DNA from: an uncultured virus (IMG/VR IMGVR_UViG_3300030060_001926)
Taxonomy: Duplodnaviria; Heunggongvirae; Uroviricota; Caudoviricetes
DNA length: 64,000 nucleotides
Virus record (IMG/VR): IMGVR_UViG_3300030060_001926
Coordinates: 1 to 64,000 of that record
Direction: 5' to 3' (one strand)
Shown here: positions 1-64,000 of the stretch, piece by piece
Position numbering within the stretch: position 1 is the first letter of the stretch
Layout: the number at the start of each line of letters is the position of its first letter
Notes under the pieces: model-generated
What the model saw: only the letters and a program-made list of their open reading frames with translations
Told to the model about the DNA's origin: nothing
The model's database searches: none
Made by a program: the position numbers and the translations under genes

Positions 1-3000
1 ATCAGTACCAAACCAAGCCTGTCTTACTTCCGGCATACCGTCTAACATTCTTCCCATTCTATCTATTGCTCTAGCCTGATGGTTTTGAACATTTTGTGTT
101 GCTCTGGGAGAAGCAAGAGTTAGGGCTTGAAGGGTCGCTAAATTATATTCAATTTTTTGCTCTACAGTTAAATCACTATAAAGCTTATCTTCTCCACCAT
201 ATGAAACAATAAAATCATGTTCTTCACCTTTGTTATGGTTAACAATACTATCGACATTTTCTGTGCTCATGCCAACTGCTAAAAGTTTTGGTCGTAAAGA
301 TTGAACTTCTAGTTCTTCTAATAATGCTTCAGCGGTTATTCCTACACCAGTAAAGCTTACAAGATCAGACAAAATAAGGTTTACTCTTTTTTTTGCAGTA
401 TCGTATGGTCTAGCAGTTCCTGTAGAAGGTTGAGTAAATTTTGGAAGATATACAATTCGTTCTCCTAATGTGTTTCCTTTGCTTTCAGTAGGAAGAGATG
501 CAACTCCCGATTGGTCAAACATTGAGTAAGACAAGAGATGAAATTGTTCTGTGTTGGTTAAAGAGTTTGCATTGTGTATTACAGTATCAGCAAACAAAAT
601 AGATCTTAGCCCTTTGTTTTTTGCACCAAAGATTACTGCCTCCGCAACACCGCTTGCTCCTCTTCCAAAATCAAAATCTGATAATCCTGTAGGACTAAAC
701 ATGCCGCCATATGGGCTAGAGGTGTCTCTTACCATTGTTTCTAGCCACGAAGAATAAAAAGCAAAACGAATAGATGCTTCTGTAATTTCTGGTGTTATTT
801 CATTACTACCAGATTTAGCATAATTAGACAACACTTCGGCATCTCTTGCTAACTGTTGACCAGTAGATTGAACAAAAGTTTTCCAGTCTTGTCCTTGTTC
901 TGTTGCAAGGAATCCACTTCGATTAGCATTGTATGCCGCACGCCCTCTCATAAAGTATCCGGCTCTACTCCAAAGTCTATTAGCATCAACAGGATTCAAA
1001 GCATTTCCGTTTGCATCCATAAGAATATTACCTTCGCTATCTCTTTGCATAGCAAACTCAAGGTTTTGATAATCTTCCATACCCCTGTATTCTCCATTAA
1101 TTTCTAGGGGTCCAGATAGGTTTACTGGTGTTGCGTTGTCCCAAGGAATTTGTTGCTCAAGAGTTGTGATGCCTGTGTCTCCCTGCTTAAGATCTGATTG
1201 TGCTTGTCTAATTGTTCTTCCAAATTTAGAATCTGCAAACTCACTTAAGGCTGTTCGCATCCCGTTTTGTTCTCTATAATATGTTTTAAGGTTTTCTACC
1301 ATTTGAGGAGTAACTATAGTTTCTCCTGCATCATTGTTTGTTTTTGCAGCCCAAATGTCAATATCTGATTGAATGGCTGGCTTTGTTACATAAGGCATAC
1401 TGCCCCTTCTAGCGGGCAGTGTTCCTATTTCTTCTGGAACAAAATCAGGCACAACAGGAATAAAAGACATCTCTCTTTTCTTTGCTTTTCTTTCTTCTTT
1501 GGTTGCGGCCTTACCTTCATCAGACTCTAGCCACTCATTATACTTTCTATTATTAATTTGGTTTGTTACAAACTGAGCGGTTCTTACAACATCTGGATCA
1601 TCAAAATTAAAATCTTCTGGATCACTGTTAGCAAGTGCATTGTGTCCGTTTACAACATTGGTTGTTGGGTTAGCTAATCCAGTTATGAATCCTGCCTTAT
1701 CAGAATTTGAAGATAGTTCTCCTCTTCCTCGTCCCGCTGTCTGTGCAGAAGTAGGCGCACCTGTAGCAAACATTTGTAGCTGTTGTAAAACAAAAGCTTC
1801 TTTGCTTCCAAGTTTTTGCAAAGCTTCTTTATCTAAGGTTGTAAAATCAATGCTTGTATCAAAGTATTTATTAGCCTCAGCAGCAAAAATACCGGGATCT
1901 AAAACAGCTAAACCATATAAATTTCTGTCCTGTTCTGTTGCATTCTCTTTAATGATGTTGCCTTGGTTATCAATTAAATTGCCATCTTTATCAACAACAC
2001 TAAGAGAAGAGACAGCTTTATTTAATTCCTCTTCATTCATTCCAAACTCAGAAGCAATTTGCTCAATCATATATTGTGTCATAACTAATGGGACTTCTGC
2101 TCCATTAGCTGAAAGCCTTTCGCCACCAAGTTCTCCGCTATTTAAAGCGTTTTGTGCAGACTCTCTAGTGTTTCGTACAAACTGTCCAATTCGTTGTTGG
2201 GCTTTTTGTCCTTGGAATGCAACCCTAAACATTACATCATCAAACTCTTCTGGGTTTGAAATTTTAAACTTAGGTCCATCTTTAGGAAACTCCCAACCAC
2301 CTTCTCCATTATTTAAACTTTGATTCCATTGACCAGTAGGTAGAATAACACCCGAAAAAGCAGGATGTTCTGCAAGTTGTGCGAGGAAAATATTTTTAGC
2401 ATTTTCATCAGACATGGTAGTAATGGTTTTAGCCGACAGGGTGGGCAAGTAATCTATTAGTCCATCTACACCTTGATCCATTGCGGCATTGAACTCCCCT
2501 CTTAAAATAGTCTCAATGCCATCTCTGTTAGACTTGTCATTAATAATCCCATATACAATACCACCTACGTTGTCGTTTCTTTGTCTAGCAGTAACAGCCC
2601 TAGCTTTTCTAGCGTCGTTATTTCCCTTAGTAAGTCGTTCGGTATAACCCCTAACAATAAAAAGAGCATCTTGTGAACCTTTTAGTTTTTGTACTGTTCT
2701 GCTAATAAGTCTTTTTTGTTCTGAACTTAATGGTATTTTATCACCATTAGCATCAACCATAGCCCCTTCTGTATATTGTGCTTTTAAGAACACACCTAAA
2801 GTAGTGACATTTGGTTTAGCTGTAAAATCAGACCAAGCTTTTTTTACCTCAGGACTTAAACTTTCTTCCCACTCATCTTCCATTGCATCATCACCAGCAT
2901 TATTTGCTGCCCATGCATTTAGTTGAGTAAGTGAGTTATTACCTAATGCTAACATACCGCTTTCAATTTCTGTAGAAGATTGTTGATTAGCACCTTGTCT

Positions 3001-3846
3001 TAGTTCTTGAAATTTTAAAAGAAGTGCTTGATCTTGGGGTGACATGTCATTAAACTCTAAGCTACCGTTTGCAATTTCTGCCATAATCTCGGTTGCTTTG
3101 GTTTCATTAGTTACGCCGGAAGAATATTCTTCTTTTCCAAACTCTTCTAATAGTTCTACTTTATCTGCTGTATTATAACCAGAAATTGTAGCATCATATT
3201 TTGCTGCAAAATCTTGCAGGCTTTCTCGTTCTTCTCTGTCTTCTGTTGTCCTAGCCTCATTTGTGGCTGTTCTAAGAGAATCTTCTCGTAGTCTAATAGA
3301 CTTCAATCTTTGATTTTCTAACCAACCCTCAGAGTCATATACATCATCATCAAACTCTTGGCCTCTAAGATAATTAATTGCCGCCTGTCTTCTTTCTACA
3401 AGGCTGCTTCCAACAATGACAGGACCATTACCCAAATTATATTCTGTAATTTCTCCTGTTGCTAGACCCTCGGCAATGTTTTCAACACCCCTCCACATTT
3501 TTTCATTCTGCTCGTAATTTTCTCTTTTCTTGTCTCTTGCTTCTTTTTCTTCTTGTGATTCTACTTTTTCTCTATAGTTTACACCCTCAACAAAATCATT
3601 AGCAATTCCTTGCAACGCATCTGTAAGAGCTTCTGTTCCACTTTTAGCGGGTTGTCTAGCAAACTCCCCCATCTCGAAACGTCCTCCAACAAATTGATCA
3701 GCAGGCAAAGCAGTATCTGGCACAACCTGTTGTTGTGTTGGTGCTACCTGTCCCGCTTGAATAATCTGAACTGGTTTACCCTGTCTACGAGAGTCTTGAA
3801 ATTCAGTCATCATTTGTTTCATTTGTTGATCAGATCGTTTAGCCAT
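1..3846 (-). CDS. Large internal virion (ejection) protein, T7 gp15-position; truncated at window edge (>1,280 aa)
   Basis: Not in the ORF track because it runs off the edge. ATG at 3846 with AAGGAGG RBS; reads MAKRSDQQMKQMTEFQDSRRQGKPVQIIQ...; follows the gp14-like gene. Only part of the frame was translated by hand. Confidence 0.7.
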   Translation of the reverse strand, partial: MAKRSDQQMKQMMTEFQDSRRQGKPVQIIQAGQVAPTQQQVVPDTALPADQFVGGRFEMGEFARQPAKSGTEALTDALQGIANDFVEGVNYREKVESQEEKEARDKKRENYEQNEKMWRGVENIAEGLATGEITEYNLGNGPVIVGSSLVERRQAAINYLRGQEFDDDVYDSEGWLENQRLKSIRLREDSLRTATNEARTTEDREERESLQDFAAKYDATISGYNTADKVELLEEFGKEEYSSGVTNETKATEIMAEIANGSLEFNDMSPQDQALLLKFQELRQGANQQSSTEIESGMLALGNNSLTQLNAWAANNAGDDAMEDEWEESLSPEVKKAWSDFTAKPNVTTLGVFLKAQYTEGAMVDANGDKIPLSSEQKRLISRTVQKLKGSQDALFIVRGYTERLTKGNNDARKARAVTARQRNDNVGGIVYGIINDKSNRDGIETILRGEFNAAMDQGVDGLIDYLPTLSAKTITTMSDENAKNIFLAQLAEHPAFSGVILPTGQWNQSLNNGEGGWEFPKDGPKFKISNPEEFDDVMFRVAFQGQKAQQRIGQFVRNTRESAQNALNSGELGGERLSANGAEVPLVMTQYMIEQIASEFGMNEEELNKAVSSLSVVDKDGNLIDNQGNIIKENATEQDRNLYGLAVLDPGIFAAEANKYFDTSIDFTTLDKEALQKLGSKEAFVLQQLQMFATGAPTSAQTAGRGRGELSSNSDKAGFITGLANPTTNVVNGHNALANSDPEDFNFDDPDVVRTAQFVTNQINNRKYNEWLESDEGKAATKEERKAKKREMSFIPVVPDFVPEEIGTLPARRGSMPYVTKPAIQSDIDIWAAKTNNDAGETIVTPQMVENLKTYYREQNGMRTALSEFADSKFGRTIRQAQSDLKQGDTGITTLEQQIPWDNATPVNLSGPLEINGEYRGMEDYQNLEFAMQRDSEGNILMDANGNALNPVDANRLWSRAGYFMRGRAAYNANRSGFLATEQGQDWKTFVQSTGQQLARDAEVLSNYAKSGSNEITPEITEASIRFAFYSSWLETMVRDTSSPYGGMFSPTGLSDFDFGRGASGVAEAVIFGAKNKGLRSILFADTVIHNANSLTNTEQFHLLSYSMFDQSGVASLPTESKGNTLGERIVYLPKFTQPSTGTARPYDTAKKRVNLILSDLVSFTGVGITAEALLEELEVQSLRPKLLAVGMSTENVDSIVNHNKGEEHDFIVSYGGEDKLYSDLTVEQKIEYNLATLQALTLASPRATQNVQNHQARAIDRMGRMLDGMPEVRQAWFGTD

Positions 3847-3855
3847 AGTTCCTCC

Positions 3856-4467
3856 TTAACCAAACATGGCTAGGCCTTTAGCCACGCCACCTAATGCTCC
3901 ACCAACAGCTGCCATAGTGGGGTTTTCCATAATTGGTCTTGCTGATGGACCTTTTAAATTAGGCATAAATACGTTGCCTTGTATTTTAGCTTTCATATTG
4001 CTTGCTTGAGCTTGCATATTTTCTAAACTTCTTTGGGTGTTTTTTTCAATGCCTTTAACAGCATCAAACCCGTTAAGCATATTCTGAAGCTGTAATGCTC
4101 TTGATGTTCCTCCCTTAACTCCACGTTGAGCGAAAGAGGTTGAGGTGGCATCCATTGCCATTGCCATTGCTCTTGAGTTATTTGCTTGTTGGAAGATAGT
4201 ATCTTCATTAATTCTTTTAGTTTGATTGTATTCGTAAGCCATGGCCCCCATGTTAATTGATCGGTTTACTTTTGCCTGTTGGCCTTCTTGCCAAACAGCA
4301 TTGAAGATTTCTTTGCCGTTGTCTATTCCCTTTTGCATTTCTCCCTGCATCCAATTTTGCATTGCTTGTTTATTTCGTCTAGCTGCTGCTGCGCTCTCAC
4401 CAATACCCCCGGCGATTCCACCAAGAATAGATGTAACTCCAGCTGCTGCCATAAATGGAAAAGGCAT
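3856..4467 (-). CDS. Internal virion protein, T7 gp14-like
   Basis: 203 aa; Gly/Ala-rich hydrophobic ends, Gln/Ala-rich helical middle, 'FAQRGVKGGTS' resembles the gp14-family GV.G.S motif; AGGAG RBS. Confidence 0.65.
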   Translation of the reverse strand: MPFPFMAAAGVTSILGGIAGGIGESAAAARRNKQAMQNWMQGEMQKGIDNGKEIFNAVWQEGQQAKVNRSINMGAMAYEYNQTKRINEDTIFQQANNSRAMAMAMDATSTSFAQRGVKGGTSRALQLQNMLNGFDAVKGIEKNTQRSLENMQAQASNMKAKIQGNVFMPNLKGPSARPIMENPTMAAVGGALGGVAKGLAMFG

Positions 4468-4482
4468 AGTAATCTCCTTTCT

Positions 4483-6141
4483 TTACCAACCCCATTGTGA
4501 TTTACGGGGGGCTGTTTTCTTTTTATTAATTTCACGAATAGCACCACTATGTGGTATCCAGTCACCTGCTCTAAACTCAGATGCCCATGATTCGACAGTT
4601 TCTTCCCATCGTTTTTGTTTGTTTTCTTCTACAGTCTTATCTGTATTTAAAGCCATAAGTTCTTTATAGTAATCAACAGCACTAGCCAAAGCATCAACAC
4701 GGTCATCATGCCTAAGTGCTCCTCTTCTGTCTGTTAATCGAGTAATCTGCATTTGGTTTTTTTCATCCTTAGCAACTCTTCGGTCCCAACATAATCTATG
4801 AGAACTCATAACAGGTTCTAAAACATCTAGCATCCTAGCTTCTTTGCGTCCTGTAACTTTAAATTCTTCAATGCCTATTCTTCCACAGTTTTCTAAAAGA
4901 ACAGGGGTAATGACTTTAGAGAACAAACCATCACCAAAGTTGGATTCAATACGAACCAACCCTACATTATATTCCAAACACATTTTTGCAATTTTTTCTA
5001 AAACAGCATCATTGTATCCGCCATCCCAACCAGTAAGCTCATGAATATAAATCATTGCCCCAGCTGTAGATGCAACACATACAGCTGTCTCATCGGCTCC
5101 TCTACCAGATGGATCGATGACCATGTGGCGGTGTTGATAGGGAATATAGTCTTTAGCTAGATACATGGGATCCATAATAACATCACCACCCAAGCCCCAA
5201 CTAGGCATTTTTTTGTTGGCGTTTTGTCCCTGCCATACAACTTTTTCGGGGGCTTGGTTTAGATCTACATCAAATACAATAAGATCCTGCAACTTAAGAG
5301 GATACTTATCAATATCAGCTAACGTAGTATCTAGCATGTATTGAAGAGCAAAAGCCTTTGGTCCAATTTTAGCCTTACGCTCTAATAACATTTCTGTATC
5401 GAACCTCTCAGGCTGCGTAGACTCACCGGGATTTTTACCTGTGTCCCAGATCCACTGCGCCACATCCTCTGATTCGCCCGGAAGGCTTGCGTCAGGCATC
5501 ATAGCAGGATACTTGACCAGCGGATAGGCTTGCTTTAGAACGCCGTATATGGACTCTGAAGAGTGAGGAGTACCAAGGAATAAAACCCTAGACTCTTTAT
5601 TACGAACAGACTCAAGTTCAGTTAGCTTGTGTAGCAGTGCTTCTCTAGCTTCTGCTGTTTGAGTATTGGTAGATATTTCAATATCATCACAAACAATTAG
5701 ATCAGAGTGCAAGCCCGTAATCTGAGATGTTGCTCCTCTAGCTGTGCATGATAAATCCTGTGTAAAGGTTGTTCTTACATTATGATTGAATCCCAGTGCC
5801 GAGTCTTTTGTGTGCTCGTCAGGAATCATATGGTTACAATAAGGAACAACACTTAAGATTCTTCTTGTCTGGGAAATAAATTCAATTGCTTTTTGTTGAG
5901 TAGCCGAAAGAACCAAGACCGTTTTATCGTGGTTACATAGCATATACCACGAAGCAAACATGGCGGTGAGCGTGGACTTTCCTGTGCCACGCCCAGCCGC
6001 CAAGATGAAATCGTTTGGTCCCTCTTGAAGCTGTCTTGCGATATCGTATTGCATAGGAGTTGGCTCTCCAAGTCCTAAGTATTTCATGCAAAAAAACACA
6101 TGATTACGAAAATCGTTTAAGACATCTTCAGGTGGTTTCAT
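4483..6141 (-). CDS. terL: Terminase large subunit (T7 gp19-like)
   Basis: Walker A 'AGRGTGKS', 'QITG', Walker B 'LIVCDDIE', 'FLGTPH', nuclease 'IDPSGRGADET' and 'HDDRVDALA'. Confidence 0.97.
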   Translation of the reverse strand: MKPPEDVLNDFRNHVFFCMKYLGLGEPTPMQYDIARQLQEGPNDFILAAGRGTGKSTLTAMFASWYMLCNHDKTVLVLSATQQKAIEFISQTRRILSVVPYCNHMIPDEHTKDSALGFNHNVRTTFTQDLSCTARGATSQITGLHSDLIVCDDIEISTNTQTAEAREALLHKLTELESVRNKESRVLFLGTPHSSESIYGVLKQAYPLVKYPAMMPDASLPGESEDVAQWIWDTGKNPGESTQPERFDTEMLLERKAKIGPKAFALQYMLDTTLADIDKYPLKLQDLIVFDVDLNQAPEKVVWQGQNANKKMPSWGLGGDVIMDPMYLAKDYIPYQHRHMVIDPSGRGADETAVCVASTAGAMIYIHELTGWDGGYNDAVLEKIAKMCLEYNVGLVRIESNFGDGLFSKVITPVLLENCGRIGIEEFKVTGRKEARMLDVLEPVMSSHRLCWDRRVAKDEKNQMQITRLTDRRGALRHDDRVDALASAVDYYKELMALNTDKTVEENKQKRWEETVESWASEFRAGDWIPHSGAIREINKKKTAPRKSQWGW

Positions 6142-6359
6142 CAGTATGTTGCTTCCTTAATTTTAAAGGGGGCAGACTCAGCCATTGCTTCTTCTACTTT
6201 TTGAATAGCTTCAGAAGGAATGCTGTCGGCTGCTTCTCTGTTGTCATTGACAATGCCTCTAACAACAGTATATAGTCCGGGTGTACATTTATCAGGATCT
6301 CGAAGATCCCGAACGAGAGCATCCATTAGCATCTCGTTTAGTTGTTTTACTTTATTCAT
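6141..6359 (-). CDS. Terminase small subunit (T7 gp18-like)
   Basis: 72 aa directly upstream of and coupled to TerL; 'L..DL....TP....V.R..V.DN' pattern as in gp18. Confidence 0.7.
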   Translation of the reverse strand: MNKVKQLNEMLMDALVRDLRDPDKCTPGLYTVVRGIVNDNREAADSIPSEAIQKVEEAMAESAPFKIKEATY

Positions 6360-6472
6360 TTCTTAAATAGTCCAGTTAAATAGCTGATTGGAAAAATGTG
6401 ACCGGCAATATAACCAAGTACGGCAGTTAAGCCAGAAAACCAAATAGCTCCAACGAAAGATTCAAAGTTCAT
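6356..6472 (-). CDS. Small single-TM membrane protein (38 aa), possible lysis accessory
   Basis: Hand-translated MNFESFVGAIWFSGLTAVLGYIAGHIFPISYLTGLFKK; ATGA overlaps with both neighbours. Confidence 0.55.
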   Translation of the reverse strand: MNFESFVGAIWFSGLTAVLGYIAGHIFPISYLTGLFKK

Positions 6473-7011
6473 TTAGACTTCTCCTTTTTATAGGCTGCGT
6501 TAAAATCTGGGTCAGTTGCTCGCAGCACAGCAATCATTTCCCTTACTGTAGTTTTGGATTCAGAATCATTAGCTTTTACTAACAGCCTAGCAGCAGATTT
6601 TTTATTGCTAGGGATAAGGCTTGAGAAGTTTCTCATCAAAGCCTTAATAGGATATCCTAATCCAAGATACCACAGTAAAGCTAATACACCAAAGATAGCC
6701 GCAGCAACGAATCCGTATTGCATTAGCGTAGCCCACCAAGGCACAGAGTCTTCGATATTGGGGATTGTTTTAATAATATCGTTGACCGATTTAACAATAG
6801 TTGCTTGCTCTTTTGCACCTTGCGAAGCTTCGCTCACGATTAAACTATGATCAATAAGCTCGGTTTTAGAGGCCTCTTCTTCAATAGTTTCAAATCTTGT
6901 TTGAGAAGATCTAGCGGTTTCACCAATGTTGGTGGCTCTATTACTAATTTTTTGTACGCCTGAGCACCCGCTAACGAGACTCAATACGATCAAGGCGAGT
7001 CCGTAACGCAT
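6469..7011 (-). CDS. Lipoprotein with internal TM helix; candidate unimolecular spanin
   Basis: Likely start at 7011: MRYGLALIVLSLVSG-C lipobox, helical periplasmic part, TM 'YGFVAAAIFGVLALLWYLGLGY'. Confidence 0.55.
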   Translation of the reverse strand: MRYGLALIVLSLVSGCSGVQKISNRATNIGETARSSQTRFETIEEEASKTELIDHSLIVSEASQGAKEQATIVKSVNDIIKTIPNIEDSVPWWATLMQYGFVAAAIFGVLALLWYLGLGYPIKALMRNFSSLIPSNKKSAARLLVKANDSESKTTVREMIAVLRATDPDFNAAYKKEKSK

Positions 7012-7231
7012 CGATTCTCTCCGCATGGGCCGCATCAGTGGCAGCAAATTCTACTTGAGATTGTACTAGGCTTTGTACAATATCTTTAAGTTCTTCAAGT
7101 TGTCCAGTGTTTTGTCTTTGTACTGCTTGGCCTTCACCTAGTTTTACAAATACACCGGCTAGGCCTACAGCTAAAACAAACACCTGAAGTACCTGCATAA
7201 TTGACGCTAAATCAGCTTTTTTTTCAGACAT
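6971..7231 (-). CDS. Small membrane protein (1 TM + coiled coil), holin/spanin-like position
   Basis: 86 aa, TM 'VLQVFVLAVGLAGVFV', heptad-like C-terminus, next to the lipoprotein. Confidence 0.5.
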   Translation of the reverse strand: MSEKKADLASIMQVLQVFVLAVGLAGVFVKLGEGQAVQRQNTGQLEELKDIVQSLVQSQVEFAATDAAHAERIDALRTRLDRIESR

Positions 7232-7251
7232 ATCTTTATCCCCTTTATTAA

Positions 7252-7539
7252 TTATGGACTTTGAACACCGCCGCCGGTGTTATCGTTTGGTGGATTAATT
7301 GTTGCGTTGTTCCATGTTTCGAATCCTCCAGCATCAGGGCAAATAATATCTTGACATGGCGGTTCATCTTCTTCACACCAAGGAAATATTTGCATTGGAG
7401 ATCCGTTAGAAGTACGAATCCAAGCTTTATCAATTGAAATAGGACTGCCGTCGTTTCCTCTAATCCAAATAGAATCACATTTAGTAACAGCGTTTTCTGC
7501 TTCTCGAATCCAAAACTCATATGTACATACTTCAGCCAT
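7252..7539 (-). CDS. Hypothetical protein (tail-associated by position)
   Basis: 95 aa, coupled to the upstream gene; repeated W-I-R motif. Confidence 0.5.
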   Translation of the reverse strand: MAEVCTYEFWIREAENAVTKCDSIWIRGNDGSPISIDKAWIRTSNGSPMQIFPWCEEDEPPCQDIICPDAGGFETWNNATINPPNDNTGGGVQSP

Positions 7540-8654
7540 TATTGCGATCTCCTAAAAATAATCTGACCTTCTGGCCCAGAGGCAGCAGGAGATTGGTTGT
7601 GTGGGATTACAACAAAATAGTTAGCAGCATTAGCATAAGTATAATTGTTAGATGCTGCACTAGTTGTCATCTTTAATGGACCTTTAATAACAGCATTAGC
7701 TCTTTCTACCGCACCGAGTTCATAAGAATGGAGAGGGTCTTCTCCCGTGCCTATAGCAGGAGAGCTGGTTGTTCTTGATGATGATCTATGTCTTGCAGCA
7801 TGGTCTGGTAAATCTGCTTCTGTAGCAGCACTTACTGCTGTAATATAACCACCAGTTACTGTTAGTTTGGGTAGAATGTTTGTTAAAGAAACGCCAGTGC
7901 CGACATTAACATCGGTTCTTCTAACAGCATGTGTGTCTGCACTAGGAGCGTTAGTAACCCCAAGAGTAGCAATGGTGCTTGTAGTTGCATTTAGCGTAGT
8001 AAACGTACCAATGCCTGTTGTAGAAACATTATTATTATTAAAATTAACAGCACCTGCACTACTGGCTACACTAAATGGTGTATTAAACGTTGTGGTTGCA
8101 GTAACCCCTAGCGTATCACTAGAGGCATCACCAACTACAGTGTTACCTTGAACTGTTAGGTCACTAGACAGTGTTAAAGATGTAACAGAAAGTGTGCCGT
8201 CTAGGTCTACATTTTCTGCATAAACATTGTGCCATCTTACTGAAGTAGATCCTAAATCATTAGTATCGTTTGCATGAGGCATTAGGTTACCCGTAATGGT
8301 AGTAAGGCCTAAAGCACTTACAGGATTACCTGCAATATTTTCTACTGTAACTGTAGTGGGTGTAATAGATGTACTAGATCCATCATTGCTTTTGACATAT
8401 ACGATAGCATCTGCATCTGTAGAACCTTGAACCGTAAGCGTACCTACGTCTGTAGAAGATAGCGTGCCTAAAGTAAAGGTAGCTGTATCACCACTAACTG
8501 CCCACTTGGTTTTTTCGCTGCTTGTTGCATCAGCAATATATCCGCCAAAAATACCATTTGTTTTTGCTAAGAATGTATCACTACAATCTGAACAGGCAGA
8601 CACACCACCACTGGCAGAAGAAACAATTTGAATTAAGTCAACATTATTTGCCAT
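7539..8654 (-). CDS. Tail fibre-associated structural protein
   Basis: 371 aa, Thr/Ser/Gly beta-rich; 'NDLGSTSVRWHNVYA' and 'LTVQGNTVVGDASSDT' motifs recur in phage fibres. Confidence 0.65.
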   Translation of the reverse strand: MANNVDLIQIVSSASGGVSACSDCSDTFLAKTNGIFGGYIADATSSEKTKWAVSGDTATFTLGTLSSTDVGTLTVQGSTDADAIVYVKSNDGSSTSITPTTVTVENIAGNPVSALGLTTITGNLMPHANDTNDLGSTSVRWHNVYAENVDLDGTLSVTSLTLSSDLTVQGNTVVGDASSDTLGVTATTTFNTPFSVASSAGAVNFNNNNVSTTGIGTFTTLNATTSTIATLGVTNAPSADTHAVRRTDVNVGTGVSLTNILPKLTVTGGYITAVSAATEADLPDHAARHRSSSRTTSSPAIGTGEDPLHSYELGAVERANAVIKGPLKMTTSAASNNYTYANAANYFVVIPHNQSPAASGPEGQIIFRRSQ

Positions 8655-8665
8655 TTATTTTCTCC

Positions 8666-10567
8666 TTACGTTGGAAGCTGGTGTGGCCTAGCGGGCATAA
8701 CCATAATAGAAGTAGCGGTAATAGCAATACCGACTGGATCAATAATATCCCCTGAACCACTAGGGGCAGTTTGGGTAATACCTCCTGCTGTGTTTGATAG
8801 CCAGCACCAATCACCAACAGTAAGACTACTAAACCCATCAACAAGACCGCAGAATACAACAGTAAACGATTGGTTGCCGTCTGCTCCTGTCTTATCATCA
8901 ATTACACCTACGGCAAGTTTAGTTTGGTCAGTACGAACCGCCTTTGCCCAGACCCCGGTGTTGTCTAAATAAACTACATTAGTATTAACAAGTGTAGTGT
9001 TAGATCCAGTGACAGATAAACCAACCCTATTAGTTGCTGGAATAGATCCAGTTTCTTTTTGAATAACACCATTGGCATCAGCAGAAAGATATGTGGCATT
9101 TGCTAGAGTGGAATCTTTAAACTCTAAAGCTTCAACTTGTCCGTTTCCTGCATCTAAGGTAATCCTAGAAGTATATACACAAGGAGTTCCCGTAGCTGTG
9201 CCAACATCTACATCACGATACATTCGTATGTTTTGATCTAAGTATGTGCTTGCCTGTCCAGCTTGGTTTGGTATATCTAATTCACCAATTAAAAACCCGC
9301 TCCCTAAAGTTCCACCTTGAACTCCTGTATACGAACCCACACAACCTTTACTAGTGGCTCCAATTTCAATTCTTTTAGATGAAATTGTTGTTGCTGTATT
9401 TTCTACATCCTGTCCTTTTAATGCAGCAAAAGAATCATAAGCAGTCACACCATCATCATCAACATTTAAAAGAATATTGCTTCCTAAAACATCATCTGTC
9501 GCACCACTACGGATACACCTAAAAGCAGTGCCGCTAGGAGTAGTGCTTCTAACAGATAGCTTAGCTCCTGAAGCAGACAGGGTATCAACAGTATCATAAC
9601 CAATATATACTTTACCAATCTTACTGGCTAAGTTTGTTTCAGATTCTGTTACAAGATTAAACCTAGTTCCCATAGTAAATTCTAATATGTTGCTAGACTT
9701 TGATTTCACACCACCTACTAAAGTTCCAATGCTTGTGAAGTATTGAGTTAAGTCTCCTAAGAACCCTGCTTCAGGTTTAAAAATTAACCCCTTTGCGTCC
9801 GCAGTTTGTGGCGTAATAGTGTTCCAATCGCCGGGAGTGTTGTTTAATCCGGGTAGTTTTCTAATATAGTTAAGATTGTCAAGGGTAGTATCTGGTGCTA
9901 CGTTAGTCCAAAAGCTTGCACCAACACCAGTGGCAGAAGGAGCGTCAGCTGCTGTGCTTGTATGATCAATACCACAATACCAGATCAACAATGTTGAGGC
10001 TGCTGTGTTTGGATCGTCGTGTAATACAGTATCGCCAACAATATACGTTCTTCCTGCCGACCAGTTGGGCAACGTAAGCCCACCAAAGAAGCCATCAATC
10101 TGTTCTTTGGTATAGTATCCGCCTAGCTCTTGAGCAATATGAGTATAAATAGCTGTGTCTGCTACAGCCCTTTCGCTTTCCTCTTCCTCGACTAAATGGA
10201 TTGGTTGCAAGTTAACCGAATTAAGATCTTTGCTGCTAAGCTTGCTTCCTTCTTGGAAGGTAATGTAAAGAAGTTTACTGGTATCTCTAAGTATTCTAAC
10301 TTCATGCGTAGCTTTGCTTAGGTTAACAGGAACCTCAGCCCCATCAATTGTGGTCGTAGCGTTTGTAAGATCTACAGATTGATTGGTAGATTGATAAGTT
10401 CTTTCAAAAGAAGACTTAGTAATTTCAATCCAAGTAGTACTTAGAAGTGATCTGTAAAAGAAACGCAACTGTGAAATACCAAGTTCTGGGATAGTAGCAA
10501 TATGACCAGACCAGCTTACCGCAAAGACTTCATATGTATTTACAGTATAAGTTTTTTCAATAGACAT
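8666..10567 (-). CDS. Tail fibre protein with T7 gp17-type N-terminal adaptor and CBM5/12-like module
   Basis: 'ILRDT...ITFQEGSKLSSKDLNSVNLQPIHLVEE' matches the gp17 adaptor pattern; 'WSAGRTYIVGDTV...WYC...HTS...FW' is CBM-like. Confidence 0.8.
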   Translation of the reverse strand: MSIEKTYTVNTYEVFAVSWSGHIATIPELGISQLRFFYRSLLSTTWIEITKSSFERTYQSTNQSVDLTNATTTIDGAEVPVNLSKATHEVRILRDTSKLLYITFQEGSKLSSKDLNSVNLQPIHLVEEEESERAVADTAIYTHIAQELGGYYTKEQIDGFFGGLTLPNWSAGRTYIVGDTVLHDDPNTAASTLLIWYCGIDHTSTAADAPSATGVGASFWTNVAPDTTLDNLNYIRKLPGLNNTPGDWNTITPQTADAKGLIFKPEAGFLGDLTQYFTSIGTLVGGVKSKSSNILEFTMGTRFNLVTESETNLASKIGKVYIGYDTVDTLSASGAKLSVRSTTPSGTAFRCIRSGATDDVLGSNILLNVDDDGVTAYDSFAALKGQDVENTATTISSKRIEIGATSKGCVGSYTGVQGGTLGSGFLIGELDIPNQAGQASTYLDQNIRMYRDVDVGTATGTPCVYTSRITLDAGNGQVEALEFKDSTLANATYLSADANGVIQKETGSIPATNRVGLSVTGSNTTLVNTNVVYLDNTGVWAKAVRTDQTKLAVGVIDDKTGADGNQSFTVVFCGLVDGFSSLTVGDWCWLSNTAGGITQTAPSGSGDIIDPVGIAITATSIMVMPARPHQLPT

Positions 10568-10579
10568 TTATATTCCTCC

Positions 10580-13500
10580 TTATTCTGCAAACAAAGCTGA
10601 TTGCGGGGTAGCAACAGTATATAAGCTAACACGAATATTAGCAGGAATTCCTAGTCGCAAGAACTGTACTGCTGTCTCTAAACTAAACGCTGCGGCAGAT
10701 CCATCATCTACATCACGATTAAGCTTCATGTCTTGTAACTCTGGAGGCAGGTTAGATGCACTACTTGCTCCAGCATCTTCGGGGATTGGGGCGTTAGCAG
10801 TAGTGTCATCCCAATCAGTAGGATCATAATCTGCTAACCAATCAAGAGCAAGTTGCCTAAAGTTTACATCAGGGCTACCACCACTAGTAGTCATAGATTT
10901 ATGAACATCTAAATAACCAATGCGTTTCATTCGTGGAACTTTAAGAACTAGGTCAAATGCAGAGCCGGTTTTGTTTCTAATCTCTACATCTAGTTTGTGG
11001 TATGGATAGTTGTCCCATGCTTTAACAACATCAGCATTAAAGTCTGTTGGGTAAACATGGTAACCATCGCCACCAGCATTTGAGTTTGTGCCTCCACTAC
11101 CAATCCGAACACAATCTAATTCACCATCAGTGCAACCATCAGTATATTTTTCAATTTTAGCAACAACCTCATAACACCTAGAGTCTGTACAGTTTTGAGC
11201 ACCGCCAGATGTAGTATCTGAAGGTGTAGTTCTTGCTCCTGCATCCAAGCCAACAACAAAGACATATTCATCATATACATCCCCAATGTATGGTTCTAAA
11301 CTAGAGAAGACCGTGTTAGCATCAATCTTAATTGAATATGATCCACCCTTAGCAGCACTAACATCTGGATCATCATTATTAAAATCAATACCAGAAGCAG
11401 CATTAGACCATGTTCCACTTGCAGGTAAAATAGTATACTTTTCATTATCGTCAGACGAGTCACCAGTACCATGAAGAGATGTCTTACTAGGATCAAATGG
11501 ATTGTAATAACTTAGGTGTTCATACTTATTAACTTGGTTAGCTGAACCACTTCCACTAGTATCATTATCAAAACCTGTTACATGCCACCGCCAATAGTAC
11601 CAGTTCTTTCCAGCATCGCTTTCAAGATAGGTTCTTGTAGTAGTTGGAATGCCATAACTATAATTAGAACTGTCAGTAATAGCTCCCAATCCTTCCATAT
11701 TACCCTGCCAAACAATATGACTGGGTGCTCCAGTTGTTGCATCCCATAGGTGGGACAGGTAATATGTAACTACAGATGGGACATTAACAGCACTGCCGCT
11801 TGTTGCGTCATAAGCATATGAGCCATAAATAATTTCATCGCTTCCCATAAACTTAAGATAACTAGTTGTTCCACCAGTATCCTCTACGTTTGGATAGTCA
11901 GTAAGGGGGTGTTTTTCTGTATATCCTAGTGCAGTTCCCCAGTTGTTTTTGGTAATAATGCTTCTAAGAGATGTTAAATACCTGTCCGCCGAAGGCTTTC
12001 CAGTACTTGTATTCTGTGGACCCAGTGGGAATGCTTGAGATCTAGACCCATTGAATTTAAATGAGTCAATTTTTTCTGTATAAATTTTACACTTAGCTCC
12101 TATACCAACAGATGTTGACCAGTTTCTAAAATATGCAATGTCACTGTGATCAGATCTTGGTAGATCACTATCATCATCTAGAACACTACCAGCAACTCCA
12201 TGGTCAAGAGTATCAAAATGTTCAATATCAAAGAATGCTCTTGGATAATCAAACGAAGTAGCAAGGCCAGCAATCGCTCTACCTTCTCCCCTACCGATTT
12301 CCCACCTAAGGCTAGCTTTAACCTCGCCACCCGATGATCCAATTGCATTAATTTTACTAGTCACAAAGGTTTGAATTGCACTAGTTGTATTAGCGGAAGC
12401 TACTTGATCTGTAATTTGTTGTTCAGCTGCATAGTAACCAAGACCAAAGGATGTAATAGCATTAGGAACAAGATCCTTAGGTACGTTTAATACATTAGGA
12501 TCTGAGTTGCCCCATTTAGTATCAACAAACGCATCACCTTGAGGATAGTAATAGTCATCTAACTTTCCTTCAACGGAGGTGTTATATGATACCCAATCAG
12601 TAAAGTCAAATACATTAACAACGCTATTCACTAGAGAAGCAAAATCAGAGTTAACCCATTTGTCTCCACTATAATATAATACATCACCAGTAGAAGTTGA
12701 GGTAAAGTCTACGTTTGAAATATTATCTAGTTGCATATTGCCCGCAACAACCGAGGGATCTGTACCAACAAAGCTACCCTGACCATCCCAAGTTAATACA
12801 TCGTGTTGGTTAGTAGTAGATAAATCGAAGTTAACAGGCAAAGAGGTAGGAGGATCAAACGTAATGATTGGATCGTTAGTGTTATAATCTTGCCCATACT
12901 GGAAGCTCCATACGCTAACGCCTTGGAACATTCTTGCGTTAAGTTCTACGCTGTGAGCAAGGGAGGTATAGTTACCAGCAACTCCGGGTACAGACTGCTT
13001 AACAATAATTTTGTCTAGGGGTAAGGTATTTGTTACTCTACTTGTGGTTAGTTTTGTGCCATGTCCGTTAGTGTGACCAGTATTGATAATAGCTTTTTCA
13101 ATCTCAGCGGTGAGTTCGGACATTTGAGATAAGTTATGTAGCTGAATACGAACGTTGCTGCCATCTAACGACCCAGTTGCTCCTGCGTTGTCATCATCAA
13201 AGACATAAGTTTTTGAAACGTTTGAGCCATTTGTTTCTAATGCTTTAAGGGTAAAAGTAAACCCATCAAACTCAGAGGTTGTAAAGTCCTTACCCCCTCT
13301 AAAGTCATTATCAGTTGCACTGGATACGCTTACCATTTCTACACCATTAGTACCAACATCAACAACAACATCAGTAGCATTGGTAGCGTGTCCTGCATTA
13401 GTAGCAGTAAGGTTGATTTGTGTACTAGATGTTCCGTTAGATGCGGTAATACCAGTTACACCATTTTGTCCATTGCCGCTGGTAGCAGACGCAATCTTTG

Positions 13501-15778
13501 AATCAGCAACATTATTAATTGCTTTAACAAGAAGATCTCTAACGTCAGCATCAGTTAGTCCACCGCCTGTAAAGTTTGAAGATGTCAAGTCATTAATAGC
13601 AGCACTTCCACCACCCTGAGCAACCGCTGTATTACCATTTGATCCAGCTACAGCTTGAGTAAGGGTAATGGCTTGGTTTCCATTTGCCTGACCGGGAACA
13701 GCACTAACGGTAATCTTTCCATTGTGACCAGTAGAACCTTCAATAGCTGCTTTTAGTTGAGTTAATAAAAAGTTTTGTGTAGCGGTGGACGATGCAATAT
13801 TAACCGCAACAGCGATGCCACCAATTTGAGGAGCTAACGAACCAAGGGTTCCGCTACCATAATCATCACCTTGAGCCAATACTTTACCTGTGGGTGTGCT
13901 GCCACCTGTGTTAGCATTATCTACAATAACATATTTTCTAGTAGTACCATCTGTAGAAATTAAAGTTATTTCATCTAGCTCAGCACAAGTTACATTAGCA
14001 TCACCATCAGCAACAGTCAACGTAGTTGTAGCTGCTGCTCCACGCACACCAATAGCAATAGTATTAGTACCTGCTGCTGGCGAGGTGTCTTGATCTTCGT
14101 CTAATAGAATAGTAGTTGTACCCTGACCACCTGCACTAGATGGGAGCGTAAAGGTAAGACTCTCGTCTACACTTGCTGCTAGTACACCTGCTGTATCAAT
14201 AACATTGTTCGCACACGATGCAGAGACTTTAGTAGACTGCAAGCTAAAGGTAATTGCTGCTTTAACAGAGGCAGCATTTTGAACCTGCATATATTCGTTT
14301 GCTGCAAATTCTTTTTCTTGGATCAAGAACAGAAGTTGGTGAAGCGAAGCGTTAATATCAGTAGCACTTAGTTTTGCTCCTTCGGAGAAGGTAAGGAACA
14401 TTTTCTTATCATCACTGCATCGCTCAAATCTTAGCTGAGCGAATCCCGATACGCTCACATGGCTTAGAAGAGTTACAGTGGCTGCTGTCTCATTGATTGT
14501 GAAGTCTGTATTAAAGGTTAACTGGGTTTTCTCTCCACCAGATGTAACCAGATATACACAAAGCTGTAACGAATCAGGCACTTCACATAGGGTTGCAACG
14601 TTACCATATGAGTAAGCCACTCCAGTAGATGGATTATCATGGTTGATAATAACCGTTGCACCTAAGTTAGATGCATTGTAATAAATAGGGTCGTTTGTAT
14701 TGTAATCATAACACACTATTTCTTCTCCTGTTTCACAATCGGGATTAAATGGATTAGGGCAAGGGTCTACTTCCTCACACTCAAACCATATAGGAATATA
14801 AGAACTACCACATTGATAACAATTAGAACTTACATCAGCACACTGACCGGGGTCTGGGTTACATAGTTCATCGTAATCAACACAATCAAAATAAGGACCA
14901 GTTTCACTGCACTGACAACAGTTTGCACAACGTGTTTCATCAAAAACTACATTGCAGTACTCACAACTTTCACAATAAGAGGGAGGCATAGGATAACCAA
15001 ATGGACTGCAATCATCTGGCGGACATGTCTCGCAACACAAATCTTCAGGAACCCATTGGCCCGAGCCGGGAGGGCATTCTGTACAGCCCTCTTCACCGGG
15101 GACACAACAAACAGCAGGACAGGAATCATCTGCGCCTACAAAAGAACAAGTACCTGCACCGGGAGGAGGAGCTTGTCCTCCACCACAGGGACACGGAACA
15201 AAGTCTCCACAGTCTCCAGCACAAGGATCGCATAAAGCATCTGGATGACCAGCTTCAACAAATGTTCCATAAATACTTAATACATATTCTCCCGGTAAAT
15301 TTGACTCACAAGGATTTCCATCATTACACAAAAGACAAACTGGATATTCCTCATCAGTTATGCAAGGAACATCACAAGGCCAAAACGGTTGACATCCGTT
15401 GTTGTTTACCGATGTACAAACTTCTTCTGCGCCTCGCCGAATACAACATGTCTGGTCTTCTCCGCACGCACCACAATTAGTATCTTCCTCAGTACAACCA
15501 GTATTATAGTATTGAGCAAACTTACATAACAATTGCTGAAGGTTTTCGGTCCAACCACAGTTTTGAACAAGTTCACACAGCCCGCATTGTGCTCCTCCAA
15601 AAGAAGAACGATATCCGGGGTTGTCAGAATCTAATCCCTTGCTATTAAAAATTTTATTATTTGTTCCGTAGTAGCTGTTCCATTGGGATTTTGTTTCTTT
15701 TGCATTTTCAAAAGCATAGTCTACCCAACGAGAGTTGACAAACCATCTTTGCTTGGGCGATCTAATCCAGTTAGCCAT
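10580..15778 (-). CDS. Large tail fibre/spike protein (1732 aa) with Cys-rich N-terminus and internal gp17-type adaptor
   Basis: Follows tail tube B; 'LTFSEGAKLSATDINASLHQLLFLIQE' adaptor motif at ~aa 460; Gly/Thr/Ser-rich repeats; AAGGAG RBS. Confidence 0.75.
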   Translation of the reverse strand: MANWIRSPKQRWFVNSRWVDYAFENAKETKSQWNSYYGTNNKIFNSKGLDSDNPGYRSSFGGAQCGLCELVQNCGWTENLQQLLCKFAQYYNTGCTEEDTNCGACGEDQTCCIRRGAEEVCTSVNNNGCQPFWPCDVPCITDEEYPVCLLCNDGNPCESNLPGEYVLSIYGTFVEAGHPDALCDPCAGDCGDFVPCPCGGGQAPPPGAGTCSFVGADDSCPAVCCVPGEEGCTECPPGSGQWVPEDLCCETCPPDDCSPFGYPMPPSYCESCEYCNVVFDETRCANCCQCSETGPYFDCVDYDELCNPDPGQCADVSSNCYQCGSSYIPIWFECEEVDPCPNPFNPDCETGEEIVCYDYNTNDPIYYNASNLGATVIINHDNPSTGVAYSYGNVATLCEVPDSLQLCVYLVTSGGEKTQLTFNTDFTINETAATVTLLSHVSVSGFAQLRFERCSDDKKMFLTFSEGAKLSATDINASLHQLLFLIQEKEFAANEYMQVQNAASVKAAITFSLQSTKVSASCANNVIDTAGVLAASVDESLTFTLPSSAGGQGTTTILLDEDQDTSPAAGTNTIAIGVRGAAATTTLTVADGDANVTCAELDEITLISTDGTTRKYVIVDNANTGGSTPTGKVLAQGDDYGSGTLGSLAPQIGGIAVAVNIASSTATQNFLLTQLKAAIEGSTGHNGKITVSAVPGQANGNQAITLTQAVAGSNGNTAVAQGGGSAAINDLTSSNFTGGGLTDADVRDLLVKAINNVADSKIASATSGNGQNGVTGITASNGTSSTQINLTATNAGHATNATDVVVDVGTNGVEMVSVSSATDNDFRGGKDFTTSEFDGFTFTLKALETNGSNVSKTYVFDDDNAGATGSLDGSNVRIQLHNLSQMSELTAEIEKAIINTGHTNGHGTKLTTSRVTNTLPLDKIIVKQSVPGVAGNYTSLAHSVELNARMFQGVSVWSFQYGQDYNTNDPIITFDPPTSLPVNFDLSTTNQHDVLTWDGQGSFVGTDPSVVAGNMQLDNISNVDFTSTSTGDVLYYSGDKWVNSDFASLVNSVVNVFDFTDWVSYNTSVEGKLDDYYYPQGDAFVDTKWGNSDPNVLNVPKDLVPNAITSFGLGYYAAEQQITDQVASANTTSAIQTFVTSKINAIGSSGGEVKASLRWEIGRGEGRAIAGLATSFDYPRAFFDIEHFDTLDHGVAGSVLDDDSDLPRSDHSDIAYFRNWSTSVGIGAKCKIYTEKIDSFKFNGSRSQAFPLGPQNTSTGKPSADRYLTSLRSIITKNNWGTALGYTEKHPLTDYPNVEDTGGTTSYLKFMGSDEIIYGSYAYDATSGSAVNVPSVVTYYLSHLWDATTGAPSHIVWQGNMEGLGAITDSSNYSYGIPTTTRTYLESDAGKNWYYWRWHVTGFDNDTSGSGSANQVNKYEHLSYYNPFDPSKTSLHGTGDSSDDNEKYTILPASGTWSNAASGIDFNNDDPDVSAAKGGSYSIKIDANTVFSSLEPYIGDVYDEYVFVVGLDAGARTTPSDTTSGGAQNCTDSRCYEVVAKIEKYTDGCTDGELDCVRIGSGGTNSNAGGDGYHVYPTDFNADVVKAWDNYPYHKLDVEIRNKTGSAFDLVLKVPRMKRIGYLDVHKSMTTSGGSPDVNFRQLALDWLADYDPTDWDDTTANAPIPEDAGASSASNLPPELQDMKLNRDVDDGSAAAFSLETAVQFLRLGIPANIRVSLYTVATPQSALFAE

Positions 15779-15790
15779 AGGTTTGTCTCC

Positions 15791-18700
15791 TTATTTTTGA
15801 ATGCTAGTGTTGCCACTTCTAAAGTTACCAATAACTTCTACATTGGTAATATTGCAGGGAGTAGGATAATCACTTTTAATATTAATTTTAGTGGAATCTG
15901 CATAGCCCAAGACTTTAGATAGCAGTTCACCCTCAGTTTCAATCCTCAAACTTCCTAAAAGATCCGTTGTGTCATTAAAAGAAAATGCCTCACTTCTTAC
16001 TGAACTAGCTGTTCTTGTGTACCTTTGTACTTCTACGTCATATTGGCCTGTGTTTCTGTGTCTTGTTGTTAGTCGTTTAAGATTAAGAACACCGGGGACA
16101 GCAACATTATCTTGGCCTCTAACATGTAGTGTAGAAAGCTCTAGATTCATGATATATGGCCTGCCTACCCACATGCGTCTTGCTGTAAACACACCAGCCC
16201 CAGTTCTTTCGGTTGCTAAATTACCTTGGAATGTAAGCTTTGTAATAAAATGCCCATCATATTGCTCTGTTGCTACAGCAACGGCAAAGTGTCTTGAGTA
16301 TCGTCTGTCCGTAGACCAATCGTCTGCAAGCACGGCCTCTTTAGCATTGGGGTCATAGTAAGGTAAAGTAACTGTAGTGTAGTTTGATTCAGCATCATAG
16401 GTAATTTCGCTTGTTTCTACTTTATGGAGCCTATCTAGTAGTGGAGTGGCGAGGGTGACAGGCTCAAATGAAGCGTAATACGCATAGATTTTAGGAGTCA
16501 CACCATTTGTTCTTTTCACCACTATATAAACACCATCTTCATATCCCTGCACTGCAAGCACGGAATCAGTAGAATCAAGAGTCCACTTATAAAAAGCATT
16601 TTGAACAAGCTGCTGTCCGTTTGTCTTAGTAGTATAGATATACATTTCATTTTTACTATCCCTATCTACCATAACAATGCTGTTGTAAGATGGGATTGCA
16701 GTAACTTCTTGAAAGTTTACAGGTAAGTATCCTCGACAGTGTTGCGAAAGCTCGTAAGCAGTAGAGTATTCATTACCAAATGCATCAGTTCCACTGTATA
16801 AAAACAATTTTTCTTCATCAAAGAAATAAATGTTGTTTCCCATTTTAACAGGATTGGCAGTAGATGCTGATGAGTAAAACGAAGTAGATCTTAGCTCTAC
16901 ACTAGTAGGAGAAACATTGCCTGCTTGTGTAGCAGAACCTCGAATCTCAAACTGCGTACCACTTCTTGTAGTAATAAACAAAAAGTTTTGGTATGCTGTT
17001 AAACTTTGTACCCTATTAAACTGGCCTGTGTTAACAGACAGGTCAATAGGATCTGCATCTGTAATGTTTTGAATATCATCAATAAAGTAATTAAAATAAT
17101 CGTTTACTCTAGATGAAAAGATTGTTGTATCTGTAGCAATCCAAAGCCTGCCTTTCCAAAAGTCCATGGCTTTAATTGTTTCTCCGCTTTTAATTCCAGA
17201 TGGTCCGGGGTTATTAATTGAAGATCCACTATCTTTTGGCTTAAGCGGAGCATAACTAATTCTCCACTTACCATCAGAAGAAGACTTTCTAATCATAACC
17301 GGCATTGTTCGGTGATCAATTACAGAGTCTTTATCTTCTGCTCGTACTCTTTGAAAGTAAGGCTGACCCCCTTCAGAGTTAGAGACAACCCGATAGAACC
17401 CAGCACTGAAGGTAAAGAAAGGATCTCTGGTATGGTAGATCTCTCCCCTACCAAAATCATTTGCATTAGGGTATTGATAAATAGAATCTGGGTTTCTAAT
17501 ATCACTAAAGGGGCTGGTTAAATATCCAAAATCAGGAGCATCAGCTGCCCCAAGAAAACCTACAATAGTAATAGCAGAATCTGTTGTAGTTACTCCAGCT
17601 GAAGTTTGTAATTCAATTGGTTTATTTGCAAAGGTTCCGTGAACATCCCAATTTAAATTAACTTTTGTGTTGTCAACAGTATCAACTGCTGCGGTAACTC
17701 TAAGAGAAGGATTAACAGCTTGCACTATTTGTTGAAATCTAGTAGCAATAGTTGAAGCGGTAGTTCCTGCACCATTAAGACCAACAATATATCGACCCTC
17801 AGCATCTTGCAAAGGAGTTGTATCGTGGTTAAGATCGGTTTTAAAAATAAATTTCCAATATTCTTGGGTGGGGTGCAACGAGTTTCTAATAACAATTACA
17901 TTATTAGTTGTTACTGCTTGACCATCGGTAAACGTAACGCTTCCAGATGCTTTTGCCGCAGATGTTGCGTCTGTATTGGGGATACCAGATTCATTACGAT
18001 GATATAGGTGTTTTAGTGCAGCACTTGCTTTCCAACCATTATGTGATCCTGTGTCATCAGCAGCTGGGGGCAATGGAATGTCTGAAAAGTTTTCAAGAGA
18101 GTGGCCTACCTCATATGCTTCTAGTGAAAAAGAGTTTACTCTAGATTCAATATCCGCAGATACGTTTTTGTATCCTCCACCATCTGGGGAGGCAACAGTC
18201 GAGATCCATGCTGAATATATCCCATCAGAATCTTTGCTAAGTTCGTAAGGTTTTAGTTCTCTGTCTTCTTCAGAAGCATCTGGTAATCTTACTTGTCCAT
18301 CTCCGCCATTAGCTGGATTACCACCATCGTCTACAAAAAACATATCAGCTGTTTTGTAGTTCATCTTATCACCAGCATGAATATATCCGGGGTGTGGTTC
18401 TTTAAAACCAACCACCTCGCCGTCTGAATTTCCCCAGTTATCTGCTGCGCCTAGTTCTTTTACTTTTCCAGAGTTGTCAGGAAGGAATGCAAGTTTTTTC
18501 TTTTTGTTGTAAAAGATAGCACCTGCACCAAAGCTTACGCTGCCCATGATATCGGCTAATACATCGCTTCCGTCTGTTTTAAGATTAGAATGGAGTAAAT
18601 ACTCTAACATTCCTCTATCAAATGAAAGACGATCAAACTCTTCTTCTACCCATTCTGTAGGTTCAATACGAAAAACTCTAACAACTAAGTTGGTAAATTC

Positions 18701-19027
18701 TACAGCACGATTAATAACAATACAATATCTATTTACACCATCAACATCAATAAAATGAAAGAATAAGTTGTCGTTGTTGTAGTAGTCTAGTGGGTTAGTA
18801 ATCCCAGATTCTTCAGGAGGAGTTCCGCCTAATACATTAGGAACATTTAAGTAATCTCCTTCAACCCCTGTTTTAATGTGCGTCATTGGTGGTCTTTTTT
18901 CTGCTGATCTCTCCACAGTTAAGACAACATTATCCGCCTCCTGTACCTCTTGAGGCAAACGCTTGGACGATTCTCTTCGAGAAACGCCCCCATTAAATGT
19001 AGGAATTTGAATCTTTGTGGTTGGCAT
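15791..19027 (-). CDS. Tail tubular protein B / nozzle (T7 gp12-like), with insertion
   Basis: N-term 'IPTFNGGVSRR...LPQEVQEADN...KRPP', 'FWKGRLW', 'DADPID'; position after tube A. Confidence 0.9.
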   Translation of the reverse strand: MPTTKIQIPTFNGGVSRRESSKRLPQEVQEADNVVLTVERSAEKRPPMTHIKTGVEGDYLNVPNVLGGTPPEESGITNPLDYYNNDNLFFHFIDVDGVNRYCIVINRAVEFTNLVVRVFRIEPTEWVEEEFDRLSFDRGMLEYLLHSNLKTDGSDVLADIMGSVSFGAGAIFYNKKKKLAFLPDNSGKVKELGAADNWGNSDGEVVGFKEPHPGYIHAGDKMNYKTADMFFVDDGGNPANGGDGQVRLPDASEEDRELKPYELSKDSDGIYSAWISTVASPDGGGYKNVSADIESRVNSFSLEAYEVGHSLENFSDIPLPPAADDTGSHNGWKASAALKHLYHRNESGIPNTDATSAAKASGSVTFTDGQAVTTNNVIVIRNSLHPTQEYWKFIFKTDLNHDTTPLQDAEGRYIVGLNGAGTTASTIATRFQQIVQAVNPSLRVTAAVDTVDNTKVNLNWDVHGTFANKPIELQTSAGVTTTDSAITIVGFLGAADAPDFGYLTSPFSDIRNPDSIYQYPNANDFGRGEIYHTRDPFFTFSAGFYRVVSNSEGGQPYFQRVRAEDKDSVIDHRTMPVMIRKSSSDGKWRISYAPLKPKDSGSSINNPGPSGIKSGETIKAMDFWKGRLWIATDTTIFSSRVNDYFNYFIDDIQNITDADPIDLSVNTGQFNRVQSLTAYQNFLFITTRSGTQFEIRGSATQAGNVSPTSVELRSTSFYSSASTANPVKMGNNIYFFDEEKLFLYSGTDAFGNEYSTAYELSQHCRGYLPVNFQEVTAIPSYNSIVMVDRDSKNEMYIYTTKTNGQQLVQNAFYKWTLDSTDSVLAVQGYEDGVYIVVKRTNGVTPKIYAYYASFEPVTLATPLLDRLHKVETSEITYDAESNYTTVTLPYYDPNAKEAVLADDWSTDRRYSRHFAVAVATEQYDGHFITKLTFQGNLATERTGAGVFTARRMWVGRPYIMNLELSTLHVRGQDNVAVPGVLNLKRLTTRHRNTGQYDVEVQRYTRTASSVRSEAFSFNDTTDLLGSLRIETEGELLSKVLGYADSTKINIKSDYPTPCNITNVEVIGNFRSGNTSIQK

Positions 19028-19674
19028 TACTTTCTATACCTCCTACTAGGCCCACGGAAATCAAAGTTTCGCGTGCTTGCTAATCGAGTACCAACATCAC
19101 CATTCAAAAAGCTTCTTCTCTTTTGATGGACATCAGCACCCTTACCCTTGGCAGAGTAAATTGCTTCTCTTTGTGCTAAGTATTGATCAACTCTTGGATC
19201 CCCTTGACTAATCATCTGATAGTCTCTGGCTGCACCGGACATAATTGCACGCTGCATTGGTGTCTCAATATCTGAAAACTCAAGGTTAACTACAAGCTTG
19301 ATTCTAACACCATCACTGCCGCCCAACCCTGTCCAGTCACTTGAGTTATCTGTAACATTAAACAAATAAGGAGGACTACCCTTGTAGCTTGCAAGAATAT
19401 ATTGTTCTTGATCGGTAGAATAAATATCTTCTGCTAGCTCAGCGTGTACCGTGCCTGATGGCAAATAGATATTACCGTTTGAGTCGGGTAAATATTTTTT
19501 ATAATAACAGTTATTTACAACCCCACGCATTACATAAGATACAATGGTTTCTTCAAGGATATGCTCAGCAACACTAGTATCCACACCAGAATCATTTTCC
19601 AAATGGTTAGCGATATGCTCTCCAGACATAAGTAACATATGGTTAATTGCATCTAGTTTGGAATACTGTCCCAT
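19027..19674 (-). CDS. Tail tubular protein A / adaptor (T7 gp11-like)
   Basis: N-term 'SKLDAINHMLLMSGE' typical of gp11; 215 aa; synteny. Confidence 0.9.
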   Translation of the reverse strand: MGQYSKLDAINHMLLMSGEHIANHLENDSGVDTSVAEHILEETIVSYVMRGVVNNCYYKKYLPDSNGNIYLPSGTVHAELAEDIYSTDQEQYILASYKGSPPYLFNVTDNSSDWTGLGGSDGVRIKLVVNLEFSDIETPMQRAIMSGAARDYQMISQGDPRVDQYLAQREAIYSAKGKGADVHQKRRSFLNGDVGTRLASTRNFDFRGPSRRYRK

Positions 19675-19676
19675 AA

Positions 19677-19856
19677 TTAGTTCTCCTTTTTATAGGGTGC
19701 TTTATTATTTAAAGCTTTCTTGCGTTTGCTGCATCCACAGTCTTTCTTGCCAGCCTTTGGATTACTAGTAAGCTTACCTAAAGAAGCAATGTAAGCAATT
19801 TTTTCAACTGTATCACCAAGTCCTTGGGACTTTTTTTGTAGAGGATTTTCACTCAT
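19677..19856 (-). CDS. Small conserved phage protein (GLGDTV...CGC..RK..LN type)
   Basis: 59 aa from ATG 19856 with AAGGAG RBS. Confidence 0.6.
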   Translation of the reverse strand: MSENPLQKKSQGLGDTVEKIAYIASLGKLTSNPKAGKKDCGCSKRKKALNNKAPYKKEN

Positions 19857-19866
19857 TATATTCTCC

Positions 19867-20196
19867 TTATCTTCGCCTGCGTCTATTACATAACAATGCA
19901 ATAGGAAACAGTGCTAATGCACCGGGAGATGGGATAAACAACATAGTTCGTAGATTATCTACTCCAGTTTTTATTTCACCAATAGTTCCTAGCCACTCAG
20001 CTATAGAATCTAAAGCTTCCTTGCCAGCTATTGCACCAATACCAATACAAACGGCTGTAAGAATAAACACCTTTTTATCTAGTTTTTGAATTTTCTTGTC
20101 TTTAGCTTGTCCACTTGTTCTGCATTTATGTAAATCATTTTTAACTTGTTGTAGTTCTTTTTTTTGACAATCACACTCAAATTGTTGTTCTTCCAT
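19867..20196 (-). CDS. Membrane protein with PEP-CTERM-like C-terminal sorting signal
   Basis: Likely start ATG 20196 (GGAGG RBS); ends 'IPSPGALALFPIALLCNRRRRR'. Confidence 0.65.
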   Translation of the reverse strand: MEEQQFECDCQKKELQQVKNDLHKCRTSGQAKDKKIQKLDKKVFILTAVCIGIGAIAGKEALDSIAEWLGTIGEIKTGVDNLRTMLFIPSPGALALFPIALLCNRRRRR

Positions 20197-20213
20197 TACA
20201 ACCTCCCCTCTAA

Positions 20214-20252
20214 TAAAAAAAGACCTCGGGGGGATTTCTCCCCCCAAGGCCG
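20214..20252 (-). terminator. Rho-independent terminator after the major capsid gene (T-phi equivalent)
   Basis: Minus strand GGCCTTGGGGGGA-GAAA-TCCCCCCGAGGTC followed by a T run. Confidence 0.9.
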
Positions 20253-20279
20253 TCCTGAGATAGCGAAGCTCAGTTAAAA

Positions 20280-21656
20280 TTAGGCATCGTCGCCGAAGCC
20301 ACAGATAGCTGCACATAGTTCTGGACGTAGAACACCAGCACCACGCATGACCGAAGCCACGGTGAACTGAGTGTTACGACGTACATCTTGTACAGTATCG
20401 ACCTTCATACCTTGAAGGCTGAGGGATGCGACAGCATCTTGTTGCCAGATAAGAGCCTTAACTGGGAACATTGCATCGAACGAGTTGGTATCGCTAATCT
20501 TGCGAAGCTGCATGAAGTCAAAGTCATACTTAGCATCACCAAGATCAGTAACCTTAGTAAGTGCAGCCTGACCACCAGCGAACTTAGTGGCGCCAGTAGG
20601 ATCAAGAATAACGTTATCAAGGTCATCACGAATACCAGCAATATCCGAAGAAACTACTGAGTGGTTTGTTCCACCAAGCTCTACAGTTGCAGTTGGAATG
20701 TGGTTGGTCTTAAGGATGGTAGCACCCATGTAGGTAAGTGAATCTGTAAGAGCATTCATACCTGTAGTGTAAGGAGCACCAAGACCACCAGCTGCTGCAA
20801 CGCCACCAAACATAGGCTGTAGGTTGCCTACATTAGCTGGAGCATTACCAATAGTAGAGTTCTCTCTAGCAATACCAAGAGCACGAATGTCTTGGAAAGC
20901 TTGAGGAGTAACAGCAACATAAACACCTTCAGTAGGACCATCAATTTCTTGTAGTCTTACCATATATCTTTCGATATACTCTAGTAGTTTAAGGGCTGCG
21001 TTTGCACGCTGGTTGCTGTAGGCAGCACTGCCAAAGCCAAGGTAGTTGAAAGTAGCGGACGCTTCCATATCAAATGAACTTGCTGAAAGGTCAGTAGTTA
21101 CATCATCATGAGCACCAGCAAAGTTACCACCCTTGCTTACAGCAGGTGAACGAGCATCCATGAAAGCACCCTGTGCAATCATAGCTGCAATCTGCTTATC
21201 TCTTGCATTAGCGAGAGACAGACCGGCTTGACGAGCAAGCTCGGATCGGTATTCCCACTGAGTTAGCATGAGAGAAACATCATCTAGCTCAAAGAACGAA
21301 GCCATAGGCCGCGAATCAAGCGAGATGTCGAACCAACGGGGCTCAGAAATAGTGCTGGACCCGACGAGTTCTTCACCAGCTTTCCACTGAGCCTTATGAC
21401 CAACAGTACCAGTGATTGGGAATCGCATGGTAGTGCCAGAAGTAATAGCTCTAGTAGTAACTAGTGGTTCAAAAATGTTGTACTGGTCGTAAGCATTGAG
21501 TACTTCGCCAGACCAAATAGGAAGCCAGTAATTCTCATTACTAGCCGCAGCATTGCCATATTGGCCTACTGCTGCACCAGAGTTTGCACCGGGGGCTGTG
21601 CCGCCAGTAATCCAACCAGTTCCGTTAGTATCTAATGGATAAGCTTCATTAGCCAT
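20280..21656 (-). CDS. Major capsid protein (T7 gp10-like)
   Basis: 'WSGEVLNAY', 'RAITSGTTMRFPITG', 'YRSELARQAGLSLANARDKQI', C-term 'GAGVLRPELC'. Confidence 0.95.
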   Translation of the reverse strand: MANEAYPLDTNGTGWITGGTAPGANSGAAVGQYGNAAASNENYWLPIWSGEVLNAYDQYNIFEPLVTTRAITSGTTMRFPITGTVGHKAQWKAGEELVGSSTISEPRWFDISLDSRPMASFFELDDVSLMLTQWEYRSELARQAGLSLANARDKQIAAMIAQGAFMDARSPAVSKGGNFAGAHDDVTTDLSASSFDMEASATFNYLGFGSAAYSNQRANAALKLLEYIERYMVRLQEIDGPTEGVYVAVTPQAFQDIRALGIARENSTIGNAPANVGNLQPMFGGVAAAGGLGAPYTTGMNALTDSLTYMGATILKTNHIPTATVELGGTNHSVVSSDIAGIRDDLDNVILDPTGATKFAGGQAALTKVTDLGDAKYDFDFMQLRKISDTNSFDAMFPVKALIWQQDAVASLSLQGMKVDTVQDVRRNTQFTVASVMRGAGVLRPELCAAICGFGDDA

Positions 21657-21739
21657 TGAATAATCTCCTTAAGTTAGTTAATTAAAAATAAAAACTTTAG
21701 GTGTGATTATCCTAGTCCCCTCTCAAGGGATTGTTAGGG

Positions 21740-22675
21740 TCATCGACCTTTATAGCCATGTTGATGAGAAAGAACAATTCTTTGCTCAACTGCTTGCCGG
21801 AAAGCGGGGTCGGTACGATACCGAGGATCTGCAATAGCCGCTTTCATTTCTAATTCCGAAACAAAAGCTTGAGCTTCTGGTCCGGGCTTAGCTGGCTTGC
21901 CTGTCATGGCATTAGGTGTAGAAACAGCAGGCTCAGGTTGAGTTTCCTGAGTGGCGGTACTCGACTGAAAGCGTGCCTGAAGACCCATAAGAATAGATTG
22001 CGAGGCTGGACCCTGCAATCCTTGGTTCATAGCACTAATCTCTTCAGCCGGTAAGTTTTCACCGGCCCACTTTAGAATCCTTTTTAGATTATCCGCACCG
22101 CCGACAACCGAAGCGGACGAGTCAAATGCTTGCTTCTGCATTGCTTGTCTGCCACGAACCATTTGTTCAACAACAATAGGATCTGCGTTAAGTCTTTTAG
22201 CAACTTCCTTCTTTGTAGCTTCAGATAGATCACCACTTTGATCAATCTCCTTGCCCCACCGAGTCCAGTCTTCGGCTCCTACAGAACCATACTCTGGCTC
22301 TGCTGGCTTGGTTATCTGAAGTTCCTCAGGAACGTCACTAACGTCCTCAACAACAGGCTCTGCTGCTGGTTGTCTTTCAGCCTGCGGGTCATAATTTGGA
22401 TTACTAACCGCTGTTTCATTATAATTTTTCTTTAACTCAGCAATCTCTTGCCGAGACTTTGTATATTCGCCTTGCGCCTGCTTCAAAGAATTAAACCAAT
22501 CTTCTGCTGATTTAAAATTAGCTGGGATTGATTCGCCCTGTTCTTTTACATACCTTACAAACGCCGCGCGTTCGTTTGTAACTACAGGATCTTCAGTTGG
22601 TTCAGCAGGCATAACAATATCATTACCTACCTGAGTCCCCTCTGTGGATTGTTCAGGTGTTTCGTTTACTTCCAT
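21740..22675 (-). CDS. Capsid assembly scaffolding protein (T7 gp9-like)
   Basis: Acidic; 'VGG....ILKWAGENL' and C-term 'AIADPRYRTDPAFRQAVEQRI'; upstream of MCP. Confidence 0.92.
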   Translation of the reverse strand: MEVNETPEQSTEGTQVGNDIVMPAEPTEDPVVTNERAAFVRYVKEQGESIPANFKSAEDWFNSLKQAQGEYTKSRQEIAELKKNYNETAVSNPNYDPQAERQPAAEPVVEDVSDVPEELQITKPAEPEYGSVGAEDWTRWGKEIDQSGDLSEATKKEVAKRLNADPIVVEQMVRGRQAMQKQAFDSSASVVGGADNLKRILKWAGENLPAEEISAMNQGLQGPASQSILMGLQARFQSSTATQETQPEPAVSTPNAMTGKPAKPGPEAQAFVSELEMKAAIADPRYRTDPAFRQAVEQRIVLSHQHGYKGR

Positions 22676-22783
22676 TTAATTTTTTCTCCTTTGCGATAGT
22701 TCGCTTCTTCTTGCGAGTCGCCTTAGAACTATCAGGCTTTAAGCCCGTGTGTTTTTTTGCATATTCTTTAGGGTTGTGTGACC

Positions 22784-22945
22784 TCATCGGCCTCGTTTTC
22801 CCATCATACCGCGTACACCACGCTTCTTCATTTCATCAGCTCTTTTACGAAGTTTAGCACCACTACCCTTAGCAGCAGGCTTTGCACCAGCTTTCTTAGG
22901 TGGTCTTCCTCTTTTGCTTCCGTATGTTCCTTTTCCGTATGGCAT
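22784..22945 (-). CDS. Small basic protein with AT-hook-like KRGRPPK
   Basis: 53 aa from ATG 22945, MPYGKGTYGSKRGRPPKK... Confidence 0.65.
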   Translation of the reverse strand: MPYGKGTYGSKRGRPPKKAGAKPAAKGSGAKLRKRADEMKKRGVRGMMGKRGR

Positions 22946-23160
22946 TATTTTTTTCCTTTCTTTTTCCAAGAAATTCTAGCCGGACCCTTTTTAAGTTTCT
23001 TTCTAGAATTGCACTGCGCCTTGGTTGGTCGGCAAGCGGGGTAAGGTCGCTTGCTGCCGCCCTTAGCAGACTTTCTACCACATGGCTTACCAGTCTTACA
23101 GTCGACCCAACCCTTACCCTTGTTGCGACCAAACCATTTCTTTAGACCTTCTTTAGCCAT
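22945..23160 (-). CDS. Small basic Cys-containing phage protein
   Basis: 71 aa 'GLKKWF...WVD.KTGKPCGR...YPACRP'; TAATG-coupled. Confidence 0.7.
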   Translation of the reverse strand: MAKEGLKKWFGRNKGKGWVDCKTGKPCGRKSAKGGSKRPYPACRPTKAQCNSRKKLKKGPARISWKKKGKK

Positions 23161-23315
23161 TACTTTTTCCTCTTAGATTTATTGCCCCAGTTTTTAGCAC
23201 CAACCTTGCGGCACTTAACTAAAGCTCCAGAAGCATATGCACTAGGCCATTTGGTGTAACGGCTCTTAACTTTATTGTAACAAGCATCACGCTTTGCTTT
23301 TTTCTTTTTAGCCAT
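23160..23315 (-). CDS. Small basic phage protein (51 aa)
   Basis: Hand-translated MAKKKKAKRDACYNKVKSRYTKWPSAYASGALVKCRKVGAKNWGNKSKRKK; TAATG-coupled on both sides. Confidence 0.7.
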   Translation of the reverse strand: MAKKKKAKRDACYNKVKSRYTKWPSAYASGALVKCRKVGAKNWGNKSKRKK

Positions 23316-23581
23316 TAGCACTTCCACCTTCTGCGTGCTTTACGCAATCTGCTATTTGGGTCTTTAGCAGCTTTGGGAAACTTTTTCATTTGACCGGCTG
23401 ATCTAGCACAATAACTTTTCTTTCTAGATCCTCCTCCGGGTTGCGGAGCTTTGAGTTTAGAACCAGTCTTACGGTTAATCATACGTCTGCCCTTGGCGGT
23501 AAGGCCTCCTGCCTTACTTTTGCAACCATTGCCAATAGTACAGCCTTTCATGGCTCCCTTTTTCTTAGATTTAGTTGGCAT
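23315..23581 (-). CDS. Small basic phage protein (DUF6321-like, from memory)
   Basis: 88 aa 'GGLTAKGR...LKAPQ...RKKSYCARS.GQMKKFPKAAKDPNSRL...RWKC'. Confidence 0.7.
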   Translation of the reverse strand: MPTKSKKKGAMKGCTIGNGCKSKAGGLTAKGRRMINRKTGSKLKAPQPGGGSRKKSYCARSAGQMKKFPKAAKDPNSRLRKARRRWKC

Positions 23582-23584
23582 GGA

Positions 23585-23710
23585 TCACCCCCTCTTCAAT
23601 GGTTTTTTCTTGGCTGCTTTGGGCCTGTTCATTTTTAAAAATTTATCTGCGTCTTTATTAGTAAGCTTCATAGATTTACCACCGCAAGACGAAATATATT
23701 TCTTTTTCAT
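23585..23710 (-). CDS. Small basic protein (41 aa)
   Basis: ATG at 23710: MKKKYISSCGGKSMKLTNK... Confidence 0.5.
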   Translation of the reverse strand: MKKKYISSCGGKSMKLTNKDADKFLKMNRPKAAKKKPLKRG

Positions 23711-23711
23711 C

Positions 23712-23945
23712 TCACGGTCTGCCGCCGGAACCGGGGAGACGACCGCCACCGCTGAATCCGCCACCCCGTGACCGAATTGGAGTCTTTCGACCAGTAACAG
23801 TTCTGTTTGATCTAGTTCCGCCAGTTCTGCCTTCAACCTTCTTGCTCATCCTGCTTCCAGAAGTTTTTGCTTTAGCAGCAGTAGATCGCTTTTTCTTTTT
23901 TTTCTTTTTGTCTTGTTCTTTTTTGTGTTTTGGTGTGTGTGCCAT
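23712..23945 (-). CDS. Small Lys/Arg/Gly-rich protein
   Basis: 77 aa, poly-Lys tract, AAGGAG RBS. Confidence 0.6.
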   Translation of the reverse strand: MAHTPKHKKEQDKKKKKKKRSTAAKAKTSGSRMSKKVEGRTGGTRSNRTVTGRKTPIRSRGGGFSGGGRLPGSGGRP

Positions 23946-23962
23946 AATTTTCTCCTTTTGTT

Positions 23963-25030
23963 TTAATCTTCTGTTAGATCAATCATAGATGATATTCTAG
24001 GAGGGACACTCTTATAAGCATGGTTGTCTGGCAATTTAGACGTAAGCTTGAACTTATGTGCAAAGTACCCCTCTAACTCTTCACAAATAGTAGCTGAAAT
24101 ATTAGCAGAAGAATTAGGCCTTTCTACAATAAAACAACTTTCATATAAATCTACATCGCAAAAATTTGTGTCGCCAAGTAAAGTATATCCAGAACCCAGT
24201 GTTACATTAGTAGAGCCACCATCAATGTCTCTTCTGGTTTGACCAAGAGCAGTTATTTGGGTTCCGTTCCATCTACCAACGTGACTACTATTAACAGAAC
24301 CAACAATTAAAATACCAACATCATCAATGGTAAAAAGACTGTTAATAGGACAAACAGCATTAGTATTAGAAGCTCTTGTGGTAATATTAACTTTTCTCTC
24401 AGTTCCAGAAGTATCTAAATCTATTCTACAAAAACCATTGCTGTTAACTGCACCAATTTGAAACAAAGTGTCTACTGAATCTGTATCGGCAATACTAATA
24501 ACGCAAGCCATAATAAAATCTTTAGTAGCGTCAATATCAAGTTTACTAGTGGCTAGGTTACCAGAAAAAGTTATATCGTTTGATCCATCAAACACAGCTG
24601 GGTTATACTTGTTTTGCCCTTTAGCTCCTACAGATGGAGCACTGCCGGTTCCTGAGGTTATAAAATCAAAATTATTCATAGCGTCTTCAAGAGTATGCCA
24701 TCCTCCGGCTCCATCTTTTATCCAGTCTTCATTCTTTAAATAAAAAACTACTTCATGATCTGTTGAGTTAAGTGATGGCAAGCTTGATGCGGTAGCAGCG
24801 GGAGGGATTTTAAAATTCCACTCTAAATCCCAGTCCTCAGGAACTTTGTACTTAAAAAAAGTACGAGTTTGTAACAAGCTTTCCCTCATATCTAAAATGT
24901 AATCTTGCTCACCTCTTGCTAGTAAACTGGTTTGATTCATTTTTAAAGACAATTCGTTTCCTGAATTAAAATCTCCGTCAATAGATAAAGATTTTAGTTG
25001 TTCATGTTCTGGTAAAGAAAACTGACTCAT
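23963..25030 (-). CDS. Concanavalin/LamG-like beta-sandwich virion protein
   Basis: 'PAVFDGSND' and C-term 'LEGYFAHKFKL...LP.NHAYK..PP' motif; beta-rich. Confidence 0.55.
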   Translation of the reverse strand: MSQFSLPEHEQLKSLSIDGDFNSGNELSLKMNQTSLLARGEQDYILDMRESLLQTRTFFKYKVPEDWDLEWNFKIPPAATASSLPSLNSTDHEVVFYLKNEDWIKDGAGGWHTLEDAMNNFDFITSGTGSAPSVGAKGQNKYNPAVFDGSNDITFSGNLATSKLDIDATKDFIMACVISIADTDSVDTLFQIGAVNSNGFCRIDLDTSGTERKVNITTRASNTNAVCPINSLFTIDDVGILIVGSVNSSHVGRWNGTQITALGQTRRDIDGGSTNVTLGSGYTLLGDTNFCDVDLYESCFIVERPNSSANISATICEELEGYFAHKFKLTSKLPDNHAYKSVPPRISSMIDLTED

Positions 25031-26652
25031 TGTTGACCTCCTACACCAAACATTTGCATTGCTTGTTGGATAGCTTCAGGCGGAATATTTTGGCCGCCTG
25101 TCTCTTGAATATCTCTTCGTGCCGCATCACCAGCAACACCTGCTGCTTGTTGTGCAAGAATCTGTTGCATCTGAGCTTGTTGTTCAGCACTTTGTTTTTC
25201 TTGCTGCATTGCACGTTGTTCTTCCATAACTTCTTCTTCAGATTTAACCCAAAGTTTAGGATCAAAGCCAAGAGATAGAACAACAGCTCTAGAGAAAGCA
25301 TCCCACTTAAACATCTTCATGCCTGTTTCAGGTAAGTTTCTAACCATCTCACCTAATTGCATAAGCTTAGTTAGATCTCCCTCTCTAGACAAGGCTTGTA
25401 ATCCAGTAATGATTTCAATAGCAAGTAAACCCTGCTCTTCGTCAAACTGTTCTCGCATTCTTTCGTCAATCTCATCATTATTGATCATCAAAAGAATTGT
25501 TCGTCTAACTAAAGGTTCCATTAGTTCTCTTGCAATTGCGGAGAATGTACCACCCAAGATACCCTCAAGCTCATTACCAATAGCTCTAATTGCTGTAGCA
25601 GTAACTCTTTCTCCCTTGGGCATGGTTGCTGATTGCATTAAGAAACCAGCACCAACTTCTCTTCGCATTGTTTCTACAGCAGAAGAAGACACCTGTACCT
25701 GTGCGTTCATTGTAGAAGAAGGAGAGATAACAAACACATCTTGCTGCCGTGCTGCTACCCAGTCACCGTTCTGTGCAGATGATAGGTCATCAAGCTCTGA
25801 CAATCCAGCAGGGTCAACACCCATGAAGAATGTAGATCCTGCTGCCATTCCTTGAACCATCGACCGCGAGTATGCTTCCAAGGTAACGATGTCACCATAC
25901 AAGTCCTCAACGTGTGATCTGCCATAGTCTTCGTTGGCAACACCAGTCCAACGCAAGACAATAAAAGGACTAACTTCAAAGAAGCCACTATCAATAATCT
26001 CTTCATTTAATTCTTTTTCCATGTGCCACTGACCGTCATCTTGTAGGCAAATACGAATGTATACAGTATCATATCCATCCTGATCATTTTCACCATGTTG
26101 GAAACGGCGGGCCTCATCAACCTTTTCTTCATTAGGCTTAGAAAGATACTCAACATAGATAAGTTCTTTGACATCGCCTTGTACATTTCTTCTCACAACA
26201 AACTGATCTAATGGAATAACTCGGAAGGAGAAATCGTTATCCATAATAATTAAACAGTTACCAGTAACTACAAGATGTTGCAGTGCTAGATAGATAGCAT
26301 CTCGCATGTTGCGATTAAGCAACTTACGATAGATCTGTTGTGATAAAACTTCTAAATACTCATTAACAGAATGCTCTGGAGTACGTCCATTATTAAGACC
26401 AAGCTTAAAGAAAGCAGTATCATTAAGAGGAATAAGTGCCGAAAGAATTTTAGATGAAAGACTAGTCACTCCACGACTTGCCACACTAGAGTACTGTTGA
26501 ATCATTGGTTCTTGTTCGTCATAGTTTTCTGGCAATAATAGTGTAGGAATAGTCACAGCAGCACATGCTCTTGCCCTGTCAAGATAAAGCTCACGCTTTC
26601 TATCTAAAGCTTCCCATCTTTTTTTAATATTTTCTTCCGGTACTAAGCTCAT
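25027..26652 (-). CDS. Portal (head-tail connector, T7 gp8-like)
   Basis: 'TIPTL', 'SVASRGVTSLSSKILSALIP', 'EDYGRSHVE', 'ERVTATAIR...ELE..LGG.FS', Gln-rich C-terminus. Confidence 0.96.
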   Translation of the reverse strand: MSLVPEENIKKRWEALDRKRELYLDRARACAAVTIPTLLLPENYDEQEPMIQQYSSVASRGVTSLSSKILSALIPLNDTAFFKLGLNNGRTPEHSVNEYLEVLSQQIYRKLLNRNMRDAIYLALQHLVVTGNCLIIMDNDFSFRVIPLDQFVVRRNVQGDVKELIYVEYLSKPNEEKVDEARRFQHGENDQDGYDTVYIRICLQDDGQWHMEKELNEEIIDSGFFEVSPFIVLRWTGVANEDYGRSHVEDLYGDIVTLEAYSRSMVQGMAAGSTFFMGVDPAGLSELDDLSSAQNGDWVAARQQDVFVISPSSTMNAQVQVSSSAVETMRREVGAGFLMQSATMPKGERVTATAIRAIGNELEGILGGTFSAIARELMEPLVRRTILLMINNDEIDERMREQFDEEQGLLAIEIITGLQALSREGDLTKLMQLGEMVRNLPETGMKMFKWDAFSRAVVLSLGFDPKLWVKSEEEVMEEQRAMQQEKQSAEQQAQMQQILAQQAAGVAGDAARRDIQETGGQNIPPEAIQQAMQMFGVGGQQ

Positions 26653-26656
26653 TTAA

Positions 26657-27004
26657 TTACTCCAATTCCTCGCGAGGTGCATAATCTGGTTGTTCAATTT
26701 GAGGAGAGTCAAGATTAAGATTAGCAAATGCATCGCCATCATCTCCGCCTTCTTGGCCTTCAGCCTCAGCCATAATCATACCTTCACGCTGTTCTTCTTC
26801 TGCCATCTTTTGGGCTTTTTCTAACTCAGCGTCTCTACGTCTGTCTAATTCTTCAAGGCGTTCTTGTTCTCTACGAGCAGCGGCTCTTTCTTCTTGTCTA
26901 AGAGCAGCTTGTTCTTGCTGTTGAAAGGCCTCATTCTGTAGAGTCCTCTGCATGTTCATCATTTCGGACGCGCTTGGTCCACTGCTTCCACCTTTACCTC
27001 CCAT
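26657..27004 (-). CDS. Virion assembly protein (T7 gp7.3-position)
   Basis: 115 aa, MGGKGG start, charged helix, directly upstream of portal. Confidence 0.5.
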   Translation of the reverse strand: MGGKGGSSGPSASEMMNMQRTLQNEAFQQQEQAALRQEERAAARREQERLEELDRRRDAELEKAQKMAEEEQREGMIMAEAEGQEGGDDGDAFANLNLDSPQIEQPDYAPREELE

Positions 27005-27282
27005 TTTGAGTCTCCTTCCATTGCTGAATCTTTTGAAGTACTTGAAGTTTTCCGTACAGAACCCCCCTGTCGAACTCCGTCTTTTTTAGGTCGTCCCCTA
27101 CTAGCTTTCCGAACAGATTCTTTAGTTCCTCCATCAGCTCGTTCGTGATGTGAAAGTTTTTCTCGTTCATTTTGTGCCTCTAATAGGAGTGAAAAAATAT
27201 AATACAGGTCTGATGATCTTGGAATCAGTCCTCTATCAAACTTATATTTAATTGTTGTAAATTTTGTATCGTTAAAGTTCAT
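26959..27282 (-). CDS. Hypothetical protein with RGRPKK motif
   Basis: 107 aa ORF in operon context. Confidence 0.45.
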   Translation of the reverse strand: MNFNDTKFTTIKYKFDRGLIPRSSDLYYIFSLLLEAQNEREKLSHHERADGGTKESVRKASRGRPKKDGVRQGGSVRKTSSTSKDSAMEGDSKWEVKVEAVDQARPK

Positions 27283-27526
27283 TCAGTTCTCCGTCTTCAT
27301 CTTCAGATGCACCTTGTCCTACAAGGACATCCATATGAAAGTCTTTAGATTCTGGATCTATGTTCATGTTATCACACACTTTTGTTAAATCATGCATAAA
27401 AATATGAACCATTTCCATATTATTAAATGCTAACTTTACTCGGGTTCCATCTAAAGACATGAGCTTCGTACACTCTCGAACCGCTAGGTCGATGTCGTAT
27501 TCAGAATTAATTACATAGAAACTCAT
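27272..27526 (-). CDS. Hypothetical protein
   Basis: 84 aa with AAGGAGG RBS. Confidence 0.6.
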   Translation of the reverse strand: MSFYVINSEYDIDLAVRECTKLMSLDGTRVKLAFNNMEMVHIFMHDLTKVCDNMNIDPESKDFHMDVLVGQGASEDEDGELNEL

Positions 27527-27537
27527 GGTCCCCTCCT

Positions 27538-29427
27538 TTAAGTTACTTCACAGCCGCCCGCTGAGCAGCTGAGAGTATGGGTGTGCTTGGTGTCATCCTC
27601 TAGTTCATAACTAGATAGTAAACTCCAGTCAACATTGTGAGGCATTTCATCAACCATCATTGCATAAGTTACTTCATCAACTGCTTCAAACGGAGCTTGT
27701 TGATAAACATGGTCTTCCTTAGGTAGGAAAGAAATACCAGAAATAATATCCCATTCATTCCAAACCCACTGACCAATTTCCAAGAACTCATCATCTGTAT
27801 AGCTTACAGTAATGCTTGGCTTATGATCACAATAGTGTAGTTGGAAGTCTTGCCAATACTTAAGATGTTCTAATGCAACAAGGTCATCTTGTGTCATTGA
27901 ATCTTTTGGAGAAGCAATGGGAAATGAAAATACAATTGTATTGTCAGGTCGCATAACACAAGGTTCCCAAGGTACACCAGCATCTTTCATAAGCTGACCA
28001 ATGGGATCTTTAGAATCAAGACGAACTCTACGAATATAATACTTTGAATATCGTGGGTGCATACCAGATGCTGATCCGGCTACACAACTTGTTGTACCTT
28101 CTGGCTTAACACAAGTAATACTAGCACTTGGATTAATATCTAAATACTCTGCCCATTCACGGTTGGTTTCATGAGCAATTGTTTTCATGTCTTGCAGCAA
28201 GGACTCATTCCACAGATCGGGAACATCCATAATACCAGTAACAGAAACACCCAGCAGTCTTTCTTCATTACAATTATCACGGAATGTGTAGTCACCACGC
28301 TCTTCAAAATATGTAAAGTTAGTTAGTGCGGATTGTAGTGTACCTAAGATAGTTGCAAGATGAACTTTATCTAAAATCTTAGAGGGAGTATCAAGTTCTC
28401 TTGCTACAATAGTAGATAGGTTACAAAACTCTTTAGATCGCAGGATGATTTCAGAACAAGGGTTTGTTCCAAAGCTGTGTCCTTCAACACGGCGACCTGC
28501 CTTGCGAGCAATGCGTTCCATTGCTTCTCTGTTGCAGATGCCACGCTCGCCAGAGTGAGAGTCATATAATGCACTCCACTCCTGTAAGAACTCACTAAAG
28601 CTTGGCTTAGTTTCATAGACGGCTGAGTTGTTAGCAAGACTACGATGACCAGCGGTATCCCACCAAGCACCTGACTTACAAAGAGCCATGTCTCTATCAC
28701 CAAGATCACTCAAAGAAATAAGAGCAGAGCGACGAACACCACCACAAATAACAATTTCAGCAATCTGGCAAACAAGATCGTGTACCTCAATAGGCTTTAG
28801 CTTGCGTCCCTTTGCTTTGTGGAACATGCTTGCGGTAAATCTAATGAGTCTTTCGAGGGGTTCTGGACCAGAAGCTCGACCACCAAACGTTTTAAGTCTA
28901 GCCCCAGCAGGACGAACACGGCTAGCATCAATAGTGCTGTGATAGCCACTGTAAAGTCCATGAATAAATTTATGAAACGCATCTGCCCATCCTGCCCTTG
29001 AGTCTTCGACAACAATAACGTCATCTGTTTTATTAATTTCAGCCGGAATCTCAGGCAATCTGTTTACTGAGTTTGCCTCGCATGAGAACCCAACCCCTGT
29101 ACCACACATCAAGATATACATAATATTCCTAAAGTCCGAAGGTCGTTCTACAGCTATGTAAGAACAGTTATAGGACGCAACATCATCTACATCTAGTGCA
29201 GTACCAGCAGTCATAAGAGCCCGCATAGAGCCAAAGATTTCTCTGTCCTTCATCATACCACGACAGAGTTCTAGTTTGTCTCGCCACTCACCTGTAATGC
29301 TTAGTCTTTTAATCAAGTAATTAATGTATCTATCAACTGCTTGATCCCATGTTTCTCTTCTTCCCTCCTCGGGAATCCATCTACAGTAGCGTGAAATAGC
29401 TACAAAATCTTCAAAAATCTTTGACAT
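27538..29427 (-). CDS. nrdJ: Class II (adenosylcobalamin-dependent) ribonucleotide reductase
   Basis: 'SYNCSY', 'GTGVGFS', 'GGVRRSALISL', catalytic 'TNPCSEI', 'TCVKPEGT', C-term 'CSAGGCE'; no beta-subunit gene nearby. Confidence 0.93.
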   Translation of the reverse strand: MSKIFEDFVAISRYCRWIPEEGRRETWDQAVDRYINYLIKRLSITGEWRDKLELCRGMMKDREIFGSMRALMTAGTALDVDDVASYNCSYIAVERPSDFRNIMYILMCGTGVGFSCEANSVNRLPEIPAEINKTDDVIVVEDSRAGWADAFHKFIHGLYSGYHSTIDASRVRPAGARLKTFGGRASGPEPLERLIRFTASMFHKAKGRKLKPIEVHDLVCQIAEIVICGGVRRSALISLSDLGDRDMALCKSGAWWDTAGHRSLANNSAVYETKPSFSEFLQEWSALYDSHSGERGICNREAMERIARKAGRRVEGHSFGTNPCSEIILRSKEFCNLSTIVARELDTPSKILDKVHLATILGTLQSALTNFTYFEERGDYTFRDNCNEERLLGVSVTGIMDVPDLWNESLLQDMKTIAHETNREWAEYLDINPSASITCVKPEGTTSCVAGSASGMHPRYSKYYIRRVRLDSKDPIGQLMKDAGVPWEPCVMRPDNTIVFSFPIASPKDSMTQDDLVALEHLKYWQDFQLHYCDHKPSITVSYTDDEFLEIGQWVWNEWDIISGISFLPKEDHVYQQAPFEAVDEVTYAMMVDEMPHNVDWSLLSSYELEDDTKHTHTLSCSAGGCEVT

Positions 29428-29430
29428 TAA

Positions 29431-29847
29431 TTAAGCTCCAGTCGATCCAAAACCGCCATCTCCCCGCTCTGTCTCTGTAAGCTGTTCTACAACCTCGATT
29501 TTAGGACAGAAATACGGAACAATTACTAATTGTGCGACTCTATCTTGAGCCACAATAGTTTCACTGTGGGCATTATGATTCTTAATAAGACAAATAATCT
29601 CGCCTCTGTAGTCAGAATCAATGATTCCTACAGTATTTGCTAAGCCCAGCCCTTTCTTGCCGATGCTAGAACGAGGACAAAGCAATCCAAAATGGCCTTC
29701 TGGAATCTCAATATGAACCTTAGTTCTAATCTTTGCTGTGCTTTTTCTTGGGATCTCAACTGTTTCTGTACAGTACAGATCCATTCCAGCAGAGCGTTCT
29801 GTTCCACGGGTAGGAACACAACCATCCTCTTTAATTACAATCTTCAT
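29431..29847 (-). CDS. dut: Trimeric dUTPase
   Basis: 'SAGMDL', 'PRSS', 'GIIDSDYRGEI', 'RVAQL', 'RGDGGFGSTG'. Confidence 0.97.
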   Translation of the reverse strand: MKIVIKEDGCVPTRGTERSAGMDLYCTETVEIPRKSTAKIRTKVHIEIPEGHFGLLCPRSSIGKKGLGLANTVGIIDSDYRGEIICLIKNHNAHSETIVAQDRVAQLVIVPYFCPKIEVVEQLTETERGDGGFGSTGA

Positions 29848-29872
29848 AATTCTCCAATCGTTTGTCTATAAG

Positions 29873-30622
29873 CTAGGTTTTTGGCGACCAAAGTTTTATT
29901 TCCTTGGTGGCCTTATCGTAGTCTCCGATACGCAGAATACGCACACACCTAGCTTGAGCTAGGGCAAACTCTTCTTTAGTCATATCAGGCACTCTGTTCT
30001 CGGGTCTACGGTCCCAGTCTTCATTTAAATATATGTCCATAATAACAGAATCCCAATCATCAGGATCGTTTTCTGCCAATACTTTCTTAGCTTTAGCAGG
30101 CCCAACCTTCCAAAGCCCAAAGATATTATCTGTGGTATCTCCTGTCATCCATTGTTCATAGAAGAACCTATCGGCCTCTTCTTCTGATATATAAACAGGC
30201 CCATCTTCTTTATCAGGATTCCAGTGCCAGCCCGGAACTGACCGAAGATCTTTGTCTACAGTAATACCAATTGCTTTCCCAGATGATATCATCATACCAA
30301 GAAGATCATCTGCTTCTAGTTTAGCAACACACTTTGCATCTGTAGCTTCATCATAAATACACTCAATACTATATTCCATAGAATCAGGACGCTTGACTGA
30401 GTTACGGTGCTCTTTGTAAAGAGGCCAAAACTCTTTCCTGTAGTTGTCTTCTCTAGGGCAAGACATTGCTACAATAACTTTATCAATATTATCAGGAGTC
30501 CAAGCATTGAGGTCTGTAGCTATACGATACGGCAGTTCATCTACACCTTCTCCATCAGCCCAATAAGCTGCTCGATAGGCAATGATGTCCCCATCAATAA
30601 TTGCTGTGGTTGGTCTATCCAT
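29873..30622 (-). CDS. 5'-3' exonuclease (T7 gp6-like)
   Basis: 'IIDGDIIAY', 'YKEHR', 'LEADD', 'DKDLRSVPG', 'GDTTDNIFGL..VGP'. Confidence 0.93.
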   Translation of the reverse strand: MDRPTTAIIDGDIIAYRAAYWADGEGVDELPYRIATDLNAWTPDNIDKVIVAMSCPREDNYRKEFWPLYKEHRNSVKRPDSMEYSIECIYDEATDAKCVAKLEADDLLGMMISSGKAIGITVDKDLRSVPGWHWNPDKEDGPVYISEEEADRFFYEQWMTGDTTDNIFGLWKVGPAKAKKVLAENDPDDWDSVIMDIYLNEDWDRRPENRVPDMTKEEFALAQARCVRILRIGDYDKATKEIKLWSPKT

Positions 30623-31398
30623 TAATCTGCACCTTCTTTAAATTCTTCATCGGTAGGATCAGACAATCGTTCAATTTCATTTTCAAGCAAATCAACAATG
30701 TTGTCTAGCTTATCAAGCTCATCCTTTAGCATATATAGTTTTAAGAAATGATCGTTTGGCTGAAGACCGTTGCGATATAATTCAGTGGTTGGATCAGTAG
30801 CTGGATCACCAGACATTATCCAAGTAAAGAACCTATCTCGAATATAATCTTGAAGTTCGGGAACAGGCTCACGATTGACTAGATACTCATGAAAAATATC
30901 TACATAGTCTTTGTGTCCCATCTCTACCATAGTTGCTAGTGTTTCTGATTCATGGAATCTCCAAGAGTCAAAAGGTTCATCAAGATCTCTGTCACCTGTA
31001 GTAATAAAGATCTGATAGGCCTCCACTTCTCTACCAAAAGCAATCTCATTCATGTATCGAACATCGTCTTGAATAACAATGTGTTCAAACCTTTCAACCT
31101 GATCCTGCTTATTGCGAAGCTCAATTGTTTTTAGTTCTTCAACTTCAGCTCTTACTTTGTTAACCCAATAATCTGCATCTTCTTTTCTCCTGCCTTCGCC
31201 CCATTTCTGACAATACTTTCGATAGCCATCTGGATCTTTTTCTTTAGTAAATCCTAGATCGGCAGCTTCTTTCTTTAACGCTTTAGCAAATGGTAGGATG
31301 ACTGGTATGTAATTATTTTCATACGCAACGTCATACAAAATACTTGCAATGGTAGACTTACCGGCTCTACCTGCACCACATAGTTGAATAAATTTCAT
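30622..31398 (-). CDS. Deoxynucleoside monophosphate kinase
   Basis: P-loop 'GAGRAGKST', 'FAKALK', 'DDVRYMNE'. Confidence 0.85.
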   Translation of the reverse strand: MKFIQLCGAGRAGKSTIASILYDVAYENNYIPVILPFAKALKKEAADLGFTKEKDPDGYRKYCQKWGEGRRKEDADYWVNKVRAEVEELKTIELRNKQDQVERFEHIVIQDDVRYMNEIAFGREVEAYQIFITTGDRDLDEPFDSWRFHESETLATMVEMGHKDYVDIFHEYLVNREPVPELQDYIRDRFFTWIMSGDPATDPTTELYRNGLQPNDHFLKLYMLKDELDKLDNIVDLLENEIERLSDPTDEEFKEGAD

Positions 31399-31407
31399 TT
31401 TATCTCC

Positions 31408-33111
31408 TTAGTGAGTCTCAGACCAGTTCTTACCAACACGGTATTCGGCCTCGGTTTTAATAGAACAACCAAGAAGCCTGCCCGCTTTCTCGGCACAAAG
31501 ACAAACGTCTCGACCAAGATCGTGTGCAATATCTGGAGAGCATTCAATCTGTAATTCATCGTGAACATTAGCAACCCAACGCCACTGGTCCTTGTACTTC
31601 TCAGTTAGTACATCGTCAGCATAACATGCCCATACCTTTGCCACATGAGCACCACTAGATTGTAACAAAGTATTTAGTGCAGCATGAGCCGAACGAACAG
31701 GAATGTCCCGCCAATTAAACGGACACACCGATCCCTTGGAGTGAGCATCAAACTCTACGTCCTGAAGAATACGCTTCAGACCGGGAATGTTTGTTAGTAA
31801 TTGGTTCTTTACCTGTCGTGCTTTAGTTGCAGATACACCAACAACAGAACCAAACTTAGCATCGCCACCACCATATAGGAAGCAGTAGATTGCAGACTTA
31901 GCTTTATTTCTAGAGTCCAAGCCCATTGCAGTTTGATTGTGGGTATGAATATCTCCCTCTAGGATCTGCTTGGTATATGCACCATTGTCATACTTACCAA
32001 GATAATGTGCAAGCATTCGCAACTCTAGGCCAGACAGGTCAGCACCAACTATAACCCAACCCTTACGGGGAACAAACAAAGATCTAGCACGCTTGTCACT
32101 AGATACTTGTTGCATGTTTGGATTACTAGATGTCATACGACCAGTAACAGTTCCTAGAATATTTATACCACCATGGATACGTCCATCTCTAGAACAAGAA
32201 GCACGCTGAATCCAATCAGATACTTGAGACATCAGCTTAGTTTCATCGAAATACTTTACTAGAGTCTGTGCTTCTGAATAATCTAGCTTAGCAAGAACAG
32301 ATCTATCTACCTTAGGGTTTCCCTTATCAGTAGTAGGTGCTTGCCAGCCATACTTTTCATGCAGCCTCTCAGCAATTTGTTGCCGAGAGCCCGGATTGAA
32401 AACAGTAATTTTGTCTTTCAATCTTTTGCCAGTCTTTTCCGACCAACGTTCTTCAATTTTATCAGGGAAGATACGACGCATTTCGTCTTCGACACCTGCC
32501 TTATCCATCATTAGTTGTTTTTCCAACTCGATAGCAGTATCAAGGTCAAAGCCAAAGCCATTTTCTACTTGCCGAGAAATAATATCAGCAACTTTAAACT
32601 CCATAGACATGGCAAGAGCATTCTCTTTCCTAAAGTCTTCCTGATATTTGTACACCTCAGCCGTAACTACGGTATCTTGAACGCAGTAATCAAGCATCTC
32701 ATCGTTGTATTCATCAAACCCACCTGAGTAATCATCCTTGTATTCACCAAGGAGTTGACCCCAAGCTTTGAGAGAATGAGATTGACCCGGAAGCATAGGC
32801 TTGTCGGGCCACATCATACGAGAGATGACAAGTGTATCGTGTACACACTTTGGTACGAAATCCCTGACCAATCTCTTGATCAAGGGAATATCGTAGCCAA
32901 AGACATTATGACCAACAATGATGTCAGCTGTTTCCAAAGCTTTCACAAACTTTTCTAACTCCCACTCATGATATCTTACAGTGTTACCTGTCTCTACATC
33001 ACAGGTGGCAGCACACCAGATTCGTGTTGCTTCTGGAATGCACTGACCCTTCTTGTTGATTGTTACTTCATTTAATCCATTACCCTCAATATCAAATGCC
33101 AATACTTGCAT
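31408..33111 (-). CDS. DNA polymerase family A (T7 gp5-like, Tyr762 type)
   Basis: Likely start ATG 33111; exo 'FDIEGNG', 'GHNVFGYD', 'YCVQD'; pol 'DLSGLELR', 'AKSAIYCFLYG', 'NVHDE'. Confidence 0.96.
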   Translation of the reverse strand: MQVLAFDIEGNGLNEVTINKKGQCIPEATRIWCAATCDVETGNTVRYHEWELEKFVKALETADIIVGHNVFGYDIPLIKRLVRDFVPKCVHDTLVISRMMWPDKPMLPGQSHSLKAWGQLLGEYKDDYSGGFDEYNDEMLDYCVQDTVVTAEVYKYQEDFRKENALAMSMEFKVADIISRQVENGFGFDLDTAIELEKQLMMDKAGVEDEMRRIFPDKIEERWSEKTGKRLKDKITVFNPGSRQQIAERLHEKYGWQAPTTDKGNPKVDRSVLAKLDYSEAQTLVKYFDETKLMSQVSDWIQRASCSRDGRIHGGINILGTVTGRMTSSNPNMQQVSSDKRARSLFVPRKGWVIVGADLSGLELRMLAHYLGKYDNGAYTKQILEGDIHTHNQTAMGLDSRNKAKSAIYCFLYGGGDAKFGSVVGVSATKARQVKNQLLTNIPGLKRILQDVEFDAHSKGSVCPFNWRDIPVRSAHAALNTLLQSSGAHVAKVWACYADDVLTEKYKDQWRWVANVHDELQIECSPDIAHDLGRDVCLCAEKAGRLLGCSIKTEAEYRVGKNWSETH

Positions 33112-34843
33112 AGTTGTAAAGAACCTCGCCTTCAGGAGTTTGAGTAAACTCAACCTCTTGGAGTCTACTAGTTTGCTTATTGTAATACAGAGCAGTACCC
33201 AGACCGCACGCACCTGTCTTACGATTCTTTAGAACACGAATACAAGTTGTGTTTGCAATGTTTGAATCAGTATGTTGCCTGTTTCTCTCAAGTGCAAATA
33301 CATAGTCAGCAATCTGAGCAAGAGAACCAGAGCCTCTTAGATCACTGAGAGTAATACGGTCACCCTCATCTACATTCTTATCTGTCTTCTTGATATGCGA
33401 AATGACATGGACAATGCATCCAGTACGCTCCACAATCTGACGTAACCTTTTCATTACATCATCAAGAATCAATCTCTCAGAGTTACCATAGTTGTCTTGT
33501 TGAGACAACAGCATGTTACCTAGTAGAGTAATATGATCGACAATAAGAACCTTACATCCCAACGCAACAGCCATGTATTCCAAACGTGACATGACGTTTT
33601 CAATGTTTGCATTACCAATGTGGTCATAGATATATAGTGGATACTCTCCAACTTCCTTCTTAGCAGCAGCATATTCTTCTTCAGTTAGGTTGTCTGCCAC
33701 ACCTAGATCAACAGTATCTTTGTTGAATTGTTTTCTTAAAGTATTAAGCTGACGCTGGCCCATGATCTTACGAACAGGCTTAGCAAGCTTGAGCGAAATC
33801 AAATCATCAACAGTAGATTCTGGTGATTCTTCTAGAAAGATACAACCTGTAGGGTTGCCAGTTTCTAGGTGATGAATCAAAATCTCACGAATAATAGATG
33901 ACTTACCGTGACCAGTAGCAGAGGTCCACAAGTATAAGCGACCTGCATCTTGGCCTACCATAAAGTTGGTAAGTGATTCCCAAGGAAACTCATACAGAGC
34001 AGTTGGGGTGTTGTTCTCACCAGTTACCTGTGAGACATGTAGAATGCTGTCAGGGCTATGAGTCTTTGCATTCCAATAGCATTGCATAAGCTGCTTACCC
34101 TCACCAGCCATAAGCATTTCATTGGGGTCTTTACGAGGAAGATCCATAATCTTTACCTTACCGGGAGGCAGAATTTCTGCAACATCACGGGCTGCTTTCT
34201 GACCGGGATCATCCATGTCAAAACAAATAACAACGGTTTCAAACGATGCAAGGAACTCATAGTTTTCCTTGACACTCTTTACCGCACCCTGTGTGCCACT
34301 TGGAATGGACACAACTGGATACTTGTTGTCAAACATTTGAGACATGGTTAGTGCATCAACCGCACCCTCTGTAATAAGAATGCGAGGTCCGCCCTTTTCC
34401 CAAAGCTGCTGACCAAACAGTTGAACATTCTTTGTATTACCTACCCAATGAAAGTCTTTAGTTTTTACGTTGCGTACTTTCTGTGCTTGCAGCGTGCCAT
34501 CAAAGCCATAATAGTTTTCAATTTCAATGTGACGTTCCATGTTGTTGGAAGTCTGGTATCTAAACTTTCTAGCTGTATCTTGATTGATACGCCGATGCGG
34601 CAGAGCTTCAACATCTCCATGATATGGATTGAACTCAGCTTGTACGTTTTCATCTTTTACTTCTGTCATGTAAGACTTGTCTCCTTTTTCATAATAGCCA
34701 CAGGCAAAACAATACTTGTGACCATCATCATAACAGGCAAGGTTATCACCAGAAGTATCATTACCATTGGCAACACACTTAGGACACGCAGTTCTTTCTA
34801 CTACTTTACTACCATTTATTGTTGCTTCAAGACTCATCATCAT
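33092..34843 (-). CDS. Primase-helicase (T7 gp4-like)
   Basis: Zn finger CPKC...CFAC, TOPRIM 'ITEGAVDA' and 'FDMDDPG', Walker A 'ATGHGKS', 'DLRGSGSLAQ', 'LKNR'. Confidence 0.96.
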   Translation of the reverse strand: MMMSLEATINGSKVVERTACPKCVANGNDTSGDNLACYDDGHKYCFACGYYEKGDKSYMTEVKDENVQAEFNPYHGDVEALPHRRINQDTARKFRYQTSNNMERHIEIENYYGFDGTLQAQKVRNVKTKDFHWVGNTKNVQLFGQQLWEKGGPRILITEGAVDALTMSQMFDNKYPVVSIPSGTQGAVKSVKENYEFLASFETVVICFDMDDPGQKAARDVAEILPPGKVKIMDLPRKDPNEMLMAGEGKQLMQCYWNAKTHSPDSILHVSQVTGENNTPTALYEFPWESLTNFMVGQDAGRLYLWTSATGHGKSSIIREILIHHLETGNPTGCIFLEESPESTVDDLISLKLAKPVRKIMGQRQLNTLRKQFNKDTVDLGVADNLTEEEYAAAKKEVGEYPLYIYDHIGNANIENVMSRLEYMAVALGCKVLIVDHITLLGNMLLSQQDNYGNSERLILDDVMKRLRQIVERTGCIVHVISHIKKTDKNVDEGDRITLSDLRGSGSLAQIADYVFALERNRQHTDSNIANTTCIRVLKNRKTGACGLGTALYYNKQTSRLQEVEFTQTPEGEVLYNYASIGI

Positions 34844-35030
34844 CCTTTGTTAAATAAAACGACCATAGCAATGCACCAAACACTACTACTAAAAACATGG
34901 CTGTCGGGAACAATAGAACAACAAGAGGCAACCACCAAGGGGTGCTCATAGAAATTACAGTTCCAAATAAAAACACAGCCACAACAAAAGCAACACAGTT
35001 ACTATACTTGTAAATCTTTTCCAAGTCCAT
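34827..35030 (-). CDS. Small two-TM membrane protein
   Basis: 67 aa, two hydrophobic segments. Confidence 0.5.
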   Translation of the reverse strand: MDLEKIYKYSNCVAFVVAVFLFGTVISMSTPWWLPLVVLLFPTAMFLVVVFGALLWSFYLTKDDDES

Positions 35031-35102
35031 TATTTATACTTCTTTCCATTACCAGAACGAGAGGTTTTAGAATGAGGGTTGCCTTTCTTTTTCTTAAAAG
35101 GT

Positions 35103-35303
35103 CTAGGCTTCCCCGGCTTTCTCTGCCCCGCTTCCATTTTCTTCGCCATCAGTATCCTCCATATTGTTTAACTTCTTCTTACCAAAGATAGAATCCCAGT
35201 TCTTGCCAAACGCTTCACGTTTTGCCAGACGTTCCTCTGTCTCTTCCTTTGGTCTGTGAGGACGGTACATCTTTCCCGGAGGGTGATCCCATGGTTTTGC
35301 CAT
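35103..35303 (-). CDS. Small phage protein with NWDxIFG motif
   Basis: 66 aa, GGAG RBS. Confidence 0.55.
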   Translation of the reverse strand: MAKPWDHPPGKMYRPHRPKEETEERLAKREAFGKNWDSIFGKKKLNNMEDTDGEENGSGAEKAGEA

Positions 35304-35386
35304 TTACTTTATCTCCAAAAATTTTTTCCCAATTTTTTCGGTATTGTTCTTGGTCTACCTTACGATAGGTATCACCTTTACCGGCA

Positions 35387-35560
35387 TCATGCCTGCGTGT
35401 CATCAGTGTGCTTCTTGCAGCAGTCAGGCTTTTCACAGTTTTCAGGTTGCTTTTCAATACAATAACCTGCACCACGAATAACTTTAACTAGACCTTCAAT
35501 AACAGCGGTCATTTCTTTTTGGGTTAGTCCTGCAACAGGACACTTGTCGTTGTTTGTCAT
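35387..35560 (-). CDS. Hypothetical protein (57 aa, Cys-containing)
   Basis: Hand-translated MTNNDKCPVAGLTQKEMTAVIEG...; AAGGAG RBS. Confidence 0.5.
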   Translation of the reverse strand: MTNNDKCPVAGLTQKEMTAVIEGLVKVIRGAGYCIEKQPENCEKPDCCKKHTDDTQA

Positions 35561-35585
35561 AATAAATCTCCTTAAAAATTAATAA

Positions 35586-35659
35586 TAGGATCGGTGGGAC
35601 TCGAACCCACACTGTATGGATTTTAAGTCCACTGCCTCTGCCAATTGGGCTACGATCCC
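35586..35659 (-). tRNA. tRNA-Leu(UAA), short variable loop
   Basis: GGGATCG acceptor, GTGGA-CTTAAAA-TCCAT anticodon arm, GTGGG-TTCGAGT-CCCAC T arm, discriminator A, no encoded CCA. Confidence 0.88.
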
Positions 35660-35662
35660 AAA

Positions 35663-35735
35663 TGGTCCCAGCTGGGCTCGAACCAGCGACAGTCGGATTA
35701 AAAGTCCGATGCTCTACCAACTGAGCTATAGGACC
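35663..35735 (-). tRNA. tRNA-Lys(UUU)
   Basis: GGTCCTATAGCTCAGTTGGTAGAGCATCGGACTTTTAATCCGA...GGTTCGAGCCC; canonical cloverleaf. Confidence 0.95.
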
Positions 35736-35788
35736 AATAGTAATACCGCCCGCAGCATCATATAATGACAGCACTTTGGGTATTACAG

Positions 35789-35862
35789 CACTCCGAGCAG
35801 GACTCGAACCTGCGACCTGCTGATTAGAAGTCAGCTGCTCTATCCAGCTGAGCTACCGGAGC
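35789..35862 (-). tRNA. tRNA-Arg(UCU)
   Basis: GCTCCGGTAGCTCAGCTGGATAGAGCAGCTGACTTCTAATCAGC...GCAGGTTCGAGTCCTGC; canonical cloverleaf. Confidence 0.95.
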
Positions 35863-36090
35863 TAAGCAATAGTTGCGTCTTCGTAAAAGACTTCGATAAG
35901 TTCAGAGTCACCCATCTCCCAGTCCTCTTCAATAGAATACTCAAAGGGATCAATGTCTCCGTCTTTAATTTTTTCTAAAAACTCTTCTTCTGTTAGGTCA
36001 AGTTCTTTCAAGACTTCTGATTCAAATGTCCAATGAACAGTCTCATACAAAACACTTTTTGAATCAGCCATGATGTGGAAGTTATATTCT

Positions 36091-36441
36091 TTACTCATAG
36101 TAATCATACTCATCTTCGCCGTAGTCTGCTTCTGGAGGATCAAGTTCTGCAACTTGGTCTTCTACCCACAGTTCAATCTCTTTCCAAAGCTTGGGGTGTT
36201 GGGTCTTGTCTGCGTGTTCCATTGTCCACGCAACACCGCCGCCACACTCTTCGTCAAAGGAAACAGAATCAATGTAGAAACCAGACTGCTCTAGTTCCAT
36301 TCGTACATCAATACCGGGAGTACCCCAGAATTCATACGTTCCAATACCATTGTCAACCCACTCCCAACTAACAGAGACAGACACCTCGTAGTTAGCTTCT
36401 TCGTTGTACAGTTCAATCTCAGTAATAATTTCAGTCATCAA
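36091..36441 (-). CDS. Acidic hypothetical protein
   Basis: 116 aa, 'DNGIGTYEFWG' motif; one of several small acidic ORFs in 35862-36803. Confidence 0.55.
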   Translation of the reverse strand: MMTEIITEIELYNEEANYEVSVSVSWEWVDNGIGTYEFWGTPGIDVRMELEQSGFYIDSVSFDEECGGGVAWTMEHADKTQHPKLWKEIELWVEDQVAELDPPEADYGEDEYDYYE

Positions 36442-36807
36442 AGTCAGGCTCCTTATCTAGCCACTCTTGGTTAAAACAAACTTCTTCCCAGCCCAAGGCA
36501 AACGCCTTTGCTGTATCAGCACTCACGCCATTAGCTTTACCGATTGCTTCCCAATCTGGATTGTTCTTGTTATACATCCAGCGTTCATAGCAATCAAAGG
36601 ATACGTTCTTAAACTTACCCATCTTCTTCTTCCTCAATGATATCGTAGTACTCCATGCCTTCTCCATCAGGATCAGCAAAGGCATCACGATACTTATTAA
36701 CAAGGTGCTGCATTAAATCAGCATCACCATGCTCACAGGCATACCAGAAATTGTCGGCAACTTCACGCCAATTAATATCTACATCATTATAATCCATAAT
36801 CACCTCA

Positions 36808-36843
36808 GAAAAAAAAAGGGAAGCCTATTGCTAGACTTCCCTT
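36808..36843 (-). terminator. Rho-independent terminator
   Basis: Minus strand AAGGGAAGTCTA-GCAA-TAGGCTTCCCTT followed by a T run. Confidence 0.85.
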
Positions 36844-37190
36844 ATCAACCCATGTCGGGTTGTGTAGTAAATTTCTTTAAAGATCTGTTTGCACCAAGGC
36901 ATACAGAGTTTGCATGGACGAGCCATACGCCATTCGTTGTTGTAACCAAATCTAAAATTATATAGCTTATACGCTTTCTTGTTCTTGTTGCGAACACGAA
37001 GCCAAGCATCTAGTTCTGAATGCACTTCATCAAAACGATATTGATAGTTTTGTGCTAGAGGATGTGTTCTCATTCTATTAGTACCTACGCCTACAATTTC
37101 ATTCTTGCAAACAATAATAGAAACATGCTTCTTCTTTCTGTCATGAGGACAGTGTGATATTGCAACTTCTTCTAGCTTATCTAATTTCAT
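36831..37190 (-). CDS. Cytidine/dCMP deaminase-fold Zn protein
   Basis: 'VGVGTN', 'HSELDA' (HxE) and 'ARPCKLC' (PCxxC). Confidence 0.75.
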   Translation of the reverse strand: MKLDKLEEVAISHCPHDRKKKHVSIIVCKNEIVGVGTNRMRTHPLAQNYQYRFDEVHSELDAWLRVRNKNKKAYKLYNFRFGYNNEWRMARPCKLCMPWCKQIFKEIYYTTRHGLIREV

Positions 37191-37564
37191 TTAGATTTCT
37201 CTACTGCTACAGTAAACCACCCCGGTTCACCCGGAGGAGCCCACTCTTTTGATATAAAGAGGTTGATAATTTGAGAGTCATCAACCCACAGTTTTTTATT
37301 CAGAATATCCAAGACAGCTTTTGCCAAGTTGTCTACATCAGATTTGGGAGCGTCGAGCTTTGTAGTCTTAGGTCTGGTACAAAAACATTTTACATCAACA
37401 TTTAGTTGACCTTCGAGTGGTTTTATTTTACCGAGAACTTTATCTACAACAGCACCTGCTTCATTACGGAACCGCCTATAGGCTCCCGCGTAGTAGGAAC
37501 CATGCCTACCAACGCGAGGCCTAGAGGCAGCGACTGGACTAACCGGGAAGGTTAGCTCCAGCAT
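37187..37564 (-). CDS. rusA: RusA-like Holliday junction resolvase
   Basis: 'PVAASRPR', 'DVDNLAKAVLDIL....WVDDSQI'. Confidence 0.92.
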   Translation of the reverse strand: MLELTFPVSPVAASRPRVGRHGSYYAGAYRRFRNEAGAVVDKVLGKIKPLEGQLNVDVKCFCTRPKTTKLDAPKSDVDNLAKAVLDILNKKLWVDDSQIINLFISKEWAPPGEPGWFTVAVEKSK

Positions 37565-38079
37565 CAGAACGGAGTGTCATCCTCTGCCGTAGCAACGGGT
37601 GCAGCCTCAGCGACATAGCCGCCATCAACCTTACCCATGCCACCGCTATTTGAACCGCCGCCGCCCTCGTAGTTTCGCTCTACGAGTTGGATGCGATCCA
37701 TGTAAAAGGACACAGATCCGTCACGCTCAATCTTCGCAGGGGTTACCTTAACGCGAACCTTATCGGTTGCAAAGGGAACAGTATCAGTTGTCTGATCCTG
37801 CGAGTCAAGAACTGGGAATTGCATGACACCTTCGCGTGCCTTAAGAACATTCTTAAAGCGAACCAAGTTGTCACCTGTTTCAGCATCAGCCTTGAAGCCG
37901 TTGATCTTAGATCCACCAAGCTGCTGCATAGCAGAATCAAGCTGGCTCTGCATCTCAGCGTCAACAATAACAGTTACGCTGTGATGTGGGTTACCAAACT
38001 TATCATCTGGCTTAAGCAGATGGGACCATCGAACCACGGCTGGGCCGACCACAAATGAATCACCATAATTATTCTTCAT
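37564..38079 (-). CDS. Single-stranded DNA-binding protein (T7 gp2.5-like)
   Basis: Likely start ATG 38079; 'WSHLLKPDDKF', OB-like strands, acidic C-term 'EDDTPF'. Confidence 0.8.
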   Translation of the reverse strand: MKNNYGDSFVVGPAVVRWSHLLKPDDKFGNPHHSVTVIVDAEMQSQLDSAMQQLGGSKINGFKADAETGDNLVRFKNVLKAREGVMQFPVLDSQDQTTDTVPFATDKVRVKVTPAKIERDGSVSFYMDRIQLVERNYEGGGGSNSGGMGKVDGGYVAEAAPVATAEDDTPF

Positions 38080-38323
38080 CGTCAGAATTAACTCCTTCAA
38101 TAACTGGGTCAGAACCGCCTTCTTCATTTGGGTTCTGCACGGTGAAGTTTTGAACATCATTCTTATTAGTATCAACAATGTTGTTCATAGTAGTACGGAT
38201 CTGGAATGAAATATTATCCAGAGCCATAAAAATTTCCCTTAGATATTGCAGCACCGCATTGGTTGCAATCATTGGGGGATACGTCTTGTTACCATCAGTT
38301 GGTTCAATCTTTTCTTCGGACAT
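38069..38323 (-). CDS. Hypothetical protein
   Basis: 84 aa ORF in operon context. Confidence 0.55.
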   Translation of the reverse strand: MSEEKIEPTDGNKTYPPMIATNAVLQYLREIFMALDNISFQIRTTMNNIVDTNKNDVQNFTVQNPNEEGGSDPVIEGVNSDDEE

Positions 38324-38980
38324 TTACACCTTTCTTTCTAAATACGGATGACCGTTAACGACCACGCCACAACTAATGACGGGCTTCTTTAAAGAAAATT
38401 TACCATAGTTGTAGGCAAGGTGATTATCATCAACACCTGAGCCTACATTCATACCAAATATTGTATTATCACGATTAGTATGAAAAGAAATAGATGAGAC
38501 TGAGTGTGTATGACCAGAGACAACACTCTTTCTTAGCTGACATGCAGCATTAAAAGCAGGTGTCTTACCTGACCATCCCATTCCATGAGTGTAAAGTACA
38601 TCATCAATGACATGATCATACTTCCAATCCCATCCATTAGTTCCATATACATCGTTGTAGGGCTTTAAATACAAACTGGGAATACCCTCTGCCTTAGCCC
38701 TGCGATTGACACGTTCATCATGATTGCCAATGCAAACCTTTGCTTCAGGAAAAGCCCTGTGCCACCGCTTCACTTCTTTAAGTGCTTGTTTAAACTCATC
38801 GAGTGCAGCCGGTAACTCTGGGTTCTTTTCATGCCGCGAGATTGCCTCATGATCAATAATGTCGCCAATAAATACAACTTTATTACAGCCATGTTTATTG
38901 TAAATCTTTTTACAAAAGTTAAGATAGCTTTTGTCTGTTGCGGGGGCGTGAATATCGCCCACGACGAGTACCTTGCTCAT
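38324..38980 (-). CDS. Calcineurin-like metallophosphoesterase
   Basis: Likely start ATG 38980; 'GDIH', 'GDIID', 'GNHD', 'THG', 'GHTH'. Confidence 0.92.
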   Translation of the reverse strand: MSKVLVVGDIHAPATDKSYLNFCKKIYNKHGCNKVVFIGDIIDHEAISRHEKNPELPAALDEFKQALKEVKRWHRAFPEAKVCIGNHDERVNRRAKAEGIPSLYLKPYNDVYGTNGWDWKYDHVIDDVLYTHGMGWSGKTPAFNAACQLRKSVVSGHTHSVSSISFHTNRDNTIFGMNVGSGVDDNHLAYNYGKFSLKKPVISCGVVVNGHPYLERKV

Positions 38981-39304
38981 TTTTATTTTTCCTTTTTGCA
39001 TCATCTCTCCACTGTTCTGCGAGAGAAGGAAGATCAGCACGGCGGCGAGTTCCCGGCTTGGGATAAGCTCTAACAAAGTTGCCGTCCTTGTCTTGTTCGT
39101 GTACCCACTCTTCAGCATACGCCTCGATTGGTTTGTACACATTGATGTCACCATTCAGGTGAGCCTTTTGAAAACTATTGAGATCCAAATTCTTTGGACT
39201 TCCTGCGTCGTTTACGTTCTTGATCACGTTGACGCTCCTTCCTTTTTTCATTATGCTTATCAGAATCAAAACTTCTTCGATCCCGTTTCCTAATATTCTT
39301 ATCT

Positions 39305-39655
39305 CTAGCCATCAAGTTCTCTTGCACCCAATACCATACACTTAGGAATTTTATGCACCTGAGAGAACTCAGCAGGCCCAACACAAGCAACTACAGCATA
39401 TTGATAATCATCTTCATGGACAAGATAACCAACAGTATTCATTACAGGTAGCTTTGCTCTTGCTGCTGACCTTGTTTCATCTTTATCAAGCCACTCCGAT
39501 CCACCTGTAGTTTGTGCATCTATCCATTCAATATACATGATCTTGGGTAGCTTTTTAACTACAGTATACTTAGCCGAAGAAGTATTCTGAGTTGAGGACT
39601 TCTTTGATGTCGAAGTCATCCGATCTTTGTGGGACTTCAGGGAGCTTGATTTCAT
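39305..39655 (-). CDS. Conserved phage hypothetical (W.DA...W...TVGYL type); true start probably ~39540
   Basis: Motif pattern common in small phage proteins. Confidence 0.55.
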   Translation of the reverse strand: MKSSSLKSHKDRMTSTSKKSSTQNTSSAKYTVVKKLPKIMYIEWIDAQTTGGSEWLDKDETRSAARAKLPVMNTVGYLVHEDDYQYAVVACVGPAEFSQVHKIPKCMVLGARELDG

Positions 39656-42021
39656 ATTTCCTCTCCAAATAACTTTTGAATTTTTCTAGTGGGTTATCTT
39701 TATGGATCAAATAAAAGTTGTATCTAAGTATGTGATCCATACAATCAACGTCAGGACCATATGTCCCATACGAATCATGGACAAAACTAAATGCAGTAAT
39801 GCCTTTCTTTAGCATGTCTGCAATTGTCATAAACATATGAGCAGCGTCCCAACTATGTATAAAGTTAGGACTAACCGCCAAGAACTGGGCATCTTCATCT
39901 AGCTCTTCGCTAAGAGTAGAAAATACTAGTTGTTGTTTGTTGAATAGCTCAGCGTATGAGATACGCTCAATGATTTGATTGTATACATGCTGAACAACAA
40001 AGCCAGAATCAGTTGCCCAAACCAATGGAAGGTTCAGAGAATTGATAATTCTAGTTACATCACGAAGATAATCTTTGCCACGGTTAGGCTCTTGCATAAC
40101 ACCAGACAAACCATCTTGCAAGGCACGGCTCATCTCAACAATTGCACCGCCCCTCTCTTCACGATCTACCCAANNNNNNNNNNACCCAATCAACATGGCC
40201 TTCTTCTTTGACATACTTTTGAATACCATAAAATGTAAGGCCATATGCATCACACATGGTGCTACGCTTAGCAACCTTACGAGGCAAACCATCAGGCCAG
40301 TAGTCAACAAACTTATCATACCATTCAATACTATCCTCGTTTGAATCCATTACCTCATAAGCATTGTTAGCTACATATTGATAAAGGTCTTGTGGCTTTT
40401 TGCTTGGCAAAACATTTGTAAGTTTAGCAAGCTTACTGTCACGCATAATAGCAGACCAGTGTTGAACACCATTGTTTGCACCATCCTTTTGGATAGGTAG
40501 CTGTGTCATACCATCTGTTCTGCATAATTCAAAACAAGCAGCAAGACGTTGAAAGCTAGGGTTCTTTTTCTTAGCTTTTGATTGCCAAGTGCAGTTAGTA
40601 TATGGGTTTTCTACATACCCACGGATCTCATCCATGTTATCATCAACCCATTTAACACGTTCATCATAACTAAGTTTATCTTGATCAAACAAGTTAGCAG
40701 TATGAACCTTAAGCCAATACAAGCCACGCTCTGTTTGGGGAACAGGCTTAGCAAACTGAATCAATGCACGATCAAAGTCAATGCCTTGACATGACAGCAG
40801 TTCACATACAGTATATGCACGACCACGAAAGTCAAGCGTGTATGGCATGTAAAAGAAGCCAGCGTCTTTCATTTTACGGGCAAGCTCTAGACGAACAAGC
40901 ATACGACTACGAGACTGTTCTTCTTTGTACCACTCACCCCATGCTTCTGTTGAATCAGCCATCCATTTTGCTTGCTCTTTCTTAGTACCATCTTCAGGAT
41001 ACGGACGAGAGAATGCAAAGTCTCTGAATGTATAAGCAGGTAGGTTTGCTGTTCGGTGATCAGTATAAAACAGATCTGACATAACCTCGAAAATCTTTTC
41101 GTTGATTGACCATTCTGTATTCATCATAGCATTCAAACCATCAAGAACCATCTCGCTTGGCTTGGAGTTGTAGTCCCTAGGATCACAACCAACAGGATGA
41201 TAGCGTTTGATCATACGCTTACGAATCCAAGGCGACAAGAAACCACCATCTTCTTTTTCTGTATGTGGAACAGGAGGACAAAGCATAGGTCGATAAACCA
41301 TACCGCCAAGCTCTAGAAGATTGTGTCGTTTATGAAGTTCACGAAGAACATCAGGTGAAAAAGAAATAAGCAAAGACTTTTTCTTACGTCCAGTCCACAC
41401 TACCTTTGATGCAATGATATCAGACTGCATTGCAATCCGAAGCATGTTGTGACCAAAGTCTTCTTTTTGTTTAGGCGAATACTTATGTACGTCACCCATT
41501 TTCTTAGTAAAAGCACGGCATCTCTTTGGAGTCCAGTTCTTAATGAACTTAGATTGTCGAGTCCAGTCATCTTTAAACTTTTTCTTAGCTTGTTGATAGT
41601 TATTAATAGCGATAACATCATCAGCAATAAGTTTAGCTACTGATTGTGCAGAAGGTGCAGTCAATGGAACACCTTGAACAAAATCAATATTAGTTAGCGT
41701 CTGTCGAGACAAGAACATATTAATAACAGAACGAATTGTAATGTCTGCCATCTTAGCAGCACCAACAGAAAGCAATGGAGCAAGCCATGCTGGATTCTTT
41801 GGTCCTTCACAAACCTTATCAATCCACATTTGATAGTATGGAGTTAGGTGAATAACAGCAGACTCAAGCAGCAACTGCTCAGGTTTGCCTTCATCTTTTG
41901 CACGTTCCCAGTCTTTCCAGTACCGCTCTACACCAGAATCAACAAGCTCTTCCTCCCATGCTACCTGTTCGTTCTTTCTGTTTTCTTGTTCGACTACAGT
42001 TAGTTCATCCCATAGGGACAT
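39570..42021 (-). CDS. T7-type single-subunit RNA polymerase (canonical, ~811 aa after closing the N gap)
   Basis: 'PMLCPP', 'DFRGRAY', motif A 'DGANNGVQH', 'PQDLY', motif B 'RKVAKRSTMCDAYG', 'PNFIHSWDA', motif C 'VHDSY'; the two ORF-track pieces join across the 10-N gap. Confidence 0.96.
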
Positions 42022-42774
42022 TTACTTCTCCTTAGTTAGTGCTTCCCAGCTTGTTGGAAATAGTCTAGAAACTTCATCTCCAATAGCAGAAGCAAATTGT
42101 TGGACTTCCCATTGTGCATGGGAATCAATCCGTTGCTTGTAAAATCTAGCATACGAAGCAAGCGAACCAGTCCAATACCATTCAGTCAAACACCCCTGAG
42201 GCAAAACAAATCTTGCTTGCTCTGGTGCAACACCTTCAGAAATCAATCGCTTATAGGCCATGACACACTGAGATACAGCATAATGATAGTCACCATCAAT
42301 GCACATAGCGTCAGCTTCCTTGTCGTACTGTAGCCATCCACTTGATCCTTGCTTAGCTCCATTTGTAGGACACGCACGCCATCGAGGATGATACCACTCA
42401 GGATCAGACTTAACATAACGACGAGAAACTTCATTTTCAACAAATCCTTGTTTGTGCTTGAACATCTGAGTCCTAATAGAAATAGGAGCCTTGATGCGAA
42501 ATGTAATTTGGGGATGGGCAAAGGGTGTCCAATGATTATGCTTAGCCAAGTAATTAATCAACTTAACATCTTTATCAGACAGTCTCTGCAAATCTTCTTT
42601 ATGGTATGTAGACCGACTAGAGTCAAGCCTTTGCTTAGCTTTAGTATCTTCAGACCAGTTTGATTCCTTGTCAAAAGAAACTCTAGCAGAGTTAACCACT
42701 GTAAGATCAGATCCCATGTGATCAATGAGAGTTACCTCACCGAGATCGGGGTATTCCATAACCATGGTTTTCAA
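42022..42774 (-). CDS. thyX: FAD-dependent thymidylate synthase ThyX
   Basis: 'VVNSARVSF', 'HWTPF', 'QMFKHK...NEVSRRY', 'EQARFVLP', 'HAQWE'. Confidence 0.95.
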   Translation of the reverse strand: MKTMVMEYPDLGEVTLIDHMGSDLTVVNSARVSFDKESNWSEDTKAKQRLDSSRSTYHKEDLQRLSDKDVKLINYLAKHNHWTPFAHPQITFRIKAPISIRTQMFKHKQGFVENEVSRRYVKSDPEWYHPRWRACPTNGAKQGSSGWLQYDKEADAMCIDGDYHYAVSQCVMAYKRLISEGVAPEQARFVLPQGCLTEWYWTGSLASYARFYKQRIDSHAQWEVQQFASAIGDEVSRLFPTSWEALTKEK

Positions 42775-43210
42775 GATCCTTTAACATACAACTAGGAGTT
42801 TGACATCGTAGTTGTGGTATATTATTTGTAAACACTAGCATATTCTTTACCCAAGAAACACAATCTCTTTTGTTCTTATACAGACCAGCAGTATAAAACC
42901 AATAGTAACAAGATGCAGTATTTGTTGTATGCAAATTACCTTCTTGTTGTATTTCATGTAGTTTCTTATGGGTATTACCAATGTATATCTCCTGACACGG
43001 CTGCTTAAAGCATCGATCAGAAACCCTGTCCTTCATCCACCTTATCTCATTATTAGAGAATGGATGAACAACCCAATCGTTTACACGCAAAGCTAGATGA
43101 GTAACAGTAGTATCACATCCTACCAATTCTAAGATAGGATTGTGCCACTTCATATAGCCTGCTTGCAAATGGTTTTTCCAACAATATCCAAGTACACTAA
43201 TATCATTCAT
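42737..43210 (-). CDS. Permuted papain-like (NlpC/P60 superfamily) protein
   Basis: 'VTHLALRV' His before 'DCVSWVKNML' Cys, then 'TPSCM'. Confidence 0.55.
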   Translation of the reverse strand: MNDISVLGYCWKNHLQAGYMKWHNPILELVGCDTTVTHLALRVNDWVVHPFSNNEIRWMKDRVSDRCFKQPCQEIYIGNTHKKLHEIQQEGNLHTTNTASCYYWFYTAGLYKNKRDCVSWVKNMLVFTNNIPQLRCQTPSCMLKDLENHGYGIPRSR

Positions 43211-43288
43211 AAGAAAAAAATAGGGGGAGGTCTACACTGCTCTTTGCTCACGATGGCACTGCCTTTAGGTGTAGTCCCTCCCCCCATA
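43211..43288 (-). terminator. Long hairpin terminator downstream of the DUF932 gene
   Basis: Minus strand GGGGGAGG..CTACAC-(loop)-GTGTAG.CCTCCCCC followed by TATTTTTTT. Confidence 0.7.
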
Positions 43289-43291
43289 TCC

Positions 43292-44233
43292 TTAAGCGTT
43301 AGATAGAGTATATTCGAGAAGCTTCTGCTTCTTGTTAGCATTAGATCCATAGAAGTTAGCCGAGAACTTGTTCTCAAGCTTATTCTCTCCACGGAAACTA
43401 GCATCATGGTCCATCCAGTTTGTCATTGCATTGAATGCAATCCAAGCATTGGAACCAAGAGCAGTAGACTCGTTATCGAAGATCTGCCAGAACTTCATAA
43501 CAGTACTTTGCTTCTTGTTGTAAGCTCGTCTATCGCTGTCATTCTTGATATCAGTATACACAGGAACATTCTTGACAACCTTATTATAAGCATTGTCAAA
43601 GTAGTTAGCAACGTCACCTGAGGTCATGTTACATGACGCAAGATAGTTGGCCTGCTTTTGGAACTCTTCAGTCCGCTGATAGAAATTAATCATGGTAGTG
43701 GTAAGATCATCAATCTTATCTTCCATGTTACCCTTGTGTCGGATACTAATACAATGACCAGCAGCTTTACCTTCACTCATAGCCATGTTCAGAGTGTTCT
43801 CACACCATGGGCGAACAGACGTAGGAGTTGCTGAAAGAGAGTAAAGGCCATCATGACCATTAGTCAACAGCAGATAAGGCTTGATAGGATCATCAGCATT
43901 ACCAACATTAAAGCTACTTGCTTCTACAGCCAGCCATACCCGAGCACCATTACGGAGTTCACCAGCAGAGGTAACCTTAAGGCTATCATTGTTGGCAATA
44001 CGCTCAGCCATGTACACTAGCTCTTGGTTCTGAACAATCTTGTAGTCAGGACCAACAATACCAAGAACTTCATTGGTATCAGTACGAACAGTAGCACGAC
44101 GGTTAGTCGTATAAGCTTCAGTTGAAGCAGTGGGAGCAATTAGATTATGTGACAGCTCTACCTTCCAGTCAAGACCGGAGTCAGCAAGAGTGTCAGATAC
44201 AATCTGATTGCCCGCAAGATCTAGAATACTCAT
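43292..44233 (-). CDS. DUF932/TIGR03299-type phage/plasmid protein
   Basis: 'GLDWKV', 'VRTDT..VLGIVG.DY..VQN', 'AGELRNG.RVW', 'YLLLTNGHDG', 'VR.WCENTL', 'IRH', 'W.AFNA.T...DH'. Confidence 0.9.
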   Translation of the reverse strand: MSILDLAGNQIVSDTLADSGLDWKVELSHNLIAPTASTEAYTTNRRATVRTDTNEVLGIVGPDYKIVQNQELVYMAERIANNDSLKVTSAGELRNGARVWLAVEASSFNVGNADDPIKPYLLLTNGHDGLYSLSATPTSVRPWCENTLNMAMSEGKAAGHCISIRHKGNMEDKIDDLTTTMINFYQRTEEFQKQANYLASCNMTSGDVANYFDNAYNKVVKNVPVYTDIKNDSDRRAYNKKQSTVMKFWQIFDNESTALGSNAWIAFNAMTNWMDHDASFRGENKLENKFSANFYGSNANKKQKLLEYTLSNA

Positions 44234-44888
44234 TAGTTAAATCATCTCCATAGTTATCAACAAAGTGTTGGGCTGGAACCCATTGTTCATTATCAATGCA
44301 AACCCAGCCATCATCAGTGTAATTAGTAATTATTTTACTTTTGTATAAACGTTCTAGGAATGCGAACTTCTGAATAATATTCATCCCACTCAAATTCAGA
44401 TGGTTCGTCGGCCCAGACTTCTTCATATTCATTGTAGTTCTTCCATGCTAAGCAATCCCCTTCCGAGGATTTCAAGATCAATCCGATCAAGCTCATCTTC
44501 AATTTCAGTAAGCGAAGTTTCTGCGTCACCAGTTGGTAGTTCTGAAGCATTCAGCATTTCCTTGATTACCATGAAGGTATTCCTAGCAGCAAGAAGAACA
44601 GAATCGTCCACAGATTCTAAGTCTTTCATGCAATTGTTCCCATTTAACATTATCAAATTTTCTTAATCCTTTCTGCAAGATTATCAATCATATCAGGTGT
44701 TTGCCATCCGAGCACATCACCTTTAGAATAATCATAATTAATTTTGCCATTAGGATCAATAACAGCCACCTCATATTCAGGTGGGTTAGCTCCAGCGTTG
44801 GAGTAAAAGCCCTCTCCAGAGATAACGGAAAGGGACCAGCCATTGTCGAATGGTCCGATATACGATTGTTGTACAGTGCCGGGGAAAC

Positions 44889-45299
44889 TCAATGTACTGC
44901 AAAGCCTCCAGAGTTACGAACAAAGTCGATCCAATCTTGGAGTCGCCACAGTGGAATCTTGTAGTGATCTTTCCATTCATCTTGGAAGGGAACAAAGAGA
45001 TCTACAGTCTCTCCCTCGTCAGTAGTCACAGTCTCAATGAAGTCAGGATAGTCTTCTTTGAGTGAGTCGAGTTCCTTCTGCATGACATCAGCACATTCCT
45101 CAACTTGACTAGCAGGAATGCCTTGTCCATCATTGAAGGACATAGAAGCATCCAGCTCCTCGCCATAGATATGGCTACAGGCATTGCCCATGAATTCATG
45201 GATAGGCCTCCATCCCCAGCAGTTAGCTCGGAAATAGTCATTCTCAGGATCAGTTGGATTGTTAGCGTAAACGTCCATTCCCATAATTATTATCTCCAT
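44889..45299 (-). CDS. Conserved phage early protein (MGMDVY...YFR.N.WGWRP type)
   Basis: Acidic ORF with GGAG RBS; first of several small early ORFs in 44193-45299. Confidence 0.65.
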   Translation of the reverse strand: MEIIIMGMDVYANNPTDPENDYFRANCWGWRPIHEFMGNACSHIYGEELDASMSFNDGQGIPASQVEECADVMQKELDSLKEDYPDFIETVTTDEGETVDLFVPFQDEWKDHYKIPLWRLQDWIDFVRNSGGFAVH

Positions 45300-45436
45300 T
45301 ATTTAAAATTTAGACATCCATCAGCTCACATCAATAAGCTAGGTTATTTGGCAAAGATACTACAGTATACAGGCGTGTTGCCATTTACACTACTGGGCCT
45401 TCTAGGCCACTACCTAGGATCATGCCAGCTACAAAA

Positions 45437-45656
45437 GCTGAGCAGGCAGGATTCGAACCTGCATCTCCTAGTATACTGTTGTATACCTTTGTAAGCTTTC
45501 ACGAATACGTTACTTGCAGTATAAGGATTTCACGGCCTCGTCCGGAATCTATACCGTAGCGAGGCCCGCTTTGGGCCTAAGAACTATTTATACTCGCCCA
45601 AACGAGTCGTACTTATGATGGATGCATCCATAAAGACGAGGGGTCCCATAAGTACA
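45437..45656 (-). ncRNA. Structured RNA ending in a tRNA-like T arm
   Basis: GCAGG-TTCGAAT-CCTGC at the 3' end; upstream hairpins GTACTTATG/CATAAGTAC, TTTGGGC/GCCCAAA, GGCCTCG/CGAGGCC. Confidence 0.45.
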
Positions 45657-45666
45657 TTAGTTCAAA

Positions 45667-45853
45667 AGTGGGCAGGATTTCTTGATTACCTGCAACGTTT
45701 CGGAACCATATCAAGTTCTAATATGTCCTACTTTGTACCACCTACACGAGCCTGACTAAGGCTGGCTCATCCGATTGGACTCTGCCAGATGGGTCACCAT
45801 CTTGGTAGTTGTGCGTTAGCCCTATGGTAAAGGCTTGTTCCGCCACCACAGTC
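45667..45853 (-). ncRNA. Expanded tRNA-like structured RNA (~185 nt)
   Basis: 5' GTGG-TG-GCGGAA...CGC (Leu-like D arm), 3' GCAGG...AATCCTGC-CCAC, several internal hairpins. Confidence 0.5.
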
Positions 45854-46404
45854 TAGCCTGATCGAGGCATAGACTTAGTTTGTTGTGTTGTTTGGCTGCA
45901 CCGTTTGGGTCACCCCCACTCGCAGTTCCGGACTACGATAGGCTTTGTGTTTAGAGAGCGGCAGCACACTCTAGCGTCAGTCTATATTACACCATTTAGG
46001 GGAGTAGACTGACCGCCATACAGTCCCCGAGGCATGGCGTATCCTCCTACATAGCGTAGGAAGTAACATCGCCTCTCAAACAACATCAAAGAGACAGCCT
46101 GAGGTTGCCCTCAAGTTGCCCTGTGCGTCCCTTGTACGGGACCACACTTATTTCATGGTAGCATGAGCCTAGGTGAAATAACTTTTTAAGACCCTCGGTG
46201 TTTATTGCACCACCCTAGCGAACAGTACGCTACGATCCTGTTCACGGCCATCTTTTGGTACTCCGTTTGTCTGCATGACAACAGTTGCAGGCACGGGCCA
46301 GCCTGAATAGCACCTTAGTCCCCCGAAGGGGACCAAGGGCCAGAGAGAGAGAATCACCCTGCATCCCCCAGAAGGGGACGTAGGGCGAGAGAAAAGAGCA
46401 GACC

Positions 46405-46659
46405 CTAGAGAGTGATGGGCTTGCCTTCTGCGTCCACGAAGGGATCTTCGGGCCACAGCTGGGCAGCCTTCTCATTCAGCTCCTTGCGATCAGCTTCTCC
46501 CCACCGATTCTGCTCGGTAGCACCCGTGTCCGGGTCCTTGATCGCCAGCTCCACTCCGTAGCAGGACTTGAACCTGTTACGCCAGTAGGCCAGAGCCTTG
46601 GAAGGGTCCGAGGGAGGCCCCTTAGGACCTCGTCTCTTCCGTTGAAGGATGGTCGTCAT
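46405..46659 (-). CDS. Early hypothetical protein (GC-rich region)
   Basis: 84 aa, GGAG RBS. Confidence 0.65.
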   Translation of the reverse strand: MTTILQRKRRGPKGPPSDPSKALAYWRNRFKSCYGVELAIKDPDTGATEQNRWGEADRKELNEKAAQLWPEDPFVDAEGKPITL

Positions 46660-47023
46660 GACACATCTCCGGGGGTATGTACTTAGGTTGGACTAAGGTG
46701 TACAAGCCTAGTCACCAACCATAGTGTGAAGCTACCCAACCACACACTAATATCACCATCCCTAAGAGCTACCCTAGGGACCAGTACTACTATTACACCC
46801 AACTTTACGTCGGCTGCAACAATACCACTATAGTTCGTCGCTCGAACCACCGGGGCCGCAGATCACGGTGATCAGTCTCTAAGGCACGTGGTGTTCGTGC
46901 CGCTCCGGCGTACTTGCACTCCCACCGTGACTGGGGTCTCACGAACCACAGCACACTAGCGTAGCGGGAATGTATTGCGTCCACCCTCTGACCCTACATG
47001 GGATCGGAATATTTATTCCCCCT

Positions 47024-47060
47024 TAGAAAAGAAACTCCCCGCCCGGTAGGGCGAGGAGAA
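47024..47060 (-). terminator. Rho-independent terminator after the second RNAP
   Basis: Minus strand CTCCTCGCCC-TACC-GGGCGGGGAG then TTTCTTTTC. Confidence 0.75.
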
Positions 47061-47082
47061 TGTGGTGTGTACGACTCGAAGG

Positions 47083-48936
47083 CTAGGCTCGAAGCAGGAC
47101 AGCGTCAGCGGGAAGGGCATGGTAGACACGCCCGAGAGTTTCCGCATTCTCGCTCATCACCTCGTTGTACGCCTCGGTGGCGACACGTTCCAAGATGTGC
47201 ATGTGATTCGGGTGAACCCCAAACGCATCATGGATGGAGGTGACGAAGATGCCCAAGGCTCCCAGTTTCCGAATGATCCGAACTGCGATCAGTCGGTCGA
47301 GCATGAAGATCCTTTTCGCCAAGAGCGGCGTTCCGGAATCTTCCAAGGTGTGAACGTAGGTCGAACAGCTGGGCTGTCCGATGACCTTGAAGTTCTCATC
47401 CCTTCGCCTGTACCGAACAGCACGGGTCAGGCCCTTGTGGACTTTGAAGGGTGAGGTCTGGTACTCGTAGCCATCCGTTCCCCTGTAGATGGGGAGATCG
47501 CCGTTGGAGAGGTGATACTTCCAGTTCTTCCGGATCTCTTCCTGAAACGAATCAAGGAAGGGGAACTTGCGATGGAGGACTCTCGTCAACTTCTTCGAGA
47601 GCTTGCCAATGGCTTCCATCTGCTCATCGGGGGACAGGTCCTTACCGATGTGTTCGAGCAGAATCGGATGGATGGACGGCAAACGCAATCCATCTTCCCC
47701 GAAGTTCCACTCACCGAAAGCGTCCTTGCTCATGTCCGTGAGCTTGCACGAGATGGCACTCTCGCCCCCGCCGTACTGGCCGGGAGTAATGCAGCTCTTG
47801 GAGATCGGCTTCAGGTCATCCAAGGAGTGAATCCTGAGATTACGGATGCTATCCGTGAGACCCTGTGAGAACCGATCATGAGCACTGAGGAAGTGCGGAC
47901 TCGCAACGTTCACCATCTGATGGTGTTCCGAGAAGTTTTGCCTCGCTGCGATGAGACCCATGCCCTGTGCGACAAAGTCGCGGTACACGGTGTAACTGGT
48001 GCTACCAGTCTCTCTGGCTTCGAGCCAACCGCGAGCAGCGGCCAACTCATCAGCGAACTTCTTGCCCTTCGCGTGGAACATCAGTTGTTCCTTGCTCTTG
48101 GCATCGCGATCCACTTTGTTCGCCCACGCATCTCTCATCGCGTCGGTCCACCGCCTAGTCCCGAAGGATTCGGTGATGTGCCTGCGAAGATTGAGCCAGC
48201 CCGCGTCCGTCAACTTCTCAGAACGCCCCTGCATGACGCACCGGAGGAACCGGCTGTAGACAGGGTGAAGGGCCTTCGGGTACATTCGACCCGACTCGTC
48301 CATGCGGGAAACAACGAGGTGGAACAAGTTTTCCTCGATCCGGTCGAAGAGGTCTGCCAGCTTATCGCCGGAAACCTGATCCTCTTCCGAAAGAAGGGAC
48401 TCGATCACCTCATCCTCGTAGTCGTAGAAGATCTTGTTACGATCCTCTTCCGACAAGCTTTCACGGAACCGCTTGACATCGTCCCAGTTCGACTGGTTGA
48501 TGGTCCACGGCTTGTCCGTGAGGAGCTGCATGGCCTCCGACTGCTCGTCCGAGACCTTGAGGTCAATGCGACGAGCAACGTGTGGTTGCACGTTGGGAGG
48601 GGTTCGGTGGGCGAGACGACGCTGAGGTGCGACCCACTTGTCCCGGTCGAGCCGTTCCAAGTTGTCGTCCAGTCGTTCGAACACGACCTTCTGCACCTCA
48701 TTCATCGAAGACACCATCTGGATCTTGGTCTCCCGTCCGTTCCTCTTGAGAGGTTCGGTTTCGAGCGACAGTTCCGAGCGGAACGTCATCCAAAGTGAAA
48801 TGGACATCTCCGACATCATCCAGCTTTCGGACTTCTTGTCCTCCAGCCACGGCTTGAGCTTCGACTGGAGGAGATCGTCCGTCAACTGACGGAGCTTCGC
48901 CTTCGAGTCGTTAGCAAGCGTCTTACAGAGTTTCAT
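47083..48936 (-). CDS. Second, divergent and shortened T7-type single-subunit RNA polymerase (617 aa)
   Basis: 'MDESGRMYP' (DxxGRxY), motif A 'RDFVAQGMG', motif B 'KPISKSCITPGQYGG', motif C 'TSIHDAFGVHP', in correct order. Confidence 0.8.
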   Translation of the reverse strand: MKLCKTLANDSKAKLRQLTDDLLQSKLKPWLEDKKSESWMMSEMSISLWMTFRSELSLETEPLKRNGRETKIQMVSSMNEVQKVVFERLDDNLERLDRDKWVAPQRRLAHRTPPNVQPHVARRIDLKVSDEQSEAMQLLTDKPWTINQSNWDDVKRFRESLSEEDRNKIFYDYEDEVIESLLSEEDQVSGDKLADLFDRIEENLFHLVVSRMDESGRMYPKALHPVYSRFLRCVMQGRSEKLTDAGWLNLRRHITESFGTRRWTDAMRDAWANKVDRDAKSKEQLMFHAKGKKFADELAAARGWLEARETGSTSYTVYRDFVAQGMGLIAARQNFSEHHQMVNVASPHFLSAHDRFSQGLTDSIRNLRIHSLDDLKPISKSCITPGQYGGGESAISCKLTDMSKDAFGEWNFGEDGLRLPSIHPILLEHIGKDLSPDEQMEAIGKLSKKLTRVLHRKFPFLDSFQEEIRKNWKYHLSNGDLPIYRGTDGYEYQTSPFKVHKGLTRAVRYRRRDENFKVIGQPSCSTYVHTLEDSGTPLLAKRIFMLDRLIAVRIIRKLGALGIFVTSIHDAFGVHPNHMHILERVATEAYNEVMSENAETLGRVYHALPADAVLLRA

Positions 48937-49202
48937 GGTGAAACCCTTCCTGTCTCTTGCGAGACTGCTTGGTTAGTGACAGAGCCTGCAACGTTGCAGA
49001 CTCAAGTCGGCACACAACCTTTCGGTCATGCACAGAACGAAACCCACACTACGACTAGTGTGGATAACTCACACTCACTCCCGTACACTACACATCCTTG
49101 CGTAGAGGAGTCTTTGAGTCATAGCACGGTAGGTACATCCTTGTACTTAAGTGCTTCCAAAAATCCTGTCTCACCCGGTAGGGCAAGACAGGGGGGTTGA
49201 GT

Positions 49203-49574
49203 TCAGGTGAACAGCTTGAGGTCCTTGACAGCCACGCTCTTGTCGAGCGTCCACTCGGTGAGGTTGAAGTAGGGTTCGGGAACCCAGTGCAACTCTTCAC
49301 CCAGCTGATTGGCCGTGACGCAGACACGCATCACACACCAACGCGTCCTTCCGCCGCCAATCCTCTGAGCGAAGACGTGCGGCTCCGAAACGAAGCTGTC
49401 GTCGGACTCCGGCACGTAGTCGTGGAGCTTCTTGATCTTGTCGATCATCTTCTCCAGCTCCGGGCCGTTGCAATCCTGAAGTGCCTTCTCGAAAGAAGAC
49501 GCGAACAGGACGTTAGTCCTGAACTCTATCGGCGTGCCTACAACACGACGATGCACGGTAATGGTAGCATCCAT
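49203..49574 (-). CDS. Early hypothetical protein
   Basis: 123 aa, GGAG RBS, GC-rich codons. Confidence 0.6.
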   Translation of the reverse strand: MDATITVHRRVVGTPIEFRTNVLFASSFEKALQDCNGPELEKMIDKIKKLHDYVPESDDSFVSEPHVFAQRIGGGRTRWCVMRVCVTANQLGEELHWVPEPYFNLTEWTLDKSVAVKDLKLFT

Positions 49575-49686
49575 AATGCTTACTCCATTAGAGAAACAGT
49601 GTTAGCTCATCACGCGATGAGTTAGTACTGCGGAAAGCCTCAGTCACCCGTTAGGGCAGCTGAGACTGAGTGAGTCTCTGGGGGTA

Positions 49687-49956
49687 TCACTCCCCCCTTT
49701 CTGGTATCCGGTCCCAGAGAGCCGGAACCTCTGCACATTTCACGCAGACTTCTCCGTATCTCCACTCCGGGAACTCGTGCGACCCGGTGTTGACCTCCAC
49801 CGTGAGGTACGGTGTGTCACACTTCTCACACCTGAGTTCCTCCACAGCCTCCGGAGTCTCCGCTTCCGGATTCCTCAGGAAGGGGATCACAGTCGCGAGG
49901 ACCATGAGGCCGATGAATGGGATGGCGAAAAGGACGATAAGGATGATGGTGAACAT
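49687..49956 (-). CDS. Early membrane-anchored protein with CxxC...CxxC
   Basis: 89 aa; N-terminal TM, 'CEKC' and 'CVKC'; AGGA RBS. Confidence 0.6.
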   Translation of the reverse strand: MFTIILIVLFAIPFIGLMVLATVIPFLRNPEAETPEAVEELRCEKCDTPYLTVEVNTGSHEFPEWRYGEVCVKCAEVPALWDRIPERGE

Positions 49957-50054
49957 TTGCTATTCCTTTCTAAGAATAGAGGGGTAACGGGGGGTAGCAC
50001 AAAAACAATTTATACTACATGGCCTCGTGGATATTCTCGACCCCCTAGTCGATT

Positions 50055-50249
50055 TTACGGTCCACCAATGCTACCATCTGGGTTAGTATCAAGAGCTGCA
50101 CTTAGTTCTTGAAACTTTTCAACTTGCCCATCTCTAACTGTTTTAATTGCACCAATTGATCCTGCACCCATCACAGTGCCAAGGATCATGTATTCACCAG
50201 TTTGCATCCCACGTTCGTCTTTTAAAAATTGTTTAATAGCTGTAATCAT
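50055..50249 (-). CDS. Flp/Fap (type IVc) pilin-like protein
   Basis: 'KQFLKDERG|MQTGEYMIL' matches the Flp prepilin G|xxxxEY motif; 64 aa; GGAG RBS. Confidence 0.75.
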   Translation of the reverse strand: MITAIKQFLKDERGMQTGEYMILGTVMGAGSIGAIKTVRDGQVEKFQELSAALDTNPDGSIGGP

Positions 50250-50269
50250 TTAAGTCTCCATATGTTAAA

Positions 50270-50530
50270 TTATCTAGGTATGTCTTTTACAATAGACATC
50301 ATTCTATTTGTAGACCACTCTCTGTTTTTATCAACGTTACTAATAATCATGTCAATCTCCCTTCGTAACTCTGTATTGTCTCTAGCTCTAATTTCCCTTT
50401 GGTGTTTTACTTGTTTTTCTAATGCGTTTACTTTGTGACTAATCCGCCACACAAAACCAATTAAAGCGAATAATGCAGTACTTAATATTGTCATCCCGAT
50501 ATCAACGAGATGTGCTCCTATGTCTTCCAT
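50270..50530 (-). CDS. Small membrane protein (1 TM + coiled coil), holin-like
   Basis: Likely start ATG 50530 (GGAGGGAG RBS); TM 'ILSTALFALIGFVW'. Confidence 0.55.
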   Translation of the reverse strand: MEDIGAHLVDIGMTILSTALFALIGFVWRISHKVNALEKQVKHQREIRARDNTELRREIDMIISNVDKNREWSTNRMMSIVKDIPR

Positions 50531-50581
50531 TCTTTCTCCCTCCTGTGTAATGGTTAACAATCTTTATTACCCACTTCTAAG

Positions 50582-53500
50582 TTACTGTCCGAACAATCCT
50601 TTCGGTGCTTCTTGAGTATCCCTGTCAATAATAGAGCTTACGACATCTTCGGGTTTGGAAGTAGGGGTAGTGATTTCGGGCGGCGCGGGTTGTTGGAGCG
50701 CGGCGGAAGAGGGTTGATTAACGGGGGCGGGGGGAGTGCCTATATTTTCAAGGGACTGCACAAGAGCCTGCCTAGTGTTAAACTCTTTAATTACATCTGG
50801 AATATTTCCATCTAAAACCTGCTTATACATTTCCTTGGTATCATTATTCCACGTAATGGCTGCATGACTGCTTCTCATTCCGTAATGCAAGTTTGGAGTT
50901 TGAGAGCTGCCTGTAGTTCCTCCTCCTCCTGTTCTTCTGTTTGAATCCCTTGAGATTCCATCTCCACCTAGAGTGTACACACCTAATCTTATAGCTGAAT
51001 CTGCATAAGGAATAATTCTGGTAGCGTTTAACATGTCTTGGTTATTGGGCATTGTAGTTAAGCCAAACATAGCTGCTCCTGCTTGAGCACCAGTAGATAC
51101 AGCTCCTAGTGTAGTACCTAGTGCAGCAAAGGGAATGAACCCAGTATTCTTAGACAATGCTCTAGAGAAGTCATATTGACCGGGGAATTTGCCTTGTGCG
51201 ATTCCGTCAATACCCATAGCAAGGACAGGGCCTAGAAGACTTAGCCATCTACCTAACAGAGGAGTTCTCACAAGTAGTTTAGAGAACTTAGCAAATCCGT
51301 CTTCTTCATACTCTTCTAGAATATCATCTAGTTCAATTCCTGCAGCTAATTGAAGTGCGGTCATGTAAAGCATATCCATGAGTAATAGACTGGTAAGACC
51401 AAAGGCTGTTCTACCCACGCTGCTCCTACTAGTCCTTCTAATCATTTGTTGACTAGCGAACAGTACAGGGTATCGACGATAGATTTCAAACAATGCACTT
51501 GGAGTATCTAGCTCTCCTGTTCTTACGTCAAATACATTGGGAGTAAGAATAGCTTCTTCTACGTACTTCCTTTCTACTTCTTTCAATCCAGTAATTACAT
51601 CTAGCTTTCGGTTATAGTCTTGTCTGTCAAGTCTAGAAGAGCGAGTTGTAAAGAGTTCGTGACTCATTTCAAAGGGTGAGTATCTACCTTCTTCTGGCAT
51701 CATGGTTTGCATATCAATGACTTTATCTACCTGTAACAACCCAGCCCTCATTAGATAAGATACAAGTTGTAGATCGCCTTCAAAATTACTGTACCCAGAT
51801 TCTTTCATAGCTCCCTTTAAAGCTCTCTCTTGTTCTTCTATAGGTAATTTATCAATATTTTTCTCTTCTAATTTAGTTGCTAGCTCAAGCAGTTTACTTC
51901 TTCCTTTACTATCTAAATCTAATCCGCTTTGAATCCAAGAACGAGCATTGATGGCTCTAGCAGCAGTAATATTTTTAAGCTGCCATTTAGCCAGTCTCAT
52001 TTGTTCGTTACCCATACCTTTAAATAATTTCATAGTTATGCCATCTTCTTGGGAACCAAAAGGTTTTTCAAACTCAGGTAAGTATCCTTGTGTCATTGAA
52101 TCAATGAGATAAGAGAAATCTTTAAGAACTCTTTTTCTTTCTTCTCTATTTGTAATACCCATAATAGGAGCGAAAGCAGTCCTAATAAATCCTGTTAAGT
52201 TTCTTCTGCCAATTAGTTCGTCCAAAGCAGAGTACCCGTTCTCAACAATAGATGTAGCTAAGAATAAGTTACCACCAAAAGCAATTCTAGTGACAGCATT
52301 AGCTACTTCTGGTATAGCTGAGTCTATTGCGTTAGATGGACTAAGCTCTGTGTTTGGTCTTACCTTTCGCATTGCGTTATGCTTCTCATTTAAGATTGTT
52401 ACAGTATCTGAAATTTGGCTCTTTGTTCTTGGGTTATTTTCTCCCTTACTGTCTAAGATAGCGTAGTTAGAATTATTAACAGCACTTAAGAGATTCAACA
52501 CTTGCTTAACATCACCGTGAACACCAAACTCTCTCATTGTTTTCTTTTCAGAAACTTCGTTATAGAGTCCGTGTCTAGCATTTTCTGCAAGAGCGGTTAA
52601 GTCAGTAACAAAGAATTCTTTCATATCATCGTGAGAATTTAACATTGCCTTAACACTAGGTAAGGCGAAGTTATCATTAGGATAGTAAGCTCCTACTGCT
52701 GATCTTTCTAAGAAGTTAAAGAAGATATGATCTAAAGGATTTGTCTGTACACCAAAAGCTGAACTAAGAGAACGTGCTTTAACTCTTCCCTCTACTCTAA
52801 TGTTTGGAGTAATGCCTAGATTTTCCTTAGTCAAGCCTTCTAATCTTCTTGTGTTTACATTTTCTACAGTCTCGATAAACCCTTTGTAAGCTTCTTTAAA
52901 TCTAGTTGTTTGAGTTCTAGTACCCTTAGCAAACATTTGATTAACAGTTACGTTTCCTTTGGTTAGTTGATTCATTAGTTTGGTCGAACCTAATCTAACC
53001 TTATTTAAAGCCATAATATCTCCGCCCTGCAATTTGCTATCAAGTATCATTACCTTGGCTCTTACGTCTCCTGTTTTATCTGTAATAGAGTATTCTAAAA
53101 TAAAGTCGTACAATACTCTGTGATTTTCTTTTAGATTCTTAAGGTCACTAAAGCCTTTAGCGTTGTCTCCCAAGTGGGGTAAGAATCCTGCAGCAAGCAT
53201 CATAGTTCCTTCTACTCTGCCATTTGCATTAAATTCTGATATTAGTTTCTTTTTAATTTCAGCCTTTGCTATATCTACGAATGTTCCCTTTGCTGTAATT
53301 AAATCACTGTTAACACTAGTGCTTAGTCTATAAGGAACTACATTAGTAAAGCCTGTCCCAAACTCTCCGATAGATTGTCCTGTATCAATATTCTTTTCAG
53401 CCATTTGCCTAAACGTACTAGCCATTTGATTTAGCTGTTCTTTGATTAATTGTTTTTCTTCTTCAGAAAGTACTACCCCTAGAGCATCTTCAGATAAATC

Positions 53501-56500
53501 ATATTCGTAACTACCAGCTACAGCTCCTTCATCTACGCTTTCAATAATCTGAACATTCAATACCTTGAATACTTCTTGAGTACTCTTCTTCATTTTCTCT
53601 TCGCCACGTACAGTACTGTATAGAGGTCCGTTTAGTATTTTTACAATTTCTTTTTTATTCTCTCTCATAGACTGAGTAAAGGAACTTAATAATTCTAACT
53701 CACGACGAACTGACGGAGTTCCTCTTGTGTTTGTAAACCCACCAGAGTTAGTAACAACGTTATCGTCAATCAGAGAAGTAAGTAACAAGGCAATTAAGTT
53801 GTGAGAGTTCCAAGTACCTTGGTGACCTGTATCTCCTAACAAAGCACCAACTAACCCGTCTCTTAAGCCCGGACTCATGTTATTTGCGAGGGAACCTAGT
53901 CCTCTATTTACTGGTTCTCCGTAAGTATTAAACAGTCCTTCAGCAAGGTAAACAAAAGTAACAGCCTTTTCAAATGAATCTCCTTCTACTAGTACTCTTT
54001 CTAAATCAATTACAACTTCATCTGTTGGGTTTCGTACTTCATTTTCTAAGTCCTGCCGTTGTGTCTCAGCTGCATACTTACCTTTAACTTGATCTAAGCC
54101 TCCAATATATTCGTACCTAGTCATAGCTATAGTAGAAGCCCCTTCTCCAGCAGTTCCCAAGCCTACTGGTTCTCCGTAGTATCCTTCGCCCTTAGCCATG
54201 ACAATATTATCTAGTTCAGTTTGTTCTTCGGGAGTTAATGAGTCCTTTGCCTTGAGTTCATTTTCCTTTCTAATCATGTTTCTAATTTCTAAATCTTTTA
54301 CTGGATCTACTTTAAGGACTTCTAACTTGTCCATTTTCTTTCTCCACCCAAACCTTTTATCTGCAATGTCAGTACTATCAAATTGATTTCCAGTATAAAC
54401 ATCATTACTGCTATCGTATCCGAAGACATTCAAAGCCATTCTTCTCATCTTCTTATCAAATTCTACATTGTCTGTTTCAAATGCACCTCGTAGAGAAAGC
54501 ATAGTGTTAGACAAGTAGCCCATCATTCTTTTAATAGAGCTAGTAAACTTGCCCCATATACCTAGTTCTTCTGTAGTCAATCCTCTAATAACAGGTTGGA
54601 CATCAGCGAGTAAGTATAGAGAAACAAACCCAGCAATAAACTCTTCTGGATCTTCTATATATCCTAGGAATTCTTCGTTTGCAGCTTCTGTTTCTACGCC
54701 ACCATGCCAAGCTATTACAGCTTTTTTCATCATGCTTCTGCCTGCAGTACTTTGCGAAAGACCTACAAGTTCCATATACTCTGGGCTAAAGTCTTTAATA
54801 AATTTCAATCTAGCAATGTGGCCTAGCTCGTGAGCAATTATTTCTACAGCAGTAAAAGAATCTTTGGCTACTGATCTAAAGTTAGATCCTAGTCGAATAG
54901 TAAACTTACCGCCTGCTCGTTCAGCTTCTGCTCCTCGTTTGAGAATTTGATCCAAAGCTTTGAATTTTAATTCATGAACAATATCAGGGTTTAGCATAAA
55001 TGCTCTTGCAAGTAGAACTTTAACTGCGACTGATTCTTTTTTATCTATTCTTCCATTATGCACTAGCTCATCAATTTGTTTCATTTGGTCTCTTACTAGC
55101 GGTTGCCAGAAAGGATCAAACGTTTCTACTCCATCCCCCGCCTCAATCTTTTTAATAACATCAGTAAGTTCCATAGTAGATCTTCCTACACCAGAATCCC
55201 AGTTCTGTTCAAAAATAGATCCCGGCAATTCATCTCTACTAGTTATATCTGTTAACTCTCTAATAGCATTTCTAATTGCATCTTGCATTTCTCTTTCATC
55301 TTGTACAGAAATACTTCCGTCTTCAGCTGGAGTAACAACTCCCTTTTCAATACGAGTTTGCAAGAAAGAATCATAAGCGTCATCAGGATTTAAAGATCCG
55401 TCTGGATTTTCTAAAAGGAATTGACGAGCTGCATAGTGATGCTTGTTGTTTAGTCGAACGCCTTCATCAGAGATATTCATCTTTATTCTGGCAGACAAGT
55501 CCATCGCTGATTGAAGATCGATAGGCCAGCTATCTGCCTCTAACTCTTCTGGTTTGAAGAATAGTTTAACTTTGTTTTTTGTAAGATCTAGATTTGGATC
55601 TTCTAGCTTTAAAGCAACTAATCTAAGTTTATTAAACGCTGTTTGAGAACCGTTTCTGGTTTCGACAATTAGAGTTTCTAGTTCTTGTTTTAAAGTTTCA
55701 ATTTCTGTTCCCGGTCCGATAGTATCTCTGCTTAACATGTGGACTAGTTTTCTTACTGGGCTGATATAAGATTCTCTCCAAGAGTCAACAGATGTACCTA
55801 GGTTTCCGTCGTTCCATCTAGCTCCTTCTCCAGAAGAGTAGTAGTCTAGATCTACAATCTCTACTATTCGCCCCTCAACGCTTGTCAGAGGATCCCTAAC
55901 ACTTCTGAGGGTAACTCCCCCTTCTTCGGAGGAAGCTCTTAGAAGGGACTCAGAGTCGTTTAAGGCAGCATGTTTAATCGCTGTACCATCGTATCCTAAG
56001 CCACTGGCTACTGCATCTTGCAAGGGAACTGCTCTTACTACTTGACCATTGTTATCTATCTTTACTCCTAACCCCTTGTTAAGCCAACTACTTAGAGTAA
56101 GGTCTCGCATTGTAGTAGCATTTTCAAGAGCCACAAACATTTTCATAGCTTCCTGAGGACCTAAGATTATCTTAGCATTTTTAGCCGTAATCTTTTGAGA
56201 GGTCATAAACATCATACCAAAACCTACAGCTGCTCCATACGGACTCTTTGCAGCTTCTCCTTCTCTTGATTTTCGTGAGATCTGGAGTCTGTATTGGTTT
56301 GTTTTCTTACCTTCTCCTTCCTTTACGTCTTGGTATATAACTTCTTCAATACCTACCTCTAATTCAAATGAAGGCATTCCGGCAACATGCTGTCTAGCTA
56401 ATTCTCTTATCTCTGTTCTCTCTTGAATAGCTTCTTCCGTAGTCATGCCTTTGCCTATCTCTTGTTCCCATGTAGTAGGATCCATAGCAAACTTAGAATA

Positions 56501-59500
56501 CTTTCCTTCCTTGTAAGTTCTTAAGACATTACCATAAGCTTCGGTATATAAGATAGCGGCTAAGAATTTAGCTTTATCTGAACCTTGGACTGCCCACCCT
56601 TCTTTTGTTAAGTCTGAAACTTCGAATAAATCAATCGTTTCAATCTCTTCTCCTTCATCAACTATAAGGGTATTGTAGTCTGCATCTGTACCAAACTTAA
56701 AAGCATCGTCAAGCATAGTTCTTCTTAACAGCGTACCATCTGGATTATCTTCAGAAGCAACTGAAGTAAGGATATCAATCCATTTCATATCGTCTGTTGG
56801 AGGATTAACTACTGCTACTGGATCTCCTCTTCTTGCAATCTCTAGCTTTCTTCTTCCTTCTGGATTTTTAATGTCTCTAGAGTATCGAGCTACATCGTGT
56901 AGTCCGCTAATCCAAGCGTTCCTGTGAGCAACAGTATCTGAAGTTTCAACAAGATCCCTCTCTCTAACCCTTAGCATAACATCGCGTCTTGCTCTTTCTG
57001 CTTCTTTAATAACATAGAACCTAGCGAAGTTTGAAGGCTCTTCTTCTAACTGCCTCTCTAGTCCTCTATCCCTAGCCCATGAATGTACTTCGTAATATAG
57101 TTTTGCAGCTCTTTGACCAGCGTTAGATCCCATATCAATGGCAATGTGTGCAGGCAAGACAGGAAGAACTTGAGGCAATTCTTCTGCATTCCAAGGCGAG
57201 TAGCCTCCAATGGCTTGTCCTCCTACCATAACATCTTCATCTCTAAGAGTCTCTTGATAGTTTCTAATCGAGTGTAGAGGTCCTAGTAAGTTATTTAATC
57301 TTTCTTGAATATGCAATCTTTGAAGTTTAAAGAAACCCATATCATAGTATTGAGATTCTTTATACTTAGGTCTCACAGCCATAGGTCCCTTTCGACCTGA
57401 AGTATGAATCATTACAGAAGTAGGATTATTTTCAGATACATGGTAAGGAGTATATCTAAAAGCTTGGTCAGAAGCCGCGACTACTGCTTTATTTACGAGT
57501 CCTCCTGCCTTATTCTTAAGTTTAAGATATCGGCTTTTTGTCTTAGCTCTTTTCCACTCAGACATTTCGAATTCCATTTCTTGTTGTAGACTTCGGTGTC
57601 GTCTTTCTGAATGATCTCTCCAAGATTCTAAAACCTTTTCTAAGATAGAAGTTTCAGAAACTTCTTCGGTATAATCAGGGAATACATCTGCGGGTGGCTT
57701 GTCGTATCTAGACCATAACAGCATTTCTTGTTTAATCATTAAGTCTTCAACCTTATCTTCCAACTGTTTGTCTGTCATTCCGGAATCTCTGTCTTCTCTC
57801 AATGAAGGATCTCTAAGATCAAACATGCCTAAAGAATCTGCATTATCTTTGTCTGTTTCTAAGAAAGCGTCAAATTTAACTAGAATTTCATCTCTACTTA
57901 ATCCTTCAGCATCCTCGCTCTTAAGGAAATCAAGGAAGCTTTCGTAGTATTTTCCTGTGTCTTTGTCTTGATAAAGAGATTTTCTTGCTACTCTTTCTAA
58001 AGATATGCCCATAGTATCAACTTGGTTACTTGTCGCATAGTCTCTAGTAGAGTTTCCACTAGGAAGCATTAAGTGATATAGCGCGTGTTTTTCAAACCCA
58101 AGGTAATCGTTAATATCAAAGTCAGTAAGACCTAGTAGATCAGCAGCTTCTTGCATTCTTTCAGCATTTAATCTGTATTCTTGAGAGTTTTGAATGTTTA
58201 AAGCTCTTAAATATCCAATAGTTTCTGCCGAAAGTTTGTCTTCTACTCCTGAAAGAATAGCTTGGAACTCTGAATAATTTGGTGATCCGGGGTGGATGGG
58301 TTCCCCTGCTTCTTTTTTCTCTTCTAAGAACTTCTTAGCTTTTTCAAATCGCTCGTCCCATCCCTTTGTTTTCTTCCATTCTTCAAAACTCATTTCGCCT
58401 TGTTTAGTATCTAGTCTCCACATTTGTCTTAACTTAGCATCTAATAGATCAATATGAGTAGCTGTGTTTTCTAAAGATTCTCCTAGGGCTTTATTGTCCA
58501 TCTTCATAAGATCACGCCAAGCATCAATCAAGGGCTTATCTCTATCTTGATCAATCATAAGATACTTATGAACTAAAGTTTTTGTTTTATCGTTAGACCC
58601 TAAAGCAAGCTCTACTAGTAATACTCTAGTTTCATGGTGTCCGGATTGACTAAAGATAGCCTCTCTAATAACTTTAATGTTTTCTTCTGATGGTTTAATA
58701 CCTGCTTCAACCATCGCATTCCAGCCCTCTCCACCCTTAGAAAACTCTTTAATAAAGTTTGGCATACCGCCGCCATAAATTTTTCTCATCACTGGAACTT
58801 TAAAGATACTTCTTAGTTTTTTAATTGCTTCAGCTTGCTTCTTTATTTCTTCATCTGTTTTTGCTTTTTCTTGTAAAGCAAGATAATCTTTTACAGACCT
58901 AATATCAGTATCTTGAATGATCTTAAAGATTTGTCCTAATTCAGAATCAAAACTTGTAACTCCTGCTAAACCCTTGATTGCTGCTAACATATAAAAGTCT
59001 AATTCAGCCTTGGGCTTACCTCTAAATCCTCCGCTAGCTATTCTTTCAATAATTTCTGGGCCAGTCAAGGTCTCTCCATCTACTTCTAACGTTGCAGTTG
59101 GATCATGAGCAAGAGATAGTAGCTTGTGTTCAAACACACCACTGGCTGTTCTATCGCTCCAGTTATCTAAAGACATTAGCATGTCTAAATTAACTCCTGT
59201 TCCTTCAGCCTCTCTAGCTTCTCTTAACTTCATTACTCTTTTAATAGCAGCATCTGTAAAGCCTTTGAACATAGGACCCATAGCTTCAATTGCCATTACC
59301 TCGCCAATTCTACCTAGAGGCACTAACACATGATCGCCGTGACTTAAGTCATACATTAATCCTTCGCCTGTATCAGCTAGGTTTCTTCTATCGATCTCTA
59401 CTTCTTTACCATCGACCTCTACAGTAATGACTCCTTCTTCTACTCCCTCGTTAAACATAACCTTCTCTTGAGTAATCTGGTCATGAATGAATCCTTGTGC

Positions 59501-62500
59501 ATTTCTGGGAACATCAAGAACCATTTCCATTACCATTTCTTTAGCCTTAGCTCTAGTCATTACAGCCTCTTGTAAGGTAGCCCCTACAATTTGAGGAATA
59601 ATAAAGAAGGGTAAGTCAGCCTCATCGCCAACTGGAGAAACTTCTCTATTTCTAAGGTCAGACCATTTAGCGTCTCTCCATGCTTCGTACGCTTGCTTTT
59701 GCTTCTTAGTAAATTTATCTTTACCAAGAATAAATCTCATTCTTTCTCTAGCCTTATAATTCTGAACAATCCTAGCCATTTGCATTGCAGGGATAGGCAT
59801 AGCAAAGTTAATCTCGCCCTCCATTGGGAGCCTGACAGTTACTGGCTCTCCTCCTGCTACAAACTCTTCAGTAGACTCTCCGGGTACGGGGTTACCATCT
59901 TTATCTGCAATAGCTGTTAGGTTTTGAATATTAGGTTGTGGCTTATCGCTAAGGAAGTCTACAATACCGTAACCTGCATTTTTAGCAGAACCATATCCAG
60001 ATCTCCCATTGCCAAAGTCTTCTAGTAAGATTGCATTGTCTCCTTGGTACAATCCTCCTAGGTTATCTATAATAGCATCAGCAATAACATCTTCAATGTT
60101 TTTAGTTAAGATTTCCCCATCAGGCATTACTACTTCGTACATTACGCGGCCTGACTCATCTTGTCTTTTGTTAAGAGTGAGATTAAACTTATCCGCAATG
60201 TTCCTAATATCTCTTATTTTGTTTTGACTAAGCATAGAGGAAACTCTAGCTCGAATATGAAACCTTGCTTCTTGAATCCATTCTCCCTTGTTTCTGGTAA
60301 ACTTTACAGGGAATCCTGTATCGGGATCTACCTCTAAAATCCAACCGCCTTCACGATCAGGATTATCAGGATTAGGTTGTCTTTCGTTAAACAAGGCTTC
60401 GTTAATAGCTGAAGAGGCTTCATCCATTCTTTCTACAAACTCTAAAGCAGTGTAAAGATTTACTGCTGAGTTAGGATTTGATTCGTCCCTAGAAGCTTCT
60501 TCTAAAGAATCAAGAACAGTTGCTAGTTGGTCCTGCCTCCATCCTTCAATTTTTGCTAGACCTCTTTCCTTCCATGCCCTAGCAATTTGAACTAAGCTTT
60601 CAGGATCGTAACGTAAAGTATTTTGAATGATCTGTAAGTCAATCATTGCCGCAGTGTTTACATCAACCAAATCATTATCTCTTAGAGCAGAACGAGATCT
60701 ACCTAATACATTGTTCCTTCCGAACACATGGTATGGTTTTAAACCCACGTAATCTCTAAGATAAGGAGGCATGGCTTGATTAATTTCCCAAGCACTGATA
60801 CCTTCTTCTGGGTCTCGTATACTAGCTAGGTGATTTAGGTTTGCCTCAAATTGAATCCAAGCTTCTACATCTTTATCTAAAGACCTAGTAAACTTTATTT
60901 CTGTTCCTCTCTTTTTGTCCTTTAACTTTTTAACTAGTTCTTGTTTCTCGCCTTTAAGAAGAGTTCTTTCGTCCTCGTTTAGTTTGCTTCGAGCATCCCA
61001 AGCCTCTTTCATTTCCTTTTCACCAATGCCCTTAGCAGCCTTGTTAAAGTTCTCTTCGCTAGATCCTATGCCTAGAACATATAGGTTGTACGAGTTTACA
61101 GCGTGGTAGTAATCCACAAATCCTAGAGCTTGAGCTGCATTGTCTCTTGCTGTAAAACCATCAATTAGTGTTCCGTAAGTTTCTGTAGGACTGTCAAGAT
61201 ACACTGTACCTCTTTGCCTTACGGGTTCATCGAGTTCTTTACCATCTTCATTAGATTTTTCTAAGACAGTTTCTACATCGTAAGAAGTACCTAATACATC
61301 GTCAGAAGAATGGTTATGTACCCAGTCTCCTCTAACGTATTGATACCTTCCTCCAATCCTAATGTCTGTCATTTTACCAACGCCAAGATATTTAATTTTA
61401 CTAGCAGCACTTTCGGATTCTGCTCTAAAGATATCTTCTGCTTCTTCAGTGGTATAGGTTTCGTTCATAACCTTTTCAGATTCTTCGATACCACTTGGTT
61501 CTCTTTCTGCTAAAAGCTCTTTGTTTTCTTTCCATTCAGAATATGGGTGAAGATATCTAGCTATCTCTTCTGCGGTAAAGGTTTCGTTGTTTTCTTTTTT
61601 CCTTGCTAACGCAGAATCAAATAATCTCTGACCGGCATCAAAGAGTTCCGTTTGCTTCTTTCTTTCTTTTGCACCTGTTTGTTGTAGACGTAAGGCTTGA
61701 AACTTTTGAATGTCAGCAATAGTTTCTTCCTTTTGTATGTTAGCAATAATTGTTCTGTATTCTTTGTCTGTTTCTTTTAATGCCTCTTCTAATTCTATTG
61801 CCTCTTTATATTCGTCTGTTTTTTGTCGTCTTTGTTCCTGTGCCTTTCCGATTGTTTCTATCTTTCTTAAATCTTGCATAAGACTTTTGGTAGAATATTT
61901 TTTAGCTGTAACCTTAGACTTTCCTGTTTGAAGTAACTCTTCAATTCGCTCTAAGAATCTCACTCCAGTTTTTGAAGTATCTCCTTGTAATACCTCTCTA
62001 AGTTCTTTAAGTATTTCTCTAGTTTTTTCAGAAAAGTTTTCTACTCTTACATCCTTAGAGTCAGAGTCAGCGATATCTTCTGCCACACTAGAAGCAAATT
62101 CTTGTTGCAACTTTATTATTCTTCTAATTCTGTTATTACCAAATATTACACCCTTATCATCTTTTAAATCTGAGTTTAACAAAGCTATGATCTTATCAAG
62201 CCGGTCCTGCTGTTCAATCAGTGTTTGTAATAAACTAGAAGTTCTTTCGTCATTTATATCAAGATCTGCCATAAGCGATGCAGTTTCTAAAGTTATTTTA
62301 TCCTGCATTTTTTCTAAACGAACTCTTAGAGCAGATAGTCTTTTCTTTTCTGCAATTAGTTTTCTCTTTCTTTTTTCTGGAGGATCTTTTTCTAATTCTC
62401 TGTCTACATCAGTTTCCTCTTTTGAAACCTTTTGTTTAAGGTCAGCTGCTCGTTGAGCAGTTCTAGCTTGTTTTTGTAATGGATCTAATCCCTGTCTTCG

Positions 62501-64000
62501 TACAGGTTCATCAGCCTCAAGACCCGGCTCTTCAGACGTAGGAGGAACAGCAGGAGGATCTTCTACAGCATCCGTTGTATCCTCTGTTGTATCCTCCGTT
62601 GTATCCTCTACAGGTGTTTCTGGATCTTTGGGTGCTACCCTTTGTTTCTTAGGCTTAGGCCCTATAAAGTCTTGTTCAATAGCATCTAGCTCTTTTTGAT
62701 TTTCTTTAGTATCTTCGTTTGCTTTAATCTGCCTTTCGTTTGCCTTATTAATTCTTTTTGCCAGCAATTCACTAGCGACTTTAATTTTATCTTCAGTCGA
62801 TGCACCCTCAAAGTTTTCGCCCATTTCTTTTTGGACTGCGTCCTGTAGATCTTGAGGGACAAGATCAAACTCAGTTCCTTCTTCTATAATTTTATCAATG
62901 TATGCTTCATAAGTCATTCCCTCTGCCTTAGCCTTTTTACCAATCTCAATATGATGACTTACCCAACCTAGTATACTATCAAGACTTTGTGAATCTCCGT
63001 CATTAGCGTTCATAATTGCATTAGCATTTCTTTGTACAACTTCTTGTGCAATCTTAGCCATTAATAATTCTTGATCTATTTGTTCAGCCTCAAAAGCAAA
63101 AACTGATTGACCATCTTCTCCTCTAGTTTTTAACTCCCCGACAATTTCATTTATAGATTCAATAATTTGTAATTTAGATAGTCCTGAATTTTCGTACAAG
63201 CTATGAACAATAGCTGCAAGGATACCAGAAGGTTTCGTGGGATCGTTAGGATCAGTACCCTCTGGACTGTCTACGTCAATCTCTGTTCCTTCTAGGGTTA
63301 GATCTGAGATACCTTCTTTTGTTTTACCTAGAATTTCAATCAACTCTAACCTTGCAATTTGAGTTTCGGGATCAACCCAGCCCTTTGCTGTCTTAATAAA
63401 GTTTTTTATTCCTGCAACTTGGTTTTCTTTTAGAAGAAGATTACTGGTGATCTGAGTAGTTTGTAATCCTACTTGACCAATCCCTAGATATATTCCACCT
63501 ATAGCTGGATTGATTACAGGGGAGAATACAGATTCAATTAAGGATTCTTGTAACATTCCTTTTACAGACATACCGTCACTTGTACCGGCTCTATAAACTT
63601 GACGATACTGGTTAAAGGCTTCAGCATAAAGTCCGGATACTGCACCTTCTCCTACGTCAGCAAGTCTATTGGCTGTAATCCTAGCAAGCATTCCTCTTTC
63701 AGAGAACGACTTTACAGCGGGAATCTTTTGGATTAAAGTAGGCCCGATATTTTCTGGTAAGTATCTTTGAATCCTACTTAAGTTTTTCTGAAACTTAGCT
63801 ACCCATTGTGCAAACTTAACCCCTTGGTATCCTGTCTTTAAGAACTTAGCTACCAGAGTAATCTTAGCACCAAGTACAGCACCTGATCCAAAACTAACTG
63901 CACCTGCTGCTGCGCTAACACCCAAAGATTCTGCGAGGTCTGGGTCATTTAAGATACCTTGTACAACAAAGTTATAAGCATATTCTGCAGCAATCTCTGC
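50582..64000 (-). CDS. Giant internal virion protein (T7 gp16-position, >4,470 aa, 5'-truncated) with RNAP-like core and HExxH motif
   Basis: Frame stays open from 63925 to the window edge; contains 'SDRTASGVFEH', 'LDFY', 'RSIFKVPVMRKIYGGG', 'AHELGH'; C-terminal hydrophobic helices. Confidence 0.85.
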   Translation of the reverse strand, partial: AEIAAEYAYNFVVQGILNDPDLAESLGVSAAAGAVSFGSGAVLGAKITLVAKFLKTGYQGVKFAQWVAKFQKNLSRIQRYLPENIGPTLIQKIPAVKSFSERGMLARITANRLADVGEGAVSGLYAEAFNQYRQVYRAGTSDGMSVKGMLQESLIESVFSPVINPAIGGIYLGIGQVGLQTTQITSNLLLKENQVAGIKNFIKTAKGWVDPETQIARLELIEILGKTKEGISDLTLEGTEIDVDSPEGTDPNDPTKPSGILAAIVHSLYENSGLSKLQIIESINEIVGELKTRGEDGQSVFAFEAEQIDQELLMAKIAQEVVQRNANAIMNANDGDSQSLDSILGWVSHHIEIGKKAKAEGMTYEAYIDKIIEEGTEFDLVPQDLQDAVQKEMGENFEGASTEDKIKVASELLAKRINKANERQIKANEDTKENQKELDAIEQDFIGPKPKKQRVAPKDPETPVEDTTEDTTEDTTDAVEDPPAVPPTSEEPGLEADEPVRRQGLDPLQKQARTAQRAADLKQKVSKEETDVDRELEKDPPEKRKRKLIAEKKRLSALRVRLEKMQDKITLETASLMADLDINDERTSSLLQTLIEQQDRLDKIIALLNSDLKDDKGVIFGNNRIRRIIKLQQEFASSVAEDIADSDSKDVRVENFSEKTREILKELREVLQGDTSKTGVRFLERIEELLQTGKSKVTAKKYSTKSLMQDLRKIETIGKAQEQRRQKTDEYKEAIELEEALKETDKEYRTIIANIQKEETIADIQKFQALRLQQTGAKERKKQTELFDAGQRLFDSALARKKENNETFTAEEIARYLHPYSEWKENKELLAEREPSGIEESEKVMNETYTTEEAEDIFRAESESAASKIKYLGVGKMTDIRIGGRYQYVRGDWVHNHSSDDVLGTSYDVETVLEKSNEDGKELDEPVRQRGTVYLDSPTETYGTLIDGFTARDNAAQALGFVDYYHAVNSYNLYVLGIGSSEENFNKAAKGIGEKEMKEAWDARSKLNEDERTLLKGEKQELVKKLKDKKRGTEIKFTRSLDKDVEAWIQFEANLNHLASIRDPEEGISAWEINQAMPPYLRDYVGLKPYHVFGRNNVLGRSRSALRDNDLVDVNTAAMIDLQIIQNTLRYDPESLVQIARAWKERGLAKIEGWRQDQLATVLDSLEEASRDESNPNSAVNLYTALEFVERMDEASSAINEALFNERQPNPDNPDREGGWILEVDPDTGFPVKFTRNKGEWIQEARFHIRARVSSMLSQNKIRDIRNIADKFNLTLNKRQDESGRVMYEVVMPDGEILTKNIEDVIADAIIDNLGGLYQGDNAILLEDFGNGRSGYGSAKNAGYGIVDFLSDKPQPNIQNLTAIADKDGNPVPGESTEEFVAGGEPVTVRLPMEGEINFAMPIPAMQMARIVQNYKARERMRFILGKDKFTKKQKQAYEAWRDAKWSDLRNREVSPVGDEADLPFFIIPQIVGATLQEAVMTRAKAKEMVMEMVLDVPRNAQGFIHDQITQEKVMFNEGVEEGVITVEVDGKEVEIDRRNLADTGEGLMYDLSHGDHVLVPLGRIGEVMAIEAMGPMFKGFTDAAIKRVMKLREAREAEGTGVNLDMLMSLDNWSDRTASGVFEHKLLSLAHDPTATLEVDGETLTGPEIIERIASGGFRGKPKAELDFYMLAAIKGLAGVTSFDSELGQIFKIIQDTDIRSVKDYLALQEKAKTDEEIKKQAEAIKKLRSIFKVPVMRKIYGGGMPNFIKEFSKGGEGWNAMVEAGIKPSEENIKVIREAIFSQSGHHETRVLLVELALGSNDKTKTLVHKYLMIDQDRDKPLIDAWRDLMKMDNKALGESLENTATHIDLLDAKLRQMWRLDTKQGEMSFEEWKKTKGWDERFEKAKKFLEEKKEAGEPIHPGSPNYSEFQAILSGVEDKLSAETIGYLRALNIQNSQEYRLNAERMQEAADLLGLTDFDINDYLGFEKHALYHLMLPSGNSTRDYATSNQVDTMGISLERVARKSLYQDKDTGKYYESFLDFLKSEDAEGLSRDEILVKFDAFLETDKDNADSLGMFDLRDPSLREDRDSGMTDKQLEDKVEDLMIKQEMLLWSRYDKPPADVFPDYTEEVSETSILEKVLESWRDHSERRHRSLQQEMEFEMSEWKRAKTKSRYLKLKNKAGGLVNKAVVAASDQAFRYTPYHVSENNPTSVMIHTSGRKGPMAVRPKYKESQYYDMGFFKLQRLHIQERLNNLLGPLHSIRNYQETLRDEDVMVGGQAIGGYSPWNAEELPQVLPVLPAHIAIDMGSNAGQRAAKLYYEVHSWARDRGLERQLEEEPSNFARFYVIKEAERARRDVMLRVRERDLVETSDTVAHRNAWISGLHDVARYSRDIKNPEGRRKLEIARRGDPVAVVNPPTDDMKWIDILTSVASEDNPDGTLLRRTMLDDAFKFGTDADYNTLIVDEGEEIETIDLFEVSDLTKEGWAVQGSDKAKFLAAILYTEAYGNVLRTYKEGKYSKFAMDPTTWEQEIGKGMTTEEAIQERTEIRELARQHVAGMPSFELEVGIEEVIYQDVKEGEGKKTNQYRLQISRKSREGEAAKSPYGAAVGFGMMFMTSQKITAKNAKIILGPQEAMKMFVALENATTMRDLTLSSWLNKGLGVKIDNNGQVVRAVPLQDAVASGLGYDGTAIKHAALNDSESLLRASSEEGGVTLRSVRDPLTSVEGRIVEIVDLDYYSSGEGARWNDGNLGTSVDSWRESYISPVRKLVHMLSRDTIGPGTEIETLKQELETLIVETRNGSQTAFNKLRLVALKLEDPNLDLTKNKVKLFFKPEELEADSWPIDLQSAMDLSARIKMNISDEGVRLNNKHHYAARQFLLENPDGSLNPDDAYDSFLQTRIEKGVVTPAEDGSISVQDEREMQDAIRNAIRELTDITSRDELPGSIFEQNWDSGVGRSTMELTDVIKKIEAGDGVETFDPFWQPLVRDQMKQIDELVHNGRIDKKESVAVKVLLARAFMLNPDIVHELKFKALDQILKRGAEAERAGGKFTIRLGSNFRSVAKDSFTAVEIIAHELGHIARLKFIKDFSPEYMELVGLSQSTAGRSMMKKAVIAWHGGVETEAANEEFLGYIEDPEEFIAGFVSLYLLADVQPVIRGLTTEELGIWGKFTSSIKRMMGYLSNTMLSLRGAFETDNVEFDKKMRRMALNVFGYDSSNDVYTGNQFDSTDIADKRFGWRKKMDKLEVLKVDPVKDLEIRNMIRKENELKAKDSLTPEEQTELDNIVMAKGEGYYGEPVGLGTAGEGASTIAMTRYEYIGGLDQVKGKYAAETQRQDLENEVRNPTDEVVIDLERVLVEGDSFEKAVTFVYLAEGLFNTYGEPVNRGLGSLANNMSPGLRDGLVGALLGDTGHQGTWNSHNLIALLLTSLIDDNVVTNSGGFTNTRGTPSVRRELELLSSFTQSMRENKKEIVKILNGPLYSTVRGEEKMKKSTQEVFKVLNVQIIESVDEGAVAGSYEYDLSEDALGVVLSEEEKQLIKEQLNQMASTFRQMAEKNIDTGQSIGEFGTGFTNVVPYRLSTSVNSDLITAKGTFVDIAKAEIKKKLISEFNANGRVEGTMMLAAGFLPHLGDNAKGFSDLKNLKENHRVLYDFILEYSITDKTGDVRAKVMILDSKLQGGDIMALNKVRLGSTKLMNQLTKGNVTVNQMFAKGTRTQTTRFKEAYKGFIETVENVNTRRLEGLTKENLGITPNIRVEGRVKARSLSSAFGVQTNPLDHIFFNFLERSAVGAYYPNDNFALPSVKAMLNSHDDMKEFFVTDLTALAENARHGLYNEVSEKKTMREFGVHGDVKQVLNLLSAVNNSNYAILDSKGENNPRTKSQISDTVTILNEKHNAMRKVRPNTELSPSNAIDSAIPEVANAVTRIAFGGNLFLATSIVENGYSALDELIGRRNLTGFIRTAFAPIMGITNREERKRVLKDFSYLIDSMTQGYLPEFEKPFGSQEDGITMKLFKGMGNEQMRLAKWQLKNITAARAINARSWIQSGLDLDSKGRSKLLELATKLEEKNIDKLPIEEQERALKGAMKESGYSNFEGDLQLVSYLMRAGLLQVDKVIDMQTMMPEEGRYSPFEMSHELFTTRSSRLDRQDYNRKLDVITGLKEVERKYVEEAILTPNVFDVRTGELDTPSALFEIYRRYPVLFASQQMIRRTSRSSVGRTAFGLTSLLLMDMLYMTALQLAAGIELDDILEEYEEDGFAKFSKLLVRTPLLGRWLSLLGPVLAMGIDGIAQGKFPGQYDFSRALSKNTGFIPFAALGTTLGAVSTGAQAGAAMFGLTTMPNNQDMLNATRIIPYADSAIRLGVYTLGGDGISRDSNRRTGGGGTTGSSQTPNLHYGMRSSHAAITWNNDTKEMYKQVLDGNIPDVIKEFNTRQALVQSLENIGTPPAPVNQPSSAALQQPAPPEITTPTSKPEDVVSSIIDRDTQEAPKGLFGQ
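62571..62610 (-). repeat. 12-bp tandem repeat encoding (EDTT)3 in a linker of the giant protein
   Basis: tccgttgtatcc-tctgttgtatcc-tccgttgtatcc on the + strand. Confidence 0.8.

Follow-up and report, generated by a model that had tools for sequence, protein, structure and literature searches.

Whether a T7-like phage can run its transcription programme as a relay of its own single-subunit RNA polymerases (RNAPs) is the question raised by the window studied here, a 64,000-nt stretch of DNA from an uncultured virus. A first-pass annotation saw three such polymerases in one genome: a canonical enzyme, a shorter divergent one and a vRNAP-like domain in a giant protein. We examine the structure of the contig, the three candidate proteins and the GC-rich block that holds the shorter enzyme, and weigh the orders of gene expression that these features would allow.

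Two phages in one contig

The 82,250-nt contig to which the window belongs is a metagenomic scaffold joining two related marine T7-like podophages at ~45.4-45.9 kb, in the region of a pistol ribozyme. Phage A, from 1 to ~45.4 kb, comprises early genes, three tRNAs, a canonical T7-like RNAP, replication and structural genes and one terminase. Phage B, from ~45.9 to 82.25 kb, comprises a second late module, a 4719-aa giant protein and a GC-rich island with a 617-aa polymerase. The two late modules are divergent (TerL 49%, tail tubular A 40% and tail tubular B 34% identical), and the only nucleotide match between the two ends of the contig is a weak one of 159 nt at 67% identity. Against the related genome G001, identity is 59-87% for genes of phage B (TerL 81%, a 283-aa protein 87%, tail tubular A 72%, tail tubular B 59%) and only 31-56% for those of phage A. 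The join zone contains the following features.

45371..45924, no strand: chimeric join zone, sequence common to phages A and B, from contig breaks and depth
45531..45607, minus strand: pistol ribozyme (Rfam RF02679, 51.7 bits against a gathering score of 34.5, E 1.8e-7)
45662..45873, minus strand: manA-like RNA, sub-threshold (RF01745, 37.8 bits against a gathering score of 55.2, E 3.7e-7)

Contigs of run X1 break at 45371, 45566, 45818 and 45924, loose ends occur at 45566 and 46082, and the depth of 29.1 at the join zone is the sum of that on the A side (16.1) and the B side (12.9). Independent runs each hold one side, with X2 covering 45668-60000 only and X3 40348-45327 only. Because the contig switches phage here, the T7-like RNAP on the one hand, and the giant and the 617-aa polymerase (hereafter mini-RNAP) on the other, belong to different related phages. 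The first-pass annotation had named a chimeric join at 46.2-50 kb as evidence against its reading; the GC-rich block itself is not such a join, and the switch lies just downstream of it. A foreign insert is ruled out, as the block is joined to the giant gene both in an independent contig (L015, equal to 51546-46463 at 99.9%) and in a second study, where an X2 contig covers 46271-50866. Pistol matches also lie 3' of the island elsewhere, in L019 (two), L017 (one) and G004 (one).

The idea of three polymerases in one genome thus fails for this chimeric contig, but the genes for the giant, the mini-RNAP and the T7-like RNAP do stand together in G001, a 63,394-nt contig free of N, and in G004, which is 57,086 nt long and free of N in bases 19550-46625. 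In G001 the path from RNAP through the late genes and giant to the mini-RNAP does not enter the shared region. The order in G004 is giant, box 1 (a conserved element described below), island with mini-RNAP, pistol ribozyme, early genes and tRNAs, and T7-like RNAP; this assembly could in principle conceal a silent join like that of our contig (G000), and strictly, co-occurrence is proven by G001 alone. In G002 the link from island to RNAP crosses an N gap. The clade genomes G001 and G004 encode a T7-like RNAP of ~811-835 aa together with a compact RNAP of 590-619 aa, and the island occupies the same place in all four related contigs and in six short metagenome contigs.

Two polymerases and a giant protein

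The candidate polymerases map as follows.

39570..42021, minus strand: T7-like single-subunit RNAP gene of phage A, from Pfam, PHROG and motifs; ~811 aa if the gap is an overlap
40174..40183, no strand: 10-N scaffold gap inside the RNAP ORF, the sole N run of the 82,250-nt contig
47083..48936, minus strand: compact single-subunit RNAP of phage B (mini-RNAP, P0001, 617 aa), from profile, motifs and AF2 model
50582..64000, minus strand: giant ORF of phage B, 4719 aa, with its start codon at 64741, beyond the window
54818..54832, minus strand: HExxH motif in the giant, invariant in six giants
58772..58813, minus strand: motif-B-like stretch RSIFKVPVMRKIYG in the giant, with R, K and Y invariant in six giants

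The canonical RNAP is borne out by Pfam (RNA_pol at 1.5e-43 in the N part and 6.4e-32 in the C part; RPOL_N at 1.1e-7), by PHROG 414 (6e-110 and 3.5e-40) and by all of the T/DxxGR, A, B and C motifs (DFRGR, KDGANNG, RKVAKRSTMCDAYG and VHDSYG). The gene is split into ORFs of 620 aa and 252 aa solely by the 10-N gap, whose flanks carry the same six bases on both sides and agree in reading frame. Its identity is 50-51% to the RNAPs of G001, G002 and G004 and 29% to that of the best phage isolate.

The 617-aa ORF is a divergent compact single-subunit RNAP, as had been proposed. P0001 alone falls below the Pfam RNA_pol threshold; a family profile search reached 144 proteins at E<=1e-3, and among the 74 of these that were scanned, PF00940 scored above its cut-off in 24 and unrelated families were not met. 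An alignment of 91 sequences has R217 and D320 invariant and G325, K380, Y388, D547, H569 and D570 at >=90%; DESGR, D320, K380...Y388GG and H569-D570 are unchanged even against the G002 homologue at 22% identity. The AF2 model (pLDDT 94.7, pTM 0.93) has only RNAPs as structure matches, among them T7 RNAP (Z 25.8, rmsd 4.2, 451 aligned), human mtRNAP (Z 25.7) and N4 mini-vRNAP (Z 21.3). Judged by its aligned residues the compact enzyme keeps the full catalytic set, and of the two confirmed polymerases neither looks catalytically dead, the fate that the first-pass annotation had allowed for two of its three proteins; both have intact motifs. In a tree the mini clade (22 rows, SH-aLRT 88) falls outside the group of T7-like and N4 RNAPII-like enzymes (93), as a separate, so far unannotated lineage. 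By tblastn P0001 has no match among 50,697 phage records.

The vRNAP-like domain ascribed to the giant was not detected. Searches of Pfam, PHROG and PDB sequences gave no match, and hhalign probability was below 1% against N4 mini-vRNAP and T7 RNAP and 5.6% against a 117-row family alignment, the latter in a region other than the motif-B-like stretch and with a candidate motif C that is not conserved. In a database of 87 sequences the RNAP family HMM detects N4 vRNAP (E 8.9e-16) and gp16 (1.3e-63), whereas the giants reach only E 0.08-0.7. The motif-B-like stretch is the best HMM alignment in three giants, at an insignificant 6.7 bits, and its R1977...K1981...Y1989 is invariant in six giants down to 25% identity; chance alone, however, yields one or more matches to a regular expression for it in 17% of 2000 shuffled versions of the giant. 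The giants have no conserved T/DxxGR, A and C motifs in the right order and no DxDGD-type motif, a DFDxxD stretch lacking its second Asp in P0009. A DESGR match near the motif-B-like stretch was discarded, as it is not kept in relatives. Nor does the giant resemble N4 gp50-52 or T7 gp13-16 over any part of their length. Its homologues span 3397-5489 aa; P0011 has a weak SprT-like match over the invariant HExxH (E 0.004), and the giant of G002 has ART-PolyVal (E 2.1e-10) and RNase H-like (5.2e-8) domains. We read the giant as most likely a large protein of several domains, including an HExxH motif, that serves in the virion or in ejection, rather than as a polymerase; its virion location is presumed.

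The GC3-rich island and its conserved elements

Phage B's mini-RNAP lies in an island of distinct composition, whose features are listed here with the tRNAs of phage A.

46202..50057, minus strand: GC3-rich island of phage B, small ORFs and mini-RNAP, GC 0.51-0.60 per 250 nt
50033..50057, minus strand: box 1, single-copy conserved element (AAATCGACTAGGGGGTC core) at the island head, from sequence conservation
49982..49997, minus strand: box 2 (C6-GTWACCC), ~59 nt after box 1
49638..49668, minus strand: terminator-like hairpin with GCCCTAACGGG apex
49203..49574, minus strand: conserved 123-aa island protein, directly upstream of the mini-RNAP
49165..49192, minus strand: terminator-like hairpin, 12 pairs and T-run, GCCCTACCGGG apex
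47035..47058, minus strand: terminator-like hairpin, 10 pairs and T-run, just past the mini-RNAP stop
35585..35862, minus strand: tRNA-Leu(taa), tRNA-Lys(ttt) and tRNA-Arg(tct) of phage A, from ARAGORN

The GC-rich stretch as a whole (~45.75-50.0 kb) has 51-60% GC against about 40% elsewhere, and the compositional break is sharp at both island borders. The excess lies almost wholly at the third codon position: GC3 is 0.74 and 0.72 in the island versus 0.27 in the giant and late genes, and GC1 and GC2 differ from those of the giant by <=0.05. Relatives show the same shift (G001 0.81 versus 0.23, G002 0.61 versus 0.30, G004 0.71 versus 0.30). In the island TTA/Leu is 0.00, AAA/Lys 0.12 and AGA/Arg 0.06, against 0.38, 0.59 and 0.68, a bias shared by G001, G002 and G004. 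These avoided codons are exactly the ones served by the phage tRNAs, which are encoded downstream; in the matching region G001 has Lys-ttt, Ile-tat, Met-cat, Arg-tct and Leu-taa tRNAs and G004 has four tRNAs. The third-position shift and the avoidance of TTA, AAA and AGA fit an immediate-early block, and the island genes are probably the first expressed.

Box 1 occurs once each in G000-B (phage B), G001, G002 (3 mismatches), G004 and L017; its 18-mer has one mismatch in G000-B and its 17-nt core is exact in G004. The sole other match at <=4 mismatches is on the opposite strand of G002, with 4. The C-run of box 2 is able to pair with the G-run of box 1, a pairing that is invariant and therefore yields no covariation evidence. 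Terminator-like hairpins come after each island gene, and G004 has an identical terminator apex motif 30 nt 3' of its mini-RNAP. The 123-aa protein belongs to no Pfam family, and its G001 and G004 orthologues are 72% and 71% identical. Motif discovery, from which distinct promoter classes had been expected, found none for either polymerase and no repeated promoter motif. Between 44800 and 51000 the coding strand has no sigma-70-like site and the opposite strand has four, versus 4.9 expected. A function as packaging signal, end signal or replication element would suit box 1 equally well.

Order of expression and its alternatives

From these sequence features we infer an order of expression and which polymerase reads what, and we lean slightly towards a two-polymerase relay in marine T7-like phages with the GC-rich island as immediate-early unit. 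By analogy with T7, the island may be the first part of the genome to enter the cell. It would be transcribed starting at the strictly conserved, single-copy box 1, most simply by host RNAP, which is an assumption because the coding strand has no sigma-70-like site. Since the island genes avoid the codons of the phage tRNAs, their GC-ending codons could be translated by the presumed host tRNA pool before any phage tRNA exists, and a hairpin with a T-run would close each gene. The compact RNAP so made would then read the next block, with its structured RNAs, early genes, tRNAs and T7-like RNAP gene, and the T7-like RNAP would in turn read the replication and late genes. The relay first envisaged is plausible with two phage-encoded enzymes; three, or an injected polymerase in the giant, are unsupported.

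It is unlikely that the island is instead an exchangeable accessory cassette from a GC-rich source, its mini-RNAP dispensable or redundant, perhaps a reserve for the case that host defences attack the main RNAP. The abrupt borders and the lack of a homologue in isolate phages would suit such a cassette, as would the divergence of the mini-RNAP, which far exceeds that of flanking genes (35% identity between G001 and G004 versus 80% for the T7-like RNAP; 22% in G002 versus 74% for TerL), although this faster divergence is as compatible with an essential early enzyme as with an accessory gene open to exchange. The constant position of the island argues against a cassette, as do the exact match of avoided codons to phage tRNAs and the retention of box 1, the terminator apex and the 123-aa protein across lineages. 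Moreover, the GC excess is at third positions and persists down to 22% identity, and is therefore maintained rather than that of a fading import.

Improbable, too, is a role of the mini-RNAP at the genome end, where it would provide a primer or transcript for replication, concatemer processing or DNA entry, with box 1 as its single promoter. The T7 end promoters phiOL and phiOR are ascribed such a role at genome ends, and the T7 annotation places the RNAP promoter phiOL at the left end, before the host promoters. Box 1 is found once per genome, beside the mini-RNAP gene, and no promoter motif is repeated elsewhere. But if production of the mini-RNAP depends on box 1, another enzyme must be the first to use it there, and mini-RNAPs vary widely (22-65% identical) while box 1 is nearly invariant, which speaks against a tight enzyme-promoter pair.

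Highly improbable is a three-polymerase relay, in which a packaged and injected giant with a highly diverged polymerase would start at box 1 and read the island independently of host RNAP, leaving early genes to the mini-RNAP and late genes to the T7-like RNAP: the invariant residues and HMM alignment of the motif-B-like stretch, the giant's place directly before the island in all four related contigs, a conserved box 1 unlike a sigma-70 promoter and the size of N4 vRNAP, likewise a very large virion protein (PMC13434306), count for it, and the HMM, hhalign, motif, shuffle and N4/T7 protein comparisons described above count against it.

The favoured two-polymerase relay has partial counterparts in known systems. 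Coliphage N4 (vRNAP gp50, RNAP II gp15+gp16, host RNAP) also combines multiple single-subunit-type RNAPs with a gene for a very large protein, and among its first genes it likewise encodes a compact enzyme that lacks the complete T7 N-terminal domain; the mini-RNAP family alignment matches this enzyme by hhalign (probability 99.6% for gp16, 96.1% for gp15). Here, however, the compact enzyme is one chain rather than two and branches outside the clade of N4 RNAPII, a full T7-like RNAP stands in place of host RNAP as the other polymerase, the giant has no detected vRNAP homology, and all genes are on one strand in T7-like order. Polyvalent virion proteins (Iyer et al. 2017, PMC5512222) resemble the giants of 4.5-5.5 thousand residues and the ART-PolyVal and RNase H-like domains of the G002 giant, whereas the giant of the window has no Pfam domain and is a putative virion component. 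The best predicted viral structure match of the mini-RNAP is the Escherichia phage phiEcoM-GJ1 RNA polymerase (648 aa, E 2.3e-16, TMq 0.58), of similar length but just 14% sequence identity.

With T7-like phages (Autographiviridae), which use host RNAP and then one phage RNAP, the clade shares a canonical RNAP with Pfam RNA_pol and RPOL_N and the order RNAP, primase-helicase, DNA polymerase A, exonuclease, portal, scaffold, capsid, tail tubular A and B, and TerL. It differs in genome size (about 57-71 kb versus about 40 kb), in low identity to isolates (at best 29% for RNAP and 39% for TerL), and in a GC3-recoded leading island, a second compact RNAP, and giant and 1300-aa genes past the terminase. 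The second, compact RNAP, in a GC-rich and probably early block, stands beside the usual phage RNAP.

Polymerase genes of the window

The long ORFs of the window are all on the minus strand. Scanning 68 ORFs with PHROG and Pfam identified a T7-like gene set: RNA polymerase (RNAP), ThyX, a gp2.5-like SSB and a RusA-like resolvase; primase-helicase, DNA polymerase A, exonuclease, dUTPase and ribonucleotide reductase; and portal, scaffold, capsid, tail tubular A and B, and large terminase. The contig is Autographiviridae-like: it has its own single-subunit RNAP, and its replication and structural modules are T7-like and confined to one strand. GC content is 0.51-0.60 at about 45.75-50.0 kb, as compared to about 0.36-0.45 in the rest of the window.

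Protein-coding features central to the analysis
39570-40328, minus strand: T7-like RNAP, C-terminal piece (252 aa; Pfam RNA_pol positions 207-373, E 6.4e-32)
40159-42021, minus strand: T7-like RNAP, N-terminal piece (620 aa; Pfam RNA_pol positions 3-182, E 1.5e-43)
47083-48936, minus strand: predicted compact RNAP (617 aa), referred to as mini-RNAP
49203-49574, minus strand: conserved 123-aa protein, just upstream of mini-RNAP
64741-50582, minus strand: giant ORF (4719 aa)

The T7-like RNAP is read in two pieces, which match positions 6-606 and 615-815 of PHROG 414 (816 positions). The break between them is a scaffold gap and not a frameshift, because the sole N run of the contig (40174-40183) lies there with an identical six bases on either side, and the reading frames agree. 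The first-pass annotation had described a canonical RNAP of about 811 aa, and with RNA_pol found in both pieces this holds if the two gap flanks overlap. The motifs DFRGR, KDGANNG, RKVAKRSTMCDAYG and VHDSYG are present, and the closest isolate, among 2738 phage records with a match, is 29% identical.

The same annotation had proposed that the 617-aa protein is a divergent RNAP. Taken alone, this protein has no Pfam match at E<=0.01, falling below the PF00940 gathering threshold, no significant PDB sequence match and no tblastn match among 50,697 phage records; it has a weak match to PHROG 2051 'RNA polymerase' (E 0.0037). Its homologues comprise five proteins at 98-49% identity and one of 590 aa, from the related phage contig G002, at 22%. 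Invariant in their alignment are E214, G216, R217, D320, G325, K380, P385, Y388 and G390, together with G391, D547, S567, I568, D570 and A571, which between them give motifs T/DxxGR, A, B and C, correctly ordered and spaced. The T/DxxGR motif reads D213-E-S-G-R217, in which R217 is the equivalent of T7 R425. Both R217 and D320 are also invariant in a 91-sequence alignment, where at least 90% of the sequences keep G325, K380, Y388, D547, H569 and D570. By hhalign, IHDAF corresponds to T7 residues 802-850 and DFVAQG to the part of gp16 around motif A, and the motif B residues K380 and Y388, eight residues apart, align to R666-K670-Y678 of the N4 mini-vRNAP.

Searching 1.84 billion cluster representatives with a six-sequence profile retrieved 144 proteins at E<=1e-3, 48 of them at E<=1e-10. 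The Pfam scan covered the first 74 profile matches, outside which lie 69 new matches (P0086-P0154) and P0004. RNA_pol (PF00940) was above cut-off in 24 of the 74 and below it in 2; the sole other family among the scanned matches was RPOL_N, the RNAP N-terminal domain, on three proteins (above cut-off on one). The 46 best-scoring of the 74 have no Pfam family above cut-off. Mini-RNAP thus reaches PF00940 through its family profile and not by its own Pfam score.

Structure prediction points the same way. AlphaFold2 gave a pLDDT of 40.5 with six sequences, and a pLDDT of 94.7 and pTM of 0.93 with the 91-sequence alignment. Among the Foldseek matches listed against the PDB (ranks 1-48), all are mitochondrial or T7 RNAPs, at E 2.5e-13 and weaker. 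VIA-align superposed model residues 31-616 on T7 44-883 (8dh5_E; Z 25.8, rmsd 4.2, 451 residues), followed by human mtRNAP (4boc_A, Z 25.7) and the N4 mini-vRNAP (3c2p_A, Z 21.3), and its top 50 entries consist entirely of T7, mitochondrial or N4 RNAPs. The predicted structure therefore has the right-hand polymerase fold of T7 RNAP. Sequence motifs, family profile and predicted fold identify the 617-aa protein as a compact single-subunit RNAP, which agrees with the earlier annotation, and on all sequence and fold criteria tested, except the Pfam threshold, it groups with the T7 RNAP superfamily. Of the predicted viral structures, that of the Escherichia phage phiEcoM-GJ1 RNAP (648 aa) matches it best (E 2.3e-16), so compact enzymes of the same fold already have precedent.

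In a quick maximum-likelihood tree (61 rows, 380 columns, rooted on the N4 mini-vRNAP), the window protein belongs to a 22-row 'mini' clade (SH-aLRT 88). The T7-like RNAPs, the N4 gp16-like proteins and fused gp15/16-like proteins form one group (SH-aLRT 93), with the mini clade apparently outside it; this placement is provisional owing to several long branches and a short tree search. N4 RNAP II (gp15 plus gp16) is a heterodimer of two products, whereas mini-RNAP is a single 617-aa ORF with relatives of 590-619 aa, and in this tree it branches outside the gp16-like clade. One chain and a branch outside the clade argue against its being an N4 RNAP II.

Two phages in one record, and the gene set in relatives

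The window spans bases 1-64000 of a single 82,250-nt record (G000), which as a whole contains two copies of a late module consisting of tail tubular A/B, a 1300-1700-aa (fibre-like) protein, TerL and a 1280-1350-aa protein. The proteins of the two copies are 34-49% identical, and the sole nucleotide match between the contig ends is weak (159 nt, 67% identity).

Late modules and noncoding RNAs
1-19674 of the window: late module, first copy
64738-82028 of the record (L002): late module, second copy; its TerL is 49% identical to that of the first
45531-45607, minus strand: pistol ribozyme (51.7 bits; Rfam gathering score 34.5)
45662-45873, minus strand: manA-like RNA, below the Rfam gathering score

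Comparison with the 63,394-nt related phage contig G001 separates the record into two parts. Above 45.9 kb, the late module is 59-87% and the GC-rich island (46202-50057, minus strand) 63-70% identical, the giant is 44% identical and the three proteins just upstream of it are 26-60% identical. Below 45.3 kb, all genes are 31-56% identical, the RNAP pieces 51% and 48% and the second TerL 50%. Read depth was checked with Logan contigs from four marine-metagenome runs over 40200-60000. Run X2, from another study, covers 45668-60000 at a depth of 9-12 and almost nothing below, while run X3 covers 40348-45327 at 3-5 and almost nothing above; window parts uncovered in X3 and X4 were weighed only jointly with the X1 and X2 contig evidence. 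In X1, the probable source, depth is 16.1 at 40200-45371, 12.9 at 45924-48442 and 9.5 on the giant, with 29.1 in the bin 45488-46148; contig breaks in X1 fall at 45371, 45566, 45818 and 45924, and loose ends at 45566 and 46082. From this one-sided cover, together with the X1 depth peak and breaks, the stretch at about 45.4-45.9 kb is common to two phages, and the assembler crossed between them. The 82-kb record exceeds one genome and mixes two phages, here called A (up to about 45.4 kb) and B (from about 45.9 kb).

The shared stretch is ORF-free, follows the island, and carries the pistol and manA-like RNAs. Pistol matches occur at the same place in the metagenome contigs L017 and L019 (two in the latter) and in the related phage contig G004, and 77% nucleotide identity is kept across the stretch in a relative whose mini-RNAP is 49% identical. 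A tRNA-like T-arm, GCAGGTTCGAATCCTGC, is seen at about 45450-45470 (minus strand), where neither ARAGORN nor Rfam calls a tRNA. As a separate observation, small 55-89-aa ORFs (PHROGs 727, 10346 and 3477) occur in both contig halves (window 23160-23581, minus strand; record 73958-74382) and are 73-100% identical to their G001 copies, far exceeding neighbouring genes.

A chimeric join at 46.2-50 kb had been named as grounds for rejecting the proposed relay. The contig is indeed chimeric, but the join lies in the shared pistol stretch and the island is contiguous with the giant: an independently assembled 5084-nt contig matches 51546-46463 at 99.9%, and one X2 contig covers 46271-50866. The island thus belongs with the phage of the giant. 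The idea that the polymerases share one genome does not hold for the window contig itself, but the three-gene set is real in relatives, since G001 and G004 each carry the giant, mini-RNAP and T7-like RNAP together. G001, which contains no N, encodes an 818-aa T7-like RNAP (6125-8581), a 4559-aa giant (45462-59141) and a 612-aa mini-RNAP (60973-62811); every late gene is single-copy, and the contig ends 583 nt past mini-RNAP, so that the shared region is not crossed. G004 (57,086 nt, with bases 19550-46625 free of N) has the order giant (a 4764-aa frame), box 1 (a conserved noncoding element), island, 619-aa mini-RNAP, terminator and pistol ribozyme, with the rest downstream, namely early genes, four tRNAs and an 819-aa T7-like RNAP. 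G002 has the same order but a 10-N gap directly after the island (32850-32859, L009/L026). It is weaker evidence of co-occurrence and may be a mixed assembly too, the gap lying where the window record is chimeric.

The giant protein

A vRNAP-like domain had been assigned to the giant, and our searches do not bear it out. The giant has no Pfam, PHROG or PDB sequence match (PDB at E<=10), its core has no match in phage records, and a Protein Atlas search with residues 1301-2600 gave no usable match. Homologues are 3397-5489 aa long and best conserved at residues ~1300-3100; a 'longer' homologue search with the core added one protein, and the alignment is shallow. Scanning metagenome_contigs for relatives of the giant, and genome_contigs for relatives of mini-RNAP, gave no matches. 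A control HMM, built from 117 RNAP-family members plus T7 RNAP and run on a database of 87 sequences, matched N4 gp16 (1.3e-63), gp15 (5.2e-25), gp50 (8.9e-16) and both T7-like RNAP pieces of the window, whereas the six giants scored E 0.08-0.7 in that 87-sequence database. Their best stretch, at 6.7 bits, is a motif-B-like site. By hhalign, the giant region gave a probability below 1% against the N4 mini-vRNAP, T7 RNAP, gp15, gp16 and the mini-RNAP alignment, and an HMM of the giants found nothing in N4 gp50-52 or T7 gp13-16.

A regular-expression scan of the giant found one motif-B-like stretch and one DESGR, of which the DESGR is not kept in relatives. The R, K and Y of the motif-B-like stretch are invariant in the six giants, and the pattern is present in 17% of 2000 shuffles. 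In the RNAP motif check it is the sole invariant element, D1595, D1754 and D2964 being unassignable candidate Asp residues. That the giant holds an injected, highly diverged polymerase is a reading to which we give very little credence.

Two further candidates were rejected. An hhalign match of the giant core to the RNAP family alignment (5.6%) lies in a different region, and its motif C (LLDDAF) and motif A (DYTxE) are unconserved. For crAss-like phages, 10.1101/2020.03.07.982082 gives the catalytic motif of the two-barrel virion RNAP as DFDxD or DxDGD. A pattern scan of the giant found no DxDGD-type (D.DGD) motif, and its DFDxxD at 2207-2212 is spaced differently and reads DFSVQD in the homologue P0009; the giant does not show the two-barrel motif.

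An HExxH motif is invariant in all six giants (window 54818-54832, minus strand). The homologue P0011 has a weak SprT-like match, and the G002 giant (L009) carries ART-PolyVal (2.1e-10) and RNase H-like (5.2e-8) domains. This make-up matches that of large multi-domain 'polyvalent' phage proteins.

The recoded island and a proposed order of polymerase use

The GC excess of the island is located at third codon positions. GC1/GC2/GC3 values are 0.56/0.38/0.74 for mini-RNAP and 0.58/0.44/0.72 for the small island ORFs, as compared to 0.51/0.37/0.27 for the giant, and the GC3 shift is repeated in G001 (0.81 versus 0.23), G002 (0.61 versus 0.30) and G004 (0.71 versus 0.30). The shares of TTA among Leu, AAA among Lys and AGA among Arg codons are 0.00, 0.12 and 0.06 in mini-RNAP versus 0.38, 0.59 and 0.68 in the giant. 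The phage tRNAs of the window (Leu-taa, Lys-ttt and Arg-tct) serve exactly the codons that the island avoids; G001 has these three plus Ile-tat and Met-cat, and G004 has four tRNAs. The phage tRNA genes follow the island on its downstream side. Within phage A, TTA and AGA become more frequent from the RNAP (0.02, 0.16) through the replication genes (0.11, 0.29) to the structural genes (0.25, 0.47). We infer that the host is short of these tRNAs and that translation of the island has to take place ahead of the phage's own supply.

The small island ORFs have no Pfam match. The 123-aa protein is 71-72% identical across phage B, G001 and G004. Over the same span mini-RNAP falls to 36%, and between G001 and G004 the T7-like RNAP keeps 80% identity; the island mixes slowly and rapidly diverging parts. 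That it is an accessory cassette seems unlikely to us, the same GC3 shift marking it in each of the relatives. Complex prediction for mini-RNAP with the 123-aa protein scored 0.00, which is evidence neither way.

Noncoding elements of the island
50033-50057, minus strand: box 1
49982-49997, minus strand: box 2
47035-47058, 49165-49192 and 49638-49668, minus strand: hairpin plus T-run terminators after three island genes

Box 1 opens the island, immediately following the stop codon that ends the last low-GC ORF. It occurs once each in phage B, G001, G002 (3 mismatches in 18), G004 (17 of 17) and L017, in carriers whose proteins are as little as 22-36% identical (range across phages, 22-65%). 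Box 2, likewise single-copy and noncoding, lies about 59 nt past it. Both boxes are nearly invariant across these phages, and the two could form a five-pair G:C stem; the pairs never vary, so the five rows, one of them misplaced, contain no covariation. Box 1 has no sigma-70 look, its CGACT core presumably resembles a T7 promoter, and no sigma-70-like site was found on the coding strand over 44800-51000. Candidate roles are a promoter read by a phage-type polymerase, a signal for packaging or for the genome end, and an origin. A role of mini-RNAP specific to the genome end is likewise conceivable, though we regard it as doubtful.

The terminators share the apex GCCCTAMCGGG, and their lower stems differ but still pair. 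A fourth copy precedes the tail tubular A gene at about 82040-82085 (82075) of the record, and G004 has one 30 nt past mini-RNAP. Distinct promoter classes had been suggested as a target for motif discovery; repeat and k-mer searches returned this terminator family only, and no repeated promoter-like motif.

The most likely arrangement is a relay of two phage polymerases, with an order suggested by gene order, codon use and the precedents of T7 and N4. In T7, host RNAP reads the first genes. Here, the island would be read first, most simply by host RNAP in the same way; the compact RNAP would then transcribe the early block, with its tRNAs and the T7-like RNAP gene, and the T7-like RNAP would transcribe the remaining genes. 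Such a system resembles N4 in that a compact single-subunit RNAP, encoded early, accompanies another polymerase, and it resembles T7 in all its remaining features. A three-step relay free of host RNAP, in which an ejected giant polymerase lies beyond the reach of sequence methods and box 1 is its one promoter at the entering genome end, is improbable. Just as slim is the chance of the order that goes with it, from giant to compact RNAP to T7-like RNAP, with host-type codons at the first step and phage tRNAs needed at the later ones.

In the open-access text searched, no T7-like phage is described as having two single-subunit RNAPs, and no third-position-recoded leading island is described either. 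The N4-like Alteromonas phages of PMC3821669 are a different group from the present phages.

Conserved ribozyme regions can join related phages into over-long 'genomes' in viral databases, and the compact RNAP family (144 cluster representatives in the profile search) is a source of small polymerases for biotechnology. The island may hold the broader lesson. As a probable block of first genes, recoded at third positions so as to avoid phage-tRNA codons, it would be a clear example of codons split by expression time, and the long-discussed role of phage tRNAs can be tested on it directly. If the two-polymerase relay is true, an uncultured marine lineage has gained a compact early polymerase of its own clade, T7-like phages are not confined to host RNAP followed by one phage RNAP, and the gap between the T7 and N4 strategies is narrower.

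Follow-up and report, generated by a model that had tools for sequence, protein, structure and literature searches.

A compact second single-subunit RNA polymerase in a conserved G+C-rich module of an uncultured T7-like phage

An uncultured, marine, T7-like phage was found to encode, besides its canonical T7-like RNA polymerase (RNAP), a compact protein of 617 aa for which sequence profiles and a predicted fold support assignment as a single-subunit RNAP of the T7/N4-RNAP-II superfamily. The window analyzed was a stretch of 64,000 nucleotides (positions 1 to 64,000 of IMG/VR record IMGVR_UViG_3300030060_001926). An earlier note, made from the sequence of this DNA, had proposed a miniature, highly diverged second T7-type RNAP, and the fold, the family profile and the intact canonical copy agree with that proposal. 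The protein, referred to here as the mini RNAP, forms the core of a conserved module made up of a variable membrane-type ORF, o123, the RNAP itself, o84 and structured RNAs. It is likely that the mini RNAP is functional, forms the core of an early cassette, is aided by a cofactor and transcribes the first phage genes. The genes concerned are listed by position in the window.

39570..42021, minus strand: canonical T7-like RNAP, about 811-819 aa, with PNFIHS.D and HDSYG motifs
45300..50050, minus strand: whole G+C-rich module (~4.7 kb), four genes and structured RNAs
46405..46659, minus strand: o84, 84 aa, basic (pI 8.8), conserved, downstream of the mini RNAP
47083..48936, minus strand: mini RNAP, compact single-subunit RNA polymerase, 617 aa, 71 kDa
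49203..49574, minus strand: o123, 123 aa, conserved, just upstream of the mini RNAP, no family match
49687..49956, minus strand: o89, first G+C-rich gene of the module, with a hydrophobic N-terminus and four Cys

Motifs were located in the translation of the mini RNAP, together with two hairpins, at the following residues.

60-75: beta-hairpin in the short N-terminal domain
213-217: DxxGR motif, DESGR (D213-R217)
319-325: motif A, RDFVAQG, with Asp D320
380 and 388: motif B, K380 and Y388, 8 residues apart
497-531: long beta-hairpin where the specificity loop is expected
541-547: HxxD site, KRIFMLD, with F544/D547 instead of the usual HxxD
568-572: motif C, IHDAF, with H569-D570

The strings quoted in the earlier note (DESGR, RDFVAQG, KRIFMLD, IHDAF and the motif B Lys and Tyr) are all present in the translation. 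R217 and D320 do not vary across a 56-sequence alignment of the mini RNAP family, and conservation of K380, Y388, D547, H569 and D570 is 90% or higher. Both candidate catalytic Asp residues (D320 and D570) and the Lys and Tyr of motif B are thus retained, as had been claimed. The Tyr of motif B is the residue that selects ribonucleotides (T7 Y639). The description of the PNFIHS.D segment as replaced by KRIFMLD was also accurate, with Phe standing for His and D547 retained. Two oddities mark the mini RNAP clade, namely DFVAQG at motif A as compared to DAxASG in the wider family, and a Phe where the HxxD segment normally has His. With unusual residues at two conserved sites, altered substrate handling in this clade is conceivable.

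Family membership was assessed with sequence profiles. The Pfam profile PF00940, which the earlier note had put forward as a check, did not match the mini RNAP protein at E<=1, and a six-frame search gave 10.6 bits (E 0.006, profile positions 322-359), short of the cut-off of 22. Searches of the protein against Pfam and all PHROGs returned no family match, and PF00940 itself matches 16 of the 56 sequences in the family alignment. Profiles built from the family reached known polymerases. A profile of the mini RNAP and its close homologues (A1, six sequences) had a sole match in the PDB, 6dt7_B (N4 'RNAP2', the large RNAP II subunit; E 1.5e-5), so that the claimed resemblance to N4 RNAP II is borne out by the only solved relative of this profile. 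A profile of the wide, 56-sequence family alignment (A2) matched yeast mtRNAP (E 9e-39), the large subunit of N4 RNAP II (gp16; E 5.9e-36) and T7 RNAP (E 5.4e-27), as well as the small subunit of N4 RNAP II (gp15; E 2e-12), which was reached by the wide profile only. A2 covers the two N4 RNAP II subunits in order. In the A1 match to 6dt7_B, D320 and H569-D570 align to N4 RNAP II motifs A and C.

An AlphaFold (AF2) model built on the 56-sequence alignment was confident (pLDDT 92.8, pTM 0.92); an earlier model from 6 sequences only had a pLDDT of 40.5 and was discarded. Comparison by VIA-align gave Z 27.8 to T7 RNAP (8dh5_E; rmsd 4.3, 447 residues aligned), 27.3 to POLRMT and 21.5 to N4 mini-vRNAP, and the 50 matches listed for the model were all RNAPs. 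Foldseek agreed, with E ~1e-13 and probability 1.00 to mitochondrial and T7 RNAPs, and the best matches in BFVD were RNAPs of phages, some of them compact (527-673 aa). Model residues 106-616 superpose on T7 RNAP 267-883, so the N-terminal domain is much reduced, as proposed, with ~105 residues standing in for the first 266 of T7 RNAP. The model predicts that palm and fingers are complete and that the thumb is short, with a specificity-loop-like hairpin and this short N-terminal domain. The structure prediction that the earlier note had suggested therefore upheld its proposal.

The ORF is a genuine gene and not a chance frame in G+C-rich DNA. Five close homologues (608-617 aa, 49-98% identity) were found, all of them encoded as one ORF. 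None of the six coding sequences compared contains an internal stop, and dN/dS among them is 0.20-0.33, so the suggested dN/dS comparison revealed no signs of pseudogenization. Synonymous sites are saturated between lineages (dS >1), as compared to dS 0.028 and dN 0.006 in the close pair L001/L004. That the ORF is an inactive relic or arose by chance could be argued from the missing Pfam and PHROG matches and from long ORFs on the opposite strand of the gene, of 623 aa in L001 and 599 aa in L007. However, neither the window nor L005 has an uninterrupted antisense frame, the catalytic residues are conserved, and the predicted fold is complete and of high confidence. Homologues that are free of stops and evolve at this dN/dS make a chance ORF untenable, and an inactive relic is hardly credible, being already contradicted by the selection, motif and fold data.

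The mini RNAP falls in a well-supported clade (43 rows) of metagenomic RNAPs of 500-640 aa. A second word-index search with the wide alignment gained only two long RNAPs. Relatives were not found by tblastn of the mini RNAP and its relative P0011 against 50,697 phage records or by single-protein scans of viral contigs with P0006 and P0011, and blastn gave no match to the module in isolated phages. A scan of genome contigs likewise returned neither a relative of the mini RNAP nor a cellular homologue.

The canonical RNAP, which the earlier note had given as ~811 aa, is real and matches PF00940 at 1.5e-43 and 6.4e-32 in two frames. The gene is split into these frames by a run of 10 N (40173-40182); a frameshift or pseudogene was considered as the cause and ruled out, and a related record carries an intact 819-aa canonical RNAP gene. 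A search of the 82-kb record with the A2 profile found two RNAP genes and no third, and both the mini and the canonical RNAP are also present in the related record G001. The canonical gene sits in a tightly packed operon (45299 to 39570) downstream of the mini RNAP module.

The phage also carries a primase-helicase (phrog_239, 5.9e-159) and a DNA polymerase. These genes bear on the idea that the mini RNAP serves mainly in replication priming or DNA entry, with gene expression secondary. T7-type RNAPs act in DNA internalization and POLRMT primes DNA synthesis, and a reduced polymerase without most of the promoter-binding N-terminal domain might be suited to such a role. However, a phage with its own primase-helicase and DNA polymerase is already provided for, a newly made protein would be unable to start genome entry, and the mini RNAP retains a specificity-loop-like hairpin. 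We consider a main role in priming or entry very unlikely.

The module is conserved in position. The gene order giant protein, o96, o123, mini RNAP and small protein recurs in independent contigs. A contig of 4,597 bases from an independent study spans 46271-50866. In at least four diverged lineages, the module occupies this position behind the giant gene and o96. The o89 slot holds different small membrane-type ORFs in other lineages. The two neighboring ORFs that had been named as candidate cofactors exist as described, at 46405-46659 (84 aa) and 49203-49574 (123 aa). The product of o123 is 59-85% identical in three other lineages, but the gene was not found in L005/L006 and is therefore not an obligate cofactor. 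The o84 protein is 73% identical in L007, and L001 and L005 have a shorter form, 25-27% identical, in that position. We infer that o84 is the best candidate for a cofactor of the mini RNAP. The ESM Atlas gave no usable lead for either o123 or o84.

The module is also set apart by its composition. In 200-nt windows it is 52-60% G+C as compared to ~40% around it, and its four genes have a GC3 of 70-77% as compared to 23-45% in 13 other phage genes, whereas GC1 and GC2 are as elsewhere in the phage. Two small genes just upstream, o96 and o64, have low GC3, so the recoding is not universal at the module position. Codon choice differs accordingly: TTA has a share of 0.00 in the module (89 Leu codons) and 0.26 in the rest, AAA of 0.10 and 0.53, and AGA of 0.07 and 0.50. 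The phage encodes tRNAs for Leu-TAA, Lys-TTT and Arg-TCT, and the module avoids the codons that they read.

A block of this kind could be a foreign or selfish mobile island from a G+C-rich donor, with an RNAP that serves the element. The sharp composition shifts at ~50050 and ~45300, a lone T-arm resembling the 3' half of a tRNA at one edge, accessory ORFs that vary between lineages and the shortness of the contigs of the module region are all consistent with this origin. However, the module keeps one location in the diverged lineages, GC1 and GC2 are those of the phage, and there is no integrase, no notable flanking direct repeat and, in the genome-contig scan, no cellular homologue. Homologues of the module genes in other lineages have a GC3 of 65-81%, although GC3 is near 30% in their genomes and synonymous sites are saturated. 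This persistence suggests that the composition is maintained rather than freshly imported, and it speaks for selection acting at synonymous sites in the phage. We give a mobile island little credence.

Terminator-like hairpins and structured RNAs were found between and downstream of the module genes.

45335..45530, minus strand: tRNA-like structured RNA, directly 3' of the pistol ribozyme, with T-arm GGTTCGAATCC at 45449-45459
45531..45607, minus strand: pistol self-cleaving ribozyme (RF02679), 51.7 bits (gathering score 34.5), full model 1-68
45662..45873, minus strand: manA-like structured RNA (RF01745), 37.8 bits, E 3.7e-7, full model, below the Rfam gathering score of 55.2
46655..46815, minus strand: conserved o84 leader, a 21-nt block followed by a multi-hairpin fold
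47035..47058, minus strand: hairpin and U-run terminator after the mini RNAP, 10 pairs (8 G-C)
49165..49192, minus strand: hairpin and U-run terminator after o123, 12 pairs
49638..49670, minus strand: G+C-rich hairpin after o89, apex GCCC-UAAC-GGGU, read by eye

The hairpin after the mini RNAP is present in all five aligned loci, and its stem has compensatory changes in L005/L006. The hairpin after o89 has a poor U-run and was not called by the pattern scan for terminators. A motif repeated after each gene was considered as a promoter and rejected, being the apex of the terminator hairpins. Exact and one-mismatch k-mer searches of the genome and of intergenic regions gave no convincing promoter-like repeats for either RNAP, and sigma-70-like sites in the region were not enriched (9 as compared to 9.3 in shuffles). 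In the o84 leader, all seven sequences that reach the 21-nt block (46787-46807) carry it once per locus, and 7 of the 29 predicted pairs of the fold show compensatory changes (4 sequences). The tRNA-like RNA was not called a tRNA by ARAGORN, and its match to YrlA is weak (16.9 bits).

These RNAs raise the question of whether the mini RNAP is dedicated to its own module, mainly making the downstream structured RNAs and perhaps its own small genes instead of phage mRNAs at large. The structured RNAs lie directly downstream of the gene on the same strand, and a conserved 21-nt block and folded leader stand ahead of o84. The pistol ribozyme follows the mini RNAP in three of the lineages with enough sequence (G000, L007 with two copies and L005 with one), and the tRNA-like RNA after it is conserved in the same three. 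However, the 21-nt block is found once per locus and not ahead of the RNA genes, and the pistol ribozyme is absent from the partial G001 sequence examined. The RNA region also occurs in metagenome contigs with other flanks and at higher depth, so other genomes share it and it is not tied to the mini RNAP. A polymerase devoted to its module is unlikely on balance.

The preferred reading is that of a functional second RNAP acting on the first phage genes; we infer its timing, template, promoter and cofactors. The module would be an early cassette, an assignment based on gene order alone, transcribed by the host RNAP and translated by the host tRNA pool. Transcription by host RNAP fits the hairpin and U-run terminators between the genes. 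The mini RNAP, probably aided by at least one small module protein as gp1 and gp2 aid N4 RNAP II, would then transcribe the first phage gene set, for example the downstream operon with the canonical RNAP. An extended form of this proposal, which is conceivable but doubtful, is a cascade of two phage polymerases run from an insulated early cassette, with an o84-type cofactor and with the mini RNAP switching on the canonical RNAP operon. In such a cascade, the G+C-rich recoding would let the host tRNA pool translate the cassette before the phage tRNAs appear. It might also prevent use of the cassette as a template by an enzyme whose start sites, like those of N4 RNAP II, are short and A+T-rich. 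The pistol ribozyme and tRNA-like RNA at the end of the cassette would cut read-through transcripts.

If the preferred reading is true, some T7-like phages run two single-subunit RNAPs of their own, an arrangement that has until now been described for N4-like phages alone, where it takes a different form. The literature searched contained no paper describing such a scheme in T7-like phages. Phage RNAP diversity is undercounted, because Pfam and PHROGs largely miss the large clade of 500-640 aa RNAPs, and members of this compact clade are candidate compact transcription tools. From an evolutionary standpoint, the codon-usage island raises a clear question. The recurrent pairing of pistol with the mini RNAP offers a natural setting in which to ask about pistol ribozyme function.

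The nearest solved relative of the mini RNAP by sequence is N4 RNAP II (gp15 and gp16; 'RNAP1' and 'RNAP2' in PDB 6DT7). N4 RNAP II consists of two chains of 269 and 404 aa, whereas the mini RNAP is one 617-aa chain that matches both joined. A published account of N4 RNAP II describes a truncated thumb and N-terminal domain and a requirement for the cofactors gp1 and gp2 (PMC4496689). The mini RNAP resembles it as a minimal T7-type enzyme with reduced thumb and N-terminal domain, and the cofactor requirement makes the small module proteins plausible cofactors. The mini RNAP differs in having DFVAQG at motif A and Phe for the conserved His. Its phage is also unlike N4, since the replication, capsid and terminase genes are T7-type and not N4-type. 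The giant 4447-aa neighbor was considered as a counterpart of the N4 virion RNAP, but none of Pfam, PHROGs, PDB phmmer and the RNAP profile bore this out, the last two finding no RNAP domain in a search limited by the strong divergence of virion RNAPs.

With T7 RNAP, POLRMT and Rpo41 (PF00940), the mini RNAP has in common the fold, DxxGR and motifs A, B and C, and in alignment its C-terminus reaches the last residue of T7 RNAP. Identity to T7 RNAP and PF00940 members is 11-15%, and the mini RNAP has 617 aa as compared to 883 aa in T7 RNAP. The best structural matches in BFVD are compact single-chain enzymes of similar size, such as the RNAP of Escherichia phage phiEcoM-GJ1 (648 aa, E 7e-16) and that of Shewanella phage SppYZU05 (527 aa, E 2.5e-14), both at 14-16% identity to the mini RNAP.

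The 617-aa product of the ORF at 47083-48936 (-), the mini RNAP, is the phage's second RNAP: a conserved and structurally complete single-subunit RNA polymerase that is under selection and keeps only a minimal N-terminal domain. The ORF was present as the earlier note had stated, as were both small neighbouring ORFs and, in the translation, every motif string quoted there. Five homologues (608-617 aa, 49-98% identity) were found in public assemblies, and in the three studies covered, runs labelled marine metagenome contain the stretch with the mini RNAP. All six coding sequences compared were uninterrupted, with pairwise dN/dS of 0.20-0.33; one pair of homologous loci (L001/L004) was unsaturated (dS 0.028, dN 0.006, ratio 0.20). 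No sign of pseudogenisation, which the earlier note had named as grounds for doubt, was seen among the six, and these data contradict the reading of the mini RNAP as a dead gene. Antisense ORFs run across the entire gene in two of the homologous loci (623 aa, L001 9959-11830 (-); 599 aa, L007 1315-3114 (-)). The antisense frame is interrupted in L005 and in the window, and we read these ORFs as a side effect of third positions rich in G+C.

PF00940, the Pfam profile proposed earlier as a check, gave no match to the protein on its own, and a search of PHROGs with the mini RNAP alone was also negative. A profile of six close sequences produced one significant match in the PDB, 6DT7 chain B ('RNAP2', E 1.5e-5), the 404-aa subunit of N4 RNAP II, with motifs A and C aligned. 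An exhaustive profile search covering 1.84 billion representatives (E<=1e-3) retrieved 65 proteins, mostly of 500-640 aa. In an alignment of 56 of these 65, R217 (DxxGR) and D320 (motif A) are invariant, and conservation is 90% or more at K380, Y388 (motif B), D547, H569 and D570 (motif C); PF00940 was matched by 16 of the aligned proteins and phrog_2051 'RNA polymerase' by 19 (E<=1e-3). The profile of this wider alignment matched single-subunit RNAPs in the PDB.

PDB matches of the wide-alignment profile
yeast mitochondrial RNAP, E 9e-39
N4 RNAP II large subunit, E 5.9e-36
T7 RNAP, E 5e-27
N4 RNAP II small subunit, E 2e-12

The match to the N4 small subunit sits in the profile just ahead of that to the large subunit, so the mini-RNAP family corresponds, in one chain, to the two-subunit N4 enzyme. 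A maximum-likelihood tree of 62 sequences places the mini RNAP in an 8-row clade (support 100) nested in a 43-row clade (support 99) of proteins of 500-640 aa, apart from the canonical long RNAPs. The inner clade is marked by DFVAQG in motif A, compared to DAxASG in the wider family, and by an HxxD segment with Phe in place of His. PF00940 at E<=0.01 was absent from 26 of the 30 nearest representatives, only 2 of the 30 exceeding the cut-off. No PHROG was matched at E<=1e-5 by 27 of 29 proteins tested, and the two that did match (P0031 and P0063) fall outside the 43-row clade. The phrog_2051 tally used the looser E<=1e-3 and took in members beyond the 29 checked singly, so invisibility to these libraries is not claimed for the entire clade. 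Among 50,697 records of isolated phages, tblastn found no match to the mini RNAP or to a relative, P0011.

AlphaFold with six sequences gave a pLDDT of 40.5. With the 56-sequence alignment, pLDDT was 92.8 and pTM 0.92, and the model is uncertain only at residues 1-4 and 185-201. Foldseek against the PDB returned mitochondrial and T7 RNAPs (E ~1e-13), and all 50 of the VIA-align matches listed were RNAPs.

VIA-align matches of the mini-RNAP model
T7 RNAP, Z 27.8, rmsd 4.3, 447 residues, model 106-616 on T7 267-883
human POLRMT, Z 27.3
N4 mini-vRNAP, Z 21.5

The score to T7 RNAP bears out the T7-type assignment made from sequence. Some 105 residues stand for residues 1-266 of T7 RNAP, which leaves a strongly reduced N-terminal promoter-binding domain, as had been proposed. 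A long beta-hairpin (497-531) precedes the helix bearing the FMLD segment, a place we take to be that of the specificity loop in T7 RNAP, and the short N-terminal domain contains a second beta-hairpin (60-75); both were assigned from the order of elements and from T7 anatomy. The best matches among viral predicted structures were phage RNAPs, several of them compact (phiEcoM-GJ1, 648 aa; SppYZU05, 527 aa), and compactness as such is therefore not new. Of the features of the T7-like superfamily, the Pfam match failed and every structural and motif feature was found; the protein is almost certainly a single-subunit RNAP.

A family profile search found exactly two RNAP genes in the entire 82-kb record. 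The other, at 42021-39570, encodes a canonical T7-like RNAP that has the motifs PNFIHS.D and HDSYG. This gene is divided into frames of 620 and 252-259 aa by 10 N at 40173-40182, flanked by duplicated TTGGGT. Alignment to the intact 819-aa homologue in G001, a related 63-kb viral record, runs straight across this gap, and the split is an effect of the 10-N run only. G001 encodes the mini RNAP in addition to its intact canonical enzyme. A literature search, largely at title level, found no published account of a T7-like phage with two single-subunit RNAPs.

Every gene of the window phage genome lies on the minus strand, and T7-type primase-helicase, DNA polymerase, portal, capsid, tail and terminase genes are encoded, the terminase being 36-38% identical to those of Autographiviridae-like phages. 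No promoters were found in the phage genome. A putative alternative role of the mini RNAP is in priming or DNA entry; the phage has its own primase-helicase. The last 18 kb of the record (64001-82250) is collinear with window 1-20000 at only 40-50% protein identity and carries a second large terminase (70916-72613) along with second tail genes. More than one genome, from two related phages, is probably combined in the record, and the true genome is likely ~64-67 kb, compared to 63 kb for G001. A giant ORF at 50582-63925 (frame open to 64741 in the record; 4447-4719 aa) follows a 1352-aa ORF, the two overlapping by 4 nt. Pfam, PHROG and PDB sequence searches with the giant protein were negative, and no RNAP domain was detected in it. 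Related contigs conserve the C-terminus of this protein, and an HExxH string was spotted in the ORF by eye.

The mini RNAP lies in a module with three small ORFs (o84, o123 and o89) and structured RNAs. The features concerned are as follows.

35585-35862 (-), phage tRNA genes Leu-TAA, Lys-TTT and Arg-TCT
45335-45530 (-), conserved tRNA-like structured RNA directly 3' of the pistol, with a perfect T-arm GGTTCGAATCC
45531-45607 (-), pistol ribozyme, well above the Rfam threshold
46787-46807 (-), conserved 21-nt block ~130 nt upstream of the o84 start

The module forms a block (~45300-50050) that is 52-60% G+C in 200-nt windows, compared to ~40% in the genome outside it. The genes o89, o123, RNAP and o84 have a GC3 of 70-77%, and 13 other genes one of 23-45%, with no difference in GC1 or GC2. 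In the homologues, whose genomes have flanks of 35-45% G+C, GC3 is 65-81%. Between lineages dS exceeds 1, so the G+C-rich composition has been maintained and is not the residue of a recent import. The A/U-ending codons served by the three phage tRNAs are common outside the module and nearly absent inside.

Codon shares within each amino acid
TTA (Leu), module 0.00 (of 89 Leu codons), other genes 0.26
AAA (Lys), module 0.10, other genes 0.53
AGA (Arg), module 0.07, other genes 0.50

The literature search, again largely at title level, found no published account of such a codon island in a T7-like phage. An independent study yielded a 4,597-base contig that covers 46271-50866 at ~98% identity, and the block's upstream junction with A+T-rich phage DNA is therefore not a one-sample assembly artefact. 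Gene order in independent contigs runs from the giant-protein C-terminus through o96, variable small ORFs, o123 and RNAP to a small basic protein. Three other lineages have an o123 product at 59-85% identity, and L005/L006 lack it. An o84-type protein occurs in every lineage with sequence reaching that far (73% identity in L007; a shorter form, 25-27% identity, in L001 and L005). The alternative that the block is a mobile foreign island is disfavoured by its conserved position and by the saturated dS.

Strong hairpin and U-run terminators lie 3' of o123 and of RNAP, compensatory changes keep the post-RNAP hairpin, and comparable hairpins follow o89 and o84. The 21-nt block occurs once per locus and differs by no more than 3 mismatches between lineages whose RNAPs share only 49-65% identity; it may serve as a promoter or belong to a regulatory leader. 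A conserved folded leader lies upstream of o84. The last 1.1 kb of the module holds no ORF and three RNA elements, among them a manA-like RNA scoring below the Rfam threshold. Three lineages have pistol self-cleaving ribozymes downstream of the mini RNAP (also L007 4097-4180 and 4934-4992; L005 6589-6634), followed directly by the tRNA-like RNA in two of the three and at the second L007 copy. ARAGORN found no tRNA in the RNA at 45335-45530, whose Y-RNA-like (YrlA) match is weak, at 16.9 bits. Between its record start and canonical RNAP, G001 has four tRNAs and a YrlA-like match of 27.8 bits. Non-coding 45566-46087 shows higher summed depth, many different flanks and small replacements in metagenome contigs, so this structured-RNA region is highly variable or common to other genomes, and assemblies break there.

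The block may represent an early cassette. Its codons suit a tRNA pool that lacks those of the phage, a tightly packed operon (from 45299 to the canonical RNAP and past it) lies immediately downstream, and the hairpin and U-run type of its terminators was counted toward this reading. We put the early cascade forward tentatively. A possibility that we do not favour is that the mini RNAP instead serves the RNAs of the module alone.

According to PMC4496689, both the N-terminal domain and the thumb of N4 RNAP II are truncated, and the enzyme shows no specificity in binding single-stranded DNA and requires gp1 and gp2. By analogy, the mini RNAP probably depends on one of the conserved small proteins, for which o84 would be the better candidate. 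Sequence and model relate the mini RNAP to both N4 RNAP II and T7 RNAP, and it is predicted to work alike. However, N4 RNAP II is a heterodimer, whereas the mini RNAP is a single chain.

Follow-up and report, generated by a model that had tools for sequence, protein, structure and literature searches.

A giant cysteine-free late protein of a T7-architecture phage with motifs resembling those of single-subunit RNA polymerases

The giant late gene of this phage raises the question of whether an RNA polymerase lies within a protein that may enter the cell together with the phage DNA. The window, the whole stretch of DNA analysed, is 64,000 nucleotides long and represents positions 1-64,000 of a full IMG/VR record of 82,250 bp. 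The giant ORF runs off its end. Residue numbers here are those of P0001, the last 4,472 aa of the giant, inside the window; full-length numbering is P0001 + 247.

50582..64000, minus strand: giant ORF, extending to 64741 in the record; 4,719 aa in total

The giant has 47 database relatives, about 20 of which are 4,650-5,635 aa in size. Its 4,719 aa contained no Cys, and Cys was also absent from 14 of 16 full-length homologs and from a protein with 99% identity to N4 vRNAP; the other proteins of the phage that were compared contained 0.3-3.3% Cys. In the literature we found no description of this ~5,000-residue Cys-free family, and tblastn of the giant against 50,697 phage GenBank records gave no match. 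A single-protein search for related loci in viral and metagenome contigs found none, and the related-locus search with family alignment A2 found 2. An ORF of at least 1,282 aa that also lacks Cys (window 1-3846) had no BLASTP similarity to the giant or to the 1,352-aa ORF and was rejected as a relative of either.

The phage has tube, nozzle, portal and terminase genes of T7 type that all share one strand, and differs from N4 in this respect. The genes run from tube A, nozzle and spike onwards to TerL, small ORFs, the 1,352-aa ORF and the giant, which ends the late operon. The 82-kb record contains the tube/nozzle/terminase module in duplicate, which may reflect a chimeric assembly. Because of its lack of Cys and its late-operon position, the giant is presumed to be an ejected virion protein. 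It would thus resemble the T7 gp16-type ejection proteins, large virion proteins presumably ejected before the DNA. A sequence-only reading had assigned the giant to the gp16 position. That assignment did not hold, as the gene follows the large terminase gene and the ORF of ~1,350 aa and does not lie between the nozzle and fibre genes. Unlike the gp16 type, the giant has no lytic transglycosylase domain detectable by Pfam. It is 3.6 times the length of T7 gp16, a protein of 1,318 aa.

The same reading had placed an N4-style polymerase inside the giant. As the best explanation, at about an even chance, we see a central module that derives from the palm and fingers of a single-subunit T7/N4-type RNAP and has diverged past the reach of standard profile searches. 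Somewhat short of an even chance, and a serious contender, is a non-catalytic explanation. The giant would then be an ejection or scaffold protein serving as a DNA conduit or in DNA protection, and its helical core would either resemble a polymerase by chance or be a dead relic (pseudo-polymerase) for DNA/NTP binding.

57671..59563, minus strand: polymerase-like central core, P0001 1480-2110; second AF2 model, pLDDT 76.3
59477..59491, minus strand: FIHDQ, with invariant D1507 (23/23), 109 residues ahead of D1616
59126..59161, minus strand: motif A-like block WSDRTASGVFEH, D1616-x3-SG, with D1616 and S1620 near-invariant and a helix after the block in both models
58979..59005, minus strand: D-x-Y block ELDFYMLAA (D1668), with counterparts QDIY in T7, NDLY in N4 and PQDLY in the canonical RNAP
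58766..58813, minus strand: motif B-like block RSIFKVPVMRKIYGGG, R1730-x3-K1734-x7-Y1742-G, at the C-terminus of a long helix

All the strings named earlier (the motif A-like block, ELDFYMLAA, motif B and QVDTMGISL) were found where they had been placed, in a single minus-strand reading frame, with 118 residues between D1616 and K1734 and 265 between R1730 and D1995, as had been estimated. The N4 motifs and spacings given there for comparison also agree with the N4 sequence (D559, K670, D951, KIFDGMNIGL), and the canonical RNAP of this phage does carry PQDLY, alongside DFRGR, RKVAKRSTMCDAYG and VHDSYG.

Conservation of the core motifs was assessed with ~22 giant homologs of 3,397-5,635 aa. D1616 was kept in 22 of the 24 rows of alignment A1, both exceptions being misaligned fragments, and in all 19 rows reaching this column in an anchored realignment. 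The D1668 column had D in 21 and E in 2 of 23 rows. At motif B, R1730 and K1734 were each found in 21/21 rows and Y1742 in 22/23; the following G was variable. The R, K and Y of motif B and the motif A Asp are the NTP-binding residues in T7/N4. That exactly these residues are invariant, in homologs otherwise 22-58% identical to the query over the core region, argues against a non-catalytic core. So does the presence of three co-linear motifs with N4-like spacing: motif A and D-x-Y are 52 residues apart and D-x-Y and motif B 62 (51 and 56 in N4 vRNAP).

Composition shuffles of the giant gave Rx3Kx7YG by itself in 72 of 2000 cases but the ordered pattern D...SG(74-130)Rx3Kx7YG in 3 of 2000, a further point against the non-catalytic explanation. 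The combination of motifs A and B exceeds chance expectation. At motif B, R, K, V, M, Y and G occupy the same positions as in T7 RNAP (PF00940), and both proteins have D-x3-SG from the motif A Asp. In contrast, the N-terminal domain, specificity loop and C-terminal FAFA of T7 RNAP were not recognisable in the giant. Another candidate for motif A, D1641 ('LEVDGE'), was favoured by hhalign and had T7-like spacing, but was rejected because many members of the family have a deletion there.

In the AF2 models, a long helix carries motif B, with the Y at its end as in the O-helix. In model 1, D1616 is in a loop of pLDDT <50 with no strand ahead of it, and model confidence is low over the putative palm (P0002 400-520). 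The models are chiefly helical, with few strands at the place of the palm sheet, which speaks for a non-catalytic core.

The standard homology and fold searches, all negative or at noise level, point the same way. Pfam gave no hit at E<=1 for the whole giant or its pieces, PF00940 RNA_pol included. The N4 vRNAP families PF21769, PF21894, PF21624 and PF21867, which N4 homologs carry, are in the Pfam set, and none matched the giant. PHROGs gave no match to the whole giant or its pieces, and phmmer of the giant against PDB sequences gave nothing relevant. The expected polymerase fold was not retrieved by Foldseek from the PDB or BFVD. The searches with both models against the PDB, and that of BFVD, returned noise (GPCRs, designed bundles, tape-measure proteins); an N4-like vRNAP chunk at rank 20 (E 0.94) was not meaningful. 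A further VIA structure comparison with the PDB gave nothing, and ESM Atlas gave no usable match.

VIA-align over 48,161 chains ranked the human mitochondrial RNAP, POLRMT, 8th and T7 RNAP 17th with model 1, and 10th and 36th with model 2. Both alignments begin at model-2 residue 134, corresponding to T7 534 and POLRMT 919. This shared start lies 3 residues before D1616 and before the motif A Asp, thus placing D1616 on T7 D537; its POLRMT equivalent is presumably D922. The match to T7 RNAP 534-694 is weak (120 residues, 3.6 A, 17% identity). The retrieval of T7 RNAP and POLRMT twice each in motif register argues against a non-catalytic core. That the core is some other family-A-like nucleotidyl transferase (a DNA polymerase, primase-like enzyme or terminal transferase) delivered with the genome, not a promoter-specific RNAP, is very improbable: Rx3Kx7YG is also common to family A DNA polymerases, and no promoter-recognition element or T/DxxGR was recognisable in the core, but the only polymerases in the VIA lists were RNAPs (T7, POLRMT), and none was a Pol I-type DNA polymerase. 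Both D-x3-SG and D-x-Y are blocks of the RNAP type, and a family A DNA polymerase and a primase-helicase are among the phage's own genes.

Profile comparison by hhalign gave motif B against N4 motif B as the best local match (P 0.0035-0.0037). When an N4 A-C subprofile was compared with 21 windows of the giant, the motif B window came top (33.0, P 0.0035; next unrelated window, 25.1), with P ~0.07 after correction for the 21 windows. Over whole domains, Prob was <=9% against N4, and P was 0.085 or worse against T7. The positive controls with the same small alignments gave E 4e-9 (96%) for N4 versus T7 and E 7e-9 for a 617-aa RNAP of this phage (see below) versus T7. The giant showed no similarity to the family of this 617-aa RNAP (P 0.58-0.66) and was rejected as its relative. 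Homology of the core to T7/N4 RNAPs is not proven.

The region after motif B bears on whether a second catalytic carboxylate is present.

58175..58210, minus strand: LRALNIQNSQEY, with conserved N1935-x-x-N1938-S; N1938 in 24/28 rows
58091..58120, minus strand: FDINDYLGFE, alternative candidate motif C, D1965-x-L-G, from manual comparison with T7 HDSFG
57986..58078, minus strand: block YHLMLPSGNSTRDYATSNQVDTMGISLERVA, including the string proposed earlier as motif C; R1986, Y1988, G1998, R2003

Conservation in homologs supported the A, D-x-Y and B residues but not the Asp of the proposed motif C, QVDTMGISL (57998-58024). D1995 was D in 3 of 29 rows (4 if P0034, with its shifted D, is included), whereas 19 rows had Asn, and this poor conservation rules it out as the second catalytic carboxylate. 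The YHLMLPSGNSTRDYATSNQVDTMGISLERVA block, in which R1986 was kept in 31/31 rows and G1998 in 28/29, looks more like a T/DxxGR+NPQG-like segment than motif C; hhalign matched it to N4 1428-1443 (P 0.023) and T7 373-442 (P 0.085). By its sequence, LRALNIQNSQEY could be either the counterpart of T7 N781-x-x-H784-S, from manual reading, or the motif C position, along one hhalign path. In the latter case the conserved N1938 would replace the catalytic Asp, a point for the non-catalytic explanation. The D1965 column had D in 26 and E in 2 of 32 rows, and G1968 was kept in 27/33; neither hhalign nor AF2 secondary structure confirmed D1965 as motif C. No invariant Asp was found at the expected motif C place in the family alignment. 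D1965, the N1938 position and D1507 are candidates for the second carboxylate. The failure of the sequence-only reading to find DxxGR was borne out: two literal D..GR strings (P0001 residues 1281 and 4030) are at positions that are not conserved, and no conserved GR-type motif was found upstream of motif A (P0001 1478-1580), again in favour of a non-catalytic core.

The closest parallel in layout is with N4. N4 gp50, the vRNAP of Schitoviridae, is 3,500 aa long, with mini-vRNAP at residues 998-2103. Like the giant, it is a single huge Cys-free chain encoded among late/structural genes, with a motif A Asp, D-x-Y and Rx3Kx7YG at near-equal spacing and HExxH downstream of the core. The giant differs in being 1,200 aa longer, in having no significant sequence or profile similarity in the polymerase domain and none of the Pfam vRNAP families, and in that TxxGR and the motif C Asp were not found in canonical places.

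54521..54847, minus strand: zincin-like HExxH domain (AHELGH ... PEEFIA), invariant in a 7-sequence alignment

By hhalign this domain matched N4 vRNAP 2223-2346 (C1 region) with Prob 47.5% and P 1.9e-4 (reversed control, P 4.2e-3). It lies ~1,050 aa downstream of the core in the giant, but directly after it in N4 gp50. The domain order of the giant, with a long N-terminal part, the central motif region and the HExxH domain, resembles that of N4 vRNAP. Published accounts describe an HExxH zincin-like domain beyond the RNAP core of N4 vRNAP (PMC5512222, PMC13434306), and one reports N4-like RNAPs as always fused to a zincin-like domain (PMC5512222). The giant is also like the phage 'polyvalent proteins', as treated by Iyer et al. 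2017 (PMC5512222), in being a huge multidomain late-gene product with a zincin-like MPTase, although the other effector domains catalogued for them were not recognised in the giant by Pfam or PHROGs.

The lineage already has two conventional RNAP genes, which again favours a non-catalytic giant.

47083..48936, minus strand: cryptic single-subunit RNAP, 617 aa, within a GC-rich island immediately downstream of the giant gene
39570..42021, minus strand: canonical T7-like RNAP (Pfam RNA_pol 1.5e-43)

The 617-aa protein was missed by both Pfam and PHROGs but is T7/N4-RNAPII-like by the profile comparison given above. We regard as solid its placement in the T7/N4-RNAPII family, where it is a new and divergent member; the GC-rich island that houses it is conserved. 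The apparent split of the canonical RNAP comes solely from 10 consecutive N at 40174-40183. An N4-RNAPII-like split was rejected as an artefact of this gap; relatives carry a single 819-aa ORF. In the early region, the sole outcome of a repeat search was a small CCCC-GAAG-GGGG hairpin family (46318-46460), and no convincing promoter family emerged when the whole genome was searched for direct repeats.

Of the proposal of an N4-style vRNAP in a gp16-position protein, the Cys-free late protein, the N4-like order and the A, D-x-Y and B motifs stand; the proposed motif C (D1995) and the gp16 slot do not, and the database searches lent no support. If the central module is indeed polymerase-derived, its conserved T7/N4-like nucleotide-binding motifs suggest that the giant may be an enzyme co-injected with the DNA to start infection. 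The giant would be a component of the virion that is ejected together with the DNA, a 'polyvalent' protein on the N4 vRNAP plan, comprising a long N-terminal stretch, the central module (~P0001 1480-2110), a zincin-like HExxH domain and a C-terminal part that is conserved. The module would keep the motif A Asp D1616, D-x-Y and an NTP-binding motif B helix (R1730, K1734, Y1742). Once ejected, it might bind NTP and template and transcribe the first-entering genes, which may include the GC-rich island with the small RNAP. In N4, the vRNAP transcribes the N4 RNAPII genes. It is possible, though we consider it unlikely, that the giant is an active, rewired vRNAP with the permuted order A, B, C-like, T/DxxGR+NPQG-like, so that a T7-architecture phage would use three ssRNAP-type enzymes, with the T7-like and 617-aa RNAPs, in a cascade. 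Were this true, the cascade could run the entire infection without host RNA polymerase.

To our knowledge, no phages other than the N4-like ones (Schitoviridae) have so far been found to deliver a single-subunit RNAP with the virion. If active, the giant would represent a second, far more diverged vRNAP lineage, inside T7-architecture podoviruses, and would link the transcription strategies of T7 and N4. It would also be a new polymerase scaffold invisible to standard annotation, and would suggest that enzymes are hidden in other orphan giant 'internal virion' proteins. Whatever the outcome, the ~5,000-residue Cys-free family and the 617-aa RNAP both stand as results.

The window spans bases 1-64000 of a virus record of 82,250 bp. 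The giant open reading frame (ORF) lies at 50582-64741 of the record on the minus strand and encodes 4,719 aa. The window covers its last 4,472 residues (P0001), whose numbering is used here unless full-length numbering (P0001 + 247) is stated. From four strings, the sequence-only reading had proposed that a core like that of the N4 virion RNA polymerase (vRNAP) is contained in this protein. All four were found where it had placed them:

59126-59161, minus strand, motif A-like string WSDRTASGVFEH, in frame in the giant ORF
58979-59005, minus strand, D-x-Y string ELDFYMLAA, in frame in the giant ORF
58766-58813, minus strand, motif B-like string RSIFKVPVMRKIYGGG, in frame in the giant ORF
57998-58024, minus strand, proposed motif C string QVDTMGISL, in frame in the giant ORF

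The motifs used for comparison were also correct. PQDLY is present in the canonical RNA polymerase (RNAP) of the record, alongside DFRGR, RKVAKRSTMCDAYG and VHDSYG, and the N4 sequence carries TRVGR, EADGVTNG (D559), RGIAKNPLTITIYG and KIFDGMNIGL (D951).

Conservation among giant homologs (alignments A1 and A3 and an anchored realignment) upheld the motif A Asp, D-x-Y and motif B, but not the motif C Asp, D1995. D1616 of motif A was found in 22 of 24 rows of A1, the two misses being misaligned fragments (P0034 and P0038), and in 19 of 19 rows of the anchored realignment, where one homolog without an anchor (P0011) was left out and 4 rows ended early by the 135-residue window; it is kept in all rows truly covering that column. 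S1620 was conserved in 20 of 22 rows, and D1668 was Asp in 21 of 23 and Glu in the other 2. In motif B, R1730 (21/21), K1734 (21/21), R1739 (22/23) and Y1742 (22/23) were conserved, while the Gly following the Tyr was variable. The distance from A to D-x-Y is 52 residues in the giant, 51 in N4 and 32 in T7; that from D-x-Y to B is 62, 56 and 58, respectively. When the giant was shuffled 2000 times, the ordered pattern D...SG(74-130)Rx3Kx7YG arose in 3 of the shuffled sequences.

D1995 was Asp in only 3 of 29 rows (the window protein, P0003 and P0022; 4 of 29 if a shifted Asp in P0034 is included) and Asn in 19. The block around it is strongly kept (P1980 24/30, S1984 25/30, R1986 31/31, G1998 28/29, R2003 26/29). 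With hhalign, this block was matched to the T/DxxGR and NPQG segment of N4 (1428-1443, P 0.023) and to T7-like RNAPs (R1986 with R425, Y1988 with Y427, G1998 with G436; P 0.085), neither match being significant alone. As the earlier reading had noted for DxxGR, no conserved GR-type motif was found upstream of motif A in the giant family. Three positions are candidates for the second carboxylate, none of them established:

D1965, in FDxxDxLG, Asp in 26 of 32 rows and Glu in 2 of 32; it lies 27 residues past the conserved N1935-x-x-N1938-S, compared by eye with T7 N781-x-x-H784-S ... D812
N1938, a position set on T7 HDS by one hhalign path
D1507, in FIHDQ upstream of motif A, invariant (23/23)

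The main rival explanation is an ejection protein with a non-catalytic core, which would resemble a polymerase by accident or would be a relic carrying Asn where motif C has its Asp. We give this explanation a little under an even chance. The conserved Asn (N1938) that one hhalign path sets at the motif C position is what a relic would show; the conserved residues of motifs A and B and the few shuffles with the ordered pattern are on the other side.

Searches of Pfam (maximum E 1), PHROGs and, by phmmer, PDB sequences gave no polymerase match for the giant, whole or in pieces; unlike the giant, N4 vRNAP homologs have four dedicated Pfam families. We then compared hhalign profiles of 19-26 giants, 15 N4-like vRNAPs (N4, 10 diverse Schitoviridae loci and 4 close homologs) and 10 T7-like RNAPs. 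When the full giant was aligned with full N4 (4,719 x 3,500 space), the best local match was a 16-column one adjacent to T/DxxGR (P 0.023), and the second-best placed full-length 1794-1995 on N4 1459-1681, motifs A-B on A-B (P 0.036). Restriction to the A-C regions gave P 0.0037, from 22 columns around motif B, against 0.82 for the reversed-profile control. When 21 windows taken along the giant were compared with N4, the motif B window was top (score 33.0; next unrelated window 25.1), with P ~0.07 once corrected for the 21 windows. Against T7 profiles nothing rose above noise (best P 0.065-0.2), though motif B does pair with motif B. In the same alignments, the controls were strong: N4 with T7 (Prob 96%, E 4.2e-9) and a 617-aa RNAP of this phage with T7 (Prob 95.8%, E 7.3e-9). 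Therefore, judged from sequence, the giant core, if a polymerase, would have diverged far beyond the N4-T7 distance.

Two AlphaFold2 models, of P0001 1051-2200 (P0002; 29-row alignment, mean pLDDT 73.4, pTM 0.53) and of 1480-2110 (38 rows, pLDDT 76.3, pTM 0.50), were mostly helical, with motif B closing a long helix at its C-terminus. A helix also follows D1616, yet in model 1 this residue is in a loop of pLDDT <50, and the would-be N-terminal palm (P0002 400-520) is of low confidence. Foldseek found no match in PDB at E<=0.001 for either model, and a BFVD search likewise gave none. The VIA-align lists from 48,161 representative chains were dominated by helical bundles matching an inserted bundle (P0002 766-869). 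Two single-subunit RNAPs, T7 RNAP and human mitochondrial RNAP (POLRMT), were in the lists of both models. The model-2 alignments to these two begin at model residue 134, 3 before D1616 (model 137), and on the target side 3 residues before T7 D537 and its POLRMT equivalent, D922. This register is that of the sequence motifs. In sum, we put the chance that the giant core is polymerase-derived at about even, and consider it rather doubtful that it is an active RNAP.

An AHExxH motif (P0001 3056-3061) and a downstream PEEFIA are invariant in a 7-sequence alignment. With hhalign, full-length 3299-3407 matched N4 vRNAP 2223-2346 around the HELVH and NEFMA of N4 (Prob 47.5%, P 1.9e-4). Sequence support for likeness between the two domains is moderate, because the reversed control reaches P 4.2e-3. 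The giant also resembles N4 vRNAP in its domain order (N-terminal part, A/B-motif core, HExxH domain, large C-terminal part), in its lack of Cys and in its late-gene position. According to Iyer et al. (PMC5512222), RNAPs of the N4-like type are invariably fused to a zincin-like domain of this kind. A 2026 N4 structure paper places HExxH in CTD subdomain C1, residues 2124-2375 (PMC13434306).

A word-index search found 6 giant relatives of 3,397-5,183 aa, with 24-57% identity across the core, and an exhaustive phmmer search against 1.84 billion representatives yielded 47 at E<=0.001; about 20 of these have 4,650-5,635 aa and the remainder are fragments. The family had no match among 50,697 GenBank phage records. 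The giant has 0 Cys in 4,719 residues. Cys is likewise absent from 14 of 16 full-length homologs and from a protein with 99% identity to N4 vRNAP; in the other proteins of this phage it makes up 0.3-3.3% of residues. We regard the absence of Cys as good evidence for ejection of the giant. An Alteromonas podovirus paper ties the lack of Cys in N4 vRNAP to passage into the cell (PMC3821669). A 1,732-aa fibre-like ORF (window 10580-15778, minus strand), with a weak match to the T7 tail-fibre N-terminus (Pfam E 8.8e-4), has 57 Cys (3.3%), in strong contrast to the giant.

All window genes are on the minus strand, in this order of transcription:

first, the giant
second, a GC-rich island at ~45,800-50,000 (50-60% GC vs ~40%)
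next, small early ORFs, thymidylate synthase and the T7-like RNAP
then SSB, RusA, tRNAs, primase-helicase, family A DNA polymerase, exonuclease, dUTPase and RNR
then portal, scaffold, capsid, tail tube A, nozzle and large fibre-like ORFs
last, TerL, a 203-aa ORF and a Cys-free ORF of at least 1,282 aa running off the record

The rest of the record (64001-82250) holds a second gene set (tube A, nozzle, spike, TerL, small ORFs, then a 1,352-aa ORF that immediately precedes the giant) with 40-50% aa identity to the copies in window 1-19674. Tail tube A, nozzle and TerL are thus present in two divergent copies in the 82-kb record, and the large downstream ORFs differ between copies. Since the second set is only 40-50% identical, the record looks like ~1.25 genomes, probably from two related phages of ~64-67 kb that were joined as a chimera or by scaffolding; it also has a 10-N gap (window 40174-40183). 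The order that runs from TerL through small ORFs and a ~1,300-aa ORF to the giant and then the GC-rich island is genuine: a 63,394-bp relative (G001) shares it. The giant is therefore the final gene of the late operon. It lies after these genes and outside the T7 gp16 slot that had been claimed for it. The ORF of at least 1,282 aa (window 1-3846, minus strand, 0 Cys) and the 1,352-aa ORF (record 64738-68796, minus strand, 2 Cys) lie beside the terminase/giant region and showed no BLASTP similarity to each other or to the giant; both are candidates for additional ejection proteins. Three tRNA genes lie in a row at window 35585-35862 (minus strand): Leu-TAA, Lys-TTT and Arg-TCT.

The 617-aa protein is encoded within the island (window 47083-48936, minus strand) and was missed by Pfam and PHROGs. 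It has 6 homologs of 608-617 aa, 49-98% identical, with invariant motifs: RMDEsGRM (DxxGR), DFVAQGMG (A), Kx3Kx7Y-x-G (B) and SIHDAF (C). Its profile found N4 RNAP2 (6dt7_B) first among PDB sequences (E 1.5e-5), and its hhalign match to T7-like RNAPs extends over T7 313-831. By these sequence comparisons it is a cryptic single-subunit RNAP. In G001, a high-GC island and the 617-aa gene (65% identity, 464 aligned positions) directly follow the giant gene; therefore, the lineage has two conventional single-subunit RNAPs in addition to the giant. The canonical T7-like RNAP (L017, window 40159-42021) has at most 28% identity to any RNAP in the 50,697 GenBank records, the best match being Stappia phage SI01, which places the lineage far from cultured Autographiviridae. 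Its apparent split into 620-aa and 252-aa ORFs is an artefact of the 10 N; in relatives, G001 among them, the gene is one uninterrupted 819-aa ORF. A Pistol ribozyme (Rfam RF02679; window 45531-45607, minus strand; 51.7 bits vs gathering score 34.5, E 1.6e-6) lies at the island's low-coordinate edge. Downstream of the 617-aa RNAP gene, a 27-nt unit with a CCCC(C)GAAGGGG hairpin occurs three times (window 46318-46460; spaced 46 and 67 nt), a candidate terminator, RNA element or promoter hairpin.

In the available texts, this family is not described, and no T7-architecture phage is reported to carry a giant protein resembling vRNAP; the nearest accounts are of N4-like phages and of the Alteromonas AltAD45 phages, which have a vRNAP in two parts (PMC3821669). 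We rate the giant as a vRNAP-type polyvalent ejection protein with putative enzymatic activity. From its Cys-free composition, size, operon position and the analogy with N4, it would be packaged and ejected. Its core may bind NTPs via R1730, K1734 and Y1742 and metal via D1616, because these residues are invariant and their equivalents in T7 and N4 bind NTP and metal, respectively. We speculate that it would then transcribe the first DNA entering the cell, for which the adjacent GC-rich island with its mini-RNAP gene would be the natural candidate template.
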